Source: an uncultured Clostridia bacterium (GTDB taxonomy: Bacteria; Bacillota; Clostridia; Christensenellales; CAG-917). Taken from it: a stretch of 64,000 nucleotides of DNA. Positions 1 to 64,000 of this stretch are shown here, one piece after another; the stretch's first letter is position 1; every line of letters begins with the position of its first letter. The translations under genes and the position numbers were made by a program. A model generated the notes under the pieces. That model was not told where the DNA came from, made no database searches, and worked only from the letters and a program-made list of their open reading frames with translations. Where the stretch lies: NCBI GenBank assembly GCA_947383095.1, contig CANDBZ010000001.1:1671-65670 (forward strand), read 5' to 3'.

Positions 1-10
1 AGGACGATTG

Positions 11-388
11 ATGAAAAAGGTCATACTTGCGATAGTCATACTTGCAACGATAATCACCGCTGGCATTCTCGAAAACGTGTATATAGACAAGCTTTTCGGC
101 AATCTCGACAGCCGTCTTGCGGACTTGGAAGAAGAAATAATATCTCAAAGCGACGACGCGGTGCACGACGTCGAAGACCTGCAAAGCTGGTGGGAATCCC
201 ACAGAAAATATGCGGAACTGTTTGTCTATTCTCCCGATATCCGCGCGTTTGCCGTCGCGCTCGGCGAAACCCAAGGCTCGCTCGAATGCGGAGACTTTGA
301 CAACGCGCTTTCCAAAATACGGTCGCTGCAGATAATGTCGCGCAATATTCACAATATTCTCGATTTCAATATCGCCGATATCATCTGA
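11..388 (+). CDS. small N-terminally membrane-anchored protein, DUF4363-like
   Basis: ATG at 11 lies 6 nt after AGGA; the ORF track starts at a TTG at 8. Hydrophobic N-terminal helix (KVILAIVILATIITAGIL) followed by a helical soluble part. Overall layout matches my memory of DUF4363; family call not verified. Confidence 0.5.
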   Translation: MKKVILAIVILATIITAGILENVYIDKLFGNLDSRLADLEEEIISQSDDAVHDVEDLQSWWESHRKYAELFVYSPDIRAFAVALGETQGSLECGDFDNALSKIRSLQIMSRNIHNILDFNIADII

Positions 389-597
389 CCCCGTTTTACT
401 CAATGCGCATATTCGTGTTCTAAATTCGCCGTATGCGAATATGCGCATTTGTGTATTTGAGAACTCTCTTATTTGCTCATTCGCATATTATCATATTGGT
501 TTGCGCATATACGCAAATATATTTTGCCATAAACGGTTATATGTCCATATTTGCATATGTTTTGCACCGTTGACTTTTATATGATCATATCGGTGCT

Positions 598-1956
598 TTA
601 AACGCCGTTTTTGCAATATTCCGCGCACACGGCTTCCTTCAGATCATAGATGTCTCCGGCGCCCACAAACAAGATAACGTCATGCGTGCACGCCAGCTTC
701 GACAAAAATTCCATCACGGAGCTTTTATCGAACGCAACAAAAACGTCCGATTTTTCATATCGCGCCGTTATAGCCCTCGCAAGCGCGCCGCTGTCGAAAT
801 TTATATCCAACGGCTCGCGCGCAGCATACGTAGGCATCAGTATCAACGAACCGACTCCGTCTGTATTGCCGAGAACGTCGACAAAATCATCGAAATAGGC
901 TTTCGTGCGCGAATACGTATGAGGCTGAAACACCGTCAAAATTTTTTTGCCGCCTTGAGCCGCGCGCTCGAGCACGCAACGGATCTCCGTCGGATGATGC
1001 GCAAAGTCGAAATATACGGGTGCGCCCTGGATATCGCAAACATATTCAAACCGACGTTTGACGCCCGCAAACGTTTTTAGCGCCGCGACCGCGCTGCGCT
1101 CGTCCACTCCGAGTACCGCCGCCGTCGCAACCGCAAAGGTCGCGTTTTTGAAATTGTACAATCCGCCGTCGCGCAGACTTATGCTTCCGACGTAAATACC
1201 GTCCGCATAGATCCTGCAGCTTTCCGCAACCGCTTCGGCAAAGTAAGCTTTGTCCCATCCGCTGCCGCGAATTTCGACGCTCCAACTATCCCTCGCCACG
1301 CCATCCTTTCCCGTGACGGTGACCGCGGCGTTCTTAAGATATTCGTCAAAAGCCTGCCTTACGACAGAAAAATCGTTATAGCAATCCGGATGGTCGCATT
1401 CCACGTTCGTCACCACGGCAACCGTAGGCCGAAGAGTCAAAAAATTGCGTTTATACTCGCACGCCTCCGTCACGAATATGTCGTGCTCACCAGGACTATT
1501 ATTGACATAGTTGCCGTAATCTACACTTTCGCCGCCGATCATGCCAACGAATTTTTTATTGCATTTTGACAGAATATGCACAAGCATAGCGGTCGTAGTC
1601 GTCTTGCCGTGCGTGCCTGCAATTCCGACGACGTTTTTAAATTGGGCGGCGATATCGCGCAACAGCATGTGTCTTTCATAAATTGCAACGCCTTGCTCCC
1701 TTGCTTTGACAAGCTCCGCGTGCGCGGACTTTATCGCGCTTGAAAAGATCACCGCGTCTTTACCTTCCGTCAGCTCCGGATGTATCCCTTCGCGTATATC
1801 CGCGCCCGCGTCCGATAAAAGCCTGCACAGTCCGTTGTATCTCGCGTCGCTTCCCGACACCGTCGCGCCGACGTCCAACGCGAACCTCGCAAGCGCGTTT
1901 ACGCCCACGCCTCCGACGCCTATAAAATGAATTTTTTTATCTTGCTCGCAAACCAT
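598..1956 (-). CDS. murC: UDP-N-acetylmuramate--L-alanine ligase
   Basis: 452 aa. N-terminal IHFIGVGGVGVNALA dinucleotide-fold motif, Mur ligase P-loop GTHGKTTTT, full-length Mur ligase layout. ATG start confirmed at 1954-1956. Confidence 0.95.
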   Translation of the reverse strand: MVCEQDKKIHFIGVGGVGVNALARFALDVGATVSGSDARYNGLCRLLSDAGADIREGIHPELTEGKDAVIFSSAIKSAHAELVKAREQGVAIYERHMLLRDIAAQFKNVVGIAGTHGKTTTTAMLVHILSKCNKKFVGMIGGESVDYGNYVNNSPGEHDIFVTEACEYKRNFLTLRPTVAVVTNVECDHPDCYNDFSVVRQAFDEYLKNAAVTVTGKDGVARDSWSVEIRGSGWDKAYFAEAVAESCRIYADGIYVGSISLRDGGLYNFKNATFAVATAAVLGVDERSAVAALKTFAGVKRRFEYVCDIQGAPVYFDFAHHPTEIRCVLERAAQGGKKILTVFQPHTYSRTKAYFDDFVDVLGNTDGVGSLILMPTYAAREPLDINFDSGALARAITARYEKSDVFVAFDKSSVMEFLSKLACTHDVILFVGAGDIYDLKEAVCAEYCKNGV

Positions 1957-2173
1957 ACGCCACTATATGAGGCGCAAATCTCTTTTGACATAGAAATTTG
2001 CTTTTCGAGGAGCTTGCAACCGCGCATTACTTGCAAAAAACAGAGATATCGACAAACTAAAAGGAGATTTTTTTGCCGTTTTATTTAAATTTGCGTGTAA
2101 AATGAAAAATTCGGGCTTGAAATGAGCACAATATTATGGTACGCTTTTATTATAATCAAACGGAGGTATCTTC

Positions 2174-2449
2174 ATGATACAGATCACAGACGTAAAAATC
2201 CGCATGGTCACAGCGGATAACAGCAAACTCAAAGCGGTCGCGACAATCATTGTGGACGATTGCATTGCCATTCACGATATCAAAATTATAAGCGGCGATA
2301 GCGGAGAATTTATCGCGATGCCTTCAAGAAAAACCCCCACCGGTGAATTTAAAGACATCATACACCCCATAAACACTCAAACGCGCGAATTCATGCGCGA
2401 CGTCATACTTGCAGCTTACAAGCGCAGCTTGGAAGAAGCGGAATTTTGA
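2174..2449 (+). CDS. spoVG: septation protein SpoVG
   Basis: 91 aa beginning MIQITDVKIRMV...KLKAVATIIVDDCIAIHDIKII..G....FIAMPSRK, the canonical SpoVG sequence. GGAGGT RBS 7 nt upstream. Confidence 0.95.
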   Translation: MIQITDVKIRMVTADNSKLKAVATIIVDDCIAIHDIKIISGDSGEFIAMPSRKTPTGEFKDIIHPINTQTREFMRDVILAAYKRSLEEAEF

Positions 2450-2539
2450 CCTAATACAATAATTATCTTGCCGTCTGCCTGTTGCACGCTATTTCAAGCA
2501 GTGAACTGAATTTGTCGTACAGCTTTATTTAAAGTATCG

Positions 2540-2565
2540 AAAAACGCGCCCTCAAGGGCGCGTTT
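2540..2565. terminator. bidirectional intrinsic terminator between convergent spoVG and acyl-CoA ligase genes
   Basis: Perfect 10-bp stem aaacgcgccc/gggcgcgttt (2542-2551, 2556-2565) with loop tcaa. A5 on the left gives T5 on the minus strand; the T-tract on the plus strand is weaker. Confidence 0.55.
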
Positions 2566-2670
2566 CTCATAAATCGAGTCATGATTTTATGCGCATATTC
2601 ACATATATGATTTTACTATATCCATATCGCGCGCGCATACGCATAGATGAATATGCCCATATGCGCACGA

Positions 2671-4206
2671 TTAAATAGTATCATACTCGCCGCCGTATTC
2701 CTCTTCAAGCTTGTTTATGTCCACCTTTACCATCTTTGTGCGCGGAAATTGCGCTACGCAAACGACGGACGAGGGAACGTTCCAATGGGACATACGCCGC
2801 GCGATATGAGCAATCGCCTTTTGCTTTTGCGTTTCGCTGATCTCGCCCTCTACAAGCAGACGTATATAAGGCTTATCCCCCACCCTGTATTCGACGGCAG
2901 CGCATTCGTCGATAAAATCCAATTCACGCGCGACCCTTTCGATTTCATATGGGAAAACGTTAATTCCCGAAATTTTTATAAGACGCTTCTTTCTTCCCTG
3001 ATAATACAGCCTTCCCTCTTCATCCGTTTTGAAAAAATCGCCCGTCCTTATCCAGACCTTTCCGTCTATATTCGCCAACGCCCTCGCAGTAGCTTCACTG
3101 TCATCAAGATAACCGTCCATGATCTGCTCGCCGCAAAGGATAAGCTCGCCGACCTCTCCGACGGGGACCTCGCGAAGCTCTTCGTCGACTACGCGCGCGC
3201 GCATTCCGTTGATAACCGTGCCGACAGAGCCTTGTACGAACTCTCCCTTTGTGAGGGTGCACACAGTGACGGTCTCCGACAAACCGTATCCGGGCGACAG
3301 CTTCGCCTTTCCTCCGCTCTGCCGCACTCTCTCCTCGAAACGTCTCACCAAATCGTCGCTCACGGCGTCGCCGCCGACGTATACGTCCTCGAGGCTGCTT
3401 ATCGCGTCTCCCGCAAATCCTTCATAGTCCAGCAGCTTCGATACCATCCTCGGCACGGCGAGCATTGTTGTCACTCGGTTTTTCTTTATAACTCGGGTCG
3501 CTGCTTTCACCTTGAACCTTGGCATAAGAACGACCGCCATATTCGCGCAAAGCGAAGCGTGCACGCCAACGCAAAGCCCGAAGCCGTGAAACATCGGCAA
3601 TGCTACAAGCATTCGGTTACGCTCGCAAAACTTGTCGTCCAAATAATTGAGCAGATTGCCCGCCATCGCGTTGGACGCGCGCGAAGAAAGCACGATAGTC
3701 TTCGCCTCGCCCGATGTACCGCCCGATTGCATATAGAACACAGGCTCGTTTCCGTCCCCCCGGAACGCGACAAAGCTGTGCGCGAGAGGCAGACCGACGT
3801 ATCCGTAACACAAATAAGAACAGAAAATACGCTTTGCCCCGCCGCATCTGCCTCCGAACGTTCTCGCGTTTACGTCGGACAAAAACACAACCTTGGGACG
3901 CTGCTTATCGACCGCGGCGCCGAACTCGTCTGCTGACAGCAACGGATGTATCATGGATGCGATCGCGCCTATACGCGACACGGCGTACGTCGCGACTACG
4001 CTCTGTATGATATTGGGAAGCGCAAGCGCGACCACGTCTCCGCGTCTCACGCCAAGCGCATATAAACCGGCGGCTACTCTATCGATTTCGGCAAAAAAAC
4101 GGGGGAAACTCATCCTGTGATTGCCTCGCACTACGGCAAGCGTATCTCCCTTTTTGTGATAGACGCGCATAAATTCATATAACGACTTGTGTATATCAAA
4201 TTGCAT
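2671..4206 (-). CDS. AMP-dependent synthetase/ligase (acyl-CoA or fatty-acid--CoA ligase family)
   Basis: 511 aa. AMP-binding motif variants YMQSGGTSGEAKTIVLS, GYGLSET and WIRTGDFF, plus C-terminal KI.GINVFP. Substrate not inferable. Confidence 0.85.
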   Translation of the reverse strand: MQFDIHKSLYEFMRVYHKKGDTLAVVRGNHRMSFPRFFAEIDRVAAGLYALGVRRGDVVALALPNIIQSVVATYAVSRIGAIASMIHPLLSADEFGAAVDKQRPKVVFLSDVNARTFGGRCGGAKRIFCSYLCYGYVGLPLAHSFVAFRGDGNEPVFYMQSGGTSGEAKTIVLSSRASNAMAGNLLNYLDDKFCERNRMLVALPMFHGFGLCVGVHASLCANMAVVLMPRFKVKAATRVIKKNRVTTMLAVPRMVSKLLDYEGFAGDAISSLEDVYVGGDAVSDDLVRRFEERVRQSGGKAKLSPGYGLSETVTVCTLTKGEFVQGSVGTVINGMRARVVDEELREVPVGEVGELILCGEQIMDGYLDDSEATARALANIDGKVWIRTGDFFKTDEEGRLYYQGRKKRLIKISGINVFPYEIERVARELDFIDECAAVEYRVGDKPYIRLLVEGEISETQKQKAIAHIARRMSHWNVPSSVVCVAQFPRTKMVKVDINKLEEEYGGEYDTI

Positions 4207-4398
4207 ACGAATATTATAATTTACAATTTTCCCACCGTCAACACGCTTTTGACACTAAAAGAAAAAATCCGCAAATTGCAACCGCTTTGCTTTGGATCCT
4301 CGTTGCCGCACATATATGTTTCTCGCAAAAAAATTTATTTGCGCATGTATAAACGTCGCATACGCCGTCAATAATCATGTCATCTTGGAGGTATGAAC

Positions 4399-5052
4399 AT
4401 GAGCAAATTTTCAGTTGCAGCAAAACGCTTCGGCGGATTCATGAAACGCAACGCATTTTATTTCCTTATCATTCTTTGCATCGCGTCGGTTGCGACGGTC
4501 ATCGCGTTGGCGGTCACTCGCAATAACGGCGTCAACCCGGACAGCGGATTGAACAACGGCGACACTCCCGTAATAAATCCCGACGACAACAAAGACCCGT
4601 CGAAAGATCCCGACGACGAAAATCCCCCGACGAAAAAGCTGACGTTTGTCACCCCCTGCAACGGCACGGTGAAGGTAGCTTTCTCCGACGTAGATTATGT
4701 CTGGAATCAAACTATGGAGCGCTATGAAACGCACTCTGCCATCGACTTTGTGTCCGACGACCTCAACGTGTATGCGGCGGCAGACGGCAAGATCAAAGAG
4801 ATAGACTCCGACGAACTCAACGGAAGCTATATCGTGATCGAGCATGAAGAAGGCTACGTCACCAAGTATATGTCTCTCGACAAGCTGCCCGAGCTCAAGG
4901 TCGGCGCGCAAGTCAAACAAGGACAGCTTTTGGGCAAGATGTCGACTTCTCAAGGCTTGGAAGCCCTCGACGGCGCGCATCTGCACTTCGAGCTTCTCAA
5001 GGACGGCGTTGAAATCAATCCCCTCGACGTGCTTGTTCTCGACGAAAAATAA
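4399..5052 (+). CDS. membrane-anchored M23 family metallopeptidase
   Basis: HSAIDF and HLHFELLKDGVEINPLD (HxH) LytM/M23 motifs, with one N-terminal TM helix. GGAGG at 4387-4391 favours the ATG at 4399 over the ATG at 4393. Confidence 0.85.
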   Translation: MSKFSVAAKRFGGFMKRNAFYFLIILCIASVATVIALAVTRNNGVNPDSGLNNGDTPVINPDDNKDPSKDPDDENPPTKKLTFVTPCNGTVKVAFSDVDYVWNQTMERYETHSAIDFVSDDLNVYAAADGKIKEIDSDELNGSYIVIEHEEGYVTKYMSLDKLPELKVGAQVKQGQLLGKMSTSQGLEALDGAHLHFELLKDGVEINPLDVLVLDEK

Positions 5053-5100
5053 CGCTTTATAACACCGTTCACATCAGAAAAATATAATCTCCCCCTTATC

Positions 5101-5131
5101 AAAAAGACGGCTGCCATGCAGTCGTCTTTTT
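5101..5131 (+). terminator. intrinsic terminator after the M23 peptidase gene
   Basis: Stem aagacggctg/cagtcgtctt (one G-U pair), loop ccatg, followed by T5. Confidence 0.7.
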
Positions 5132-5186
5132 GAATATATTGTCTAAAAAATCATATCTCAATGCGCAAAAGCTGTTGCGCAACGGT

Positions 5187-5975
5187 TCATTTTTCTATAG
5201 CGGGAATAATATCTTTAACTTTGTCGAATATGAAATCAGGCTTGATTTTGGATGTTTTCGTCATTTCGAGAGTGGTCTCGCCCGACAACACCAGCACGGA
5301 GACAAAGCCGCAGTTTTTGCCGAAAGCGACGTCCGTATACAGCCTGTCGCCAACCATAGCTATCTTTTTTGCGGGAAGATTGTATTTGCGCGCAAGCCTG
5401 CGCCCCGCGGTCTGATGCGGCTTGCCCATAATAAGGTCGGGAGTTCTGCCGATCGTCTTGTCGATCATCTCTATCATAGAGCCGACGTCCGGCATGGGAC
5501 ATTCCGGAGCGGGACAAAAATAATCGGGATGCGTAGCAATATACGGCAAGCCCTTGTTCAAATACTTGCAGAATTTATAAAGCCTGTCATAAGTCAGCGA
5601 GGTGTCGAAGCCGAGCACGCATACGTCGGGATCCTCGTCGACGACTTCGATGCCGTACAGCTCGAACTCGCTGCGCAATCTTTCGTTGCCGAGCAGAAAA
5701 ACCTTGCCGAACCTATATTCGTCCAAAATATGCTCGCAGGTCACCTGTCCGCTTGTATATATTTCATCTGCGTACGTGCGCAGACCCAGGTTGTTCAAAC
5801 GCGCGATATAATCCGTATGCATGCGCGAGCTGTTGTTTGTAAAAAAGCAAATACGCTTGCCCATTTTGCGCAAGCGATTTATAGCGTCGAAAGACCCCTC
5901 TATCTCTTCATCGCCTATATAAACGGTGCCGTCAAGGTCAAACACAAACAATTCTACATCTTTGAGATTTTTCAT
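5187..5975 (-). CDS. HAD-IIA (NagD/AraL-like) sugar phosphatase
   Basis: FVFDLDGTVY (motif I), FFTNNSS (motif II), GKP and VGDRLYTD (motifs III/IV), typical of the HAD-IIA subfamily. Start is uncertain: TTG at 6002 (ATGA-type overlap in the ORF track), or ATG at 5981 or 5975. AAAGGA favours 5975. Confidence 0.8.
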   Translation of the reverse strand: MKNLKDVELFVFDLDGTVYIGDEEIEGSFDAINRLRKMGKRICFFTNNSSRMHTDYIARLNNLGLRTYADEIYTSGQVTCEHILDEYRFGKVFLLGNERLRSEFELYGIEVVDEDPDVCVLGFDTSLTYDRLYKFCKYLNKGLPYIATHPDYFCPAPECPMPDVGSMIEMIDKTIGRTPDLIMGKPHQTAGRRLARKYNLPAKKIAMVGDRLYTDVAFGKNCGFVSVLVLSGETTLEMTKTSKIKPDFIFDKVKDIIPAIEK

Positions 5976-5998
5976 TTTCATCCTTTGTGCCGCATCGT

Positions 5999-7096
5999 TC
6001 AAAACGCGGACAGTATCCCCGATGCATAAGCGAAGCCCAAAAGATTTTCGCTTTGCGAGCCTGCGAGAGTCAAGCAGCTTTCCAGCTCCTTGCAGTTCAC
6101 CTCGCTTTTAAGCCAATAGCCTGCGTCAGGATACAGACGGCGCCAGAATCTCTGCGAAGTATGCAAGTCGATTGAACCGAGTTTATCAAGCAGATCGGTG
6201 CGATACTCACTTAAAATATAACTAATCTTAAAATAACTGTTTGCGTCGAAAAAGTCAACGCTTTTGCGCTCTTTGCTTTCATATTCGCCGCGTTTGAGCT
6301 CGTCGGCGGAGACTTCTCTGCATGCGGGCGGCATCGTATCGATAGACGGCGCACCCAGATATGACGAATAAAATGACATGATCATCGCGCTTGCAAGAAA
6401 TTTATACTCGCCTATAAGTCGAGGGCGTTTGCCTCTTTTAACGGCGCGACTATAAAGAATTTCCGACATGATCTGCGCGCTGTCGTCCCTTTTGCGCAAG
6501 GAGATCTCAAGCAACGCCACCGCAAGCTCGCAAACGTCGCCCGCTTTGACCTGCCGCGCGTCAAATCCGCTCTCGCACGCCAAAATTTTGTTGGCAAAAA
6601 AGCTCTCGAACGCAGCAAGCGGTTGCGAAAACAAAATGCCATATCCGGAGGCGACGCACTCAAACGGACAGTTTAACATCACGTTTCTGTCAATTAAAAC
6701 GGTTTTAGGCGCATAATCGCATAAAATCGTGTCGGTAGTGGGCGCAGTCAGATACATAGTCCAATCGACGTCAAGCTGCTTTGCCTTCTGCTTTGCGGCG
6801 CTTGCGGCAGTACCCGCACCGACGGCAAATACATGCCGTACATATTCCGGCACGCCGGAGGCGCGCTCGTTTCCTCCGCTTCTGCGCGATGATACGGCTT
6901 GCACAAACACTCTGTATCCGCCGCTTTTCAAATCCTTTATGATCCTCTCCGCGATCTCCGTCAAATTTCTGTCGTATATAAGACAAACCGCCCCCTCCGC
7001 AAACCTATGATTGAGTATAGGCACGATTTGCAAATCGTCGCCTACTATCACTTCCGTTTGCCCTACGGTGCGGTTTCGTGTGGTGGATTCTTCCAT
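5999..7096 (-). CDS. DHQS-like / iron-ADH superfamily protein (glycerol-1-phosphate dehydrogenase-like, apparently degenerate motifs)
   Basis: 365 aa with a strong GGAGG RBS. VFAVGAGTAASAAK...LTAPTTDT and LIDRNVML.CP...ASGYG line up with the GGGS..D.aK / PTt / aG.gd pattern of G1PDH/glycerol-DH folds. However, the Asp and metal-binding His positions are not evident. Confidence 0.45.
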   Translation of the reverse strand: MEESTTRNRTVGQTEVIVGDDLQIVPILNHRFAEGAVCLIYDRNLTEIAERIIKDLKSGGYRVFVQAVSSRRSGGNERASGVPEYVRHVFAVGAGTAASAAKQKAKQLDVDWTMYLTAPTTDTILCDYAPKTVLIDRNVMLNCPFECVASGYGILFSQPLAAFESFFANKILACESGFDARQVKAGDVCELAVALLEISLRKRDDSAQIMSEILYSRAVKRGKRPRLIGEYKFLASAMIMSFYSSYLGAPSIDTMPPACREVSADELKRGEYESKERKSVDFFDANSYFKISYILSEYRTDLLDKLGSIDLHTSQRFWRRLYPDAGYWLKSEVNCKELESCLTLAGSQSENLLGFAYASGILSAF

Positions 7097-7209
7097 ATTG
7101 CCTCCGCTGTCGCATTATACGCGCTGTTTATCAGATATCAAGATATCATACCTGCGCGACTATATTTTGACAGCTTTTGCAAAAGGATAATTTATTGTGT
7201 CGGATTATC

Positions 7210-7515
7210 TTATTTTTTGATAAAAGTCTTGCATTTTGTGGAAAACGCCGCGTCTCTTACATCGATTTGCTCGTTGGCGCAAAGTCCGTTGTTGTTGAAG
7301 GCGCACTCCGCGGAGCATTGCACAAGGGATTCGAGATCGTTTTCGTAAATATCGTTGCCGGCCTCTACGTCCGCAATGTTTTGCGCGAGCGCTCCGCCCT
7401 CGCGTTTGATGCGGCTTACGCACTTCGCGCTGTCGCTGATCGATATTACTCCCGCAAGGCACTTGCCCTTGAGATTGTGCTCGCAATTAGACGTTGCGCA
7501 GTTTATCTGTTTCAT
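7210..7515 (-). CDS. DUF1540 domain protein (two Cys-rich repeats)
   Basis: 101 aa. Two copies of the C.....C.HN..G.C.A..I pattern (INCATSNCEHNLKGKCLAGVISI and VQCSAECAFNNNGLCANEQIDV). GGAGGT RBS. Confidence 0.7.
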   Translation of the reverse strand: MKQINCATSNCEHNLKGKCLAGVISISDSAKCVSRIKREGGALAQNIADVEAGNDIYENDLESLVQCSAECAFNNNGLCANEQIDVRDAAFSTKCKTFIKK

Positions 7516-7598
7516 ACATTACCTCCGTAGCGCGCACGTGCGCGCGTTTTTAATTAGTATGTCCAAATGCTTTATTTCTAACACGTCCGACTTTTTCA

Positions 7599-7627
7599 TT
7601 GCGCAAACCCGCGCCGTATGATAGAAT
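7599..7627 (+). promoter_or_regulatory. candidate sigma-A promoter for rplI operon
   Basis: TTGCGC (7599-7604), 17-nt spacer, then TGaTAGAAT extended -10 (7619-7627), about 28 nt before the rplI ATG. Confidence 0.45.
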
Positions 7628-7655
7628 GATAAAAGAAATCCATCAGAGGTCTGCT

Positions 7656-8102
7656 ATGAAAGTTATTCTTCTCAAAGATGTCAAGGGCACAGGAAAAAAA
7701 GGCGAGATAGTTGAAGTCAACGACGGATACGCGCGTAATTTCCTCATAAAAAAAGGCATGGCGCAGGAAGGCACTTCGCAAAATATTTACGTTGCGGAGC
7801 AGCGCAAAAAAGCCTATGAAGCGAAGATAGCCGCCGAGCGCGCCGAGGCAAAGGCCGTTGCGGAAAAGCTGAAAAACGTCACCGTCAAGGTCGCCGCCAA
7901 ATGCGGAGAGAACGGCGGAAGGATGTTCGGTTCCGTCACAAGCGAGATGATAGCGACGGCGCTTCAACAGCTTGGATACGACATAGATAAGAAAAAGGTC
8001 GAGACCAAAGAAAGCATACGCGAATTCGGCGCCTTCGACGTCGTGCTGCGACTCTATCCCGAGGTAACGCAAACAATAAAAATCGAAGTCGTCCGCGCAT
8101 AA
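7656..8102 (+). CDS. rplI: 50S ribosomal protein L9
   Basis: [36 protein letters not shown] is the canonical L9 N-terminus. The ATG at 7656 follows AGAGGT; the ORF-track start at 7599 is upstream of the RBS. Confidence 0.92.
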
Positions 8103-8104
8103 CG

Positions 8105-8806
8105 ATGTCTCGCTACGTCACCGACTTGGGGATAGGAAGCTATAAGATATATCAGGGCACCGAAGCCTACGCGTTCTCGCAGGATTCGGTGTTTCTTGCA
8201 AATATGGCAAAGCTCGGCACGCGGGACTCCGTGCTCGATCTGGGATGCGGCAGCGGTATACTCGCAATACTCGCGCTCATAAAAAAGCATGTGAAAAAAG
8301 CAGTCGGGATAGAAATTCAAACCGAGCTTTGCGAGATGGCGAAAAGCAGCGCTCAATTGAACGGGCTCGACTTGGAAATTATAAACTGCGACGTAAAAAA
8401 CATAAGCGACCATATTGCGCCGGAAAGCTTTGACAAAATCCTTTGCAATCCGCCCTATTTCCCCGCACAATCCCCCAAAGCCGCTGGCGGCGCGGGTTTA
8501 TGCCGCAGCGAAAGCACGGCAACTCTCGACGATTTTGTAAAAGCCGCGGGCTACTCGCTGAAATTCGGCGGCGACCTTTGGATCGTGATAAAGGTGTCGA
8601 GACTTGCCGAACTGTGCGCGTCTCTTCAACTGCACGGACTTGCGGCAAAAAATATGATTTTCATATATCCCAAGCTGTCCAAGGGTATCGATACCGTCGT
8701 GGTCGGCGCCCGTAAGGGCGCCAAAGACGGGGTCGTCGCAAGGACGTTTATAGCGCAAAACGAAGACGGCGAATTTACGGAGCAGTATAAGGAGCTTTAC
8801 AGATAA
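8105..8806 (+). CDS. SAM-dependent N6-adenine methyltransferase (YabB/TrmN6-like)
   Basis: SAM motif VLDLGCGSGILAI and catalytic NPPYF. Located directly upstream of rsmI, like B. subtilis yabB-yabC. Confidence 0.8.
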   Translation: MSRYVTDLGIGSYKIYQGTEAYAFSQDSVFLANMAKLGTRDSVLDLGCGSGILAILALIKKHVKKAVGIEIQTELCEMAKSSAQLNGLDLEIINCDVKNISDHIAPESFDKILCNPPYFPAQSPKAAGGAGLCRSESTATLDDFVKAAGYSLKFGGDLWIVIKVSRLAELCASLQLHGLAAKNMIFIYPKLSKGIDTVVVGARKGAKDGVVARTFIAQNEDGEFTEQYKELYR

Positions 8807-9609
8807 TGGCGAAATTATTTATTGTCGGCACACCTATAGGAAATTTGCAGGATATCACGCTTCGCGCGCTCGATACGCTTAAAACCGTCGACGTGATTGC
8901 GTGCGAAGACACAAGGCATTCGCTACCCTTGCTCTCGCACTTCGACATACGCGCAAAGCTTATAGCTTATCATAAATTCAATGAAGCGGAATGCAGCGAG
9001 CGTATCATAAGCCTCATACGAGACGGCAAAAATGTCGCGCTGATAACCGACGCGGGCATGCCGTCGATAAGCGACCCCGGCGCGGAGCTTATCTTTCAGT
9101 GTCGCAAGCAAAACGTAGAAACAGAACTCGTGCCCGGTCCCACAGCAGTTGCAAGCGCGATAGCCTTGAGCGGGATAAAATCCGCGGGTTTTACTTTTTT
9201 GGGGTTTTTACCGGAGAAAAAGTCGGATAAAACGTCTTTATTATCAAAATTTGCAAATAGCGGACTGCCGATTGTGATATACGTGGCGCCCCATGACCTC
9301 GCAAAGACCGCGCAGATTCTGTTTGAAATTTTGGGCGACAGAACGGTGCACGTCGCAAGAGAGCTCACAAAGATCCACGAAAGCGTGACGACCACGACGC
9401 TTGCGCAATTTGCTTGCGAGGAACGCGGCGAAATCGTAATGATAATAGAAGCGTCCGAGACGCAAAGCCCTCTGAATTCCCTCACGGTGAGCGAGCACAT
9501 AGCGCATTATATAGATATGGGTATGGACAAAAAAGACGCGGTCAAGCAGGTCGCAAAAGACAGAAACCTGCCGAAAAACGAAATATATCAACAAGCTATA
9601 CAGCTTTAA
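8806..9609 (+). CDS. rsmI: 16S rRNA (cytidine1402-2'-O)-methyltransferase
   Basis: LFIVGTPIGNLQDITLRALDTLKTVDVIACEDTRHS is the canonical RsmI N-terminus. TAATG stop/start overlap with the upstream gene. Confidence 0.92.
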   Translation: MAKLFIVGTPIGNLQDITLRALDTLKTVDVIACEDTRHSLPLLSHFDIRAKLIAYHKFNEAECSERIISLIRDGKNVALITDAGMPSISDPGAELIFQCRKQNVETELVPGPTAVASAIALSGIKSAGFTFLGFLPEKKSDKTSLLSKFANSGLPIVIYVAPHDLAKTAQILFEILGDRTVHVARELTKIHESVTTTTLAQFACEERGEIVMIIEASETQSPLNSLTVSEHIAHYIDMGMDKKDAVKQVAKDRNLPKNEIYQQAIQL

Positions 9610-9615
9610 AAAATA

Positions 9616-9640
9616 AAAGGGCGGAAGTTATCCGCCCTTT
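9616..9640. terminator. bidirectional intrinsic terminator between rsmI and rubrerythrin
   Basis: Stem aaagggcgga/tccgcccttt with loop agtta, flanked by A-run and T-run, in the 44-nt convergent gap. Confidence 0.7.
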
Positions 9641-9653
9641 ATATCATGCCATA

Positions 9654-10190
9654 TTATTTGAAATATCTTGCCAAGAAGCCTGCAAACGCTTTGCCGTGAC
9701 GGGCTTCGTCGCGCGCCATCTCATGCACCGTGTCATGAATTGCGTCAAGTCCTTCCTCTTTCGCGCGTTTTGCGATCTGCGTTTTGCCTGCGGTCGCGCC
9801 GTTTTCAGCAGCGACTCTCATCTCGAGATTTTTCTTGGTGCTGTCCGTGACAAGCTCGCCGAGCATTTCGCAGAATTTCGCCGCATGCTCCGCCTCTTCG
9901 AACGCAGCCTTTTCCCAATACATGCCTATCTCGGGATAGCCCTCTCTGTATGCGACTCTTGCCATAGCAAGGTACATACCTACCTCTGTGCACTCGCCCT
10001 CGAAATTCGCCTTCAAACCGTCGTATATGTCTTGAGGCACGTTTTTGCCGACACCGACCACATGCTCTGCCGCCCAGGACATCTCATTGCTCTCCTCTTT
10101 CTTGAGCGCCGCCTTGCATATCGGGCAGACCGCGGGCGGATTTTCGCCTTCGTAAACATAGCCGCAAACGGGACATACGTATTTTGCCAT
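9654..10190 (-). CDS. rbr: reverse rubrerythrin (N-terminal rubredoxin-like domain + diiron ferritin-like domain)
   Basis: N-terminal CPVCGY...CPICKA rubredoxin-type Cys pairs, followed by ExxH diiron motifs (EEAEHAAKF, DEARHGKAF). The ATG at 10190 follows AAAGGAGAG; the ORF-track start at 10226 is upstream of the RBS. Confidence 0.85.
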   Translation of the reverse strand: MAKYVCPVCGYVYEGENPPAVCPICKAALKKEESNEMSWAAEHVVGVGKNVPQDIYDGLKANFEGECTEVGMYLAMARVAYREGYPEIGMYWEKAAFEEAEHAAKFCEMLGELVTDSTKKNLEMRVAAENGATAGKTQIAKRAKEEGLDAIHDTVHEMARDEARHGKAFAGFLARYFK

Positions 10191-10254
10191 AATAGTTCTC
10201 TCCTTTAATAAATGTTTTATATTCACCGCACAGCGGTTGAATCCTTTCGATAAG

Positions 10255-10650
10255 TTATCGCAAAGAGCCGTTGTCTATGCAGTCCTTGCATACGCCGTTG
10301 AACAAAACCTGCGCGCCCTCGATAATGTGCCTGTCGTCGTCCAAAGCCGCGTTGAATTTGTTCTCGTCCATACTGACGTCCCATACCTTACCGCATTTGT
10401 TGCAGACAAAATGTGCGTGCATGCTCAACGTTTTGTCGAAGACCGACGGTGCGTTTTGCATATTTATCTCCAATATTTTTCCGTCCGCCGCAAGTCTTTT
10501 CAATATTCTGTAGACAGTGCCGAGGCTTATCGACGGCAATTCTTCTTTTGCACGCATATAAACTGCTTCGGCCGTAGGATGATCGCAAGCGGAAAACACG
10601 ATTTTTTCTACGATCTCTTTTTGTATCGTGTTTCTGTTAGTTTCCGCCAT
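10255..10650 (-). CDS. Fur family transcriptional regulator, PerR-like
   Basis: 131 aa. Winged-helix LGTVYRILKRL, HAHFVCNKCGKVWDV and CKDC metal-site motifs. Adjacent to rubrerythrin, as in clostridial PerR regulons. Confidence 0.85.
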   Translation of the reverse strand: MAETNRNTIQKEIVEKIVFSACDHPTAEAVYMRAKEELPSISLGTVYRILKRLAADGKILEINMQNAPSVFDKTLSMHAHFVCNKCGKVWDVSMDENKFNAALDDDRHIIEGAQVLFNGVCKDCIDNGSLR

Positions 10651-10661
10651 ACAACTCCTTA

Positions 10662-10684
10662 TTGATAATTATTCTTATTATCAA
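10662..10684 (-). promoter_or_regulatory. Fur/PerR-box-like operator (TTGATAAT-N7-ATTATCAA)
   Basis: Perfect 8-bp inverted repeat separated by 7 nt, starting 1 nt downstream of the predicted -10 and ending 3 nt before the AAGGAG RBS of the Fur-family gene. Confidence 0.55.
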
Positions 10685-10685
10685 T

Positions 10686-10714
10686 ATTGTATAACTATTA
10701 TTACATATTGTCAA
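10686..10714 (-). promoter_or_regulatory. sigma-A promoter of the perR-like/rubrerythrin unit
   Basis: On the minus strand: TTGACA (10709-10714), exactly 17 nt of spacer, then TACAAT (10686-10691). Confidence 0.6.
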
Positions 10715-10790
10715 GACCAAATACAGATTTTACCAAAAACTTTTGACTATAAACAAATTTCGGCTAAATACCGACCGTTATAAAAGCAAA

Positions 10791-11837
10791 TTAATTTCTC
10801 AATATTTGCCACAGCGCGGTCATTAGCTCGTTATCTTTATCGCATGACAAATGCCAACAAAACACTCCGCCGTAACCGTATTTTTCGACGTATTTCGCTT
10901 TGCGCATTATTTGCGTTTTGGTATAGAATGAGATGAGATTGCCGTTGTAAACCGCATGAGAATAATCCTTCTTTTGGATCAATTTCGCCTGCCCTGTTTC
11001 GATAAGCTCTTCAATTTGCGCATAGGTTAAGTAGTCACACTCGCTGTTTTCGCATCTTCCGTAAAACGGCAATCCCCAATTGAGTTGATTTTTGCCGTAT
11101 CCTGCAAGCTGATAATGAAACATGACGGATCTGCTGTCCGACAATGACGAATGTCGCTTCATCCCCATGTCGTACAGCATAACGTTGACAAAGTTCACGA
11201 CCTTCTTAAGTCTGATATTTTCATATCCGTCCGCTATCGCTTTCGCTCCCGCGCCCGCAAACGATAAAACGGTTCCTTCCGGCAAGCCATGGCGCATATC
11301 TTCCAACAGCGACGCGTGATCGGACGCGCAATTGCGACACCGCTGCGCGTCGTTGACGGAATACGTCGGATACTCCCAATCGATATCAAATCCGACAAGA
11401 TCATATTCATCCATCAATTTTCTGCACTGCGTCACAATATTCGCACGGCTTGTCGGTGTATGCGTCGCAACGCACATACCGTCGTTTACGGCGCTTGTCG
11501 CTATAGATAACATCAATTTAACTTGCGGAAAACTACTCTTTAAATAATGCGATAAACGCCTCAAACCGTCCTCATTTTCTATATATACTTTAAGCGAAGT
11601 TCCGTCGATATGCGCAAACGCATATATCAAATGCGTGATATGCGCAAAATCATATGTATCTAGATTGATGTTCGCCGAACCGGACGTAAAATATGCGATC
11701 ACCCTGACAGGCTCGTCAAGCAACGGCTTGTAAAACAGAATACCCAAAAATGCAGCGGTCAAAACAAGCGCCGCAATTAATAAAATGCAAGCGATAATAA
11801 TTATAATTCTTTTCTTTTTCCCTATAATATTCGCCAT
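10791..11837 (-). CDS. membrane-anchored glycoside hydrolase family 18 (chitinase-like) protein
   Basis: GH18 catalytic motif GFDIDWEYP (DxxDxDxE). N-terminal TM helix IIIIIACILLIAALVLTAAFLGILF. TIM-barrel-length body. Confidence 0.85.
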   Translation of the reverse strand: MANIIGKKKRIIIIIACILLIAALVLTAAFLGILFYKPLLDEPVRVIAYFTSGSANINLDTYDFAHITHLIYAFAHIDGTSLKVYIENEDGLRRLSHYLKSSFPQVKLMLSIATSAVNDGMCVATHTPTSRANIVTQCRKLMDEYDLVGFDIDWEYPTYSVNDAQRCRNCASDHASLLEDMRHGLPEGTVLSFAGAGAKAIADGYENIRLKKVVNFVNVMLYDMGMKRHSSLSDSRSVMFHYQLAGYGKNQLNWGLPFYGRCENSECDYLTYAQIEELIETGQAKLIQKKDYSHAVYNGNLISFYTKTQIMRKAKYVEKYGYGGVFCWHLSCDKDNELMTALWQILRN

Positions 11838-11910
11838 ATCCTAGGTTTATCTTAACAGGCGCATGTCCGCTTGTCAATTCGGCTTTTTGTGTCGGATCTT
11901 GTTGCAATAT

Positions 11911-11940
11911 AAAAAAAGCGGCTGACGACAGCCGCTTTTT
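11911..11940 (-). terminator. intrinsic terminator after rplL
   Basis: Stem gcggctg/cagccgc with loop acga. A 7-nt A-run on the plus strand gives T7 on the minus strand, 15 nt after the rplL stop. Confidence 0.8.
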
Positions 11941-11954
11941 CGCATTTGACAAAG

Positions 11955-12326
11955 TTATTTGATTTCCGCAGTTGCGCCGACCTCTTTGAACTTCGCAACA
12001 AGAGCTTCCGCCGCATCTTTGGGCATAGCTTCTTTGACCGTCTTGGGCGCTCCGTCGACAACGCCCTTTGCCTCGACAAGTCCGAGACCGGTTGCGTCCT
12101 TGACGACCTTGATGACTTGCACCTTGTTGGGACCGACTTCCTTGAGGACGACGTCAAACTCCGTCTTTTCTTCCTCCGCGGGACCTGCCGCCACTGCCGC
12201 GCCTGCCGCCGCAACGGGAGCCGCCGCGCTTACGCCGAATTCCTCTTCGAGTTGCTTGACAAAGTCATTGAGCTCAAGCACTGTCATGCTTTTGATTTCT
12301 TCCATAAGTTTATTCAAATCTGCCAT
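11955..12326 (-). CDS. rplL: 50S ribosomal protein L7/L12
   Basis: [32 protein letters not shown]..., an Ala-rich hinge, and C-terminal [23 protein letters not shown]. Confidence 0.97.
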
Positions 12327-12392
12327 TTTTTTATTCTCCGTTAATATTTATTTTTTTTCTGACCGAGTCAGTGGTGTACAACCTTCGGTTGA

Positions 12393-12893
12393 TTACGCTT
12401 GGGCTTCTTTGCCCTCTGCTATCATGCTCAAGCATCTTGCCAACTTGGATATCGGCGATTGCATGCTGCCCAGCATCTTTGCGAGCAAGATTTCCTTTGA
12501 CGGAATGTCTGCTATTTGCTTCAAGCCTGCTTCATCCATAAACTGACCTTCGACCATGCCGCACTTCGTCTTCATTTTGTTGAACGCCTTGATGTTTTTG
12601 ACGATAAACTTGGCGGGGGCTACTGCGTCCGAATCGGAGAAAGCAACTGCCGTCGGTCCGTTTAGAGCCTCGTCGAACTGGGTGTAGCCCAACTCGTTGA
12701 ATGCGATCTTGACAAGACGGTTTTTGAGGACTGCATAGTCAACGCCGTTTTCGCGCAGCTCCTTGCGGAACGCCGTGTCTTGAGCGACCGTCAGGCCCAT
12801 GTAATCGAGAATGACCAACGACTTCGCGGAAGATATCTTTGACTTGATTTCCTCAACCTGTTGTTTCTTGGCTTCAAGAACTTGCTGATTCAT
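12393..12893 (-). CDS. rplJ: 50S ribosomal protein L10
   Basis: 166 aa. The L10 pattern (...SLVILDYMGLTVAQDTAFRKELRENGVDYAVLKNRL) plus its position upstream of rplL. Confidence 0.95.
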   Translation of the reverse strand: MNQQVLEAKKQQVEEIKSKISSAKSLVILDYMGLTVAQDTAFRKELRENGVDYAVLKNRLVKIAFNELGYTQFDEALNGPTAVAFSDSDAVAPAKFIVKNIKAFNKMKTKCGMVEGQFMDEAGLKQIADIPSKEILLAKMLGSMQSPISKLARCLSMIAEGKEAQA

Positions 12894-13135
12894 CTTTACC
12901 TCCTATGATATTGACCGGACTTTCGTCCGAAAAAATAAGCGTCATTCCATGAGAATGACGCGAATAATACGGGAGTATCAAGCTTCATCCTCGGCAAGCA
13001 CTACGTTTACGGCAAATGCCACTTGCTGTCTTTGGAATACATTTATATTACTGTTTTTTTTTGACTATGTCAACCGAAAAGCACAACTTTTCGCATAGTT
13101 TTATTACTTGCGCGCATATGCGCGCAAGCGCTGCT
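12894..13135 (-). promoter_or_regulatory. candidate ribosomal protein L10 leader / rplJL 5' UTR
   Basis: A 242-nt untranslated gap between rplA and rplJ, where Firmicutes carry the L10 autoregulatory leader. It contains a 22-nt perfect palindrome at 13107-13128. The structure was not modelled. Confidence 0.3.
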
Positions 13136-13822
13136 TTACACTCTGTATATCACCTTGATGCCGGGGCCCATCGTCGAAGCGATATAGATGGAACGGAAAT
13201 ATACGCCCTTTGCCGCCGCCGGCTTCGCCTTGAGCAAAGCTTCCATAAGCGTATTATAGTTTTCCGTCAGCTTCTCTACGCCGAACGACGCCTTGCCGAA
13301 AGGCACGTGGCAGATAGCCTGTTTGTCGACTCTGTATTCCACTTTACCGGCTTTGATATCGTGGATAGCGCGGGTGAGGTCCATGGTGACGGTGCCTGAT
13401 TTGGGGTTTGGCATCAAGCCCTTGGGACCGAGCACCTTACCCAAACGACCCACAACGCCCATCATGTCGGGAGTTGTGACGATAACGTCGTAGTCAAACC
13501 AATTTTCCTGCTGGATCTTTTGGACCATCTCGTCGCCGCCGACAAAGTCCGCGCCTGCCGCAGTTGCTTCGTCCGCCTTTGCGCCCTTGCAAATGGCGAG
13601 CACACGGAGGGTTTTACCCGTGCCGTTGGGCAGGACGACAACGCCTCTGACCTGTTGATCGGCATGACGGGGATCGATACCGAGCTTGACGTGCAATTCT
13701 ATCGTTTCATCGAATTTTGACTTTGCCGTCTGAAGCGCAAGCTCGATCGCCTCCGCGCCCTCGTACGTCTTCGTCTTATCGATGAGTTTTTTCGAATCTA
13801 CATAATTCTTTCCGCGTTTCAT
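13136..13822 (-). CDS. rplA: 50S ribosomal protein L1
   Basis: 228 aa with [24 protein letters not shown], the canonical L1 motif. Confidence 0.97.
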
Positions 13823-13836
13823 ATTCGTTCCTCCTC

Positions 13837-14262
13837 TTATTGCTCTACAAGCACGCCCATGCTGCGCGCAGTGCCTGCGACCATGCTCATAGCCGACTCG
13901 ATATTGGCGGCATTCAGATCGGGCATCTTTTGCGTCGCGATTTCCTGAAGCTGCGCTTTGGTGAGCGTTGCAACTTTGGTCTTGTTGGGCGCAGACGAGC
14001 CGCTGTTCAAATTACATGCCTTTTTGATAAGCACGGGAACGGGCGGGGTCTTGAGAATGAACGTAAAGGAGTGGTCCTGATAGATGGTGATGACGACGGG
14101 GATAATGAGGCCCGCGTCCTTTGCCGTCTTTTCATTGAACTCCTTTGTAAAACCTGCGATATTGATGCCGTGAGGGCCAAGCGTAGAACCGACGGGCGGT
14201 CCGGGAGTAGCTTTGCCGGCGGGCAACTGCAATTTTACAACTGCTGTAATCTTTTTAGCCAT
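13837..14262 (-). CDS. rplK: 50S ribosomal protein L11
   Basis: [38 protein letters not shown], the canonical L11 sequence. Confidence 0.97.
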
Positions 14263-14382
14263 ATTTCCTCCTGACTAACGTGGTTTTCGCGACGGCGATA
14301 TTGGATTTGCCGCCTCCCACCTTGAAGCGATAAGGCTCGCTTCAAACCTTCGTTTGCGTTTAAGCAAACGTATTTTTGGCTA

Positions 14383-14919
14383 TCACAGTCTTTCGACTTG
14401 AGCGAAATCCAGCTCAACAGGCGTCTGACGCCCGAACATAGCCACGATAACTTTGACCTTTTGATGCTCCGCGCTGATGGAATCCACCACGCCGATAAAA
14501 TTTTCAAGAGCGCCGTTGATGATTTTCACATCGTCGCCGACCTTGATGTCAAAGTCTTCAATACTGATTGTTTCCAAACCGATACGTCTGATTTCCTCAT
14601 CCGTCAAAGCGATGGGGCGACCCGCAGAACCGACAAAACTCGTGACGCCGCGCGGCCTCGTCACCATAAACCAAATATGGCTGGTGTAAATCATCTTTAT
14701 AAAAACGTAACTTGGGAACTTTTTGCGCTGAATGACCTTCTTTTTGCCGTTTCTTTCAACGATATCGTCCTCTACCGGGATTTTGATATCGAAGATATAA
14801 TCGTGCAAATTGTTGTTTTCGATCATGTTGCGCAAATCGGTCTCGACAGAATTTTCATATCCCGAATACGTGTGGATAACATACCATTTGGGTTGTTCGT
14901 TTGTCATATTTGCTTCCAT
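14383..14919 (-). CDS. nusG: transcription termination/antitermination factor NusG
   Basis: KWYVIHTYSGYEN NGN domain and C-terminal KOW motif (VKIINGALENFIGVV). The ATG at 14919 follows GGGAGG; the ORF-track start at 14952 precedes the RBS. Confidence 0.93.
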   Translation of the reverse strand: MEANMTNEQPKWYVIHTYSGYENSVETDLRNMIENNNLHDYIFDIKIPVEDDIVERNGKKKVIQRKKFPSYVFIKMIYTSHIWFMVTRPRGVTSFVGSAGRPIALTDEEIRRIGLETISIEDFDIKVGDDVKIINGALENFIGVVDSISAEHQKVKVIVAMFGRQTPVELDFAQVERL

Positions 14920-14930
14920 AACGTCCTCCC

Positions 14931-15281
14931 TCAAATAAATATCGTTTTCCAACTACCATTTGTGATAAGTCCGAACACACCGGCAAGCACATAATCGATA
15001 ATGAACAAAACTACGAAGAAAAGCACAACGACAACCAGAACGACCGCCGTGTTGCTCCCGACTTCTTTGCCCTTCGGCCAAGTCACCTTTTTCAATTCTG
15101 AAAAAATGCCCTTGAGCCCTTTCCACATTCTTTTGAAGATATTGGGCTTATCGGAATTCTTTTTGACCGCTTTTTTTGTTTTTTTCGGCTCGTTGTTTGA
15201 ATCGACGTTGACAGCGGCTCTTTCCTGCTGCTTCATCGAGTCAAAATTTGAGGTATCGGTTTTCGGCTTTTTATTTGCCAT
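14931..15281 (-). CDS. secE: preprotein translocase subunit SecE (with Lys-rich N-terminal extension)
   Basis: C-terminal ELKKVTWPKGKEV plus a single TM helix (VVLVVVVLFFVVLFIIDYVL). Position between rpmG and nusG. Confidence 0.9.
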   Translation of the reverse strand: MANKKPKTDTSNFDSMKQQERAAVNVDSNNEPKKTKKAVKKNSDKPNIFKRMWKGLKGIFSELKKVTWPKGKEVGSNTAVVLVVVVLFFVVLFIIDYVLAGVFGLITNGSWKTIFI

Positions 15282-15302
15282 ATAGCCTCCTTTGCCCGCG
15301 CC

Positions 15303-15467
15303 TTACTTCGTTTCTCTGTGCAAGGTGTGCTTTTTGCAGAATCTGCAATACTTCTCCAACTCCATTCTGTCGGGATGCTTTTGCTTGTTTTTGGTCAAAT
15401 TGTAGTTGCGCTGCTTGCAATCCGTGCAAGCCAACACCACCTTGACCCTCGCTCCTTTTTGAGCCAT
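15303..15467 (-). CDS. rpmG: 50S ribosomal protein L33
   Basis: Translated by hand because it is below the ORF-track cutoff: [54 protein letters not shown], 54 aa. It has the L33 CxxC...CxxC zinc ribbon, and GGAGG lies upstream. Confidence 0.9.
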
Positions 15468-15558
15468 AGTAGCCTCCTTTTAGCTCTTGTCAATACGACG
15501 CCCCGCACGGCAAGCATTTTGCCGTGCAGAGCATATGTCTATATTAATTGAAAGAACT

Positions 15559-16764
15559 TTAGTCGATAATCTTGGCAACGACGCCGGAGCCAACCGTTCT
15601 GCCGCCCTCGCGGATAGCGAAACGGAGACCTTCTTCGATTGCGATAGGCGTGATCAAAGTGATTTCCATATCGATGTGGTCGCCGGGCATAACCATTTCA
15701 ACGCCCGCGGGCAGTTTGATGGAGCCGGTAACGTCCGTCGTTCTGAAATAGAATTGAGGACGATAACCATCGAAGAAAGGCGTGTGACGGCCACCCTCAT
15801 CCTTGGTCAAGACGTAAACTTGGCTTGTGAAATGAGTGTGGGGATGGATCGTGCCGGGCTTCGCAAGAACTTGTCCGCGCTCGATTTCGTTTCTCTGAAC
15901 GCCGCGGAGAAGTGCGCCGATGTTGTCGCCGCCCTCTGCGTAATCAAGAAGCTTGCGGAACATTTCGATACCGGTGACGGTCGTTTCCTTCTTCTCGGTG
16001 GACAAACCGACGATTTCGACTTTGTCGCCCATCTTCAAGACGCCGCGCTCGACTCTGCCGGTTGCGACGGTGCCGCGACCAGTAATGGTGAACACGTCTT
16101 CAACAGGCATAAGGAAGGGCTTGTCGGTGTCGCGCTGGGGATCCGGAATATAGCTGTCGACTGCCGCAAGCAATTCCTTGATAGGATCGAATGCGGGGTC
16201 GTCCCACTTCTCTGCAAGACCTGCTTCCATTGCTTTCAAAGCAGAACCGCGGATGATCGGGGTGTCGTCGCCGGGGAAGCCGTACTCGGAAAGAAGCTCG
16301 CGAACTTCCATCTCGACGAGCTCGAGAAGCTCTTCGTCGTCGACTTGGTCGGTCTTGTTGAGGAAGACCAGAATATAGGGAACGCCGACCTGACGTCCGA
16401 GAAGGATGTGCTCACGGGTTTGAGGCATGGGACCGTCGGAAGCTGCAACGACGAGGATCGCGCCGTCCATCTGCGCCGCGCCGGTGATCATGTTTTTGAC
16501 ATAGTCCGCGTGGCCGGGGCAGTCGACGTGAGCATAGTGACGCTTGTCGGTCTCATACTCAACGTGAGCGGTATTTATCGTGATACCTCTTGCTTTCTCC
16601 TCCGGAGCCTTGTCGATTTCGTCGTATTTCATCTCTTGAGCTTTGCCTTGAGATGCGCAATACATCGTGATAGCAGCGGTCAGAGTGGTCTTGCCGTGGT
16701 CGACGTGGCCAATCGTACCGATGTTAACGTGCGGCTTGGTTCTTTCAAACTTTGCTTTTGCCAT
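15559..16764 (-). CDS. tuf: elongation factor Tu
   Basis: 401 aa starting [33 protein letters not shown], with DCPGH and NKTD GTPase motifs. Confidence 0.99.
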
Positions 16765-16829
16765 AATTGAATTCCTCCAATATAATGTTTCTTATTTTAT
16801 TACCACAGTGATTATATAATATATATCAA

Positions 16830-18929
16830 TCACCTTTTGGAATCTTTAGCTTTCACATCGCCGATAATCTTCTCCGCCACGCTCTTTGGCACGGTTTCGT
16901 AGTGATCGAACAGCATTGTGAAATTTGCTCTGCCTTGCGTGATGCTGCGCAAGGACGTTGCGTATCCAAACATCTCGGACAGCGGAACGTCGCAATCCAC
17001 GACCTGCGCTCCGTTTCTCGGTTCAATACCCTTGACCTGTCCGCGACGGGAATTGAGGTTGCTCATAACGTCGCCCAGATAATCGTCGGGCGTGACTACC
17101 TCGACCTTCATGATAGGCTCGAGCAACGTCGGACCGGCCTTTGCGACGGCTTCCTTAAATGCGATCGAACCCGCGATCTTGAACGCCATTTCCGAGCTGT
17201 CGACCTCGTGCATACTGCCGTCGACAAGCTTGACCTTGAAATCGACGCATTCGTATCCGGCGAGAATACCGCTTTTCGAAGCCTCTTTGATGCCTTCCCA
17301 AGCCGCGTTGGCGTACTCCTTGCTGACTACGCCGCCGACGATGCAGTTTTCCATTTCCAGTCCGCCGCTCGGATTGGGCTCGATGTCGATAACGATATCG
17401 CCGTATTGACCGTGACCGCCGGACTGACGTACAAACTTGCCTTGCACGTGCGGCACCGCTCTTGTGATAGTCTCGCGATAGCTCACCTGCGGCGCGCCGA
17501 CGTTTGCCTCCACCTTGAATTCACGCGACATTCTGTCGATGATGATATCCAAGTGAAGCTCGCCCATGCCCGCTATGATGGTCTGTCCCGTTTCCTTATC
17601 CGTATACGCCTTAAACGTCGGGTCCTCCTCCTGCAGCTTCTGGATCGCGATATTCATCTTTTCTTGAGAAGCTTTGGATTTCGGCTCGATGGCGACCTTT
17701 ATGACCGGCTCCGGGAACACCATGTTTTCAAGGACGATCTGATGAGCTTTATCGGACAGCGTATCGCCCGTCGTGCTCTTTTTCAAGCCAATCACGGCGA
17801 CAATGTCGCCAGCGTACGCCACGTCGATATCCTCGCGGTTATCCGCGTTCATACGCAAAATACGTCCAATCCTCTCGTTTTCGCCTTTTACTGTGTTATA
17901 CACGGTAGAACCAGTCTCGAGCGTACCGGAATAAATGCGGATAAACGACAATTTGCCGACGTACTCGTCAGTCAGGATCTTGAACACCAGCGCGCTGAAC
18001 GGCTCGTTGTCGCCGTTGTGGCGTTGCTCCGGCTCTTCGGTCTTGGGATTTACGCCCTCGATGCTCGGCACGTCCGTCGGAGCGGGCAGGAAGTCAACGA
18101 CAGCGTCAAGCATAAGCTGCACGCCCGTATTCTTATAGGAGCTGCCGCACAGAACGGGATTTATCCTCATCTCTATAGTACCCTTGCGCAACGCCGCCTT
18201 GAGCTGGTCGAGCGTGATGGCGTCATAATCCTCCATTATGATACTGTCAAAGATACTCTCGTCGAAATCCGCCGCCGCCTCGAGCACCTTCAAGCGGTAT
18301 TCCGCCGCCTGCGCCTTGTATTCGTCGGGGATTTCCTTTTGCGTGACGGTGACGCCCTTGTCCTCCTGGCTGAAATAGAACGCTTTCATCGTGAGCAGGT
18401 CTATGACGCCCTCGAAGTCCGCCTCTTTGCCGATCGGCAGGGTGATAGGCACCGCGTTTGCGCCCAGCCTGTCCTTCATCATCGCGACGGCGTTGAAAAA
18501 ATTTGCGCCGTTGATGTCCATTTTGTTGACAAAGGCTATTCTCGGCACCTTATAGGTGTCCGCCTGTCTCCAGACGTTTTCCGATTGCGGCTCGACGCCG
18601 CCCTTTGCGCAAAAAACCGCCACTGCGCCGTCAAGCACTCTCAAGCTGCGTTCCACCTCGACGGTGAAATCAACGTGACCCGGTGTGTCGATTATGTTGA
18701 TTTGGCATCCCTTCCAAACGGCGGTCGTCGCCGCGGAAGTTATCGTGATACCTCTCTCGCGCTCTTGCTCCATGTAGTCCATCGTAGCAGAACCGTCATG
18801 GGTCTCTCCAAGCTTTCTGTTGACGCCGGTATAAAAGAGTATTCGCTCGGTTGTAGTGGTTTTGCCGGCGTCGATGTGAGCCATGATGCCGATATTTCTC
18901 ACTTGTTCAAGAGCATACTGTCTAGCCAT
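16830..18929 (-). CDS. fusA: elongation factor G
   Basis: 699 aa. [32 protein letters not shown] and NKMD motifs. Confidence 0.99.
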
Positions 18930-18932
18930 AAA

Positions 18933-19403
18933 TTACCACCTATAATGCGCAAACGCCTTGTTAGCTTCCGCCGCGCGGTGCATTTCGTCTTTTCTCTTGA
19001 CTGCGCCGCCCGTCAGATTGAAAGCGTCCATAAGCTCGCCCGCAAGTCTTTGGTCCATAGTCTTCTCGCTTCTCTTTCTCGCAAACAAAACGAGCCAGCG
19101 TATGGCGAGAGTCTGTCTGCGCTCCGGACGGATCTCCATAGGGACCTGATAAGTGGAACCGCCGACTCTCCTCGCCTTGACTTCGAGCAAGGGCATCGCG
19201 TTTTCCAACGCCTTATTGAAAATATCCATAGGCTCCTGTCCGAGCTTTTGTGATGCAATATTAAACGCCTCGTAGACGATAGTTTGAGCCGTCCCCTTCT
19301 TGCCGTCCAGCATTATTTGGTTGATGAGCTTTGTCACAACCTTGCTGTTGTATACGGGATCCGGCAACACGTCTCTTTTAGGCACGCCACTCCTTCTTGG
19401 CAT
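18933..19403 (-). CDS. rpsG: 30S ribosomal protein S7
   Basis: 156 aa. MPRR....[23 protein letters not shown], the canonical S7 sequence. Confidence 0.98.
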
Positions 19404-19440
19404 ATTTTACCTCCTGATTTTGATAGATTAATACATTCGA

Positions 19441-19815
19441 TTATTTCTTGGGACGTTTCGCGCCGTACTTGGATCTCGCCTGACCGCGTTTTGCAACGCC
19501 AGCAGTATCGAGAGCTCCGCGTATGATATGGTAACGCACGCCCGGAAGGTCTTTCACACGGCCGCCGCGAATAAGTACGACGCTGTGCTCTTGCAGATTG
19601 TGTCCTTCGCCGGGGATATAGACCGTACCCTCCATCCCGTTGACCAATCTGACTCTTGCGATCTTACGCAATGCAGAGTTCGGCTTCTTGGGGGACGTTG
19701 TGGTGACGCTCAAGCAAATGCCGCGCTTTTGCGGGCACTGCTCCATGATAGGCGTAAGAGATTTCTTTACCTGCTTTTCTCTACCTTTCCTTATCAACTG
19801 ATTGATGGTTGGCAT
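19441..19815 (-). CDS. rpsL: 30S ribosomal protein S12
   Basis: [14 protein letters not shown]...[10 protein letters not shown]. The ATG at 19815 follows AGGAGG; the ORF-track start at 19854 is upstream of the RBS. Confidence 0.98.
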
Positions 19816-19856
19816 CTTGTTTCCTCCTATGATATTTTTCGAACGTACCCGCAACC

Positions 19857-20141
19857 CTACGGTGCAGTTCTATCTATCGCTTCCTCGCAGACGAGTCCGA
19901 CTACCGCCGCGCCCACCTCGATACCCGCGGCTTCGCCGAGGCGGCGCTTTGACGGCGCTCTCTCGACCTTCACCCCGCGCTCCTCGGCGGCGGCAAGCAG
20001 TTTCTTCTTCAACTGCGCATCGGCATCCGCCGCAACTATCACACACCTGACAGTTCCGTCGGATATGCCCTTCAAAACCTGTTTGGAACCGACAACTTTT
20101 GAAGAGCGGTATAGCGTTTGTGTAAGTTTTTCTCTTTCCAT
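19857..20141 (-). CDS. ribosomal L7Ae-family protein (YbxF/RplGB-like)
   Basis: 94 aa from the ATG at 20141. [27 protein letters not shown] and [15 protein letters not shown] match the L7Ae/L30e fold pattern. Classic Firmicute position immediately upstream of rpsL. Confidence 0.8.
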
Positions 20142-20188
20142 ATTTTTTTGCAAAGTTAAAAACTGCTCACGTTCTCGCAAGCTACTAC

Positions 20189-20217
20189 ATCTTAACAATT
20201 CCGCAAAGCAATGTCAA
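20189..20217 (-). promoter_or_regulatory. sigma-A promoter of the L7Ae-rpsL-rpsG-fusA-tuf operon
   Basis: On the minus strand: TTGACA (20212-20217), 17-nt spacer, TAAGAT (20189-20194), preceded by a very AT-rich UP-like tract (20220-20270). Confidence 0.6.
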
Positions 20218-20312
20218 ACAATTACGATAAAGTTTTCAAAAAAATTTATATATAATATAATAGATACAAAATATAGTGTCAGACGCGCCGGATGTCCACT
20301 ATACAGCGCGCT

Positions 20313-21341
20313 TCAGCACAGCGGCACAGTGGCTTTCGCGTCCAGACTCAAGTCGCTTTCCTGCGCGCCGCTTCTTATCGCGAAATACGCCGCCGCTCCG
20401 ATCATAGCGGCGTTGTCCGTGCAATATACAAGCTTGGGATAATGCACCTCGCAGCCTCTCGCCGCAAATTCGTCAAGCCGCTTGCGCAATTCCTCGTTGG
20501 CGCTCACGCCGCCCGCTATCGCAAGCTTTTTGATCCCCGTCGCATCGGACGCAAGCGCAAGTCCGTGCGCTATCTGCTCCACAGCGGCGCTTTGAAAGCT
20601 CGCCGCGATATCGCAGACGGGAATTTCCTCGCCCCTTTGCGCCATGCCGTGCACCAGATTTATCACATACGTTTTGAGACCGCTGTAGCTGAAATACAGG
20701 TCATCTAACGAGGCGGATTTGGGTATAGGCATATCGAATGCGGCCTTGCCGTCCCGCGCTTTTTCCTGTATTTCGGGGCCTCCCGGATAAGGTAGCCCCA
20801 GCACTCTCGCGACCTTGTCAAAAGCCTCGCCCGCGGCGTCGTCGCGGCTTTGCGCGAGCAGCTTTATATGCTCGTAATCCTCCACCTTGACAATGGCGGT
20901 ATGACCTCCGCTTGCAAGCAAACAAAGATACGGGGGCTCGAGCGCGCTGTCGATATAATTCGCCGCGATATGCCCTTTTATATGCGAGACCGCAAACAGC
21001 GGCTTATGCCAGGCGTACGCCAAAGCCTTTGCAAAATTTACGCCCACAAGCAACGCGCCGAGCAGTCCTGCGCCGTAGGTGACGGCGACCGCGTCGATAT
21101 CCTCGCGCGTCACGCCCGCCCTTTCCATCGCCTCGCGCACGACGTTTTCAATAGCGAGCGTATGGTTACGGCTTGCGATCTCGGGCACGACGCCGCCGAA
21201 GCGCCGATGTATTTCTATCTGCGTTGCGATAACGTTAGAAAGGACGGTGCGACCGTCCCTCACTATCGCGCAAGCCGTCTCGTCGCAGCTCGACTCTATG
21301 GCGAGTATAGTTATACTTGATTTTTGTTGCAAGCCTTTCAT
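20313..21341 (-). CDS. tsaD: tRNA N6-adenosine threonylcarbamoyltransferase
   Basis: ILAIESSCDETACAIV N-terminus and HIKGHI metal-binding motif. The ORF-track start at 21347 is a TTG; the ATG at 21341 is more likely. Confidence 0.93.
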   Translation of the reverse strand: MKGLQQKSSITILAIESSCDETACAIVRDGRTVLSNVIATQIEIHRRFGGVVPEIASRNHTLAIENVVREAMERAGVTREDIDAVAVTYGAGLLGALLVGVNFAKALAYAWHKPLFAVSHIKGHIAANYIDSALEPPYLCLLASGGHTAIVKVEDYEHIKLLAQSRDDAAGEAFDKVARVLGLPYPGGPEIQEKARDGKAAFDMPIPKSASLDDLYFSYSGLKTYVINLVHGMAQRGEEIPVCDIAASFQSAAVEQIAHGLALASDATGIKKLAIAGGVSANEELRKRLDEFAARGCEVHYPKLVYCTDNAAMIGAAAYFAIRSGAQESDLSLDAKATVPLC

Positions 21342-21357
21342 TGGCAATACTTCCGCT

Positions 21358-22467
21358 TCACTTTTGTATGGAGCTCAACTTAAGATATTCGTTCACAAAG
21401 CCCTCAAGCTCGCCGTCCATGACGGATTGAACGTTGCCCGTCTCGTAGCCCGTGCGGTGATCCTTCACCATCGTGTAGGGGCAGAATACATAGCTTCTTA
21501 TCTGACTTCCCCATTCGATTTTCTTGAGCTGTCCGCTTATCGCCGCCGCTTCCTCCTCGCGCTCGCGCTCGCGCTTTTCAATGAGCTTCGAGCGGAGCAT
21601 CTGCATGGCGACCTCCCTGTTTTGTATCTGACTGCGCTCGTTCTGGCATGCCACGATAATGCCCGTGGGTATATGCGTGATGCGTATCGCGCTTTCCGTC
21701 TTGTTGACGTGCTGTCCTCCCGCACCGCTGCTGCGGTACGTGTCCACCTTAAGATCCTCCGGGCGAATTTCTATCTCCGAAGTATCTATTATCTCCGGCA
21801 TGACCTCGAGAGAAGCAAACGAGGTATGCCGTCTCGCGTTGGCGTCAAAGGGAGAGATACGCACCAATCTGTGCACGCCCTTTTCCGCCTTGAGATAGCC
21901 GTAGGCATTGTCGCCCTCCACACGGAACGTGACGCTCTTGAGCCCCGCCTCGTCGCCCGCAAGACAATCGAGCTCCGTGCACGTCCAACCCTCTCTCTCT
22001 ACGTAGCGCGTATACATTCTGTACAGCATGGAGCACCAATCCTGTGCCTCCGTACCGCCCGCGCCCGCATGCAACGTCAGGATCGCGTTCAGCGCGTCGT
22101 ATTTGCCGGACAGCAACGTCGCAAGCGACAGATTTTCCACCTGTCCCTGCAAGTCGTTAACGGACTCGATAAGCGCGTTGTCCTCGTCCTCGCTTGCCTC
22201 GAGCTCGACGATATCCACCATATCGAATACGTCGTCTATCTTTGCAAGCATACGCTCAAATTTTTCTATCTTGCTTTGCAGCTGGCTTATTTCCTTTGAA
22301 ACCTTTTTAGCGTTTTCCGCGTCCTCCCAAAAGCCATCTCCGCTTTGAATGACCTCGAGCTCCGCGATACGCGCCTTGAGCTTGGGCGGATTGATGCTCT
22401 CGAACGCGCGCGTCATTTCGGCGCGCATATCCTTAAGCTTATTTCTTATCTCGTTATAATCTATCAT
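21358..22467 (-). CDS. prfB: peptide chain release factor 2 (single continuous frame, no programmed +1 frameshift)
   Basis: 369 aa with the SPF tripeptide (RISPFDANARRHTSFA) and the GGQ motif (SGAGGQHVNKTESAIRITH). The N-terminal ~30 codons are in frame with the rest of the gene. Confidence 0.95.
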   Translation of the reverse strand: MIDYNEIRNKLKDMRAEMTRAFESINPPKLKARIAELEVIQSGDGFWEDAENAKKVSKEISQLQSKIEKFERMLAKIDDVFDMVDIVELEASEDEDNALIESVNDLQGQVENLSLATLLSGKYDALNAILTLHAGAGGTEAQDWCSMLYRMYTRYVEREGWTCTELDCLAGDEAGLKSVTFRVEGDNAYGYLKAEKGVHRLVRISPFDANARRHTSFASLEVMPEIIDTSEIEIRPEDLKVDTYRSSGAGGQHVNKTESAIRITHIPTGIIVACQNERSQIQNREVAMQMLRSKLIEKREREREEEAAAISGQLKKIEWGSQIRSYVFCPYTMVKDHRTGYETGNVQSVMDGELEGFVNEYLKLSSIQK

Positions 22468-22550
22468 ATTTCACCTATTGCCGTTGCAAATTGCAATTTG
22501 CAAAATCGTTTGTTTATTTATCTATTTTGATATAATAAACCTCGGTTTCG

Positions 22551-25211
22551 TCATTGGTTCTTGCCGCAGCAATTCTTGTATTTCAATCCCGAACCGCAGG
22601 GACACGGGTCGTTTCTTCCCACTTTACCCTTGCTTGTCGCCGCGCTTTTCTTTGCCGCGGCGATCTGTTGATTGAGCTTTGCGCTACCGTCGTCGCGCTT
22701 TTCCACCTGTACCTTAAGCAGCAGGGACGCCGTCTCGGTATGGATGCGGTTGACCATATCTTCAAACATCTCCCACCCCTCCTGACGGTAAGCGATAACG
22801 GGGTCGCGCTGACCGTAGCCGCGCAAGCCTATGCCGCGCCTCAATGCGTCCATAGCGTCGATATGGTCCATCCATTTGGAGTCGACCGTCCTCAAAAGCA
22901 CGACGCGCTCTATCTCGCCGAAGTCGATGCCGTCCTTTTTCAACTGCTCGTACTTCGCGTTGTAATCGTCAAGCGCGATCTTCATGACGACCTCTTTAAG
23001 CTTATACACGTCAAAGCAGGAGCACAGGTCGGCATTCATGACGTTGCTGCCCTTGGGAAGCATTTTGTTTTCCAGCGCGGCGTTAAACGCGTCGTAGTCC
23101 CAAGTATTGTAATCGGTTTTATAATCCGCATAAGACCCTATTATGTCTTCCGCGAGGTCGTCGATCATATCGAGAATTTGGTCATGCACGTCCAATCCGT
23201 CAAGCACCTTTCCGCGCTCTTTGTAGATTATCTCGCGCTGCGCGTTCATCACGTCGTCGTAGCTCAAAACCTGCTTTCTTATGGAGAAGTTTCTGCTTTC
23301 CACCATGCGCTGCGCGCGCTCTATCTGCTTCGTGATAATGCCGTTTGATATAGGCGTATCGTCGTCGAAATGCATCGCCTCCGCAACGGATTTCATTCTG
23401 TCGCCCCCGAAGATCCTCGCGACGTCGTCTTCCATAGAGATATAAAATACGGTGCTGCCGGGGTCGCCCTGACGTCCTGCGCGGCCGCGAAGCTGATTGT
23501 CTATACGCCTGCTTTCATGCCTCTCCGTGCCGATGATACGCAAGCCGCCGACCGCGATGACCTTTTCCTTTTCCTCGTCGCAACGTTCCTTAAACGCCTC
23601 GAAATGGTGTCTGTATACCTCTTTCGCCTTGATTATCTCCTCATCCTCGCTTTGGTGAGGCGAGCTGGCAAGCTCTATTACTTCAAGAGTATAGCCGTCC
23701 TTTTCCATCTTCTGTTTGGCTTGGAAATCCGGGTTGCCGCCGAGCATGATATCCGTGCCGCGTCCCGCCATATTGGTGGCGATGGTCACCGCGCCGTACC
23801 TGCCCGCCTGCGCTATTATCTCCGATTCCTGTTTATGGAACTTGGCGTTGAGCACGCTGTGCGCGATACCCTTGCGCTTGAGAATACCGCTCAATTCCTC
23901 GGACTTCTCGACGCTTATCGTGCCGACAAGCACGGGCTGCCCCTTGGCATGGCTGTCGATGATGTCCTGCACTATCGCCGTAAGCTTGCCGCTTACCTTG
24001 GTGTATATCTGGTCATGCTCGTCCTTTCTTTGAGATGGCTTGTTTGGAGGGATCGTCACCACGTCCAGCGAATATATTCCCTTAAACTCGTCCTCTTCGG
24101 TCTTCGCCGTGCCCGTCATGCCGCTCAACTTTGAATACATACGGAAGAAATTTTGGAAGGTTATGGTCGCAAGCGTTTTGTTTTCACTGCGAATTACGAC
24201 ATTCTCCTTCGCCTCTATTGCTTGATGCAAGCCCTCGTTATAGCGACGGCCCACCATGATACGTCCCGTAAATTCGTCGACGATAAGCACCTCGCCGTCG
24301 TTGACGATATAGTCCTTATCCTTTTTCATCATGAAATGAGCCTTGAGCGCCTGCTGTATGTGATGATAAAGGTCGGTGTTGTCGATATCCGTGAGGTTTG
24401 TCACATGGAAAAATTTCTCCGCCTTGGCAACGCCGTCGTCGGTGAGCATGATCGCCTTTTCCTTTTCCTCTATTGTAAAATCCTCGCCTTCCCTGCACTG
24501 CTTCGCGAAATTATTTGCGCTCTTGTACATCTCGCTGGATTTACCGCCTCTGCCGGATATGATAAGCGGCGTACGAGCCTCGTCTATCAAAATCGAGTCC
24601 ACCTCGTCGATTATGGCGAAATGCAATTCTCTTTGCACTTTTTCCGCCTTGCGCACGACCATATTGTCTCGCAAAAAATCAAAGCCCAGCTCGTTATTGG
24701 TGCAATACGTGATATCGCTGCCGTATGCGGCTCTCTTCTGCTCCGCCGTCATTCCCGGGACGACCACGCCGACGGAAAGACCCAAAAACTTAAACAGCTT
24801 GCCCATCCACGCCGCGTCGCGAGTGGCGAGATAGTCGTTGACGGTGACGACATGCACGCCCTTGCCCGCAAGCGCGTTCAGATATGCGGGGAGAGTCGCG
24901 ACGAGCGTCTTGCCCTCGCCTGTCGCCATCTCCGCGATCCTGCCCTGATGCAATGCTATACCGCCTATGATCTGCACATAGAAATGACGCATGCCCAGCA
25001 CTCTGTCTCCCGCCTCGCGCACGACCGCGTACGCGTCCGGCAGTATATCCTCAAGAGTCTCGCCGTTTGCGAGTCTTGACTTAAGCTTATCCGTCTGCGC
25101 GATCAGCCTCTCGTCGGGCATCGCTTTATAAACGGGCGCAAGAGCCTCAACCTTATCGGCGATTTTCTTGAGCTTTTTTACCTGTCTGTCGTTGTCGTTG
25201 AAAAGTGACAT
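22551..25211 (-). CDS. secA: preprotein translocase ATPase SecA
   Basis: 886 aa. Walker A MATGEGKTLVATLP, a DEAD-like DEVDSILIDEARTPLIISG motif, and the C-terminal zinc motif CPCGSGLKYKNCCG. Confidence 0.99.
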   Translation of the reverse strand: MSLFNDNDRQVKKLKKIADKVEALAPVYKAMPDERLIAQTDKLKSRLANGETLEDILPDAYAVVREAGDRVLGMRHFYVQIIGGIALHQGRIAEMATGEGKTLVATLPAYLNALAGKGVHVVTVNDYLATRDAAWMGKLFKFLGLSVGVVVPGMTAEQKRAAYGSDITYCTNNELGFDFLRDNMVVRKAEKVQRELHFAIIDEVDSILIDEARTPLIISGRGGKSSEMYKSANNFAKQCREGEDFTIEEKEKAIMLTDDGVAKAEKFFHVTNLTDIDNTDLYHHIQQALKAHFMMKKDKDYIVNDGEVLIVDEFTGRIMVGRRYNEGLHQAIEAKENVVIRSENKTLATITFQNFFRMYSKLSGMTGTAKTEEDEFKGIYSLDVVTIPPNKPSQRKDEHDQIYTKVSGKLTAIVQDIIDSHAKGQPVLVGTISVEKSEELSGILKRKGIAHSVLNAKFHKQESEIIAQAGRYGAVTIATNMAGRGTDIMLGGNPDFQAKQKMEKDGYTLEVIELASSPHQSEDEEIIKAKEVYRHHFEAFKERCDEEKEKVIAVGGLRIIGTERHESRRIDNQLRGRAGRQGDPGSTVFYISMEDDVARIFGGDRMKSVAEAMHFDDDTPISNGIITKQIERAQRMVESRNFSIRKQVLSYDDVMNAQREIIYKERGKVLDGLDVHDQILDMIDDLAEDIIGSYADYKTDYNTWDYDAFNAALENKMLPKGSNVMNADLCSCFDVYKLKEVVMKIALDDYNAKYEQLKKDGIDFGEIERVVLLRTVDSKWMDHIDAMDALRRGIGLRGYGQRDPVIAYRQEGWEMFEDMVNRIHTETASLLLKVQVEKRDDGSAKLNQQIAAAKKSAATSKGKVGRNDPCPCGSGLKYKNCCGKNQ

Positions 25212-25315
25212 ATTCGTCCTCCGCGCGCTATGCGCGCATTATTTTGATATAGACATATCAATAGTTTATTTTATACTAAAACATCCGCGTTTACAAGGAT
25301 TTCACGCCGATTATT

Positions 25316-26248
25316 CTATATAGCCGTTTTGCCGTCGTTGCTCTCAACGGGTATTTTACGCTTTGTCACAGCGGCAGTCAGCACGCACACCTCGCGCGCG
25401 CCCGCTTTTATAAGCGCCTCCGCGCATGCGTTTGCCGTAGCGCCCGTTGTGAATACGTCGTCGATAAGCAAGACCTTGCGCCCTTTCACCTGGATGTACG
25501 TGCAAGTAAACGCGTCCTTGAGATTCTGCGCCCTCTCTTTGCCCGTAAGCTTCTTTTGCGAAGCGGTATCCTTGGTCTTCACAAGAGCGGGAAGAAGCGG
25601 CAGCTTCAACCTGTCCGCTATTTCGTTTGCAAGCAATTCAGATTGATTGTATCCTCGGCTTTTCTCCTCCGCATGCGTCATCGGCACGATGGCGGCGATT
25701 TCCGCGTGCATTCCGCGTTTAAGATATTCGTCCGCCATCATTGCGCCCAACGTCTGCGCGATATACTTTTTGCCTCCGAATTTGAACTTGTGGATGAGCT
25801 CTCTCGCTTTGCCGTCGTACACAAGCGGCGATCGGTTTTTTAAGAACGCGCTCTCCTCGTATTGGCACCTGATGCAATAGTCCGCCTCGTCCGTAATGGG
25901 AGCGCCGCAAACAAGGCATACGTGCTCGCCCACCCTCGGCAGCTGCTCCGTACATTCCGCGCAAAGCCTGTATCGCGTTTGCGCCGTCAGCTCTTCTCCG
26001 CAAACGTCGCAGGTTATATCGGGCGGGAAAAGCGCGTCTCTGAAAGCCCTTGCAGCTTTGCCCAACGCAAGCTTTAAACGTTCCGCAAATCTCTTGAGCC
26101 TGTCGCGGTTCTTATTCTTCGATTGGTCGCGGCCATTCCTCTCCTGTTTTTCCTCGCGTCCTTCGCAAACGTCGGCTTCGTCGCCGCCGTATGAAAACGC
26201 TTCGTCGCCGTCAAATCCGCCGAAGCTCTCGTCCTTGCCGTCAGACAT
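25316..26248 (-). CDS. comFC: ComF family protein (ComFC-type phosphoribosyltransferase) with acidic/basic N-terminal extension
   Basis: Four-Cys zinc-finger region (CDVCGEEL...CAEC, CLVCGAPI...CIRC) and the PRTase motif VLLIDDVFTTGAT. The ATG at 26248 follows GGGGAGG and overlaps the recD2 stop by 8 nt. Confidence 0.85.
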   Translation of the reverse strand: MSDGKDESFGGFDGDEAFSYGGDEADVCEGREEKQERNGRDQSKNKNRDRLKRFAERLKLALGKAARAFRDALFPPDITCDVCGEELTAQTRYRLCAECTEQLPRVGEHVCLVCGAPITDEADYCIRCQYEESAFLKNRSPLVYDGKARELIHKFKFGGKKYIAQTLGAMMADEYLKRGMHAEIAAIVPMTHAEEKSRGYNQSELLANEIADRLKLPLLPALVKTKDTASQKKLTGKERAQNLKDAFTCTYIQVKGRKVLLIDDVFTTGATANACAEALIKAGAREVCVLTAAVTKRKIPVESNDGKTAI

Positions 26249-28463
26249 CGTAAAAGCCTCCCCTGATTTCCTGCTCTATAAGATTGATGAGCAAAGAATA
26301 TCTGCGCGCAGTCTCGTTGTTGCGCACCATACGCTGCACGCATTTTTTGGAGCCGGAAATCACCACCATCTTCTTTGCGCGCGTGACGGCGGTATAAAGC
26401 AAATTCCTCGTTTGCAGCATATAGTTGGCGTCAAGCGCGATGACGACCGCGTCGAACTCGCAGCCCTGCGATTTGTGAATGGTCACGGCGTATGCAAGCG
26501 AAAGCTGCTCCGTATCGCTGAATTGATAAATCGCCACTTTATCGTCGTCAAAACGCACGGTAAACTGCATTATTTGCGTATTTATCTCCGTTATTATGCC
26601 TATATCGCCGTTGTATACGCCCGTGCCGCGCTCGACCTTATATCCGTTTGTCTGCGACCAATCTCGCTGATAATCGTTTTGCATCTGCATGACCTTGTCG
26701 CCCTCGCGAAACACGCTGTCGCCGTATCTGAACTCTTTTTTTGCGGCAGAAGGCGGGTTTACGACCCTTTGCAGCTCTCGGTTGAGATTTATAGTGCCCG
26801 CAAGACTGCGCTTCATAGGGCACAGCACCTGTATGTCCTGCGGCTTCATGCCCAGATACTTGGGCAGTCTTTTCGTCACGAGCGCGATCGTGCTTGCGCA
26901 AATAGCCTCCGCATTATCCCGCTCTTCAAAAAAGAAATCGTCGCTCTTATTGTCGAGGTCCGGCATCTCGCCGTTGTTTATCTTGTGCGCGTTAGGCACG
27001 ATTTTGCTGCTTTCAGACTGCCGGTATATTTGCGTGAGATAGCTCACGGGAAATCTGCCGCACTTTATCAAATCGTTGAGCACGTTCCCCGCTCCGACGG
27101 ATGCAAGCTGGTCCTTGTCGCCCACAAGCACGAGTCGCGTGCCGCGCTCGAGCGCGTTGAGCATAGCGTTGAAAACGTATTCGTCCACCATACTCACTTC
27201 GTCCACTATCACGGCGTCGAGGTCAAGGCGCGTGTTTTCGTTGTAGGAGAAGTGCCCCTCGCCGTTTTTCCAATCTAGGTCGAGCATACGGTGTATTGTC
27301 TTGGCTTCCTCTCCCGTAGCCTGCGAAAGCCTTTTCGCCGCCCTTCCGGTAGGCGCGCACAGCGCAACCTTTTGCCCGAGGTTTTTAAACAAATTCAAAA
27401 TACACTTGACTATCGTCGTCTTCCCCGTCCCTGGACCGCCCGTTACGATCTGCACGCCGTTTTCTATGGCGGCTTTGACGGCTTGCGCCTGATTGGGATG
27501 CAATTCAAAGCCTGCAAATTGCTCAAATCTGCGCACTTCGCCATCTACGTCCACTCTGAAATCGGCGGCTTCCTGCTGTATTGTGAGCAGCTTTCTTGCG
27601 ATATTTCTTTCTATATTGAAATTTTTCTTCAACAATATCGCAACGTGCTCGCCCGTATCGTAGCGCACAAGCTCGCCGAGCATGATAAGATCCTCTATAT
27701 TGTCGTGCACGCGCTCTTGCGCGTTGTCCGTTTCAAGGCACAGCAGCTCAAGCGCGCCGGACATTAGCTCGTTCTCGGGCAGATAATTGTGTCCGGAGCG
27801 AGTCGCCGCTTCTTTTAAGAGGTATATCAGCGCAGCGCTTATACGATAATCGCTGTCGCGCTTTATTCCGAGCTCCGCTGCGATCCTGTCCGCAGTGGCG
27901 AACCCGACGCCGTCTATGTCGTCGACGAGCATATAAGGATTTTTGCGCACGTTGTCCTCGGTTTTCACCTCGTAAACCTTATAAATTTTGAGCGCAAGAT
28001 TTATCGTTATCCCGAGCTTTTGCAAAAACATAATAGCGTCCTGCATCTTTTGGAGCTGCGCGTAATTCATGCAAAATTCCGTCGCTCTTTTCAGCGAAAC
28101 GCCCTTTACCTTTGCGATTTCGACGGGATATTTCATCATTTCCAAGGAATCGACGCCGTATTTGGCGACGATCGCCTCCGCCGTGGCGGGACCCATGCCG
28201 TGTATGAGCCCGCTCGACAAAAACTTCACTATTCCCGTAAGCTTGGACGGTTGACTTATAACAACCTTTTCCGCCGAAAATTGCGGACCGTATTGCGATT
28301 TCATGGAAAACTTGCCCTCGACCGAGATGTTTTGCCCCTCGCTGACGGGCGGGAAAATTCCCACCACGGTGAAAACGCTCTCCTCGCACTTTACGTCGAG
28401 GACGGTATATCCCGTATCGGGACTTGAAAAGATAACCTTCAAAATTTCACCGTTCAGTTCCAC
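26241..28463 (-). CDS. recD2: SF1B ATP-dependent RecD-like DNA helicase (RecD2/YrrC type)
   Basis: 740 aa. Walker A VTGGPGTGKTT, VIVDEVSMVD, and C-terminal AVTIHKSQGCEF/YTAVTRAK motifs. GTG start at 28463. Confidence 0.9.
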   Translation of the reverse strand: MELNGEILKVIFSSPDTGYTVLDVKCEESVFTVVGIFPPVSEGQNISVEGKFSMKSQYGPQFSAEKVVISQPSKLTGIVKFLSSGLIHGMGPATAEAIVAKYGVDSLEMMKYPVEIAKVKGVSLKRATEFCMNYAQLQKMQDAIMFLQKLGITINLALKIYKVYEVKTEDNVRKNPYMLVDDIDGVGFATADRIAAELGIKRDSDYRISAALIYLLKEAATRSGHNYLPENELMSGALELLCLETDNAQERVHDNIEDLIMLGELVRYDTGEHVAILLKKNFNIERNIARKLLTIQQEAADFRVDVDGEVRRFEQFAGFELHPNQAQAVKAAIENGVQIVTGGPGTGKTTIVKCILNLFKNLGQKVALCAPTGRAAKRLSQATGEEAKTIHRMLDLDWKNGEGHFSYNENTRLDLDAVIVDEVSMVDEYVFNAMLNALERGTRLVLVGDKDQLASVGAGNVLNDLIKCGRFPVSYLTQIYRQSESSKIVPNAHKINNGEMPDLDNKSDDFFFEERDNAEAICASTIALVTKRLPKYLGMKPQDIQVLCPMKRSLAGTINLNRELQRVVNPPSAAKKEFRYGDSVFREGDKVMQMQNDYQRDWSQTNGYKVERGTGVYNGDIGIITEINTQIMQFTVRFDDDKVAIYQFSDTEQLSLAYAVTIHKSQGCEFDAVVIALDANYMLQTRNLLYTAVTRAKKMVVISGSKKCVQRMVRNNETARRYSLLINLIEQEIRGGFYDV

Positions 28464-28541
28464 AAACCACCTTTTTTAGCAGCAATTTTTCCGATTATAC
28501 AAAAAAACGACAGGCTAATCCCATCGTTTTTTCATCCGTAC

Positions 28542-29725
28542 TCAAAAATTGTATTTTTTCAAAGCTTCCTTTATTCTGTCGACACTGTCCGTCTCTTCCC
28601 AGCTAAAGCCGGCCCTGCCGAAGTGCCCGTAGTTGGACGTCGCGCGATAAATGGGACGGTCAAGCGAAAGCTTTTTTATGATCGCCTTCGGTCTCAAGTC
28701 AAAGACTTCGTTCACTATTTTTGCAATGATGCGGTCGTCGACAACGCCTGTGCCGAAGGTATTGACGTATACCGAAACGGGATGCGCCATGCCTATGGCG
28801 TACGCAACCTGCAGCTCCGCCTTGCGGCATACGCCGGAAGCAACGAGATTTTTGCAGACATAGCGAGCCATATATGCCGCGCTTCTGTCAACCTTGGTCG
28901 GGTCCTTGCCGCTCAAAGCGCCGCCGCCGTGAGGACAAAAGCCGCCGTATGTGTCGACGATTATTTTCCTGCCCGTGACGCCGCTGTCGCCTGCGGGACC
29001 GCCGATGACAAATCTGCCAGTGGGATTGATATAAATTTTCGTATCGTCGTCAAGATATTCCTGCGGAATGGCGCGCATTATCACACGGTCGATGATCTCC
29101 TTTTCCACCGTTTCGATATCTACGTCGTCGCTGTGCTGGCAGCTCACCACGACGGTATCCACTCTTTCGGGAACTCCGTCGATATACTCTACCGTCACCT
29201 GCGATTTACCGTCGGGGCGCAGCCATTCGAGCTCGCCGCTCTTTCTTGCTTCCGTCAATCGCTCCGTAAGCGCATGCGCGAGCATTATGGGAAGAGGCAT
29301 AAGCTCCTCCGTCTCGTCGCACGCATAGCCGAACATCATACCCTGATCGCCTGCGCCGGTTCTGTCGAACTCGTCGGCGGAATCGGTATCAGTCGCGTCG
29401 TCCACGCCGAGCGCGATATCTGCGGACTGCTCCTTGATTGAGCTCAAGACCGCGCATGTTTTATAATCGAAGCCGAGCGAGCTGTCGTTATATCCCACAT
29501 CCTTTACGACGTCTCGCACGATAGCGGGAATGTCGGCGTAATGCTCCTCCGTGGAAACCTCGCCGAACACCAAGACCATGCCCGTCGTCGCGCACACCTC
29601 GATAGCGACTCTTGCGGAGGGGTCCCCCGCAAGAATATCGTCGAGTATGGCGTCCGCGATCTGGTCGCAAACCTTATCGGGATGTCCTTCCGTCACGCTT
29701 TCGGACGTAAACAATCTTTTGTCCA

Positions 29726-29726
<1 letters not shown>
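28542..29726 (-). CDS. metK: S-adenosylmethionine synthase
   Basis: 394 aa. [36 protein letters not shown] and GGGALSGKD motifs. The ATG shares the T of the rpoC TAA stop (TAATG). Confidence 0.98.
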
Positions 29727-33616
<3,890 letters not shown>

Positions 33617-33629
33617 ATTAGACCTCCTG

Positions 33630-36600
33630 TCACTCCTCGTCGGAATCGCCGTTGCCGAAGATGTCGCTCATGTCGGGAGTACCCTGCGTGAGCGCGCTGA
33701 AAATGCTTTCGTCGTCATCGTCGGTATCGAACAAGCTCTTCGCCTCGTCCGCCGCGTTATCCACGCCGAAGCCGGCAAATATGTTTTCGTCCGCCATGAT
33801 ATCGATTTCCTTAAGGTCTTCCTGTTTGCCGACGGGAGTATCGAAATCAAGGTCGTCGTCGTAATCGCGAAGCTTGACTTCGTCTCTGTCCTCCGTGAGG
33901 ACCTTCACGTCGAGCGCAAGGCTTTGGAGCTCCTTGACAAGCACCTTAAACGATTCCGGAATGCCCGGCTCGGAAATATTGCTGCCCTTGACGATAGATT
34001 CGTATGTCTTTACTCTGCCCACGACGTCGTCGGACTTGACGGTAAGGATCTCCTGCAGCATGTTTGCCGCGCCGTATGCCTCGAGCGCCCAGACTTCCAT
34101 TTCGCCGAAACGCTGTCCGCCGAACTGCGCTTTGCCGCCGAGCGGTTGCTGCGTGACAAGGCTGTAAGGACCTGTCGACCTCGCATGGATCTTGTCGTCG
34201 ACGAGGTGATGCAGCTTGAGGTAATACATATAGCCCACCGTCGCGCGGTTTTCAAACGGTTCGCCCGTTCTTCCGTCGTATAGCTGGATCTTGCCGTCTA
34301 CGTTGCCTTCCTCGTTGACGAGCCCGCACTGCTGGAACAAAGCCTTTATATCCTGCTCGTTCGCGCCGTCGAACACAGGCGTAGCGACCTTCCAATCGAG
34401 CATATGTGCGATCAAACCGAGGTGGACCTCAAGCACCTGCCCTATATTCATACGCGAAGGAACGCCTAGGGGGTTGAGCACTATCTGAAGCGGCGTGCCG
34501 TCCGCCATAAACGGCATATCCTCCTTGGGGAGAACTCTGGACACGACGCCCTTGTTGCCGTGGCGGCCCGCCATCTTGTCGCCGACTGAAATCTTTCTCT
34601 TTTGAGCGATGTATACGCGCACAAGCTTGTTTACGCCGGGAGCGAGCTCGTCCTTATTCTTCCTCGTGAAGACCTTGACATCGACAACGATACCGCTCTC
34701 GCCGTTGGGCACGCGCAATGACGTGTCGCGCACTTCTCTCGCCTTTTCGCCGAATATCGCGCGGAGAAGTCTTTCCTCGGGCGTAAGCTCGGTCTCGCCC
34801 TTCGGGGTGACCTTTCCAACGAGAATATCGCCGGCCTTGACCTCTGCGCCCACCATGATTATACCGTCGGAATCGATATACTTAAGCACGTCGTCGTTGA
34901 GGTTGGGGATATCTCTCGTTATCTGCTCTTCGCCGAGCTTCGTGTCGCGGCACTCTATTTCATACTCTTCTATATGTATAGAGGTATATAAATCATCTTT
35001 TACAAGATCTTCGCTGATAAGAACGGCGTCTTCGTAGTTATAGCCCTCCCATGACATGAAGCCGATGAGCATGTTTCTGCCCAATGCAAGCTCTCCGTTA
35101 TCGCAGGCGGGACCGTCCGCAAGCACGGTGCCCTCTTTGACGAGATTGCCGTTTTCGTCGTATTGAGGCGCGAACACCTTGTCGCCCTTGGACACTATCG
35201 GATGTTGATTGATGCAGGTGGATTGGTTGGACCTTTCGAACTTGCTCAAGATATAAGTATCCGTAGTGCCGTCAGCGCATTCGACGACTATCTTGTCGCT
35301 GTCGACGTACTTGACAAAGCCGTCGCGCTTTGCGATCTTCAAAACACCGCTGTCGTACGCGATCTTGTGCTCGACTCCCGTTGCGATCATAGGCGCTTCC
35401 GGTCGCAGAAGAGGCACTGCCTGTCTCTGCATGTTGGAGCCCATAAGAGCACGGTTGGTATCGTCGTTTTCAAGGAAGGGAATGAGCGCGGTCGCGATCG
35501 ATATCAACTGCTTGGGGTTGACGTCCATATAGTCCGCCGTAAACTTGGGGACCTCGCGGATGTCGTTTTGTATACGGCAGTTGACGCGAGGACGCTCGAA
35601 CCTGCTCGTTTCGTCAAGAGCTTCGTTCGCCTGCGCTATGACGTATTTATCCTCTTCGTCCGCAGCCATATATACGACTTCGTCCGTGACGACGGAATCA
35701 ACGACCTTGCCGTCCGCGTCGTAGGTCTTTTCTATCTTGCGGTAGGGAGTCTCGATGAAGCCGTACTCGTTGACCTTTGCATAAGAGGACAAAGATGTGA
35801 TAAGACCGATGTTTTGACCTTCAGGCGTTTCGATAGGACACATGCGCCCGTAATGGGAGTGGTGAACGTCGCGCACCTCGAAGCTCGCGCGTTCTCTGTT
35901 CAAGCCGCCGGGGCCGAGTGCGGAAAGCTTGCGCTTGTGCGTCAGCTCCGCTATAGGATTGGGCTGGTCCATGAACTGCGACAGCTGCGAGGAGCCGAAG
36001 AACTCCTTCACAGCGCTTGTCACGGGACGTATGTTTATCAAGGTTTGAGGAGTGATCTCCGCGTTTTCCTGCGCGGAAGCCATTCTCTCCTTTATCACTC
36101 TCTCGAGACGGGAAATGCCGATGCGGAATTGGTTTTGAAGCAATTCGCCCACGGCGCGCACTCGACGGTTGGAGAGGTGGTCGATATCGTCGCAGCTGCC
36201 GAAGCCGTGACGGAGACCGAGGTTGTAGTCTGCAATGGCTATGATGTCGTCAAGCGTGATGTGCTTGTAAACAAGCTCGTCCACAGAGGCCTTTATGGTC
36301 ACGAGCAGCTGTCCCAAATCGTCGCCGCATTCGTCCATAATAGCCTTGAGGTTGGGGTAATAGACCTTTTCCAAAATGCCGAGCTCGCGCGGATTGCAGT
36401 CCACAAACGCGTCGAGGTCGACGGTGTTGTTGCCTATCGCCTTAAACTTGCACACCTTACCGTCGGAGTCGGTATACTCGAGGTAAACGACGTTGACCGC
36501 GTTGTTTTGTATCTCTTTGCCCTTCTCCTCGGTGACGATCTCTCCCTTGGTCGCAAGAATTTCGCCCGTCACCGCGCTGACCACGTCCTCCGCCAGCTTA

Positions 36601-37472
36601 TAGCCGACTATACGCGTGCCTATGGCAAGCTTTTTGTTGTATTTGTAGCGGCCGACTCTCGCGAGGTCGTAGCGCTTATAATCGTAAAACGTGTTATGGA
36701 TAAGCACGTTCGCGCCTTCGACGGTTGGCACCTCGCCCGGACGCAAACGGCGGAACAAATTCATTTTGCCTTGATCGACCGTCTTGCACTCCGCGTCCTT
36801 CTCGCAGGTCTTCACGATCATGTCGTCGCCGCCGAACAGCTCTATAAGCTCCGCGTCGGTGCCGATGCCGAGCGCGCGCAAAAGCGTGGTTGCGGTTATC
36901 TTTCTCGTCCTGTCGACGTGCACCCATTGGATGTCGTTGCCGTCCTGCTCGTATTCCAGCCAAGCGCCGCGGTTGGGGATGACGGTCGTCGCATAACGCG
37001 GCACGCCGTTTTTATCCAGCACCTTGTCGTTGTAAACGCCGGGGCTTCTCACAAGCTGGCTGACGATAACGCGCTCCGCGCCGTTTATAACAAACGATCC
37101 CGCGTCCGTCATGAGCGGGAAATCGCCCATAAATACCTCTTGCTCGACGACCTCGCCCGTTTCCGTATTGGTGAGGCGGGCTTTGACCTTGAGCGGCACC
37201 GCATAAGTAGCGTCGCGGTCTTTACACTCCTTGACGGAGTACTTGGGCTCGCCGTCAAAGCGGTGTGACAAAAATTCCAATTTCAATCTGCCGGCGAAGT
37301 CGACGATAGGGGAATAATCCTTAAAAACCTCGTCGATGCCCTCGCCTATGAAATTGGCATAGGAATTTTTTTGCACCTCAATAAGATACGGTATGGGCAG
37401 AACGTTTTTTATCTGCGAAAAGTCGCGTCTTTCCGTCGTACCGTACATTTGATTGTGAATTCTTTGGGACAT
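33630..37472 (-). CDS. rpoB: DNA-directed RNA polymerase subunit beta
   Basis: Conserved rpoB blocks ([56 protein letters not shown]). The ATG at 37472 lies 8 nt after AAGGAG; the ORF-track start at 37481 is a GTG. Confidence 0.98.
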
Positions 37473-37668
37473 TATATTCACTCCTTAAAAAAATTACCTT
37501 CCGATGCCGCGGAGCCGCGTTTTAAAAAATTTCCGACGCGTATATATCTCCTGCGGACTTGCATTTTCGATTGCCGATTGTTATAATATCTACAGTATTT
37601 ATTATAACCCCCTACCCCCAAAGCCTTATGGCGTTGAGGGCAGGAATTGCATTATTGCGCAGTTTTCT

Positions 37669-37697
37669 ATTGTACACGCATTTGTCAAGAGTGTCAA
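37669..37697 (-). promoter_or_regulatory. candidate sigma-A promoter for rpoBC
   Basis: On the minus strand: TTGACA (37692-37697), 17-nt spacer, TACAAT (37669-37674) preceded by TG. This would give a ~190-nt leader. Confidence 0.5.
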
Positions 37698-37786
37698 GCG
37701 GCTGAAATCAAGTTTTTGCGTTTTACGTAAACTTTTGCAAACATTTGTCGCAATTTGTTTTTTTACCTTAAAATTTACGTATCCTA

Positions 37787-37815
37787 TTGCGCCCCCATGC
37801 GTTTGGCTGTATAAT
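37787..37815 (+). promoter_or_regulatory. candidate promoter for S4-domain/ispDF unit
   Basis: TTGCGC (37787-37792), 17-nt spacer, TATAAT (37810-37815), 26 nt before the ATG at 37842. Confidence 0.4.
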
Positions 37816-37841
37816 GACCGCAAGAAAAAACGGCGGGAATT

Positions 37842-38099
37842 ATGAGAATAGACAAGTTTTTGAAGGTATCAAGAGTCATAAAAAGACGCACCGTAGCGCA
37901 GGAAGCGTGCGACGGCGGACGTATAGAGATAAACGGCAAGGTCGCAAAGCCGTCCAAAGAGGTAAAGACCGGAGACCGCGTATCCGTAAGCTTCGGCAAT
38001 AGGACGATGACCTTTGAAGTGCTGTCCACCGACGAGCGCCAGACAAAACAAAGCGCGGAGACCATGTATCGCATTTTAGACGGAGACGGCGATTTATGA
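37842..38099 (+). CDS. RNA-binding S4 domain protein (YabO/Hsp15-like)
   Basis: 85 aa. MRIDKFLKVSRVIKRRTVAQEACDGGRIEINGKVAKPSKEVKTGDRV matches the S4 alpha-L motif. Confidence 0.85.
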   Translation: MRIDKFLKVSRVIKRRTVAQEACDGGRIEINGKVAKPSKEVKTGDRVSVSFGNRTMTFEVLSTDERQTKQSAETMYRILDGDGDL

Positions 38100-39229
38100 A
38101 AATAGAGGTTATCGTCACGGCGGGCGGCAAAAGCCAACGCTACGGCGAAAAAAACAAGCTTTTTGAAAAATGCGGCGACTCGTGCGTGCTGATAGAGGCG
38201 ATAAAGCCCTTTTTGCAGATCCCGAACGTGAGCAAGATTATCGTGGGCATAGAGTCCTCGTATGCGGACGAATTTTTTGCCGCCGCCGACGCGGCGGGAC
38301 TCGCGGAAGAAAAACGCATAGTGCTTTCGACAGGCGGAAGCTCGCGCACGCAAACGGTGAAAAACGCGACGGCGGCGATCGACGACGATACGGAATACAT
38401 TCTTATCCATGACGGCGCGCGTCCGTTTGTGACGAAAGAGCTCATATCGCAGGTCCTCCAAAGCGCAGCGGACTACGGCGTAGCCCTTCCGCTGTTGCGT
38501 CTCACCGACGCTGCGGCGGACGTTTCCCGAGGCGTAGAGCCCGTAGACCGTGAGAATTTGCGACTTGTGCAAACCCCGTTTTGCGCGCGAAAGGAAATAG
38601 TTACTGCCGCATACTTACACGCACAAAACGCGTTTTATGATGACTTAAGCGTTATAAAAACATGCTTTTCGGGCGAAATAGGCATTGTCGATGGGGACAG
38701 AAACAATATAAAAATAACGTATAACGACGATATACGTGATAATGACCATATGCTTGCGGGATGCGGATACGACGTTCACCGCACAAAAGCGGGCGACGGC
38801 GTCAAGCTGCTGGGCATAGAGCTACCCTGCGATATGGCTTTTATCGCGCACAGCGACGGGGACGTACCCGCGCACGCTCTTATGGACGCGATACTCTCCG
38901 CAATAGGAGAAAAGGATATCGGCCATCTCTTCCCCGTGGACGACGCGAGATACGACGGCGCGGACAGCATGGAGCTTCTGCGCGCAGTCGTCCGCATCGC
39001 GCGCATGAAGGGATATGCGCCGTTTAACGCCTCCGTCACCGTAATAGCGCAACGTCCCTATCTATCGCCCTACGTCGACCGCATGCGAGCCTCGGCGGCT
39101 AACGCCCTCGGTATCGATACGACACGCGTCGGCATAAGCGCGACTACCAACGAAGAGGTGGGCGAGATAGGCGACGGGAAGGCGGTCGCGGCATATGCGA
39201 CCGTATCTATGAAAAAAATCTCGCTCTGA
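38096..39229 (+). CDS. ispDF: bifunctional 2-C-methyl-D-erythritol 4-phosphate cytidylyltransferase / MEcPP synthase (IspD-IspF fusion)
   Basis: N-terminal IVTAGGKSQRYG (IspD P-loop-like) and C-terminal GYDVHR...HSDGDVPAHALMDAILSA..DIG..FP (IspF zinc/His motifs). ATGA overlap with the S4 gene. Confidence 0.93.
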   Translation: MKIEVIVTAGGKSQRYGEKNKLFEKCGDSCVLIEAIKPFLQIPNVSKIIVGIESSYADEFFAAADAAGLAEEKRIVLSTGGSSRTQTVKNATAAIDDDTEYILIHDGARPFVTKELISQVLQSAADYGVALPLLRLTDAAADVSRGVEPVDRENLRLVQTPFCARKEIVTAAYLHAQNAFYDDLSVIKTCFSGEIGIVDGDRNNIKITYNDDIRDNDHMLAGCGYDVHRTKAGDGVKLLGIELPCDMAFIAHSDGDVPAHALMDAILSAIGEKDIGHLFPVDDARYDGADSMELLRAVVRIARMKGYAPFNASVTVIAQRPYLSPYVDRMRASAANALGIDTTRVGISATTNEEVGEIGDGKAVAAYATVSMKKISL

Positions 39230-39248
39230 TAAACGCAAAAATATAAAT

Positions 39249-39278
39249 AAAGCGGCATTGCCCCAGCAATGCCGCTTT
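39249..39278. terminator. bidirectional terminator between ispDF and the DUF1858 gene
   Basis: Perfect 12-bp stem aaagcggcattg/caatgccgcttt with loop ccccag. A T-rich tract follows on the minus strand. Confidence 0.65.
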
Positions 39279-39303
39279 AAGCTTTAAATCAGCCGAAAAT
39301 GCG

Positions 39304-39501
39304 TCACGCGATAGCCGCGTTCAGCTTTTCTACGAGCTTATCGACGTCGATACCGTGTACCGCCGCCGCTCCCTCAAGCGTTTCGCCGTGAGCAAGCGTG
39401 CAATGCAGACAGTGCATACCGCTTTCCATGAGCACGGCGGCGAGCTTATCCGCGTCGCCCTGTTCAAGTATCTCGATAACGAGCATATCCTTTGAAATCA
39501 T
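39304..39501 (-). CDS. DUF1858 domain protein (hybrid-cluster-protein-associated redox disulfide type)
   Basis: 65 aa. MHCLHCTLAHGETLEGAAAVHGID matches my memory of the DUF1858 CxxC core. GGAGGT RBS. Confidence 0.65.
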   Translation of the reverse strand: MISKDMLVIEILEQGDADKLAAVLMESGMHCLHCTLAHGETLEGAAAVHGIDVDKLVEKLNAAIA

Positions 39502-39595
39502 TTGCTTTTACCTCCGATATATTTCTGACGCGCGTTTTGCGCTAAAGTCACAAGAATATAATGCGCGCGCTCGCGCATTTTATCCGACCAACGAC

Positions 39596-39623
39596 ATTAT
39601 AGCACATCGCCGCGCATTTTCAA
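39596..39623 (-). promoter_or_regulatory. sigma-A promoter of the DUF1858 gene
   Basis: On the minus strand: TTGAAA (39618-39623), 16-nt spacer, TGcTATAAT (-10 at 39596-39601). Confidence 0.55.
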
Positions 39624-39674
39624 GTCCTGCGAAATCTATTTTTATATTTAATCGTTTTTTATGATTTTGCATAC

Positions 39675-39708
39675 AAAAAGCCTCGCCGTTTAAGGGCGAG
39701 GCCTTTTT
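39675..39708 (-). terminator. intrinsic terminator of the giant gene
   Basis: Stem gcctcgcc/ggcgaggc (39680-39687, 39695-39702) with loop gtttaag, flanked by A5 (T5 on the minus strand) and T5. It starts 15 nt after the TGA. Confidence 0.85.
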
Positions 39709-39717
39709 CGATTTACA

Positions 39718-42700
39718 TCAACCGTTCAACGTAAACGTCCACACTCCGGATTCTCTCTGGAACTGCGGCTTTGTCTGACCGGGCGCAACGACGATCACGT
39801 CTGTAGACTGCGGCGTATCCGTCGTCACTACACTACCGTTTCTCAACACGGTATACGTCGTCGCGGCGGTAGTGGTCAACACGTTGCCGCCCGCATCCAC
39901 GACCGTACCGACCGCAGCGCACAAACGGAACTCGACCTTTCTTGCCCCGAACGACGGCAACGCTACTCTTGCAGAGGTTGACGTGAGCATGATCGGGTAT
40001 GACGTAATCTGCGTATTCTTATTGCTTGCCGAATACACGTACACCGTGCCGTACCACACTATCTTGAGAGTATGCGTTTTGTTGTTGCTGTCGGTATAGC
40101 TATAGGTCGTCGGCAAAGTGTTGTCGCTGTCGCGCGGGCTTGTTATATCGATAGAAGTTACGTTGACGGGATCGGCGACCTTGAGCCTGACCGTGACGCG
40201 CTGTTGCCCTCTGATCTGTATCGTCGCTGTCTTTTTGTCTATGCCGCTGTTCCTGATCCCCGAGCTGGAAACCGTCCACTTCGTGCCGGCGGGCATAGAT
40301 ACGGACGAATATCTGAAGAGCTTGGATGTAACTATCGTAGCCTCATTCGCATAAGTCACCGTCACTTTGCCGTCCTTCCTTGCGAACGTAGGAGCGAACT
40401 CACGGAACGACACGTTGTAAGAGCTGGGTAGCGTAAGAGTCTTGCCGTTGTTGGGATCGACTGTGAACTCTTTATCATCTGCGCCTTCGGATCTCTCGCC
40501 CGTTTTGTTATCGACTCCGGTCGTCGCAACGCCGTCCTTATCGACATAAGTGGACAGCGACGCGGGAGAACCGGACGGAGTCGACATATAGTGGATGAAC
40601 TTTCTGCTGACCGCAAACGGCAAATCGAACTCCTGCACGTTGCCGTCTTTGCCCGTGAGCAAAGCCGTGACGTAAACTATGCCTCCCTCGTATGACGGTC
40701 TGTATTTGCTGAAGCTCCACTTCAGCACACCGCCGTAAGCCGTTGACGTTGTATTGGACGGGGTCTTGTCCGCGACATAATAGGTTATCGTCGTATTTGT
40801 CTTCGTCTGCTCGCCGATATTAACACCGCTTGTGATAAACGTGCTGCCCTTAACGGAAACGCGAAGCATATCGGGCACCGTCGGCAACGAATAGTTGTAT
40901 GCGTCGATAAGCTCTGCGTTGTCAAAGGTTGAGCTGTACGCGTCGCGATAACCTTTCTGTTGGCTCAAGGTCTTGCGCGGCGTCTCTTTGGTCGTATCCG
41001 CCGCAAGACCTTGCACGGAACGGTTTGCCACACGCACGGTCACCTTGAGGCGCTGCACGCCTATTTCGTTGTAGTTGTTGCCTCCGATCACGCGTTCGTG
41101 ATCGTAAATACCGTCCGCATTGATATACGCATAGGCGACGAAGTCTCCGCCCGCATAGGTGACGTTCACGCTCGTGAAGTCCCACTGCACGGGTACTGTT
41201 ATAGTTTCCGTCGAATTCGCCGCGGTTAACTTGACGCTTGTCGGGAAATTCTTATATGAGCCTATCTCGTCGTACGTCAACTGAACGTATTTGTCGTTCT
41301 CGAGCTTATACTCCGCTTTGACGTACTTGCCGCTGTCGAGCAACGTATATCTCTCGCCGCCGTACAAAGGACGCTGTGCGTTGGACAGTTTGACATATTC
41401 TCTGTTTGTAACGTCGTATCTGTAGTCGGCAATCTCATACTTGCCGTCCGCGAGCAGCGCATAGCGTTCGCCGGGATAATTGTTCGCCGTGATATTCCTT
41501 TCAAACGGACTCGCTGCAAACGGGTCTATGGTGAATATGCCCAGCTCCGCAATGTATCCGACGCCGCTGACCGCGCCCGCAGGCATGAGTCCGCTAAACG
41601 TGGAGGTTGCAGCCTTGCCGTCGTTGATATGGACGGTCACGTTCATATCCAACGAGCACTTGTTTCCGTCCACAAGGCTGGAGACCTTGGCCTTCGCGGT
41701 GGTATTGCCGCCCTTATAGCCGTATCTCGTTTCGCTCAAATCCCACTCTGCAGACAGATTTTGAGTCGTCACGTAGATGAAGATATACAAATCGCTGCTA
41801 TCGTCGCTTGCGCGGTAGTGTCCGTCCTTGTATATCACCTCTCCGTCGTACTTGGAGTAGGAACGGCTTGACTTGGCGTACTTATAGAACGCAACCGTGC
41901 TGACGTCGCCCTCCGCAAACGCGCCGCCGTACACCTGATAAACTGCGTGATGTCTCTCCCAATTGGCGTCGTACGTCGTAGTTTCGCCCACAGCTCTGCC
42001 GTTGTTCCACCAATCCTCGGCGCTTATAAACTGTCCGCCGACGTAGTATGTGATAAAGCTGTCGTAGTTGTTTGTGTTGAACGCGCTGTTATTGCGGTTG
42101 CTCTCGTAGGGAGAGAACACATACTTGTAGTCGCCGACCGACATATCATTGTAAGCCACGTCGCTGTTGTTCACGGAAAGCGCGGATGCGCGCAACGTAA
42201 ACGTGATCTCAAACGCGTCCATGACCTCGAAGCTGCCCTCGTGGGACGGGTCGCCGCTCCAGATATGAGCCTTGACCTGCTTGCTGAACGAAGCCGCGTT
42301 CGCCGCCAACTCGTCAAAGGAAGGCACGCCGTCGTAGGTGATATAGTACACGCCGGTGTCTCCGTTTGTGAACGTGATGCGTATTTTAGCGGGCAATCCC
42401 TTCTCGCCGACATACGAATAACGGTTGTAGAACACTATTTCTTCCGGCAAACCGGTGCCGTTATTCTTTGTTATCTCGATATATCTGCCGTCGTTGCGAT
42501 TGCCGTGGCTGTCTACGCCGACAACCGTCCTTGTAACGCGACTTGCGTTGCTACGGTCGACGTAAAGCTCCGTGACGTTGCTGCGGAAGACAAATTCGGA
42601 CGTTTTGAGCGTACGCTCGAGGACCGTTACGGGCAGGTTAAATCTCTGCGTGGCGAGGCTCAAGCGCTCTTCGCTCGGGCAGGTCCAACCGTCGTCGCCG

Positions 42701-45700
42701 GTCGTCTTTCTCTTGTACGCTTCATATTCTTCCACCTTGACGAACGCGGGATTGTCGATACCGTCGTCCGTGATGTCCTTGCGCACGTACGCGCCATTAA
42801 TGTTGTAAACAGGCACCATAGAAGTCGCCATATAGTTGAGATCGCTCCTGCCAGACGCAAAGACTTTGTTGAGAGACGACCAATCGAAGTATGCGACGAA
42901 CTCGGTCTTTTCAACGCCCTCGTCCGCGCGCGTCTTAACGGTAAGCGCCTCCGGCAAATAGCTCGGATCGGAATGCAGGAATGTGTCGAGCACAAGCGAA
43001 CGGTAGCCGTAATCGGCGACATAGTAGATCGTCCTGTCGACAATGTAAACGGTGACCTCGGTATGCTCTTCCATGACGTTCGCGCCGCCGGGATAGGTGA
43101 ACGTGACGTTTATAGTATAGCTATAGCCGAAGTACTTGGAGATATTGGCGTAGAAGTCATCGTCGTTTGCAAGCGCTTTATCGACTTGCGCGAGCGAATA
43201 AGTCGCCTTGACGTCCGTGACGTAGTCGTTGCCGTCGCTGCCGACAACGTTTACGCTTGCCGCCGCGCCGGAAGCGAACAGCGTGCTTTCGACTCCGTAC
43301 GGGTCGAGCAGATACGCGCTTCCGTTTGCCAGACCGCTTATCTTCGCGCCGTCCACCTTGACGTTGACTTCAACCGTGCTGACAAGATGCTCGCTCGTTA
43401 CGGTGAGCGTCATGACTCCGTCAAAGCCCGCGTTGGTATACGTATCGCTCCAGGCGAGCGCCACGTCTATGCTCTTGCCGCCGACACGGAGCACGCTGTT
43501 TCTCGGCAGACCCTTGTAGAAGTTGTTCGCCGTGAGGTGCATGCTCAAGCCGTCTTTCGCGTTACCGTCAAAGCCCTCGAGCGTATAATCGTTTGTTATC
43601 TCGAACGCCTGCGTGCGTTTGATGCTTACTATCGCGCCGTTAGCGCTCACCAAAACGGTGTACGTTCTTTCAAATCTGCCCGCGGCGATTTCCTCTGCCG
43701 TCGGCATATCCTTGCTTTCCCAACGCACGGGCACGTCGATCGCGCTGTCGCCGTTTGCATATTCCACCGTAGCGGTCGATGCGAACGTAAATTCGTCAAA
43801 CGCGTCGTAAACCGTCTGCCCGCCGTTGTTGAGCGTGATGTTGACCACCTCGTCGTCGGCGTTCACAAGATAAATTCTCGCCTTAAACGTACCGTCCACG
43901 GGATAGCGAAGCGTTGTGCCGTCGAAGAAGCTGTATTCTCTTTCGACATACTTGTTGCCGTCCTCGTCGGTCATGATCTCTTGAGAGGCGGGAGAATTGT
44001 AATCCGTCCAGGTCATGCTCGCTCTCACGGGATCTTTGCCCTCTTTTGTTGTAAACGTCCCGAAGTCGGGCAGTATCCACGCCTTGTGCACGTCGTAATC
44101 GAACGTGAGTATATTGTCGCCGTAGCCGCCGACGCTGCCTTGCATGTCGGTGAGCGTGGTGTTTTCAAATACGCCGTCGCCCGCAAAGCTGTAATCGGGG
44201 ATATTGACCTCGACACGGATATTGCTGTTGCCTATGATGCCGTGCAGATACACGGAGTTGACGCCGAAGATATTCGCGTTTGCAAGCTCGACCGCGGGGT
44301 CGGTATCCCAGGATTGAATGTATGCGATATAGGAGTCTCCTCTCTCGCCGGGGGTGAGCTTGACGTATGTTCCCGTCGCGCCGACAAGCTTATAATCGCC
44401 GCTCGCGTCGTTGGGCGTAGCCTGTTGCATATAGCGGTCGCCCGTGAAGCTCGAAAGCTCGTTTTGCGGTATTGCGACGTATTCGCCGTTTTCGTCGAGC
44501 TTAAATTTGCCGTCGTCGCTCTTGACGTACTCCACGTCGAAGCGTCTGCCAATAAACGTGCCTCTTGCGAGGTTGACGAGCACCGCGGTGCCGCGGAACG
44601 GATCGTTCCAATATGCCTCGCCCTCGTTGCCTGTGCCGAAGTACGCGTCTCTCGAGGCGGCAAAGCTTATCGGGTCAATGCCGTACGCCACTGCCGTCGC
44701 GCCTTCGCCGACGATGTGGGTCTGACCGTATACCGTGCCGGTGTAATAGGACGGGTCAAAAATCTTGCCGCTTGCGATAAGCGCCTTCTTCTCGTCCTCC
44801 GTCATAGAGTAGATATCCTTACCGGCCTCCGCGTCGTAGAAGAAGTTGACGGACACGATCTCCTGTCTTTCGACGGTGAGCTTGAGCGCTATCGTCTGCA
44901 TGACGTATTTCGCGTTGCCGAATTCATCCACTCCGTCGGGCACAAGTCCGATCTTATTGCCGTCCTTGCCGCCGTCGGTGACGTAAGCCTCGACCTTGGC
45001 GTAGATAGTGCCGCCGCCGTAGATATTGTCAATGCGCGCGCTTTCCTCCATACCTTGGTTGGAATAGTATCTTACGGTCGACCAATCGGGATACATTGCG
45101 TGAGTGATACCGCCGTTGTTGAACTTGATATTAAGGCTCTCGTACGCCTCGCCCTCGAACCAGACGGGATTGAATGTATCCTCGTGCGCGACCGTGAGGT
45201 CGTATTGATCGGCTTTGAGCGACGTTACGTTGATGCGCACGTACTGCTGCTGATAGCCGCTGAATTGAGTGCCTATCGTGATGCGCGCATACAGCGGATA
45301 CAGCACGTTGGAGTAACCGTTGTAGTTTATCGCGTTCTTTGAAACGGGATACGCGGTATTGTCGTACGCGCCCGCATAGTCGCCGTTGACGTAGATGAAC
45401 GGAGCCTCGACCTTAAGCATATCGCTGCCGACAGTGAGAGTCCTTTGCTCGGTCTTGCCGCTGACGGCGGCGACGTTTATCACGATATCCGTTCCGTTTG
45501 AAACGAGCGTATCGCTGTTGAGCTCAACCGCCGAATACGGGTCGAAGCTGAACTCCGTCGCCATGGACTCGAACTTATAAGAGGACACCACGATCGTGAC
45601 GGGCACCGCTTGCGCGACGTAGCCCGCGTCGGCATGCAAGCTGTCGGTATCGCCGACGAAGCCGTATTTGCTCTTCTGATCGTCGCCTATCTTTATTTCC

Positions 45701-48700
45701 GTCGACTTTTTGCTGTCTGCGGTGATTACCTTAAACGTGTCGCCGCCGACATAAGCGGTCACTGTAGCCTTGATACCCTCGAAGTAGTTTATCGTCTTCT
45801 TGCCGTCCTTGACGGTCGTGAGCTCGTCTATCTTCTTTTGCAGCTCCGTAAGATCCCACTTGACCTGATAGCCGCTGAATGCGGAGCCGTTGCCCGCCCA
45901 TGTGCCGTTCAAGGTGTTGAAGCCGTTGAGGTAGGAGGTCAGATCGAAGGACGCGCTTGTGAGATCGAGAGGATTGATCGTGAGACGGGACTCGTAAGAA
46001 CCGTCCTTATTGCGCGTCGAGGTGAGATCGAGCGTGGTGCTTCCCTTTCTGATAGCCGTAACCGTGCCGATCTTATAATCCGCGACGTTGACGTTCAAAG
46101 TGCCCTTCGCCTCTGCGGACAAGCCCCATTGATAGCTGAAGCCTACCTTGAGGGTCTTGCCGCTCCAATCGTAGGAGCATGCCTCGACGTCCCAATTTAT
46201 CACGCCGATGGGGAAGTTGGCCTTGCTTGCCGTCGAAGTCACGCTCGGCATGAGGTAGCGGTCAATCACATAATAGTTCTTATTTGTCTTCCTGTCGTTG
46301 AAGATGACATAGCCCTCGCTGTCCACGGAATAGTCGCCCGTGAAGGGATTGGTGTAGTTTTCCGCCTTCATCAAGCCCACGTTGTACGCCGGGAAGAGCA
46401 TATACGTGCCGCCGTCGTCGTTGAGGACGTTCACGGTTTGCAGCTTATAGCGATTGCCTGCCTGCGCTGCCAACTGCTCTGCCGAAAGACCTGAAATAGA
46501 CCTATACGCAGGATTGACCGTCGACGTAGACGAGGCATAATAGTCGCCCTCTCCGTCCTTGACGTATTCCTGCTTGGTGCCCAACTGCGTGAGATTGAGG
46601 TTGGTAAGCACTCTCTTGTTGCCGGAAACCGTGCTTGTGTTTTGCATAAACACCGCATATTGCAGCTTGCCTTCCTCGTCATGCTTTGCCGTGCCGAATA
46701 CGCGCTTTGTGCTGTCGCCGTTGAACTTCATCTGCACAAGGTCGGGCAGCTGCACGCGATAGGAACCGCTGTTGTTCTTCTCGCGGATGTCTATGCCGAT
46801 AGTCTTCGCGGTATAGCTTGATGTGCCGTTGCCCGTGCCCGTTCTGTCGAACGCCTTGACGTCGAGCACGCCGTTTTCGTCCCTGTTGATTGCGTAAGTG
46901 TCGGACAGATATACCGGTATCGCATATACCACGGAGTTGAGCGCATAGCCGTACACGTATCCCGCAAGCCTGTCCTTATTGAGCGCTGCTGCCGTGAGGT
47001 CCACGGAGGACGCGTCCCAGATGATATACGTGCCGGGCGCGACGTTGTAGTCAGTCGCGGCGTAGCTGACGTTGCCGTTGCCGAACCTGACGTTTGCCAT
47101 CTGCGGGAAGTACGTCGGATCCGTGAAGTATTTGTCGGTGAGATATATTGTCGAGCCGTCCTTCGCGCCGCCCTGCATCGTGCCCCTACGGGTCGCGGGG
47201 TCGGTGATGTTGATACGCGTCGGAGGCGCTACGCTGTCTGCCAGCGCGGTCGCCGTATCGGAATCGTCAAAGGTGAGCAACGGTGATTTTTCCGAGGTGC
47301 TGACAGTGCTGTACGGCGTAATGCGCAGCATGAAGAAATCCCATGCGGACGACGTCAAATCATTGTTTGCAACCGTTTCAAGCGTGTTGCGCGTGCCTGT
47401 GGGCTTGTACCCGAGCTTCTCGGTGCCTATCTTGCCGGGGCCCGCATTATACGTCATCGACGTGCCGTCGCCGTTCTTCCTGCCGTTGACCATCAGCTCT
47501 ATCGCCTGTATGCCGGGATTCATCGTGTAGGTCGAATCCAAGCCGTAGTTGCTCGGCGACGGGTTGAGGTCGATGTAGATATTGAGCGTCGGGTCGATTG
47601 TACCGCTTGAGAATGGCAGCGGCAATATGCTGCCGATCAGCTTGGACAGGTTCTGGACCGTATCGCCCGCTATTGACAATAATAAATCCACAGTACTACC
47701 TGGGACGGGCAAAAGCCCGCTCTTCAGAAGACCGACGACCAACGTATAAGGAATGCTGCGCATATAAGGCTCTATCATGCACGCCTTGTCCCACGTCGAC
47801 GCGCCGTCCTTGCGCATTGTCTCCAAAGAACTCGTGATAGAAGCATAATTTGGCGCGACGGTCAATGATTTGGAAGTGCCCGTAGAGGTCGTGTATTTGA
47901 CCGTGCGATTGCCCATCGTCACGGTATTGTCGCCCTCTGTCGGCTTTGCATATGTGGCTTTGGGATTGTTCTCCATATCCACAAAATAATTGTCCTTAAT
48001 TCCCAAAGAATCGAGCAAGCCGAGCACAATGCAGTCCACCATGAGAATAAGCTCGTTGTATGCGTCGGGGTCAAGCGTTATCTTTGCGGAAATGAGTCCC
48101 GCGCCCGTACGGCCGCTCATGCTGGAGGAGGTCATGCCCGCGTAATAGGGCTGATAGCCTGATTTGGTAAACAGGTTGAGCTCCACCTTCTTGATAAGTC
48201 CTTCAAGGTTCGCGCTGTACGAATATGAAGAGCTTGTATCCGTTTCGGTTGTCGGAGCCTTATGGTTGTAATCGTACTTGTCGCCGTAAGTGTACTCATT
48301 GTTGTCGCCGTCCGTGGGACCCGCAAGCTTAAGCGGGAACGTGCCCTTTATGAAATCGTTCAGATCGTCGAAGTCAAGATACTGCTTGATAGCGCCCAAC
48401 TGATCGATATTGTTAAGGAAAGAGCCGCCCACCGAGATATTGCGCAGGAACACCTTGTTGCCGCCGACGACGATCCCGAGGCCCGGAGTCCCGTTGGGGC
48501 TGTTGTAATCGGGTCTTTGCGCGCGCAGATCAAGGAAGAGCTGATATGCCTGTCCTTTCTTATCGGCGGAGTTGGCATAGTCATACGACTTGACAAGCGG
48601 CAGCGTGACCGTCGCGGCTTTGTGCGTGGTCATTGACTTGAGACCAGTGAATACGTTTCTGCTCGCATAAACCGCATTCCACAAATAGCTCTGTATCTCT

Positions 48701-51700
48701 ATATTGAGGTGCGGGTTGATATTGTCCAGCAGGTTTTGCACAAGGGACATCATGCCCGCGGTGTTGGATATGGTCAGTCCCGCGTATCCGCCCGCGTTTA
48801 TCTCGTCCATGACGGTGGTAGCGTCAAAGAAACCCTTGCCTACAGCCAACTCTATGGGATTGATGGATATCGTCATCGACGTGCCCACGTTGTCGAGAAG
48901 CGCGCCTATAGCGATCCTGTCTATGCCTTTTGCGCCGAACTCGAGGCCGAGGTCGATGCTCTGGATATCGGGCAATTCAAACGGAAGATCCACGCCGGCA
49001 AGCAACGTGTTGATAAGGCCCATATTGAACGACGTGCCTATCCTGCCGTTGCTCAAGTTGATCTCGAGGGACAGATCGGTCTGCTCGTTTGCGGATGCGT
49101 CGGCTGCCGCGTCTTTCGCGCCGTCGCCGGACGCCGCGGAAGCCTCTGCGGAGGTGTTTGCCTCCTCATAAGGTCTCGCGCCGAGCAAGCCCGCGATACC
49201 CTGCACCTTGAGCTTGCCGAGTCCGAGTCCGCTCAAGTCGAGATATATCGCGTCGGAATAGATATTGCCGTTCGTGCCCAACTCGTATCTTCCCGTCGTC
49301 CTGTTGTAAACCAACTTGGAGCTGCCGAGATAATACGCCTTGAGAATATCCTTGTTCAAGGGCTCGCCGGCGCTCAACGTGATCGCCAGATCGCTGTGGA
49401 GTATGCCGCCAATGCCGTACAGCATGACCGCGCCCAGATTTACGTTGCCCTGTATGTCAAGATTGAGCACTACGCCGTTGGGATCCGTGCCCTCGCCGAA
49501 GACAAGGCTTATTGGCGACAGCACAAAGTAGTGCGTCGCAAGATCTTCTCTGTCGGTCGGCTTATACTTCTGATCTTTGTCGTCCTTATCGTAGTAGAAC
49601 CACTTGCCCTTGTTTGCCTCGAGCTCCTTCTTCTTGTCATCGCTGTTTGTGGAGAACTTCCGGAAGTTGCCGAATATCTCCGTGCCGTTGAGCAAGGTGC
49701 CCAAAAGCGTATTGGTAATCCAGCCGGACACGCTCTTGTTATACTTCTCGTCTGCGGACGTGAGACCCGCCGAGTTTATCTTCACCTTCATGCCGAGGTG
49801 CAGACCTATCGTGGGCAGGTTGAGCAGATCGAGTATGTTCACGTCCTCGCCGCTTATGAGCGTGCCGATATTGAGGCTGCCGATTTCGGTATAAGCAGTC
49901 TCGTCGCCGCGCTTCGTCTTCATCGTCGCGACGCCGCCTTTCACGTCCTTTGAAACATTGGGCATAGGCAGATCGAGGCACATATACAGCGCGTTGTCAA
50001 ACTTCAGATTGAGGCTTATCGTCGTCTTGTTTTGATTGTCTGTGGAGAAACTGAACAGTATATCGCCGATATCGGGCAATAGATCCTGCGTAGTATCCAT
50101 GCCGCGCACCTGCATTATCTTCTTATAAATGACGTTGACAAGCTCTGTGTTTATCTGCAGCAATATCTTGCGCGGATTGAACATGAGGATAAAGTACTCC
50201 CAATCCTTCTTGAGAGAGTCGAGAGCCGCGATCTCGTTCTTGCCCGCGGTCACGGCTTCCGCCGCAGGTTCGGCCGCGCTGTCGCCGCCCACCTTGTCGA
50301 GCAAGCCGCCGAGCACGTCCTTAAGCAAGCCGTTGAGACCGAGGTTTTTGAGCTTGATCTTCGCCGTGTTGCCCAAAATACCGCTCAAGTCGACGTACAG
50401 ATTGTCCATCATCACGTCCTTGCCCGAGCTGTCCTTATCCATCTCGCGAATGAGATAAATGCCCAGCAACGTCTTTTGCGGATTGCCTTGGAAAGCGTAT
50501 TTGACAAGCTGTATGGACGCGTTGACGCCGTATGTGGCAAAGTCGATCGCCGCCATCAGATCCAGCTTGAGGAACGCGCTGCTGTTGTTGCCCAGCTCGC
50601 CGTCGATATTGAGGAGCAGCTTCGTCTTGAGACTGCCGCCGTCGGAATTGCCGTTGACAAGACCTATGATCAAGTCAAGCACCTTGGACAAATCTATCGA
50701 ATTGCCGTCGTCCTTGCTTCCGCTGCCGTACAGCCACACGTTGACGCTCATCGACAGCATTGCCTTGAGGTCCTTTACCTGCACGTATTCGTCAAACGTC
50801 TTTTCGCCGCCTTCCGTCTTGGAAGTGCCCATCGTTGCGAGCTTGTTGAGAGAGAAGGGCTTGTTGACCGCAACGTACAGGTCGTGCAGACTTGCCGATA
50901 TCTTGAAGTCGCCCAGACGTACGTACGCGCCCGTGCTGCCCTCCGCAGGATCGAAGCTTGGATCTTTAGTATCAAAGTCCGCGGGCATATCGTACGTCGC
51001 GCCCTTCCATGCGGAATACGCATAGACCTTGAGCGCATATTCGTCCGTGGACAAAAGCACGTACGTGTTGGCGTCGATATGGTCGGCGTCATATTCCTCG
51101 CCCTTGTGAACTTCAGGGTCGAATTTCGTGTGCGAGCCGTCCTCGTTCTCAACAAATCTGTCGCCCGTCCAATTCGCGCCCGTAACGCCGTTGTCGAGAT
51201 ACTTGCCGTTTTCGCCGTATTTCTCGTTGTATTCCTTGACGGAGATATAACGTCCGTCCACCTTGCCGTTGTCGCCGGCCTTGAAGCCGAGATTGACGTC
51301 GATCGAAGGCGCGCTGCCGGAGAAGTTTATCGTGATGCCGCTCGTCGTGCTGTCGTCGGAAACGAACATCTTGGGCAGGAAGTCGCGTATGTTCTCGAGC
51401 GCGGAGCTGTCCGAATCCGCAAACATCTCAACCAAAGAAGCAAGCAGATTTTCGTTGAGCCCCAAAATCAGATAATCTCTTGTGAACAGCAAGCGGCCGA
51501 TGAGCACGTCAAGCACGCTCCAGATATTCTCAGGCAGTATGCCGGAGTTTATTTCATCGTCGACTACCGCCGCCGCGCCCGCGTCCGTGCCGTCGCCGAA
51601 GAGCAACGACAGATCCAAGCCGTCTATCATGCCATAGGAGAAGAAATCGCCCAGATTCACGATGTCGCCTATTGCCTTCGTGTCGAGATAGGCATACAGT

Positions 51701-54700
51701 CTGTGAACGTTCTGCTCGTCCTTCTTCACTTCCAGCCACAGCTTCGCTTTGGCGGTCATGGGTTTACCGTCATCCTTCACGTGCAACGTAGAAGTATACT
51801 CGAGCTCCAGATAGATCTGCGCGCCGTCGAGCACGTCGAGCAAGCCGACGTTCTTGTCGCCTGCGATGAGCTTCACTGCGTTTTGCATAGGCAGATACGC
51901 CTTAAGCGCGCCGCCGAGAGATATCTCGCCGTCGTATTCCGCGTCGTTCATGAGCGAAGCGATGAGGAAGTACATATACTCGCTGATATCCGCACCGAGG
52001 AAGCTTGTCAGTTGATACGTGAAGTTTATCAGGTCCTTCGCCTTTATGGAAAGGTCGATGTCGATGCCCAGCTCCACATATTTCAAGCCGCCGAGCATGC
52101 TCGTCATATCCAATTTCGCGCCCGAAAGCAGGTCGTTGAGGTCTATAGACAGAGCCTCCGTATAACGGCTGAAATTGCCGTCCGCCTTAAACGCCTCGAC
52201 TTCCTTGCCGTACTTGTCGGCCTCCGCCCTGTCGGTATAACCGTCGCCGTTGTCGTCTATGGGCAGGAACGCGACGAGCAATTGCAATTCCTCGTTCTTC
52301 GGGTCTTTTATCTCCTCATCTGTCGCTTTCCTGTACTGCAACGTGCCTTCGCTTGTGTCCTTGATGCACACAACGAGCTTGTCCTTGTTCGCGGCGTCGT
52401 TCTTTTCGGCGTCGGTCGCCTTTCTGTATTGCAGCTTGCCCTCGCCGGTATATCCGTCAAGCAGCTGCTTGCTTACGGCGACGTAGTTTGAATTCTTATT
52501 GACCGCAAAGAGCTTGCCCGTGAAGTTTGCAAACGCTTCGCTGTCGCAAATTTCTCTGTACACGGACGAATGCAATCTCGTCTCCACCTGGTTGATAGGC
52601 ACGTGGCGTCCGTTTTCGTTGAGCGCATACAGGATCCCGAGCTTATCCGCGTTCGTATTGTATCTGTCGTCGTGGACGGAGCCGAACGCATATCTGTTTT
52701 CGTCAAGCAGCTTGCTCATCGTCTCGGGTGCCTTTGAATAGCGTTGCGGCGCGCCCTCGAACGGCGCGAACCTGCGTCCGCTGTAGTTTGCGTCCGTTAT
52801 AGCGACGATCATTCCGTCGTCGTTCAGCATAAACTCGCCGTCTTCATCCTCGCGGTATTCCACCTCGTCCGCGTCCTTATAGAGCTTGACGAAGTTGGCG
52901 GACTTAAAATCCTTGCCGTAGCTGCCCTTCTCGTCGTAATAGAAGTTGGCGTGATAGAAGATATCGTTGCGGTCGGTGAGCACCTTATTCATATCCGACT
53001 CCACGCCGAATACTATGGAAGACGAGCCCTCGCCGCCGTTGAGCCCCTGTATCGCAAGGCCTGCGTCTATAATGGGAGTCTCGCCGTCCTCGCTGAACAG
53101 CATCGCGCCCAAAGCGAGACTGTACGGGTTCAAATCCGCCTTGACGTAGATCTTTGCGTTGGGCAGCATTTCGCCGATGTTCTCCATATTGGGCACAACG
53201 TTTTGCAACACCGCGCCGAGGAAGCCCATCGTCATGTTGACCGCTATCGCGTTTGTAAATATGTTGAGATACAGCGTAGTGGCATTGGGGTCTTGCCCGT
53301 TCGCATACTTGTCGCCATCTACGCTCTCGTCTCCGCCTTCGTTATCGCCGTCCGCGGCGGCAGCCGCTTCGACGCTCGCGTTCGCGTCTTTGTTTATCAA
53401 GCCGTTGAGCACGTCTTCAACGGAATATCTGCTCAAATCCACGTAGATTTTCGCGTCCTTGCCGAGCAACCATTGCAAATCGACATAAAGACCCGCTTTG
53501 CCCGTATCTTCGTCGCGGTCGTAATACAACCCTACGATGTGCGTCAGCGAGCCGTCTCCCTGTTGATTCCACGCGTCGATAGCGACGTCGAGGTCGTGCA
53601 CAGTGAGACCGAATTCCGGATAGACCGACAGCTCGAAGGTCAAGTCGATACGGATCGTGAAGTAAACGGTAAGCACGTTGCCTTCCTGCACCTGTATCAT
53701 CGCGCCCATGTTGCCGAGCAAACCGCTCAACACTTCGTTGACGGGCTCTTTCACGCCGTTGTAATTGTCGTCGCCGAGCTTGGAATTCGCCCATACGTAC
53801 AGCTTATTCTCTTTCTTGAGCGCGTCCGCGTCGTCGTTTGCGCCGAGCTGCACGTATTCGCCTTGATATCTCTTGAACAGTATTCCGTCCAAAACATTAG
53901 CAGGCACGTCGTTGCCGCCGTTCTCGGGATGCAGATTATTGTACAGTCCCTTATACGTATCGTACGGGAAGTAGATCTTGCCCGAGCGCACGTAGAAGTT
54001 GCCGTTGAGCGTAAACGACAGATAATATAGCTCGTTTATAGATACATAATCCTCATAAGGATAATTCGGATATTTCGTCTTGTCGCCGAAGTTCGGCTTC
54101 ACGATATCGCTCTGTTGTATGATGCGTATGGAATAATCGTCCGGACCGAACTTATCCGCTTCGTCGGGGTCGATGATCATCCACTTACCCGTACCGTTTG
54201 CGACGTTCTTATAGGCGTACCTTCTGTATATGTATTGACGCTGTATCTTCACATACGGACCGTCTTTTTCTATTGCCACATAGTATTCCTTTCCGCCGTT
54301 TGCGATTTCCGCGAGGAAGTCGGGGAATTGATCCGCCGTCGTTGCGGCAGGCACATATCCTCTTTCGCCGTCCAAAATCATAAGCGTCTCGAGGTCGATC
54401 GGATAATACTCGTTAAGATACTCGTAATAACGCGGGCTCTCGAAATATGCCTGCGTAGAGAACGAGCTGTTGCGGTAATAGTCGGATATCCACGACACAA
54501 GGCCGTCGCTCTCCTTATCCTCGCTGGTAAACGAATATTCGTTTATCTGATGATAACGCGCGCTGACGGGGATGCTGGTCACGCCGTAGTCCGCCGCCTC
54601 GCTGCCCTTCACGTATTTAAACTCTACCGCATCGAACACGGGGAAGTTGATATCGAGAGACACCTCGTAATTCCAAAGATACAGATCAAGTGAAATGAAC

Positions 54701-57700
54701 GGATAACGGGTATCAAGCTTTTCGACGCAATACAGATTTTCCATGCTGGCGCGCGTATACTTGCGCTCTTGGTCGATCTGAACGTCATCATCCTCAAACG
54801 CCTCATCCTTGACGATTGTCGCTATCCTGTAGAGCACGGGAAGATCTATGCCGTAAACGCGCTTCGCGTCCGCATTGGTCTGCGCCTGTCTGCGCTGCAG
54901 CTCGTTGGCTTCGCTATACAGCACGAAGCTGTCCGTCAAGTTGCCTTGTCCGTCGAGAAGTCTTATATAGACGGGCACCGATTTGACGTTGTAATAGAAC
55001 GCCTTGCCCTCCGCAACTTTTTCGTCATAGAGCTTCTTCTCGTTCGCGCTCATCTGCGCCGTCAACTCGAAGGCGCCGTCCTCCGCGACGTAATACGAGC
55101 CGTTTGCGTCCGGCGTGACCTCGAAGCGGTACGGAGAAGCAGCCATGGTCTTGACGACCTCTTGTTGCTTCTTGATACGCTGCTCGAGCGTGACCTTGCC
55201 GTCGGTGACGTCGTCCATCGTCGGAATTCTGTCGACGATATCTTTTACGTTCGTATACGTATGCTTCGTCATGTCCGTAAATAGCGTAAGACTCGGTTTG
55301 TTGGCAAATTCCGCCTCGAATTGGATCGCGTCCTCGCCCATCACAAGCTCGAGTATCTTGTTGATATAATTGGGATTGACAAGCGCCTGCACGTATCTGG
55401 AGGTTATGCTGAAGCCGTACAGGAACGTCCTTATGTATCCTAGCAGGCTTTCATCCTTTATCAGCGGGAATATGTCGTCTTCGGCAGAATTCGCGTCGTC
55501 GGCAGCAAACATCGCTTCCGTCTCCTCGGAACCGATAATGCCGGAGAGCAATCCGCGCATAGTGGCGCTGTCGACGGATATGCTCGGCATGTTGAAATAG
55601 CTCAAGTCGATATAAATGCCGCCGCCCACGCGCTTAAACTCGCCGTAGGGATTGGGATAGCAATAGCTGGAGTCGTAAGAGTATCTTTCGCCCTTGTATT
55701 GCGTGCCCGTGATAGTCTTATAAAGTCCGTCCTTATCGCGGAAGTACGCGCCGTATTCCGTCTCGAAATAATGGTCGTATCTGTCGTCGGGATGGACGTA
55801 TTTTTCGTTAAGCTCGGTCTTTTCCGCATCCTTGAATTGAGTCTTTTCTTCTTCGGTCAACAGCTCGAACGTGCCGCTCAACATATAAATTCCCAGCAAA
55901 TCATGGAAATCGCTGTCGTTACCGCCCTTGGTCTGCAAAACTATCGAGAGGTTGAAGAAGCTAACCAGATCGGACAGCAGCTCGGACATATCGATGTTAT
56001 CCTTGTTTTCGATGATCTTGGCCAACAGCTCGAGAGTATCCCACAAAGACATCTCTCCGAAGAAGATATCGTCGTCGTCCGCGTATTTGACAAGCTGCGT
56101 GCGCGCATAATTGACAAGCGCCATGCTCTGCAGATCCATGTTTATGACGGCGCGGATCTGACGGTTTACGTCGCCGCCGTCATCCGCCTGCGAAATTATC
56201 TTTATAAGGTCTTCGGACTGCATCGACGGTATAAACGCGGCGATGATCTCGCTCAAGTCTATGTCGTTGTTCTCGCCCGTCTTGAAACTTGTGGTTATAT
56301 CGATGACCTCCGTCAGCTTTATGCGGTCAAGGTCGCCGAAGTTGGTGTACTGCGCAAGGTCTTCGCCGCCGAGCGAATAGTTTTTGGAATTTGTGAATTG
56401 CAAATCCATATCGCGTATGCCAAGCGTGAGCCCGAGGTTGAGGTCGTACTTTCCGCCGTCGCCGACAAAGCCGTTATTTGCCACCGCGCCCGCCTTAAAC
56501 AAGTAGATAACGTCTCCCGTTTGTATCGGATATATGGCGGAACCCATGTTTTCGCTGCCGCCGCCAGCGGGATTGTCAAGCATTTCGCGCAGATAGAACG
56601 TGCCCTTTTTGCCAACGTTCGGGTCAAAGAAAACCCTGTATTTGACGTACAGCTCGGTCTCGTCAAACTGCTCGTCGGGTCTTGCCACGCGGAAGTACGT
56701 GCCGTCCTCGCCGAGCACGTAATAACCGCGTTGAGTGGACTTGGTCATATTGTCGACCTGCACGCTCTGTCCCTGTCTTCTGAAGACAAAGTATCTGTTG
56801 TTGCTGTTGACGTCAAGCAAGCGGTTTCTTACGTGCTCCTCCGGAGTACTGTCGCGGGTATCCGTGACGGTCACGGGATTTGTATATCTGCCGCCGTCGA
56901 GACCGAGCCCGACCTTCGCCTCGAGGTCCAGGCCGTCGGAGGTATTGAGCTTGATTTGCAAATTGCCGTTTATCTCATCGTAGAACAGGTCCTTGATATC
57001 GAAGCCGAGCAAGCTTTCGGGGATATATTCCAACACCGTCTTGAACAGCTTGTCTCCCAACGCTATGGTAAACAAATCCTTGTTGAACAACAACGAGAGC
57101 GCAAGGTTCTTGTTGCTGAAATCCGCGTCGCCTATCGCTCCGGATACGCCGTCGGCAACGCTGCCGTCCGCAGCGCTTCCCGTAGCCGCCATAGCGTCCG
57201 TTGCCACGTCGGTTCTCCTGTTGTCGCCGCCCGCGACGAACACATCCGCCAGATCCGCGGGATCTTTGGGAAGTATCGCGTCTATGATATCCTTCACGTG
57301 CACGTCGTCTATGCGCATTCTCGGGATATTGAACATATCAAACAGGTCGATAAACACCGACGAGTTAACGTAGTAAATTCCCGCCCACTTGACGTCGTAT
57401 CCGCTTTCCGTCACAGAGTACAGCTCAAGCTTAAGCTCGGACGTCGAGAAGTCGCCTATGTCAAGCAACAGACCTACGTCAAGCCTGAAGTGCGCGGAGG
57501 ATTTGCCGTTTGACGTCGACGGAAGCTCTACCTTCACGCCCGCCACGTTGCCGAGTATGCCGCTTATGATCTCGCCGAAGTCGATCGTTCCTTCCGTCAT
57601 GCTGAAGTCAAGCTCGACGGAGAATCCGACGTTAATGATTGTATCGTAAAGCGGATTGCACTCCATATCGTCAAACTTGGCTTTGGTCTCTTCCGGCAAA

Positions 57701-60700
57701 TCGCTGCGATACTGTACAAGTATCGTCTTGCCGTTTTCGTCCTTGCTCTCGATGTTGTGCACCTTTTTGTCGTTGATGCAATCGGGCAACAGCTCGATGC
57801 CTGCGCCAAGGTCAAGGTCGAGTCTGCCCAACCTCAAGCCCATGCTCAAGCAGCCTGCGGTGAGGTCCAAGCCTATCATAAACTCTTCAAGGTTGCCGTA
57901 GTTGTTTACCGTGCGGTAATACTTGCCCTCGGGGTCCTTGACCCAGCCGTAAAGACGGGATTTGAGACCCGTAACGAGAATGTAATTGCCGTTGTAATTG
58001 ACGTATCTGCGATCGCCCTCCTCGTTTACGAAATAATCGGAGGTCTCGTCGCCCGTTTCCGAAGTATACAAATTGTACACGCGCAATGAGACGGGTGTGT
58101 CATAACCGTCGAGCTGCGCATAGTACACGTTGTTGCCGGAAATATCCTTTGCTTCCGCAACGCGACTTATCAAAGCGAATTCGACGCCGTTGTAAATATA
58201 GGTCTTGCCGTCCTCGTATTTGTCCGCAACGATTTGATTTCCCTCGTCGTCAAGCTTATATATCGTAGTATAGCTCGCTCTGAAATACTGCGGCTTGCCG
58301 TCCGCGCCGGTCGCCACGTAATACTTGTCAAGCTCAACGTCGACATAGGTGTTTGCATCCTCATAGAAGCTGTATTTCTCGTCCGCGTACTTGGAATCCG
58401 GCTTTTCTTCGTCGGTCGCAAGTCTGTCGATAAGTATATACGCGTCGTCGACCTTCACATAGGTCGCGCCCGCCGTATATTCGTCGACCTTCGTATACTC
58501 GCTGTCCGCGCCCTTTTCAAATATATCGGTCGTCTTTGCTCTGAACAGCTTCTGTTCTTCGCCTATGGTCGCGACATAATATACGTCTTTCTTTGTCTTT
58601 TCCCATTCCTCTCTTTCCGCGTCGTCTTTGATCTTGGATATTGGCGCATAGTCGACATTTCCGTATTCAAAGCCGAGCGTGAGCTGCAATACGTCGAACA
58701 CGTCCTCGATAGAGCCGAGGTCCGGGAACATCGTCGCAAACACAAACGCTATAAGAGAACGGGTTATTTGGATCTGGAACGCTTCGTCCGAATACACGAG
58801 CGCGGCGATAGCTGCCCGCGTCGACTGCTCGAGCGCTTGAGTATCGTCGTCCGCCGCGGACATAGCTTCTTTGCCGATTATGCCGCCGATATTGCCTATG
58901 ATATCCTTGACGGTATCCACAACGTCGTCGAGACGGGAATATGTTTCCGCGGTCCTGACGATTTCCGTCGCGTCGAAATAGAGCGAACCGCCGCTCAAAT
59001 ACAAGCCGCCCAAAACATGCAAATTGCCGTTTGAATATCTTGCAAAGTGACCGTCTTCGCCAACTTTCACAAATTCTATTGCGATCTCGAGATCCTTCAA
59101 ATCGCTGTTTGCAAGCGCGTCGCCTATGCTGCCGCCCGCAAGCAAGCCTCTCAAATCCAATTTCGCGAGATCGAGGTTTACAGCTACGTTAATGCCCACG
59201 CCGCCGTTAAACTCCGACTGCGCCTGCAACGCTATGATCATATCCCCGAACAGATTGCTGATAAGACCGCCCGCGTTGTAAGTTTCGATGCTGGAGCTGT
59301 TGAAATACACCAAACCGCCGACGCTGATATAAACGTTCTGGTCGGAATATTGCGTCACGCCTTTCTTTGCGAGGAAGGAGATCTTTTCGATCGGTACGTT
59401 GACGGTTGCGCCGTTGACGGTTTCCGTGACCGCAGTGCGCTTTTGCGTATAGCGCGGCGTGCCCGCCTCTACAGCGCCCTCGATAGCCACATAAACGTCG
59501 TTTTCACTGTCATAGACATAGTTGCCCTTAACGTCGTCTCTGGTATAGTCGAGATAATACGCGACCTCGTCAAGCGCGTCGTCGTTGCCCTCGGACTTTC
59601 TATAAGCCTTGGTGATATATCTGCGCGCATATGTTTTTTGTTTTCCGATATCCTCGCCTTCGTTTATCGCGCGGAATGCGCCGCCAACCTGAATATAACC
59701 GCCCTTCGCGTCCTCGATAAACGTATAATACACGGTGTTGGCAACCACCGCGTCCGTAGCGACGGACACATAGCTGTCGCCGTAGAAGCCGTTGTATATT
59801 TCAAGGATGTTCGTGATATAATCCGCAATGCTTATGAAGTCAAGTCTATCGGCGTCCTCGAGCAGGCTGGGAGAATTGTCAAGGCTGACGAGATCGATAT
59901 CGGCAGTCAAGCCAAGCGTGATGTCAAACGTGAAATTCTTGTCTCCGCTCGGGTCTTTCTTATTGGCAAGAGCCGCAAGAAGCTCGAGGGTCATCATGCT
60001 TTCAAACTTCTCGCCGTACTGTGCAAATCTGTCGTCGGACGGACGCAGGAACAAGCCTGAATTTTCGTCCAAAACCGTGACTTCGGTATCGGGAATGAAG
60101 CCGAAGAGCAAGGATACCAGATCCTTAATCATATTGGACTTGAAGAACAGGCCGAGATAGTCCAATCTGTTGAAATCGGGATCTACGTCCCAAGGCGTGC
60201 CTATAACGACAAGACCTTTGACGACCGAGTTGAGGAAGTCTACAAAGCTTGCCTTCTCTGCCGCGGGAGTGGCTTCCGCCTCGCCGCTTGCGGTCATCAC
60301 GCCTATTTTTGCAAGCAGATCCATGAGATCCATGCTCAATTTGGGACCGCCGACTCCGAGAGTGTCGAGATAGATATCGCCGTCGACAAGATACACGTTG
60401 ATCTTCTTCGTGCTGTCCGCGCCGTCTTCATACGTGAAATCTATCGTGAGCGCAACCTCCAAGGCGCTCAAAATCGTCTTGGTGTCGAGCTTGATGTTAT
60501 TCAGATCTATGTCGGAAAAATCCGCAAGTCCCAGCTTCTCCAAATCCAGACGCGCCTTTATATCGAGCATAAATCCGTCGTTGACAGCGTCGTCAAGCAT
60601 GAAGTTGAGTCCGAGATGTTGCAGCATTTCGGCAAGACTTATCTTTTGGCTTGTGTCAAAGTTGAGATCCTTATCCTCTTTTGTAATGCGGATGATGGGC

Positions 60701-63700
60701 AAGAGGATATCCTTGACGGCGTTCTGCACCGCGTCCATGCCGAGGATCGCGTTAAGCGTTTCGTCAAACGCAAATCCGTCGCGCACAAAGTGACCGTTGG
60801 GGTCGCGCACAAATCTGCCGTCGCTCGCGTTGAGACGGTATCTGCTGCCGTTGTAGGCCTCGAGGCGTTGCTCGTCCTCTATATAGAGATATGTCGCGCT
60901 CGTCTCATAATCGATGATAAGACTCAAGCCGACTTCTATCACGCGCAATTCGTCTCTGCGCTGGAAGTGGTCTTTATATTGAGGCATGCCTTGATGCAAT
61001 TCCTCGTCATATTCGACGTATTTGCCCGTAGCCTCGTCAAACACGTACACTCTGTCCGCCTTGTCGCCCGCGGCGATCAGATCTTTTTTGCTTATAGCTT
61101 CGTCGACGGTAGCGGAAATTTGTCTGTAAACGTCGTTATCCGTGCCCGTCGCAACCGCGGCGTCGCTCAATTTGACGCCGAGAGACAGCAGCTTGCTGTC
61201 GACGTTGACCGCCAAGCCCAACGCGGGACTGATCACGAAATCTATCGAAGCGGACAGACCGAGGTCAAATTTTTCAAGAATACTGCCTATATTTCTATCG
61301 AAATCAAGCGCATACAAGGTAGTTTCTTCTACGTCGACCGCCGCGACGCGCACCTTGACGTAGTTGTCGCCAACCGCCATATACGCTTCTTCCACGCCTT
61401 CGAGACTATTAAGCGCGGTTGCGTTGACGCTTGCTTTGCGATATTGCTTGACAAACGCGCCCGCTACGTCTTTTACAAACTCGCCGTCGTCCGTCTTCGT
61501 ATATCTCTCCGTATATGCGTCGGCAAACGCGTCCTCCGTGTCGATCTCAACGTAAACGTCTCCGCCGATTATTGCCGCGATGAGCCCGACAAGTACGTTT
61601 TGTGTGACCAGAACGCTCAATCTGCCGTCTGCGAGGCCGAGGAGAATATTCATTTGATCCTCCGCGGACAATTGCGCCGCGCCGTCCGTCGCCGCCGCCA
61701 TTGCTTCCGCGCTTGCATTGCTGTTGACCTTGCCCAGCAATCCCGCGACCTGCTTGCAAATAAGCTCCGCAATATTTGTGCCTTCTATATAGAACGGCTG
61801 CTCCGAAAGCCCTCCTAAATCTATATAAATATTAGGACCGCTTATATATATAGCAATAATATTATTATCAAGACCGTGTTCCTCGTCCTTGACTGCAAGC
61901 TCGAGAATTATCTTCGCGCTTGTCGGGTCGTTGACGGTGAGGTTCGCGCCGATCTTGAGAGAAAGCGGATATGTGATATTCTGCTTGAAATCGATATTCA
62001 TCTTGAAGCCGAGGTTTGCGACGATAAGGTCGAGATAATCCTCGAGACGGACGACCTCGTCCTGCTTCTTGATATTGATATCCACTCCCAGATTGGCGTT
62101 GAGCGAGATATTGTCGAAGTTGTCGAGTCCCGTATAATCCGCTTTGTTGAAATAATCGGGCACGACGTCTTCCTTCGTCCCCAATCCGAGACGGATATCG
62201 GAAACTTCGAGACCGAGCTTGATCGGATCGATTTTTAGTTGAAGCTTCGCGTTATATTTCCAAGCGAAAGCGAAATAGCTCTCGTCGCTGTTAAGCTTGA
62301 CAAACTCGTCAGGATCAACGTCCATGCCCTCGATAAGCATATTGAGAAGCATAGAAACAAGCTCCTCGGCAAAGTTCACCTTAATACCCGTGCCGTCGAA
62401 GGTAATGCTGCGCACGAATTTGCTTATCGTGCCGAACATCTCCTCGAGCACGCCGCCGGATTGCTCCGCCGATGCCGAAGCGTCGTTATTTCCGCCGCCT
62501 CCGAAGGAGGAAAGGTCGAGATTGGATACTGCTATGTGGAATTTATCCTTCAAATCGACATACGCCGTCGTCTTGCCCGTATCCTGATCGCTTATGGCGC
62601 GCAACGCCAACAGCAACGCGCTCGCGCGGTCCGTCGCGTTCATCGAGTCGATCGCCTCTATAGCGCCGGAGTAAAGCTCTACGGCTATATCGGAATGGCT
62701 CAATATGTAGTTTATGCTAAACATTTCCGTCGGCAGGTAGAGGTCGACGCCATTGTAATCATCGACATTGTCCGCGGTGATCACCACTTTTGCGTAATTA
62801 TCGCCTACCTTGACGTATGCCGCGCCTTTTTCGATACCGTCGACCTTGCTCAAAGCAATGCCTCCGCCTATGTATTGCTTGTTGTACAGATCGCCCTTAT
62901 AGGCGTTCTCTTTGCCGTTTACTATATCGTCGATCTCGGCTTGTGAAAGCTGTATGTATTTTGTGCCTTCGAGCCTGTAAATCTCGGCAAATTTGGTTAT
63001 ATCGGATTTGTCTACGGGTATAAATACCGCGTTCTGAATAAAGTCGATAGGAACGTTCGGATTGAGTCTCAACTTCAGAGCGATGCGGAAGCCGATATTC
63101 GCGCCCGCGGCTTGCGGTACGTTCAATTCCAACAACATGGATTGCAAGAAGTTGTTCATCGCCTTGTTGTCGCCGTTGAGGAAGGTCGATATCCAACGTC
63201 CGAGATCCCATTTCTCCGTGCCCGATTCCGCGCCGAGCGTAATAGTGCCCTTAACTTCGGCAAAAACGGACGGCAAAACAATATCGCCGTATTCGTTGAA
63301 CAGGGGCACTTCGGTATACAAGCCGTTGTCCGTAGCGGTCAGATAACTGCCCAAAGGCAAAGCGTCCTGTCCTTCGCGTCTGACCATTATTTCGTCGAGG
63401 CGCGAGCCTCCCGCCTTTATGCTTATATCCTTCGCATATACGGTCGCGCCGACCATTTCCTGATTTTCGGTATCCTTGACAAGCGCGTTGACGGTAAACA
63501 CTCTGCCGTCTCTCGCTTCGAGATTGGCCCATGCCACGTCGACCCATGCCGTCAGATCGCCCAGGTCTATGCCCGTCAGTTCAAATACCGCTTCCACAAG
63601 ACCTTTTATCACTCTTATCTGGAAATCCGTAGACGTGAGCGAAGCAATGAGCGAAAGCGCGAGCGCTTTCTTTGCGGTATCGTCCATCTCGTCGACGTCG

Positions 63701-63993
63701 GCGGCGGCACGCGCCTCCGACCCCGCCATAGAGTCCATATTTATCTCGATCGTGCTGTCTTTTGCAAGCAGCTTCAAGATCACGTCAAAGAGATCGACGC
63801 GCACTTCCATCTTATTAAGACCGAAGTTTGTAGCGTCGACGTAAAGCGCCTTGCCGGAGTAATACAAGCCCAAAAGCATTGCCTTTTGCGGAGCGCCGTC
63901 TCCAAACGTCTTGGTGCCGAAAAGCTCGATCAACAGCGAAGAGCGGGTGTTGAGCGTATTGATGGAAGTCTTGCCCAACAGATAATCCACCAC
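39718..63993 (-). CDS. giant repetitive protein of unknown function, at least 8,091 aa, N-terminus outside the window
   Basis: 24,276-nt frame without a stop. The two codons between the ORF-track GTG and the window edge are also sense. TGA at 39718-39720. Acidic, Cys-poor, rich in D/N/G/Y/L. Modular repeats and Ig-like C-terminal motifs seen by eye. No catalytic or sorting motif recognised. Confidence 0.9.
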   Translation of the reverse strand: MVDYLLGKTSINTLNTRSSLLIELFGTKTFGDGAPQKAMLLGLYYSGKALYVDATNFGLNKMEVRVDLFDVILKLLAKDSTIEINMDSMAGSEARAAADVDEMDDTAKKALALSLIASLTSTDFQIRVIKGLVEAVFELTGIDLGDLTAWVDVAWANLEARDGRVFTVNALVKDTENQEMVGATVYAKDISIKAGGSRLDEIMVRREGQDALPLGSYLTATDNGLYTEVPLFNEYGDIVLPSVFAEVKGTITLGAESGTEKWDLGRWISTFLNGDNKAMNNFLQSMLLELNVPQAAGANIGFRIALKLRLNPNVPIDFIQNAVFIPVDKSDITKFAEIYRLEGTKYIQLSQAEIDDIVNGKENAYKGDLYNKQYIGGGIALSKVDGIEKGAAYVKVGDNYAKVVITADNVDDYNGVDLYLPTEMFSINYILSHSDIAVELYSGAIEAIDSMNATDRASALLLALRAISDQDTGKTTAYVDLKDKFHIAVSNLDLSSFGGGGNNDASASAEQSGGVLEEMFGTISKFVRSITFDGTGIKVNFAEELVSMLLNMLIEGMDVDPDEFVKLNSDESYFAFAWKYNAKLQLKIDPIKLGLEVSDIRLGLGTKEDVVPDYFNKADYTGLDNFDNISLNANLGVDINIKKQDEVVRLEDYLDLIVANLGFKMNIDFKQNITYPLSLKIGANLTVNDPTSAKIILELAVKDEEHGLDNNIIAIYISGPNIYIDLGGLSEQPFYIEGTNIAELICKQVAGLLGKVNSNASAEAMAAATDGAAQLSAEDQMNILLGLADGRLSVLVTQNVLVGLIAAIIGGDVYVEIDTEDAFADAYTERYTKTDDGEFVKDVAGAFVKQYRKASVNATALNSLEGVEEAYMAVGDNYVKVRVAAVDVEETTLYALDFDRNIGSILEKFDLGLSASIDFVISPALGLAVNVDSKLLSLGVKLSDAAVATGTDNDVYRQISATVDEAISKKDLIAAGDKADRVYVFDEATGKYVEYDEELHQGMPQYKDHFQRRDELRVIEVGLSLIIDYETSATYLYIEDEQRLEAYNGSRYRLNASDGRFVRDPNGHFVRDGFAFDETLNAILGMDAVQNAVKDILLPIIRITKEDKDLNFDTSQKISLAEMLQHLGLNFMLDDAVNDGFMLDIKARLDLEKLGLADFSDIDLNNIKLDTKTILSALEVALTIDFTYEDGADSTKKINVYLVDGDIYLDTLGVGGPKLSMDLMDLLAKIGVMTASGEAEATPAAEKASFVDFLNSVVKGLVVIGTPWDVDPDFNRLDYLGLFFKSNMIKDLVSLLFGFIPDTEVTVLDENSGLFLRPSDDRFAQYGEKFESMMTLELLAALANKKDPSGDKNFTFDITLGLTADIDLVSLDNSPSLLEDADRLDFISIADYITNILEIYNGFYGDSYVSVATDAVVANTVYYTFIEDAKGGYIQVGGAFRAINEGEDIGKQKTYARRYITKAYRKSEGNDDALDEVAYYLDYTRDDVKGNYVYDSENDVYVAIEGAVEAGTPRYTQKRTAVTETVNGATVNVPIEKISFLAKKGVTQYSDQNVYISVGGLVYFNSSSIETYNAGGLISNLFGDMIIALQAQSEFNGGVGINVAVNLDLAKLDLRGLLAGGSIGDALANSDLKDLEIAIEFVKVGEDGHFARYSNGNLHVLGGLYLSGGSLYFDATEIVRTAETYSRLDDVVDTVKDIIGNIGGIIGKEAMSAADDDTQALEQSTRAAIAALVYSDEAFQIQITRSLIAFVFATMFPDLGSIEDVFDVLQLTLGFEYGNVDYAPISKIKDDAEREEWEKTKKDVYYVATIGEEQKLFRAKTTDIFEKGADSEYTKVDEYTAGATYVKVDDAYILIDRLATDEEKPDSKYADEKYSFYEDANTYVDVELDKYYVATGADGKPQYFRASYTTIYKLDDEGNQIVADKYEDGKTYIYNGVEFALISRVAEAKDISGNNVYYAQLDGYDTPVSLRVYNLYTSETGDETSDYFVNEEGDRRYVNYNGNYILVTGLKSRLYGWVKDPEGKYYRTVNNYGNLEEFMIGLDLTAGCLSMGLRLGRLDLDLGAGIELLPDCINDKKVHNIESKDENGKTILVQYRSDLPEETKAKFDDMECNPLYDTIINVGFSVELDFSMTEGTIDFGEIISGILGNVAGVKVELPSTSNGKSSAHFRLDVGLLLDIGDFSTSELKLELYSVTESGYDVKWAGIYYVNSSVFIDLFDMFNIPRMRIDDVHVKDIIDAILPKDPADLADVFVAGGDNRRTDVATDAMAATGSAADGSVADGVSGAIGDADFSNKNLALSLLFNKDLFTIALGDKLFKTVLEYIPESLLGFDIKDLFYDEINGNLQIKLNTSDGLDLEAKVGLGLDGGRYTNPVTVTDTRDSTPEEHVRNRLLDVNSNNRYFVFRRQGQSVQVDNMTKSTQRGYYVLGEDGTYFRVARPDEQFDETELYVKYRVFFDPNVGKKGTFYLREMLDNPAGGGSENMGSAIYPIQTGDVIYLFKAGAVANNGFVGDGGKYDLNLGLTLGIRDMDLQFTNSKNYSLGGEDLAQYTNFGDLDRIKLTEVIDITTSFKTGENNDIDLSEIIAAFIPSMQSEDLIKIISQADDGGDVNRQIRAVINMDLQSMALVNYARTQLVKYADDDDIFFGEMSLWDTLELLAKIIENKDNIDMSELLSDLVSFFNLSIVLQTKGGNDSDFHDLLGIYMLSGTFELLTEEEKTQFKDAEKTELNEKYVHPDDRYDHYFETEYGAYFRDKDGLYKTITGTQYKGERYSYDSSYCYPNPYGEFKRVGGGIYIDLSYFNMPSISVDSATMRGLLSGIIGSEETEAMFAADDANSAEDDIFPLIKDESLLGYIRTFLYGFSITSRYVQALVNPNYINKILELVMGEDAIQFEAEFANKPSLTLFTDMTKHTYTNVKDIVDRIPTMDDVTDGKVTLEQRIKKQQEVVKTMAASPYRFEVTPDANGSYYVAEDGAFELTAQMSANEKKLYDEKVAEGKAFYYNVKSVPVYIRLLDGQGNLTDSFVLYSEANELQRRQAQTNADAKRVYGIDLPVLYRIATIVKDEAFEDDDVQIDQERKYTRASMENLYCVEKLDTRYPFISLDLYLWNYEVSLDINFPVFDAVEFKYVKGSEAADYGVTSIPVSARYHQINEYSFTSEDKESDGLVSWISDYYRNSSFSTQAYFESPRYYEYLNEYYPIDLETLMILDGERGYVPAATTADQFPDFLAEIANGGKEYYVAIEKDGPYVKIQRQYIYRRYAYKNVANGTGKWMIIDPDEADKFGPDDYSIRIIQQSDIVKPNFGDKTKYPNYPYEDYVSINELYYLSFTLNGNFYVRSGKIYFPYDTYKGLYNNLHPENGGNDVPANVLDGILFKRYQGEYVQLGANDDADALKKENKLYVWANSKLGDDNYNGVKEPVNEVLSGLLGNMGAMIQVQEGNVLTVYFTIRIDLTFELSVYPEFGLTVHDLDVAIDAWNQQGDGSLTHIVGLYYDRDEDTGKAGLYVDLQWLLGKDAKIYVDLSRYSVEDVLNGLINKDANASVEAAAAADGDNEGGDESVDGDKYANGQDPNATTLYLNIFTNAIAVNMTMGFLGAVLQNVVPNMENIGEMLPNAKIYVKADLNPYSLALGAMLFSEDGETPIIDAGLAIQGLNGGEGSSSIVFGVESDMNKVLTDRNDIFYHANFYYDEKGSYGKDFKSANFVKLYKDADEVEYREDEDGEFMLNDDGMIVAITDANYSGRRFAPFEGAPQRYSKAPETMSKLLDENRYAFGSVHDDRYNTNADKLGILYALNENGRHVPINQVETRLHSSVYREICDSEAFANFTGKLFAVNKNSNYVAVSKQLLDGYTGEGKLQYRKATDAEKNDAANKDKLVVCIKDTSEGTLQYRKATDEEIKDPKNEELQLLVAFLPIDDNGDGYTDRAEADKYGKEVEAFKADGNFSRYTEALSIDLNDLLSGAKLDMTSMLGGLKYVELGIDIDLSIKAKDLINFTYQLTSFLGADISEYMYFLIASLMNDAEYDGEISLGGALKAYLPMQNAVKLIAGDKNVGLLDVLDGAQIYLELEYTSTLHVKDDGKPMTAKAKLWLEVKKDEQNVHRLYAYLDTKAIGDIVNLGDFFSYGMIDGLDLSLLFGDGTDAGAAAVVDDEINSGILPENIWSVLDVLIGRLLFTRDYLILGLNENLLASLVEMFADSDSSALENIRDFLPKMFVSDDSTTSGITINFSGSAPSIDVNLGFKAGDNGKVDGRYISVKEYNEKYGENGKYLDNGVTGANWTGDRFVENEDGSHTKFDPEVHKGEEYDADHIDANTYVLLSTDEYALKVYAYSAWKGATYDMPADFDTKDPSFDPAEGSTGAYVRLGDFKISASLHDLYVAVNKPFSLNKLATMGTSKTEGGEKTFDEYVQVKDLKAMLSMSVNVWLYGSGSKDDGNSIDLSKVLDLIIGLVNGNSDGGSLKTKLLLNIDGELGNNSSAFLKLDLMAAIDFATYGVNASIQLVKYAFQGNPQKTLLGIYLIREMDKDSSGKDVMMDNLYVDLSGILGNTAKIKLKNLGLNGLLKDVLGGLLDKVGGDSAAEPAAEAVTAGKNEIAALDSLKKDWEYFILMFNPRKILLQINTELVNVIYKKIMQVRGMDTTQDLLPDIGDILFSFSTDNQNKTTISLNLKFDNALYMCLDLPMPNVSKDVKGGVATMKTKRGDETAYTEIGSLNIGTLISGEDVNILDLLNLPTIGLHLGMKVKINSAGLTSADEKYNKSVSGWITNTLLGTLLNGTEIFGNFRKFSTNSDDKKKELEANKGKWFYYDKDDKDQKYKPTDREDLATHYFVLSPISLVFGEGTDPNGVVLNLDIQGNVNLGAVMLYGIGGILHSDLAITLSAGEPLNKDILKAYYLGSSKLVYNRTTGRYELGTNGNIYSDAIYLDLSGLGLGKLKVQGIAGLLGARPYEEANTSAEASAASGDGAKDAAADASANEQTDLSLEINLSNGRIGTSFNMGLINTLLAGVDLPFELPDIQSIDLGLEFGAKGIDRIAIGALLDNVGTSMTISINPIELAVGKGFFDATTVMDEINAGGYAGLTISNTAGMMSLVQNLLDNINPHLNIEIQSYLWNAVYASRNVFTGLKSMTTHKAATVTLPLVKSYDYANSADKKGQAYQLFLDLRAQRPDYNSPNGTPGLGIVVGGNKVFLRNISVGGSFLNNIDQLGAIKQYLDFDDLNDFIKGTFPLKLAGPTDGDNNEYTYGDKYDYNHKAPTTETDTSSSYSYSANLEGLIKKVELNLFTKSGYQPYYAGMTSSSMSGRTGAGLISAKITLDPDAYNELILMVDCIVLGLLDSLGIKDNYFVDMENNPKATYAKPTEGDNTVTMGNRTVKYTTSTGTSKSLTVAPNYASITSSLETMRKDGASTWDKACMIEPYMRSIPYTLVVGLLKSGLLPVPGSTVDLLLSIAGDTVQNLSKLIGSILPLPFSSGTIDPTLNIYIDLNPSPSNYGLDSTYTMNPGIQAIELMVNGRKNGDGTSMTYNAGPGKIGTEKLGYKPTGTRNTLETVANNDLTSSAWDFFMLRITPYSTVSTSEKSPLLTFDDSDTATALADSVAPPTRINITDPATRRGTMQGGAKDGSTIYLTDKYFTDPTYFPQMANVRFGNGNVSYAATDYNVAPGTYIIWDASSVDLTAAALNKDRLAGYVYGYALNSVVYAIPVYLSDTYAINRDENGVLDVKAFDRTGTGNGTSSYTAKTIGIDIREKNNSGSYRVQLPDLVQMKFNGDSTKRVFGTAKHDEEGKLQYAVFMQNTSTVSGNKRVLTNLNLTQLGTKQEYVKDGEGDYYASSTSTVNPAYRSISGLSAEQLAAQAGNRYKLQTVNVLNDDGGTYMLFPAYNVGLMKAENYTNPFTGDYSVDSEGYVIFNDRKTNKNYYVIDRYLMPSVTSTASKANFPIGVINWDVEACSYDWSGKTLKVGFSYQWGLSAEAKGTLNVNVADYKIGTVTAIRKGSTTLDLTSTRNKDGSYESRLTINPLDLTSASFDLTSYLNGFNTLNGTWAGNGSAFSGYQVKWDLTELQKKIDELTTVKDGKKTINYFEGIKATVTAYVGGDTFKVITADSKKSTEIKIGDDQKSKYGFVGDTDSLHADAGYVAQAVPVTIVVSSYKFESMATEFSFDPYSAVELNSDTLVSNGTDIVINVAAVSGKTEQRTLTVGSDMLKVEAPFIYVNGDYAGAYDNTAYPVSKNAINYNGYSNVLYPLYARITIGTQFSGYQQQYVRINVTSLKADQYDLTVAHEDTFNPVWFEGEAYESLNIKFNNGGITHAMYPDWSTVRYYSNQGMEESARIDNIYGGGTIYAKVEAYVTDGGKDGNKIGLVPDGVDEFGNAKYVMQTIALKLTVERQEIVSVNFFYDAEAGKDIYSMTEDEKKALIASGKIFDPSYYTGTVYGQTHIVGEGATAVAYGIDPISFAASRDAYFGTGNEGEAYWNDPFRGTAVLVNLARGTFIGRRFDVEYVKSDDGKFKLDENGEYVAIPQNELSSFTGDRYMQQATPNDASGDYKLVGATGTYVKLTPGERGDSYIAYIQSWDTDPAVELANANIFGVNSVYLHGIIGNSNIRVEVNIPDYSFAGDGVFENTTLTDMQGSVGGYGDNILTFDYDVHKAWILPDFGTFTTKEGKDPVRASMTWTDYNSPASQEIMTDEDGNKYVEREYSFFDGTTLRYPVDGTFKARIYLVNADDEVVNITLNNGGQTVYDAFDEFTFASTATVEYANGDSAIDVPVRWESKDMPTAEEIAAGRFERTYTVLVSANGAIVSIKRTQAFEITNDYTLEGFDGNAKDGLSMHLTANNFYKGLPRNSVLRVGGKSIDVALAWSDTYTNAGFDGVMTLTVTSEHLVSTVEVNVKVDGAKISGLANGSAYLLDPYGVESTLFASGAAASVNVVGSDGNDYVTDVKATYSLAQVDKALANDDDFYANISKYFGYSYTINVTFTYPGGANVMEEHTEVTVYIVDRTIYYVADYGYRSLVLDTFLHSDPSYLPEALTVKTRADEGVEKTEFVAYFDWSSLNKVFASGRSDLNYMATSMVPVYNINGAYVRKDITDDGIDNPAFVKVEEYEAYKRKTTGDDGWTCPSEERLSLATQRFNLPVTVLERTLKTSEFVFRSNVTELYVDRSNASRVTRTVVGVDSHGNRNDGRYIEITKNNGTGLPEEIVFYNRYSYVGEKGLPAKIRITFTNGDTGVYYITYDGVPSFDELAANAASFSKQVKAHIWSGDPSHEGSFEVMDAFEITFTLRASALSVNNSDVAYNDMSVGDYKYVFSPYESNRNNSAFNTNNYDSFITYYVGGQFISAEDWWNNGRAVGETTTYDANWERHHAVYQVYGGAFAEGDVSTVAFYKYAKSSRSYSKYDGEVIYKDGHYRASDDSSDLYIFIYVTTQNLSAEWDLSETRYGYKGGNTTAKAKVSSLVDGNKCSLDMNVTVHINDGKAATSTFSGLMPAGAVSGVGYIAELGIFTIDPFAASPFERNITANNYPGERYALLADGKYEIADYRYDVTNREYVKLSNAQRPLYGGERYTLLDSGKYVKAEYKLENDKYVQLTYDEIGSYKNFPTSVKLTAANSTETITVPVQWDFTSVNVTYAGGDFVAYAYINADGIYDHERVIGGNNYNEIGVQRLKVTVRVANRSVQGLAADTTKETPRKTLSQQKGYRDAYSSTFDNAELIDAYNYSLPTVPDMLRVSVKGSTFITSGVNIGEQTKTNTTITYYVADKTPSNTTSTAYGGVLKWSFSKYRPSYEGGIVYVTALLTGKDGNVQEFDLPFAVSRKFIHYMSTPSGSPASLSTYVDKDGVATTGVDNKTGERSEGADDKEFTVDPNNGKTLTLPSSYNVSFREFAPTFARKDGKVTVTYANEATIVTSKLFRYSSVSMPAGTKWTVSSSGIRNSGIDKKTATIQIRGQQRVTVRLKVADPVNVTSIDITSPRDSDNTLPTTYSYTDSNNKTHTLKIVWYGTVYVYSASNKNTQITSYPIMLTSTSARVALPSFGARKVEFRLCAAVGTVVDAGGNVLTTTAATTYTVLRNGSVVTTDTPQSTDVIVVAPGQTKPQFQRESGVWTFTLNG
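39721..47316 (-). other. C-terminal Ig-like (Big_4-style) domain array of the giant protein (aa ~5560-8091)
   Basis: At least 10 occurrences of the (L/F)Pxx(V/I)x(V/L)....(V)x(V)xW pattern. Examples: FPTSVKLTAANSTETITVPVQWDF (41176-41250), FASTATVEYANGDSAIDVPVRWES (43714-43788), LPRNSVLRVGGKSIDVALAWSD (43444-43512). Confidence 0.55.
41254..41472 (-). repeat. ~37-aa tandem duplication inside the giant ORF
   Basis: GERYALLADGKYEIADYRYDVTNREYVKLSNAQRPLYG is followed by GERYTLLDSGKYVKAEYKLENDKYVQLTYDEIGSY (aa 7508-7580). Confidence 0.75.
47494..63993 (-). other. supermodule region of the giant protein (aa 1 to ~5500): at least 10 divergent 400-700-aa modules
   Basis: Each module ends in a G(I/L)Y..(I/L)Y(V/I)DL junction followed by an Ala/acidic linker. 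Junction-plus-linker units lie at nt 63670-63873, 61657-61860, 60247-60405, 58822-59019, 57121-57387, 55474-55899, 53296-53538, 51553-51708, 50239-50469 and 49078-49314. A degenerate junction lies at 47539-47586. Confidence 0.75.
52258..52443 (-). repeat. 31-aa tandem duplication inside the giant ORF
   Basis: EGKLQYRKATDAEKNDAANKDKLVVCIKDTS is immediately followed by EGTLQYRKATDEEIKDPKNEELQLLVAFLPI (aa 3851-3912). The similarity is also visible at nucleotide level. Confidence 0.8.
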
Positions 63994-64000
63994 AGACGTC

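Follow-up and report, generated by a model that had tools for sequence, protein, structure and literature searches.

Within the 64,000-nucleotide window analysed here, which comes from an uncultured gut Christensenellales bacterium, a giant ORF (39718..63993, minus strand) comprises at least 8,091 codons plus a stop and is still open at the window end, beyond which its N-terminus lies. By comparison with two relatives (P0030 and L002), we estimate that 500-1,100 aa are missing from this N-terminus, and the full-length protein would probably measure 8,600-9,200 aa. The segment of interest, 39721-47316 (aa 5560-8091), is the C-terminal third of the ORF and constitutes the Ig-like tail of a giant, probable surface protein; the upstream 5,560 aa of the same ORF contain no recognisable Pfam domain. 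The giant protein was found in 50 species-level genomes of gut Christensenellales/Clostridia, where it is uncharacterised and where, in most species, a single uninterrupted ORF runs through the locus. The overall identity among these 50 orthologues is just 23-45%, and conservation operates domain by domain, with each domain kept at its own position across the 50 species. As a surface-protein architecture, it is genuine but fairly ordinary.

The C-terminal region differs in composition from the rest of the ORF, with more threonine (9.8 vs 5.8%), serine (8.0 vs 6.3%) and valine (8.7 vs 6.5%), a shift in tyrosine and a halving of leucine (5.5 vs 10.5%). A previous sequence-only reading of this DNA had described the region as T/S/N/V-rich, which is correct for T, S and V but not for N, whose content is flat (6.3 vs 6.1%). 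That reading had also quoted nine instances of an LP...W motif, and all nine strings were recovered at the residues given, one of them off by one. The motif exceeds chance: the C-terminal 2,531 aa contain the core [VILFY]x[VILAFY]xW[DESTNY] 6 times and the N-terminal 5,560 aa not once, and none of 500 shuffles reached 6 (mean 0.7). Similarly, a profile built from external copies of the bacterial Ig-like family Big_4 gave 5 matches of at least 2.5 bits in this region, against a mean of 0.04 and a maximum of 1 in shuffled sequences (n = 300). The proline of LP and the tryptophan are conserved site by site across the 50 orthologues. In AlphaFold2 models the LPxxVxV and VxVxW segments lie on adjacent beta strands, which most likely form a hairpin, and in the Big_4-like copies these two segments are followed by WD..s..(x)nGG/GxY.

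The AlphaFold2 models, which span aa 5596-7995, consist almost entirely of beta structure (141 strands vs 23 short helices), with a mean pLDDT of 68.6 for aa 5596-6795 and 77.2 for aa 6796-7995. Searched against the PDB with Foldseek, the two models yielded 94 and 109 matches at E<=1e-3, with best E-values of 3e-8 and 1.5e-7; the top matches were the EC arrays of protocadherin/CELSR, the S-layer proteins SbsB, Sap and EA1, GhpA, the multidomain beta-galactosidase BbgIII and titin. With TM scores no higher than 0.2, these matches reflect a generic tandem beta-sandwich architecture. The models present the region as a chain of some 20 small beta-sandwich domains; the count (about 20 +/- 2) and the topology assigned to each domain, Ig-like or another sandwich, are drawn from secondary structure and from whole-model Foldseek matches with low TM scores. 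Neither of the two outcomes that would have spoken against the Ig-like reading was observed: AlphaFold predicts, with good confidence, beta-sandwich arrays that resemble tandem Ig-like, cadherin and S-layer structures, and no HMM match at threshold placed these segments in an unrelated family.

All the domains are encoded on the minus strand, and we describe them from the N-terminal side. D1 (46894..47208, aa 5596-5700) is Big_4-like, with FPQxAxV...IVWDASSVD...GYVYGY, and no other block of the region is as well conserved (hhalign 93.4% to D18; external Big_4 HMM 3.1 bits, with 8 orthologues at 5 bits or more). It is followed by D2 (46645..46881, aa 5705-5783), a beta domain in which an LPDLV strand is strongly conserved and the relation to Big_4 is weak (hhalign 46% to D15, 16 columns), and by a lineage-specific, disordered insertion (46417..46644, aa 5784-5859; pLDDT 29-42), most of which is missing from all but a few of the 50 orthologues (mean per column 2 for aa 5791-5820 and 19 for aa 5821-5850). 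D3 (46075..46416, aa 5860-5973; FPxGxIxWD...YxWG) is distantly Big_4-like (hhalign 70.7% to D17), and D4 (45814..46074, aa 5974-6060), which ends in VxWD (YQVKWD), is weakly so (hhalign 40.7% to D18; 9 orthologues at 5 bits or more with the external Big_4 HMM). The next four domains, D5-D8 (44197..45813, aa 6061-6599), are beta or mixed and lack the LP...W motif; for them the external Big_4 HMM reached 5 bits in at most one orthologue per domain and 10 bits in none. Among these, D6 belongs to a second class and begins with FDPY (hhalign 83.3% to D12, 78.7% to D20), and D8 carries a lineage-specific hairpin insert (aa 6479-6552). The motif had been thought to recur every 90-250 aa, a spacing that breaks down between aa 5943 and 6736, a stretch of about 800 aa occupied mostly by non-motif beta domains.

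The Big_4-like pattern resumes in D9 (43864..44196, aa 6600-6710; LPDFGTFTT...MTW), linked by hhalign to D10 (97.7%) and D18 (76.8%) and matched by the external Big_4 HMM at 10 bits or more in 15 orthologues, and in D10 (43588..43860, aa 6712-6802; FASTATVEY...VPVRWE), which scores 13.2 bits here and 10 bits or more in 17 orthologues (hhalign 92.2% to D18). D11 (43351..43587, aa 6803-6881; LPRNSVLRV...VALAW) is compact, well modelled (pLDDT 81-90) and distantly Big_4-like (hhalign 76.5% to D17, 29.6% to D18), with a sub-threshold match to Invasin_D3, and D12 (43039..43350, aa 6882-6985) is a second-class beta domain beginning with LDPY. D13 (42634..43035, aa 6987-7120; LPEALTVKT...AYFDW) is Big_4-like with an inserted helix-containing loop (hhalign 60.4% to D18; orthologues scoring up to 18.7 bits with the external Big_4 HMM). 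The small beta domain D14 (42424..42633, aa 7121-7190) lacks the motif and gives no signal with the external Big_4 HMM. In the Big_4-like D15 (42184..42423, aa 7191-7270; LPAKIRITF...YYITYD), Y replaces W (hhalign 75.2% to D18; external Big_4 HMM 6.0 bits, at least 5 bits in 11 orthologues). D16 (41809..42183, aa 7271-7395) is a well-predicted mixed beta/alpha domain of unassigned type (pLDDT 73-93), whose family consensus has no Pfam match.

Towards the C-terminus, D17 (41584..41808, aa 7396-7470) is a Big_4-like C-terminal half, LSAEWD...YKGG (hhalign 96.0% to D18, 93.9% to D19). It precedes a lineage-specific hairpin-repeat insert (41326..41583, aa 7471-7556) of GERY...DGKYV units, predicted at low confidence (pLDDT 45-73) and similar to aa 6464-6552 (BLAST 27% identity, hhalign 89.7%). 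D18 (40999..41325, aa 7557-7665) is a bona fide Big_4 domain, with its Pfam match at aa 7578-7615 (window 41149-41262); at this domain, 30 of 43 orthologues score 10 bits or more with the external Big_4 HMM. D19 (40579..40896, aa 7700-7805; LKWSF...YEGG) is related to D18 (hhalign 93.5%) as well as to D17. D20/21 (40144..40476, aa 7840-7950; VDPN/IDPY...LP) represents one or two second-class beta domains with a sub-threshold match to RibLong, and the terminal D22 (39721..40143, aa 7951-8091; LPTTYSY...KIVW), covered by the model over aa 7951-7995, contains a conserved tip block (aa 8011-8040), scores 2.9 bits with the external Big_4 HMM and reaches 10% or less with D10/D11 in hhalign. D4, D9, D17 and D19 are motif copies that the sequence-only reading had overlooked (around aa 6042, 6641, 7413 and 7757).

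In Pfam, Big_4 (PF07532) is the sole family to reach its threshold in the 8,091 aa, and it does so at the instance quoted as aa 7583-7606: D18 scores 23 bits (22.4 in a tile) against a gathering threshold of 22.1, and is the 1 domain of about 21 in this protein to pass. The family consensus reaches 31.4 bits (E 1.4e-7) for D18 and a sub-threshold 17.2 bits for D10; for the other domains neither sequence tiles nor family consensuses gave a Big_4 match at E<=10. With hhalign between family profiles, 10-11 domains are tied to D18. We also searched 1.84 billion proteins with a profile of nine copies from which D18 had been left out, and retrieved 16 fragments of the family itself, three tandem-repeat artefacts and six unrelated proteins, the matches being significant only through the sum of several weak copies. 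All six unrelated proteins contain 2-10 Pfam Big_4 copies, located at the matched positions. The external HMM, built from 48 external Big_4 copies, matches D10, D18, D15, D1 and D22 in the present protein, and scores 10 bits or more in orthologues at D18, D10, D9, D15, D1, D4 and D13; D3, D11, D17 and D19 are tied to Big_4 through internal hhalign alone. At the level of sequence profiles, D1, D3, D4, D9, D10, D11, D13, D15, D17, D18 and D19 are thus shown to be related, strongly diverged Big_4 copies (ten or eleven), and D2 and D22, two instances of the original list (5749 and 7960), appear weakly linked to them. The remaining 10 or so domains are other beta modules, including the second class (D6, D12, D20), whose first strand carries a hydrophobic-DPY motif. 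The proposal of a Big_4 array is therefore upheld for about half of the 21 or so domains, within an array that is heterogeneous.

A lipoprotein signal peptide with a lipobox opens the four relatives that retain their N-terminus (P0019, P0021, P0030, L002), in place of SLH domains, and we infer a lipid anchor from these relatives because the gene's own N-terminus lies outside the window. At the C-terminus of the protein neither a sortase motif nor a membrane helix was found. The suggestion of an extracellular protein anchored at its missing N-terminus is supported to that extent. The protein would be exported and then lipid-anchored to the cytoplasmic membrane through its N-terminal signal peptide, which would leave the Ig-like chain at the membrane-distal end. 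The chain would form a semi-rigid stalk and tip projecting from the cell surface, roughly 80 nm long assuming about 4 nm per domain, and might, like a fibrillar adhesin, attach the cell to host material or other cells. Of the distal binding stalk originally proposed, the stalk-like domain chain is retained; binding is conjectural, as Pfam searches over the whole 8,091 aa and the domain consensuses revealed no adhesive family. Overall, we consider it likely that the region forms the C-terminal 2,500 or so aa of one very large secreted, lipid-anchored protein, built of diverged Big_4 and other beta domains and acting as its distal stalk and tip.

One might imagine instead that the chain is an envelope scaffold packing laterally with neighbouring molecules into an S-layer-like surface coat. 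The S-layer proteins SbsB, Sap, EA1 and SbsC rank among the best Foldseek matches, and non-identical domains conserved by position are closer to S-layer proteins than to homogenised adhesin stalks. We nevertheless find this unlikely: neither an SLH domain (Pfam, whole ORF) nor another wall-binding domain was found, the relatives carrying a lipobox instead, a subunit of about 9,000 aa far exceeds the 588-721 aa of the S-layer targets matched, and the structural matches are of the generic, low-TM kind described above. Big_4 domains are frequent in extracellular glycosidases, and the Big_4 chain could serve as accessory, spacer or glycan-binding region in a giant surface enzyme, carbohydrate-active or other, whose catalytic module goes unrecognised in the N-terminal 5,500 aa, a part without any annotation. 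The presence of BbgIII among the structural matches agrees with this idea, which is in our opinion rather improbable, since Pfam detects no catalytic family in the whole ORF at E<=0.1, PDB sequence profiles return nothing for the C-terminal region, and the retrieved Big_4 proteins pair these domains with SLH, BspA-type LRR or DUF5648 rather than with glycosidase domains.

It may also be asked whether the LP...W motif is convergent, a generic beta-hairpin in unrelated sandwich domains with D18 as the sole true Big_4 relative. Eight of the nine listed instances have no Pfam match even at E<=10 in 300-aa tiles, self-BLAST detects no repeats among the Big_4-like copies, which are too different, and the reciprocal matches depend on adding weak copies. 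Convergence is nonetheless very improbable, as the hhalign probabilities of 60-98% between linked copies extend over 23-66 columns, past the limits of the motif, as the D18-free profile recovered nothing but Big_4 proteins among its unrelated non-artefact matches (six out of six), and as 15-17 orthologues are matched at D9 and D10 by the external Big_4 HMM, whose score stays below 10 bits at every control domain.

The tail most likely forms the stalk and tip, on the side away from the membrane, of a fibrillar surface protein held by a lipid at its N-terminus. Its closest counterparts are multi-copy Big_4 surface proteins of Firmicutes, secreted proteins with tandem LPxxVxV...VxVtWD...GxYxvxG domains, such as those we retrieved (P0041 with 10 copies, P0039 with 7 and DUF5648, P0042 with 4 and SLH, P0043 with BspA-type LRR and 2). 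The copies here are far more diverged, mostly invisible to Pfam, interleaved with other beta-domain types and C-terminal in a protein of more than 8,000 aa, which has, judging from its relatives, a lipoprotein N-terminus and no SLH, LRR or sortase anchor. With the fibrillar adhesins, as defined in PMC8286594 and exemplified in Gram-positive bacteria by Cna of S. aureus and the Rib/Alpha C proteins, it shares a long single polypeptide, here predicted to be surface-attached, and an elongated stalk of about 20 consecutive small beta-sandwich domains; a recognised adhesive domain, which also belongs to that definition, was not seen in Pfam searches. In adhesins of Firmicutes the adhesive domain is usually N-terminal and an LPxTG motif C-terminal, whereas the polarity here would be opposite to that of sortase-anchored adhesins, with an N-terminal anchor and a free C-terminal Ig chain; moreover, the stalk domains are not near-identical repeats, and about 5,500 aa are devoid of recognisable domains. 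The Bacillales S-layer proteins SbsB, Sap and EA1 (PDB 4aq1, 6hhu, 8opr) are likewise chains of dissimilar Ig-like beta-sandwich domains, six or seven in number, but they are 10 times smaller, SLH-anchored and lattice-forming, and showed no sequence similarity to the present protein. The extended tandem beta-sandwich arrangement also recalls cadherin and protocadherin ectodomains and the Aureispira grappling-hook protein GhpA (PDB 6vg1, 8d40, 9fly), a resemblance that is structural only (8-10% identity, and no match to Pfam Cadherin families at E<=10 in sequence tiles or domain consensuses); GhpA is, like our protein, a giant bacterial surface protein, but from another phylum.

The gene for the giant protein, at 39718..63993 on the minus strand, comprises 8,091 codons and is open up to the right-hand end of the window, so that the N-terminus of its product is missing. 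Residue n lies at window position 63993-3(n-1), and 39721-47316 therefore equals aa 5560-8091, the tail that the sequence-only reading had described as an array of Ig-like domains with nine Big_4-style LPxxVxV...VxW motifs. All nine strings are present at the residues assigned to them, one being off by one. The array is nevertheless heterogeneous, as beta domains of other types fill most of the ~800 aa from 5943 to 6736, and the list was incomplete, with D9 (6641), D4 (6042), D17 (7413) and D19 (7757) overlooked (D1-D22 are the beta domains of the tail, from N- to C-terminal). The motif core [VILFY]x[VILAFY]xW[DESTNY] is found at six places in the C-terminal part (mean of 0.7 in shuffles, 0 of 500 reaching six) and is absent from the N-terminal part, and the P of LP and the W are conserved at each motif site in a 51-sequence alignment whose overall identity is merely 23-45%. 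The shift in composition that the sequence-only reading described holds for T, S and V, to which Y may be added, but not for N, which is unchanged; L is halved in the C-terminal 2,531 aa compared with the N-terminal 5,560 aa.

With family alignments as input, AlphaFold2 modelled aa 5596-6795 (mean pLDDT 68.6) and aa 6796-7995 (mean pLDDT 77.2, with 898 of 1,200 residues at 70 or more). The two models combined contain 141 strands and 23 short helices, and show the tail, as predicted, to be an all-beta multidomain chain. At every motif instance LPxxVxV forms one modelled strand and VxVxW the next, as would be expected of a beta hairpin. Secondary structure, together with breaks in model confidence, delimits about 21 domains (D1-D22) and three inserts of low confidence. 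Foldseek returned 94 and 109 PDB matches at E<=1e-3 for the two models, with protocadherin and CELSR EC arrays, the S-layer proteins SbsB, Sap, EA1 and SbsC, the GhpA grappling-hook base, alpha-2-macroglobulins, multidomain BbgIII, titin, DSCAM and Sidekick among the top matches. TM scores were low, as expected for flexible multidomain chains, and these matches thus establish a tandem beta-sandwich array, and no specific family.

An hmmscan of the whole ORF against Pfam found one family at threshold, Big_4 (PF07532), at aa 7578-7615 (23 bits, for a gathering score of 22.1), in exact coincidence with the motif instance proposed at 7583-7606. No other Big_x match appeared when 300-aa tiles of the tail were compared with Pfam at E<=10, the further matches, all sub-threshold, being to NPCBM_assoc, Invasin_D3 and RibLong, families that are beta sandwiches too. 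Sequence profiles made from the family alignment and from the alignment of internal copies matched nothing in the PDB at E<=10. Self-BLAST, with the entire protein or with 200-aa tiles of it, detected no internal repeats except one 27%-identical pair of insert segments, so that profile methods were needed, and kinship with Big_4 was assessed by three independent tests: hhalign between domains, a reciprocal search and a Big_4 HMM built from outside proteins.

By hhalign, with 51-sequence profiles, D18 was linked, with the probabilities given in brackets, to D17 (96%), D19 (93.5%), D1 (93.4%), D10 (92.2%), D9 (76.8%), D15 (75.2%), D13 (60.4%) and D4 (40.7%), D9 to D10 (97.7%), and D17 to D19 (93.9%), D11 (76.5%) and D3 (70.7%), in agreement with an earlier window scan. 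For the reciprocal search, the profile consisted of nine internal copies of this window, D18 being left out on purpose; against 1.84 billion representative proteins it gave 25 matches at E<=1e-3, among them 16 fragments of the giant-protein family. The top three library matches (P0022, P0033 and P0034) were rejected as tandem-repeat artefacts; they also "match" several unrelated Pfam families without any single significant stretch. The remaining six are unrelated proteins, each with 2-10 Pfam Big_4 domains (63-319 bits) and with SLH, BspA-type LRR or DUF5648 as partner domains, and the stretches matched coincide with their Big_4 copies, significance being reached through summed weak copies (best single copy 14-24 bits). 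The outside HMM, built from the 48 Big_4 copies of these six proteins, scored 13.2 bits on D10, 12.6 on D18, 6.0 on D15, 3.1 on D1 and 2.9 on D22. It gave merely two matches in the N-terminal 5,560 aa, both below 0 bits, and a mean of 0.04 matches of at least 2.5 bits in 300 shuffles of the tail (top score 6.5 bits). Orthologues reaching at least 10 bits with this HMM numbered 30 at D18, 17 at D10, 15 at D9, 4 at D15, 3 at D1 and 2 each at D4 and D13, and none at D5-D8, D12, D14, D16, D19, D20 or the hairpin insert. Pfam applied to the family consensus scored D18 at 31.4 bits and D10 at 17.2 bits, and found nothing in the remaining domains.

The Big_4 label given to all nine instances is accordingly of uneven standing. 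It is confirmed at 7583 (D18), well supported at 6736 (D10) and at 5628 (D1), and supported at 7200 (D15). Support is moderate at 7013 (D13) and, through D17, at 6829 (D11) and 5927 (D3), and weak at 5749 (D2) and 7960 (D22). At the level of sequence profiles, roughly half of the tail domains are shown to be homologous to Big_4. Most of this strongly diverged subfamily escapes the Pfam model, and a better model could be seeded from it.

A second domain class, comprising D6 (45223-45573), D12 (43039-43350) and D20 (40144-40476), all on the minus strand, begins with a hydrophobic-x-hydrophobic-DPY strand (TFDPYS, LLDPYG and TVDPNN/IDPY, respectively). Its members are related by hhalign (D6 to D12 83%, D6 to D20 79%) and gave no Big_4 signal. 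In both D19 and D20 the DPY motif also comes before the LP strand. Insert units of the form G(D/E)RY..L..DGKY(V/E)..Y, which match no Pfam family, are found in the tail at 44338-44604 (aa 6464-6552) and 41260-41526 (aa 7490-7578), and in the N-terminal part at 52372-52509 (aa 3829-3874), always on the minus strand. The two tail copies, both modelled with low confidence, share 27% identity (hhalign probability 89.7%); few of the 50 orthologues have residues in the cores of the two (mean per column ~10 at aa 6481-6540 and 9-13 at aa 7501-7560), and the flanks are shared. Two inserts are lineage-specific, with residues in a mean of 2 (aa 5791-5820) and ~10 (aa 6481-6540) of 50 orthologues. Similar DGKY-type units are visible in P0020, an N-terminal homologue with 41% identity. 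The region upstream of the tail (aa 1-5559; 47317-63993, minus strand) is L- and D-rich, with recurring LLGLYY.G..LYVDA..G blocks, and has no Pfam match at E<=0.1 save one at chance level. The unexplained portion of the giant is this 5,500-aa N-terminal region rather than the tail.

The anchor had been placed at the missing N-terminus, and the relatives agree with this. Four of them keep their N-terminus, in each case a lipoprotein signal peptide with a lipobox cysteine at its end: P0030, a 7,881-aa family member (MKKLKYAFLFVLVLCLIGVSLVAC), P0019 (...LLTVFAAC), P0021 (...AAMFVAC) and the locus of P0020 (MRKLSLVLMLVLISVMLFGLVAC). C-terminal anchoring by sortase or in the membrane was rejected, since the C-terminus has neither a sortase-type motif nor a hydrophobic segment (maximum 19-residue Kyte-Doolittle mean in the tail, 1.38). 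Lipobox N-termini in the relatives, together with a C-terminus devoid of anchor, most likely mean that the anchor is N-terminal and lipidic, with the Ig-like chain as the free, distal end. Alignment offsets suggest that 500-1,100 aa are missing here, for a full length of about 8,600-9,200 aa.

Among 5.8 billion proteins, searches by sequence and by profile yielded only 19 clusters. These lack annotation or bear the name "Ig-like domain-containing protein"; every one stems from Clostridia/Christensenellales MAGs and is colinear with the query (~26-40% identity). When one genome was scanned for each GTDB species, the tail region turned up in 50 species, all gut-derived MAGs (human, Hadza, mouse, rabbit, chicken, roe deer and sheep), one of them a closed 1.647-Mb chromosome (CP091723.1). 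Homologues of ~2,600-3,700 aa could suggest two genes, with a stand-alone C-terminal protein. We rejected this reading because the split in GCA_051883595.1, into "proteins" of 5,555 and 3,148 aa, is a run of Ns in the scaffold (L001:9816-10001), the other short entries are fragments, and most loci have a continuous ORF upstream (in 37 of 50 the longest open frame, 3,100-3,470 aa, runs across the match and through the ~3 kb upstream of it). When homologues were sought with the first 1,200 aa, just two matches came up, and the 5,555-aa upstream fragment of the gene of the relative P0002 was missed. At a further locus (L002) the copy is annotated as ORFs of 588, 490, 1,183, 2,047 and 1,249 aa that abut or overlap, probably through frameshifts. 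As assemblies and annotations fragment the giant gene, database lengths for its family are unreliable. Six genomes with the Christensenellales-type gene (L008, L010, L022, L033, L037 and L040) bear labels that include Butyrivibrio crossotus, Bacteroides sp., Phascolarctobacterium succinatutens, Anaeroplasmataceae and Acidaminococcus sp. CAG:917, and are probably mislabelled or mis-binned MAGs.

The surroundings of the gene are those of a bacterial chromosome, with rpoB, rpoC, metK, secA, prfB, fusA, tuf, nusG and rplA/rplJ down the minus strand and no tRNA found within the window. Here the giant gene is adjoined downstream by an IspD-like gene (38096-39229, plus strand), then rpoB-rpoC, and this IspD-like neighbour is common to only 4 loci, the present one included. 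A 371-aa gene lies within ~140 nt downstream in 38 of 44 related loci (L003-L052), followed in 32 by a 357-aa CxxC-rich (zinc-ribbon-like) gene; the L001 counterpart of the former has Pfam matches to Band_7_1 (SPFH) and a zinc-ribbon. The pair, which presumably resembles YdjI/YdjG of B. subtilis, is absent from the window, where 36000-39717 lies downstream of the giant gene. A GC-rich inverted repeat (39680-39702; 8 pairs, 7 of them G-C), 16-38 nt past the stop, is a possible terminator of the giant gene; its T-run was detected on the plus strand only. An antisense frame of 1,131 codons with a GTG start (41947-45342, plus strand) lies wholly within the gene, which several further long plus-strand ORFs also overlap; these are probably non-coding shadow frames.

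A giant surface protein with an Ig-like end is expected biology and not surprising, and both such proteins and the Big_4 family are already known. What is new is an uncharacterised giant family with a very diverged Big_4 subtype, N-terminal lipobox polarity and restriction to uncultured gut Christensenellales lineages; we found nothing relevant in the literature on Big_4 and giant Christensenellales proteins. The analysis offers a first view of the structure and topology of a very large protein that is conserved among uncultured gut Christensenellales/Clostridia, in 50 species or more, whose hosts are humans, mice, rabbits, chickens and ruminants. The tail, as its probable surface-exposed, membrane-distal part, is a natural target for antibodies, binding assays and cell-sorting probes aimed at these uncultured bacteria.

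Judging from its relatives, the giant protein would be exported and lipid-anchored, and by analogy with fibrillar adhesins (PMC8286594) its chain could mediate attachment as an extended stalk with a tip. Of the rival explanations (an S-layer-like scaffold, an unrecognised enzyme to which the chain would be accessory, and a convergent motif), none is favoured by the data. The tail domains show position-specific conservation across species, and the terminal block (aa 8011-8040) is among the better-conserved segments; such a tip is easier to reconcile with a conserved partner than with a hypervariable one. One might speculate, at long odds, that small-genome gut Christensenellales possess an attachment organelle, lineage-defining and lipidated at its N-terminus, with this chain as the working end that binds a conserved partner. 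The Ig-like chain would then be more than a generic spacer, and its ~20 individually conserved, non-interchangeable domains, with the conserved C-terminal tip, would bind that partner, perhaps host mucus or another microbe, e.g. a cell that these uncultured bacteria need as a syntroph or host. In the one closed genome, of merely 1.65 Mb, this single gene would make up about 1.5% of the total.

Firmicutes adhesins usually carry their adhesive domain at the N-terminus and LPxTG at the C-terminus (PMC8286594). The giant differs from them in having no recognised adhesive domain and ~5,500 aa upstream without a Pfam match; its polarity is reversed, and its domains are non-identical, each being conserved individually.

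Follow-up and report, generated by a model that had tools for sequence, protein, structure and literature searches.

Gene for a probable giant lipoprotein, and its genomic context

The window, i.e. the whole 64,000-nucleotide stretch of DNA analysed here, carries a giant ORF on its minus strand. To judge from the sequence, the main features of its product, a probable giant lipoprotein, are a short peptide core and a previously undescribed repeat module, and the modules lie in approximately the first 6,000 residues. The ORF and the module copies are listed below, with residues numbered from the GTG at 63993 (minus strand).

39718..63993, minus strand: giant ORF, 8,091 aa plus stop; 5′ end cut by the window edge (from the ORF list and the sequence at the edge)
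63490..63948, minus strand: module copy 1, aa 16-168; core EARAAAD at aa 93-99 (63697-63717); HMM i-Evalue 6e-28; core aligned in orthologues
62266..62703, minus strand: module copy 2, aa 431-576; weaker core DASASAE at aa 504-510 (62464-62484); HMM i-Evalue 1e-10; PSSM score 11.5
61468..61923, minus strand: module copy 3, aa 691-842; core EAMAAAT at aa 763-769 (61687-61707); HMM i-Evalue 4e-26; modelled with AlphaFold2
60019..60471, minus strand: module copy 4, aa 1175-1325; core EATPAAE at aa 1240-1246 (60256-60276); HMM i-Evalue 2e-21; DAMTADD at this place in orthologues
58654..59100, minus strand: module copy 5, aa 1632-1780; core EAMSAAD at aa 1709-1715 (58849-58869); HMM i-Evalue 4e-25; aligned family-wide
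56926..57450, minus strand: module copy 6, aa 2182-2356; core DAMAATG at aa 2266-2272 (57178-57198); HMM i-Evalue 3e-21
55255..55962, minus strand: module copy 7, aa 2678-2913; core EAMFAAD at aa 2826-2832 (55498-55518); HMM i-Evalue 8e-22; post-core tail of 8-34 aa among orthologues
53122..53601, minus strand: module copy 8, aa 3465-3624; core EAAAAAD at aa 3542-3548 (53350-53370); HMM i-Evalue 8e-23
51325..51831, minus strand: module copy 9, aa 4055-4223; core DAGAAAV at aa 4137-4143 (51565-51585); HMM i-Evalue 1e-10
50005..50532, minus strand: module copy 10, aa 4488-4663; core EAVTAGK at aa 4579-4585 (50239-50259); HMM i-Evalue 1e-21; register from orthologue alignment
48937..49404, minus strand: module copy 11, aa 4864-5019; core EASAASG at aa 4950-4956 (49126-49146); HMM i-Evalue 1e-19

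Inside the window no stop codon lies upstream of the ORF; the true N-terminus must therefore precede residue 1. Orthologues and homologues extend approximately 1,000-1,100 aa further in that direction and begin with signal peptides of the form MRK...L[VFT]AC; a lipobox (L-x-x-C) is present at the N-terminus in 12 orthologous loci and nine homologues (e.g. ...MLFGLVAC and ...LTAC). The full-length protein would therefore be about 9,100-9,200 aa long, i.e. more than 9,000 residues. From the N-termini of its relatives we infer that the protein encoded in the window, whose own N-terminus falls outside it, is also a lipoprotein and, since those relatives are N-terminally lipid-anchored, that it is probably located at the cell surface.

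Matches in PHROG to 'RNA polymerase beta', 'elongation factor' and 'RF-1' at first hinted at a huge phage. By NCBIfam, the neighbouring genes are bacterial (rpoB, rpoC, metK, recD2, secA, prfB, rpsL, rpsG, fusA and tuf), and the phage collection gave no match. A phage origin was thus rejected, and with it the possibility that the core represents a site for a phage prohead protease. The family is narrow, with 40 cluster representatives among 1.84 billion, and it is confined to one clade, Christensenellales-like gut Clostridia with small genomes; all carriers found are metagenome-assembled genomes. A search of the literature on giant proteins in Christensenellales produced nothing relevant.

A previously undescribed repeat module

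The repeat was made visible only by MAFFT alignment combined with an iterated HMM, as a self-BLAST of the giant protein detected no internal repeats. The HMM, built from the junction-plus-linker region, revealed a module of approximately 150 aa, which recurs along the chain with a period of approximately 470-700 aa. A preliminary description of this DNA had reported ten copies of a core in ten linkers; all ten are real, each of the ten strings being present exactly once in the minus-strand ORF and at the residues given for it, but the iterated HMM finds 11 modules in the window, the additional one being that at aa 431-576 (core DASASAE). Full-length relatives have 14-15 modules, 11-12 of which carry the motif, so that the approximately ten pieces proposed earlier for a processed polyprotein are too few.

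Each module comprises a β-meander, whose last strand is the conserved G-x-LY-x-D, then an amphipathic helix, a loop that is short and flexible and, finally, a strand-helix segment. The linkers are short loops inside the module, and the module halves on either side of the loop always co-occur (226 instances in the HMM analysis). The structured parts of the copies share only 12-27% identity. This newly defined module has no match in Pfam, NCBIfam or the PDB: 87 copies compared with Pfam at E≤10 gave no recurrent family, a sequence-profile search of the PDB yielded nothing, and a protein search with the module alignment returned no match. A protein search with aa 4060-5060 as the query produced one match.

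Module copy 3 was modelled with AlphaFold2, using the 87-sequence alignment. The model (a single one, mean pLDDT 69) contains five strands, at model positions 2-5, 15-24, 29-39, 42-46 and 55-57, and a helix at 62-84, followed by a low-confidence loop. The five strands and the helix, which spans aa 741-763 of the protein, have pLDDT values of 80-94, while the core, at the helix end, is in a coil state with a pLDDT of approximately 55, falling thereafter to 43-47. Such a stretch after a confident helix is consistent with an exposed, flexible loop. Confidence is moderate for the module, whose C-terminal half has no confident model, and low for a 701-aa segment that was also modelled (mean pLDDT 53).

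Conservation of the core within variable linkers

The core was initially written as (S/T)x(E/D)A(M)xAAxD. A short conserved core is indeed present, but it is better described by the seven-residue consensus [ED]-A-x-[TAVS]-A-[ADS]-[DE], or in a stricter form [ED]-A-x-[TAV]-A-[AD]-[DE] (position 0 being the acidic residue that precedes the first Ala), usually with G/S/A before it and G and acidic residues after it; the Met is specific to this genome. In linker 9, for which the string DSAAEPAAEAV (aa 4571-4581) was first given, the conserved register is EAVTAGK (aa 4579-4585), a few residues further to the right. Across copies, Ala at +1 is conserved in 93-99%, Ala at +4 in 80-84% and D/E in 82-86%. 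In the 87-sequence module alignment, conservation reaches 90% in no more than two columns, those of the LYxD Tyr and the first core Ala. The core sits between a G/S/A-rich spacer (3-22 aa) and an acidic tail (2-34 aa), both of which vary in sequence and length among orthologues and paralogues.

As the preliminary description had suggested examining, motif conservation was determined in relatives. In 14 orthologues (41-50% identity) every one of the ten or eleven paralogous loops retains the core, and collinear homologues that are 25-30% identical retain it too. Its most constant part, the [ED]-A pair, persists even in the divergent P0016/P0017 lineage, where the motif takes the form E-E-A-x-[SG]-T-x-[DE]. 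With the window and close orthologues as its training set, a PSSM gave 10-14 matches per independent distant homologue, compared with 1-2 in whole-protein shuffles, and 68% of real modules score at least 9 bits as opposed to 1.5% of shuffled ones. The motif is absent from the other proteins among approximately 105,000 aa scanned.

One explanation would be that the linker is a plain flexible hinge or low-complexity spacer, and the core a by-product of an Ala/Asp/Glu-rich composition or of repeat ancestry. The loops do have the character of such spacers, being rich in G/S/A/T/N (50-68%), acidic and quick to change length. When the residues of each module's own linker are shuffled, however, the result seldom scores as high as the real sequence (47 of 99 modules outscore at least 99% of their shuffles; p≤0.01), Ala +1 reaches 99% conservation in spite of the low identity of the structured parts, and no DNA-level homogenisation of the repeats was seen. 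Together with the conserved columns in the orthologue and paralogue alignments, the own-linker test argues against a linker defined by composition only, and a hinge does not account for position-specific conservation that survives such shuffling. The hinge explanation is thus refuted, with next to no likelihood left to it. The original contention that the linkers are not random low complexity is borne out by the PSSM, shuffled-module and own-linker tests, in all of which the motif exceeds chance, as is the suggestion of selection on the motif itself: the core forms a conserved island in spacers that vary across orthologues and paralogues. These patterns indicate that the core is under purifying selection as a peptide while its spacers drift and change length, and that it is very probably a recognition element under selection, as opposed to low-complexity sequence or a simple hinge.

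Several known types of site resemble the core and were considered. The small residues at -3 and -1 recall the A-x-A site of signal peptidase, but the strong conservation lies after the putative cut and the preceding helix is amphipathic, not membrane-spanning, and on inspection this possibility was rejected. An LPXTG-type sorting signal for sortase (L-P-x-T-G, LAxTG or LPxTA at the C-terminus, with a hydrophobic stretch and a basic tail behind it) is not indicated, as the core lies within the chain and has acidic residues after it, position 0 is D/E and not L, and Thr is swapped for Ala or Val in whole lineages. Resemblances to the biotin-attachment sequence EAMKM, to cyanobactin recognition sequences and to the D-S/T-A glycosylation sequon of Bacteroidetes are superficial, a key residue of each being missing from the core. 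Internal translation starting at the ATG of EAM was rejected because relatives do not conserve the Met.

Thr is the commonest residue at +3 family-wide (49-51%), which raised the possibility that it is modified (O-glycosylated or phosphorylated) or is the nucleophile of self-cleavage by an N-O acyl shift. Glycan-active genes (for GH20, a PIG-L deacetylase and an HGSNAT-like acyltransferase) are conserved neighbours, although this may reflect shared chromosomal order only. In the window, however, seven of the 11 copies have Ala at +3, and in L009 and L013 most have Val; since whole lineages have Ala or Val there, a hydroxyl nucleophile or acceptor is not required. An autoproteolytic site of the SEA, CwpV or Nup98 type would be expected to have an invariant nucleophile at the scissile bond, but the core contains no invariant Ser, Thr or Cys. 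Modification or self-cleavage at +3 is therefore largely refuted and very improbable.

Concerted variation of the motif among lineages

The variable positions of the motif shift together in all copies of a lineage. Position 0 is Asp in 8-10 of the scored copies that have D or E there in L008, L010 and L013, and Glu in 7-8 of approximately nine scored copies in the window, L009, P0009, P0011, P0013 and P0015. At +3, Ala predominates in the window, Thr in L004, L010 and P0011, and Val in L009 and L013. Compared with permutation within linker columns, the effect is significant at positions 0, +3 and +5 (1/5000, 1/5000 and 3/5000, respectively). Global composition does not account for these differences. 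Gene conversion between linkers was also ruled out: codons differ, flanks are unrelated and only short, imperfect DNA repeats are present.

Because the copies change in step while composition and gene conversion fail to explain it, one shared reader is suggested. That a single reader recognizes the motif in trans is, on balance, slightly favoured. The covariation by lineage also favours the recognition site that had been proposed at the outset over the defined hinge, and the motif is probably a recognition site for a putative partner. Annotation is almost wholly lacking for the giant repetitive surface proteins of uncultivated gut bacteria. A seven-residue peptide that is clearly defined, occurs about a dozen times in each molecule, is conserved down to 25% identity and changes in step in each lineage provides a testable handle on one of them, and its lineage-wide change predicts a single reader, whether a protease or a binding partner.

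Possible functions of the core

The mechanism ranked first, though it is doubtful, is site-specific endoproteolysis at or beside the near-invariant [ED]-Ala bond. The motif would be a short linear recognition motif, shown once per module, for a protease serving as the common reader of all copies. Such a protease might nick the loops where they are exposed, or sever the chain to give pieces of module size, which could remain associated or be released. Glu/Asp-specific endopeptidases accept Asp and Glu alternately at P1, matching the D/E alternation at position 0. The constancy of the [ED]-A pair, including in P0016/P0017, the position of the core at the end of a confident helix in a presumably exposed stretch, its conservation across paralogous loops, orthologues and distant collinear homologues beyond what own-linker composition gives, and the lineage preferences common to all paralogous copies are likewise consistent with cleavage.

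Other observations weigh against it. The neighbours of the gene include no protease, sortase or peptidase gene, either in the window or in close orthologues and four distant relatives (five genomic contexts had no protease alongside; the neighbourhoods checked were those in the window, L001, L010 and L015-L018), and no protease domain, including a cysteine protease domain, is detectable in the giant protein. For a Glu-specific serine protease it would be unusual that most of the conserved positions lie on the prime side of the putative [ED]|A bond, and cleavage at every loop would leave the lipid anchor on the first fragment only. The constant co-occurrence of the module halves would equally fit a loop in one fold or the boundary of separable pieces, and the concerted change could also be explained by a single-copy binding domain or by a shift in a shared structural constraint. 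The AlphaFold2 models, furthermore, are of only moderate (module) or low (701-aa segment) confidence.

The absence of a nearby protease presents no difficulty if the approximately 12 copies are binding peptides that dock one partner without being cut, so that avidity or a surface coat held together by cross-links would result. As partner, a separate protein (secreted, or of the host) is conceivable, as is a domain present in a single copy within the C-terminal Ig-like region of the giant protein itself. An exposed loop with flexible spacers on both sides has the architecture of a SLiM, concerted lineage preferences fit a single reader, and the tandem disordered fibronectin-binding repeats of staphylococcal FnBPA furnish a precedent. 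Against docking, no candidate partner was found, an Ala-rich acidic peptide of seven residues offers little binding surface, and the motif does not recur in the other proteins scanned. Multivalent docking is accordingly regarded as rather doubtful.

The core could alternatively act within the molecule, as a short capped helix (S/G as N-cap, an Ala face at +1/+4/+5, Gly as C-cap) that packs on its own or a neighbouring module, the spacers being tethers. The residue pattern fits a two-turn helix with a small-residue face, the core directly follows the module helix in the model, the next conserved segment in loop 9 begins after a gap of only two residues, and the core Ala and the LYxD Tyr are the best-conserved columns of the module. 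AlphaFold2, however, leaves the core undocked and in coil even with the 87-sequence alignment, spacer lengths vary on both sides among orthologues of the same loop, and the P0016 lineage retains LYxD while its core spacing is shifted. A lineage-wide shift would, moreover, need parallel change in approximately 12 paralogous docking surfaces. Such a latch is considered unlikely.

Comparison with known systems

The closest precedent for cleavage is provided by the surface adhesins of Mycoplasma hyopneumoniae, which are cut at S/T-X-F|X-D/E in disordered regions and whose fragments stay on the cell (PMC3322551). The P97/P102 paralogues resemble the protein described here in being large surface proteins of a small-genome, Firmicutes-related host, with a short motif that has an acidic residue nearby and several sites in disordered stretches that separate folded parts (PMC3322551); as in those adhesins, the conserved motif of the giant lipoprotein lies in exposed or disordered segments. 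They differ in that the motif here has no Phe, its constant part is [ED]-Ala, it occurs far more regularly, once per module, and the proteins have no sequence relationship. Cleavage has also been demonstrated for P97/P102, whereas for the giant lipoprotein it is putative.

In MARTX toxins, inter-effector linkers are cut after Leu by the toxin's own cysteine protease domain. These too are giant secreted bacterial proteins in which short sites in unstructured linkers define the pieces that are cut, but the motif differs, the giant lipoprotein has no such detectable domain, and it is lipid-anchored and not a toxin.

The predicted fold invites comparison with repeating β-groove (RBG) proteins, i.e. 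AsmA-like bridge proteins. By definition, an RBG unit has a five-stranded β-meander and a sixth element, helical at its start and thereafter a variable loop; the first half of the module, with five strands, a long helix and a variable loop in the single AlphaFold2 model, may be similar, and in both cases many units occur in one very long chain. The module period is approximately 470-700 aa, as opposed to approximately 150 aa, and the second half of the module has no confident model. Pfam gave no match to Chorein_N, AsmA, TamB or DUF490 in the giant protein, and Foldseek none to an experimentally solved structure of an RBG or TamB protein; similarity to VPS13/ATG2 structures was likewise not seen. 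Bacteria related to the host are generally regarded as having a single membrane, and RBG loops are not known to carry a conserved peptide. It is conceivable, but improbable, that the first approximately 6,000 residues form a new, very long, membrane-anchored β-rich rod on the RBG plan, with the loop peptide as the place where one reader would cut, latch or load it. If so, the protein could be a regulated extracellular bridge or scaffold, or a polyprotein cut into about a dozen surface pieces.

Giant genes have also been described in other uncultivated bacteria, e.g. the Omnitrophota (bioRxiv 10.1101/2023.11.21.568195). Like the present gene, they are reported to be single ORFs of great length that come chiefly from metagenome-assembled genomes, have little annotation and encode internal repeats and surface-type domains. 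The present gene belongs to a different and very narrow family in another phylum, that of the gut Clostridia.

A conserved core in the loop of a divergent repeat module

Features of the giant ORF. Residues of its product, the window protein, are numbered from the GTG at 63993, which is not the true N-terminus.
39718-63993, minus strand: giant ORF of 8,091 codons plus stop, enclosing the interval 49078-63873
Residues 431-576, minus strand: additional module copy detected by the module HMM, with a weaker core, DASASAE, at residues 504-510

The preliminary description had drawn attention to ten linkers with a common core. Each of the ten strings occurs once, at the residue numbers assigned to it, and alignment of 75 residues on each side of the string revealed one layout in all ten copies: a strand leads into a hairpin that closes with G-x-LY-x-D, a short strand and an amphipathic helix with GLLGK at its end; after the linker come another strand and a helix of the form L..V...L..L. 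No internal repeats were found by blast of the window protein against itself. An HMM built on the ten copies of this ~150-residue module, and iterated over the protein family until convergence, detected 226 instances. Each full-length protein has 14-15 of them and the window 11, so the count of ten was one short. The halves of the module were never found apart. Among 87 aligned copies, identity to the first copy was 8-44% (mostly 12-27%), and 90% was reached in just two columns, those of the LYxD Tyr and the core's first Ala.

When the window protein and 14 orthologues were aligned with MAFFT, the same core, [ED]-A-x-[TAV]-A-[AD]-[DE] (positions 0 to +6), was apparent at every linker (e.g. DAMTADD, DAQTAGD, DASTAAD and EAFVAED in orthologues); around it, residues differ and gaps open. 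Column conservation was 0.3-0.55 across the linker, with the two Ala positions standing out at 0.93 and 0.84. A hinge alone, one of the roles proposed earlier, is excluded by this position-specific conservation. The spacers vary in length (3-22 residues on the N-side, 2-34 on the C-side), consist of 50-68% G/S/A/T/N and are acidic (D+E 13-32% versus K+R 1-14%). In full-length proteins, the motif is absent from the first two modules. The lineage of the distant homologues P0016 and P0017 scores poorly and, by inspection, has a shifted form, E-E-A-x-[SG]-T-x-[DE], which marks the [E]-A pair as the most constant part of the core.

Residues at each core position (close orthologues; all distant-family modules).
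0: D/E 82%; E 66%, D 20%
+1: Ala 93%; Ala 99%
+2: mixed (M, S, Q, I, F); V/L/I/M 68%
+3: T/V 75%; T/A/S/V
+4: Ala 80%; Ala 84%
+5: A/D/S; A/D
+6: D/E 73%; D/E 75%
+7: mixed; often G

A PSSM for the motif, trained on the window protein and close orthologues only, gave 10-14 matches per protein in six independent distant homologues, versus 1-2 in shuffles, and 68% of modules scored at least 9 bits, versus 1.5% of shuffled modules. When compared with shuffles of their own linkers (~37 residues each), 47 of 99 modules beat at least 99% of the shuffles. No enrichment was found in ~105,000 residues of other stop-free frames from the window and the fetched loci (one match, as in the shuffle). The conserved core amid variable spacers, and its scores against shuffles of the same linkers, support the earlier proposal of selection on the motif itself.

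Length changes rapidly right beside the core: between close relatives, the tail behind the core of linker 6 (aligned with window residues ~2833-2845) has grown by short tandem units, with GENGGENGGENGGENGGENGG in the orthologous locus L004 and a far shorter run in L006. Small Cys-containing insertions, e.g. H-x-D-x-D-G-D-G-x-C-D-x-C-x-x-x-M-P, were observed in linkers of the distant homologues P0004 (~1090-1125 and ~2440-2480), P0009 (~1410-1430) and P0010, just ahead of the core or between two copies (ETAVTAAE-C...DGDGVCDVC-GAAVTADGE). These loops evidently tolerate extra mini-domains while the core stays intact.

Lineage-specific forms of the core

Copies within one genome have a common flavour, i.e. 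residue choice at the variable core positions. Among scored D-or-E copies, position 0 is D in 10/10, 8/8 and 9/10 for the orthologous loci L008, L010 and L013, respectively, and E in 8/11 for the window, 7/8 for L009 and P0009, and 8/9 for each of P0011, P0013 and P0015. Position +3 is Ala in 7/11 window copies, Thr in L004 (9/12), L010 (10/13) and P0011 (10/10), and Val in L009 (7/11) and L013 (6/12). At position +2, Val/Ile occurs in P0009 and P0015, Ser in L009 and L010, and Met in the window. Lineages hardly differ in whole-protein composition (D/(D+E) 0.54-0.62, A/(A+T+V) 0.36-0.47). Residues were permuted among lineages inside each linker column, with within-lineage identity as the statistic; the observed identity was reached in 1/5000 permutations at position 0, 1/5000 at +3 and 3/5000 at +5, and positions +2 and +6 gave no lineage signal.

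The paralogous copies split long before these lineages did. Gene conversion is ruled out as the cause of the flavours, since synonymous codons differ between the cores, the sequences flanking them are unrelated and DNA repeats are only short and imperfect. The simplest explanation for the concerted shift of all copies is a change in the preference of one reader common to them.

Predicted structure

AlphaFold2 prediction of residues 1100-1800 from 12 sequences gave a mean pLDDT of 53, with both linkers below 50 and confidence only in an inserted hairpin region. For residues 680-860, with the 87 module copies as alignment, the mean was 69. Here, residues 680-760 (pLDDT 80-94) make up five strands and then a helix (741-763), at whose end the core starts, in a stretch at ~55; the acidic tail behind it lies at 43-47, and the post-loop part has no confident placement. 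The order of elements predicted in this one model would be that of the published RBG unit, a five-strand meander, a helix and a variable loop (PMC7613979); membership is backed by neither a sequence nor a fold match. Foldseek searches of the PDB with both models returned no significant match, and a sequence-profile search of the PDB that used the module alignment as query returned nothing.

The insertion at residues ~1400-1545 (59359-59796, minus strand) is rich in short β-hairpin repeats, Y-x-x-D-x-x-G-x-Y-V (e.g. DDVKGNYVYDSENDVYV and YRLNASDGRFVRDPNGHFVRDGF), and is confidently predicted at 1410-1545 (pLDDT 74-89). It is missing in P0004, P0009, P0011-P0013 and P0015. Similar stretches lie at ~815-890, 1040-1065, 1800-2030 and 3690-3900; these insertions partly account for the extra length of the window protein relative to its 7,300-7,900-aa relatives.

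Possible roles of the core

Thr chemistry (glycosylation, phosphorylation or self-cleavage by N-O shift) was rejected, as whole lineages, the window included, have Ala or Val at that position; a sortase-type signal is excluded by location, the residue at position 0 and the acidic tail. Cleavage by a dedicated protease, partner binding without cleavage and an intramolecular latch remain. The P1 preference of Glu/Asp-specific endopeptidases fits the D/E alternation at position 0. Tentatively, cleavage at the [ED]-Ala bond or next to it is ranked first, given this P1-compatible alternation, the constancy of the pair, the exposed loop and the precedent of Mycoplasma surface adhesins (PMC3322551). 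Against cleavage, most of the conserved positions fall after the putative cut, the two module halves never occur separately, and no protease was found encoded within the giant gene or next to it in any context examined. Binding of a partner that leaves the chain intact ranks slightly lower than cleavage and a latch within the molecule slightly lower still; both are live candidates.

The full-length protein and its genomic context

Stop-free codons continue upstream of the first GTG to the window edge, where the giant ORF is therefore truncated. One scan of species-representative genomes gave the 14 orthologous loci (41-50% identity), all from metagenome-assembled genomes that are Christensenella-labelled or unclassified Clostridia, one a complete 1.65-Mb chromosome; a few locus records carry other organism labels. 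Orthologous ORFs begin ~2,100 residues ahead of the point matching window residue 1100, with a lipoprotein signal peptide (e.g. MRK...MLFGLVAC). The window protein is thus short of ~1,000-1,100 N-terminal residues, and the complete protein would comprise ~9,100-9,200 aa. Among 1.84 billion cluster representatives, an exhaustive HMMER search detected only 40 proteins, including full-length lipoproteins of 7,286-7,924 aa that share 25-30% identity with the window protein and are collinear with it.

The first 5,000 residues matched nothing in Pfam or NCBIfam; the sole Pfam match in the window protein lies close to its C-terminus, a single Big_4 Ig-like domain (41149-41262), itself weak (E=1e-5). 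The C-terminal ~3,000 residues (~5050-8091; 39718-48900, minus strand) lack module and motif, and resemble a long series of Ig-like β domains. The family, module and loop motif are undescribed in the libraries searched, and no literature was found on such a giant protein in Christensenellales; the general kind is already known, namely giant, repetitive, anchored surface proteins whose loops carry short conserved sites.

The window is bacterial chromosome: 3′ of the giant ORF, on the same strand, NCBIfam equivalogs identify rpoB, rpoC, metK, recD2, secA, prfB, rpsL, rpsG, fusA and tuf, with a bifunctional ispDF gene on the opposite strand. PHROG families match bacterial rpoB, rpoC, fusA, tuf, prfB and recD2 at 15559-37481 (minus strand; E-values down to 0); such phage-style labels alone would wrongly point to a huge phage, a reading rejected on the bacterial equivalogs, and the phage collection contains no match to the window.

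Neighbours of the giant gene encode a GH127-like protein, a bPH_2 protein and an HGSNAT-type (HGSNAT/Acyl_transf_3) membrane acyltransferase. Upstream gene order is kept in relatives down to 25% identity (L015-L018; L001 and L010, positions 1-3400), and the distant relatives add an upstream GH20 hexosaminidase, an unknown ~285-aa gene and a PIG-L deacetylase. Downstream they have Mem_trans and Band_7, where the window instead has ispDF and rpoB. In L003 (CP091723, a long-read assembly), the orthologous ORF is split into shorter frames; the longest has 2,645 aa and starts with out-of-frame sequence. This pattern probably reflects frameshifts introduced in assembly, not a genuine pseudogene.
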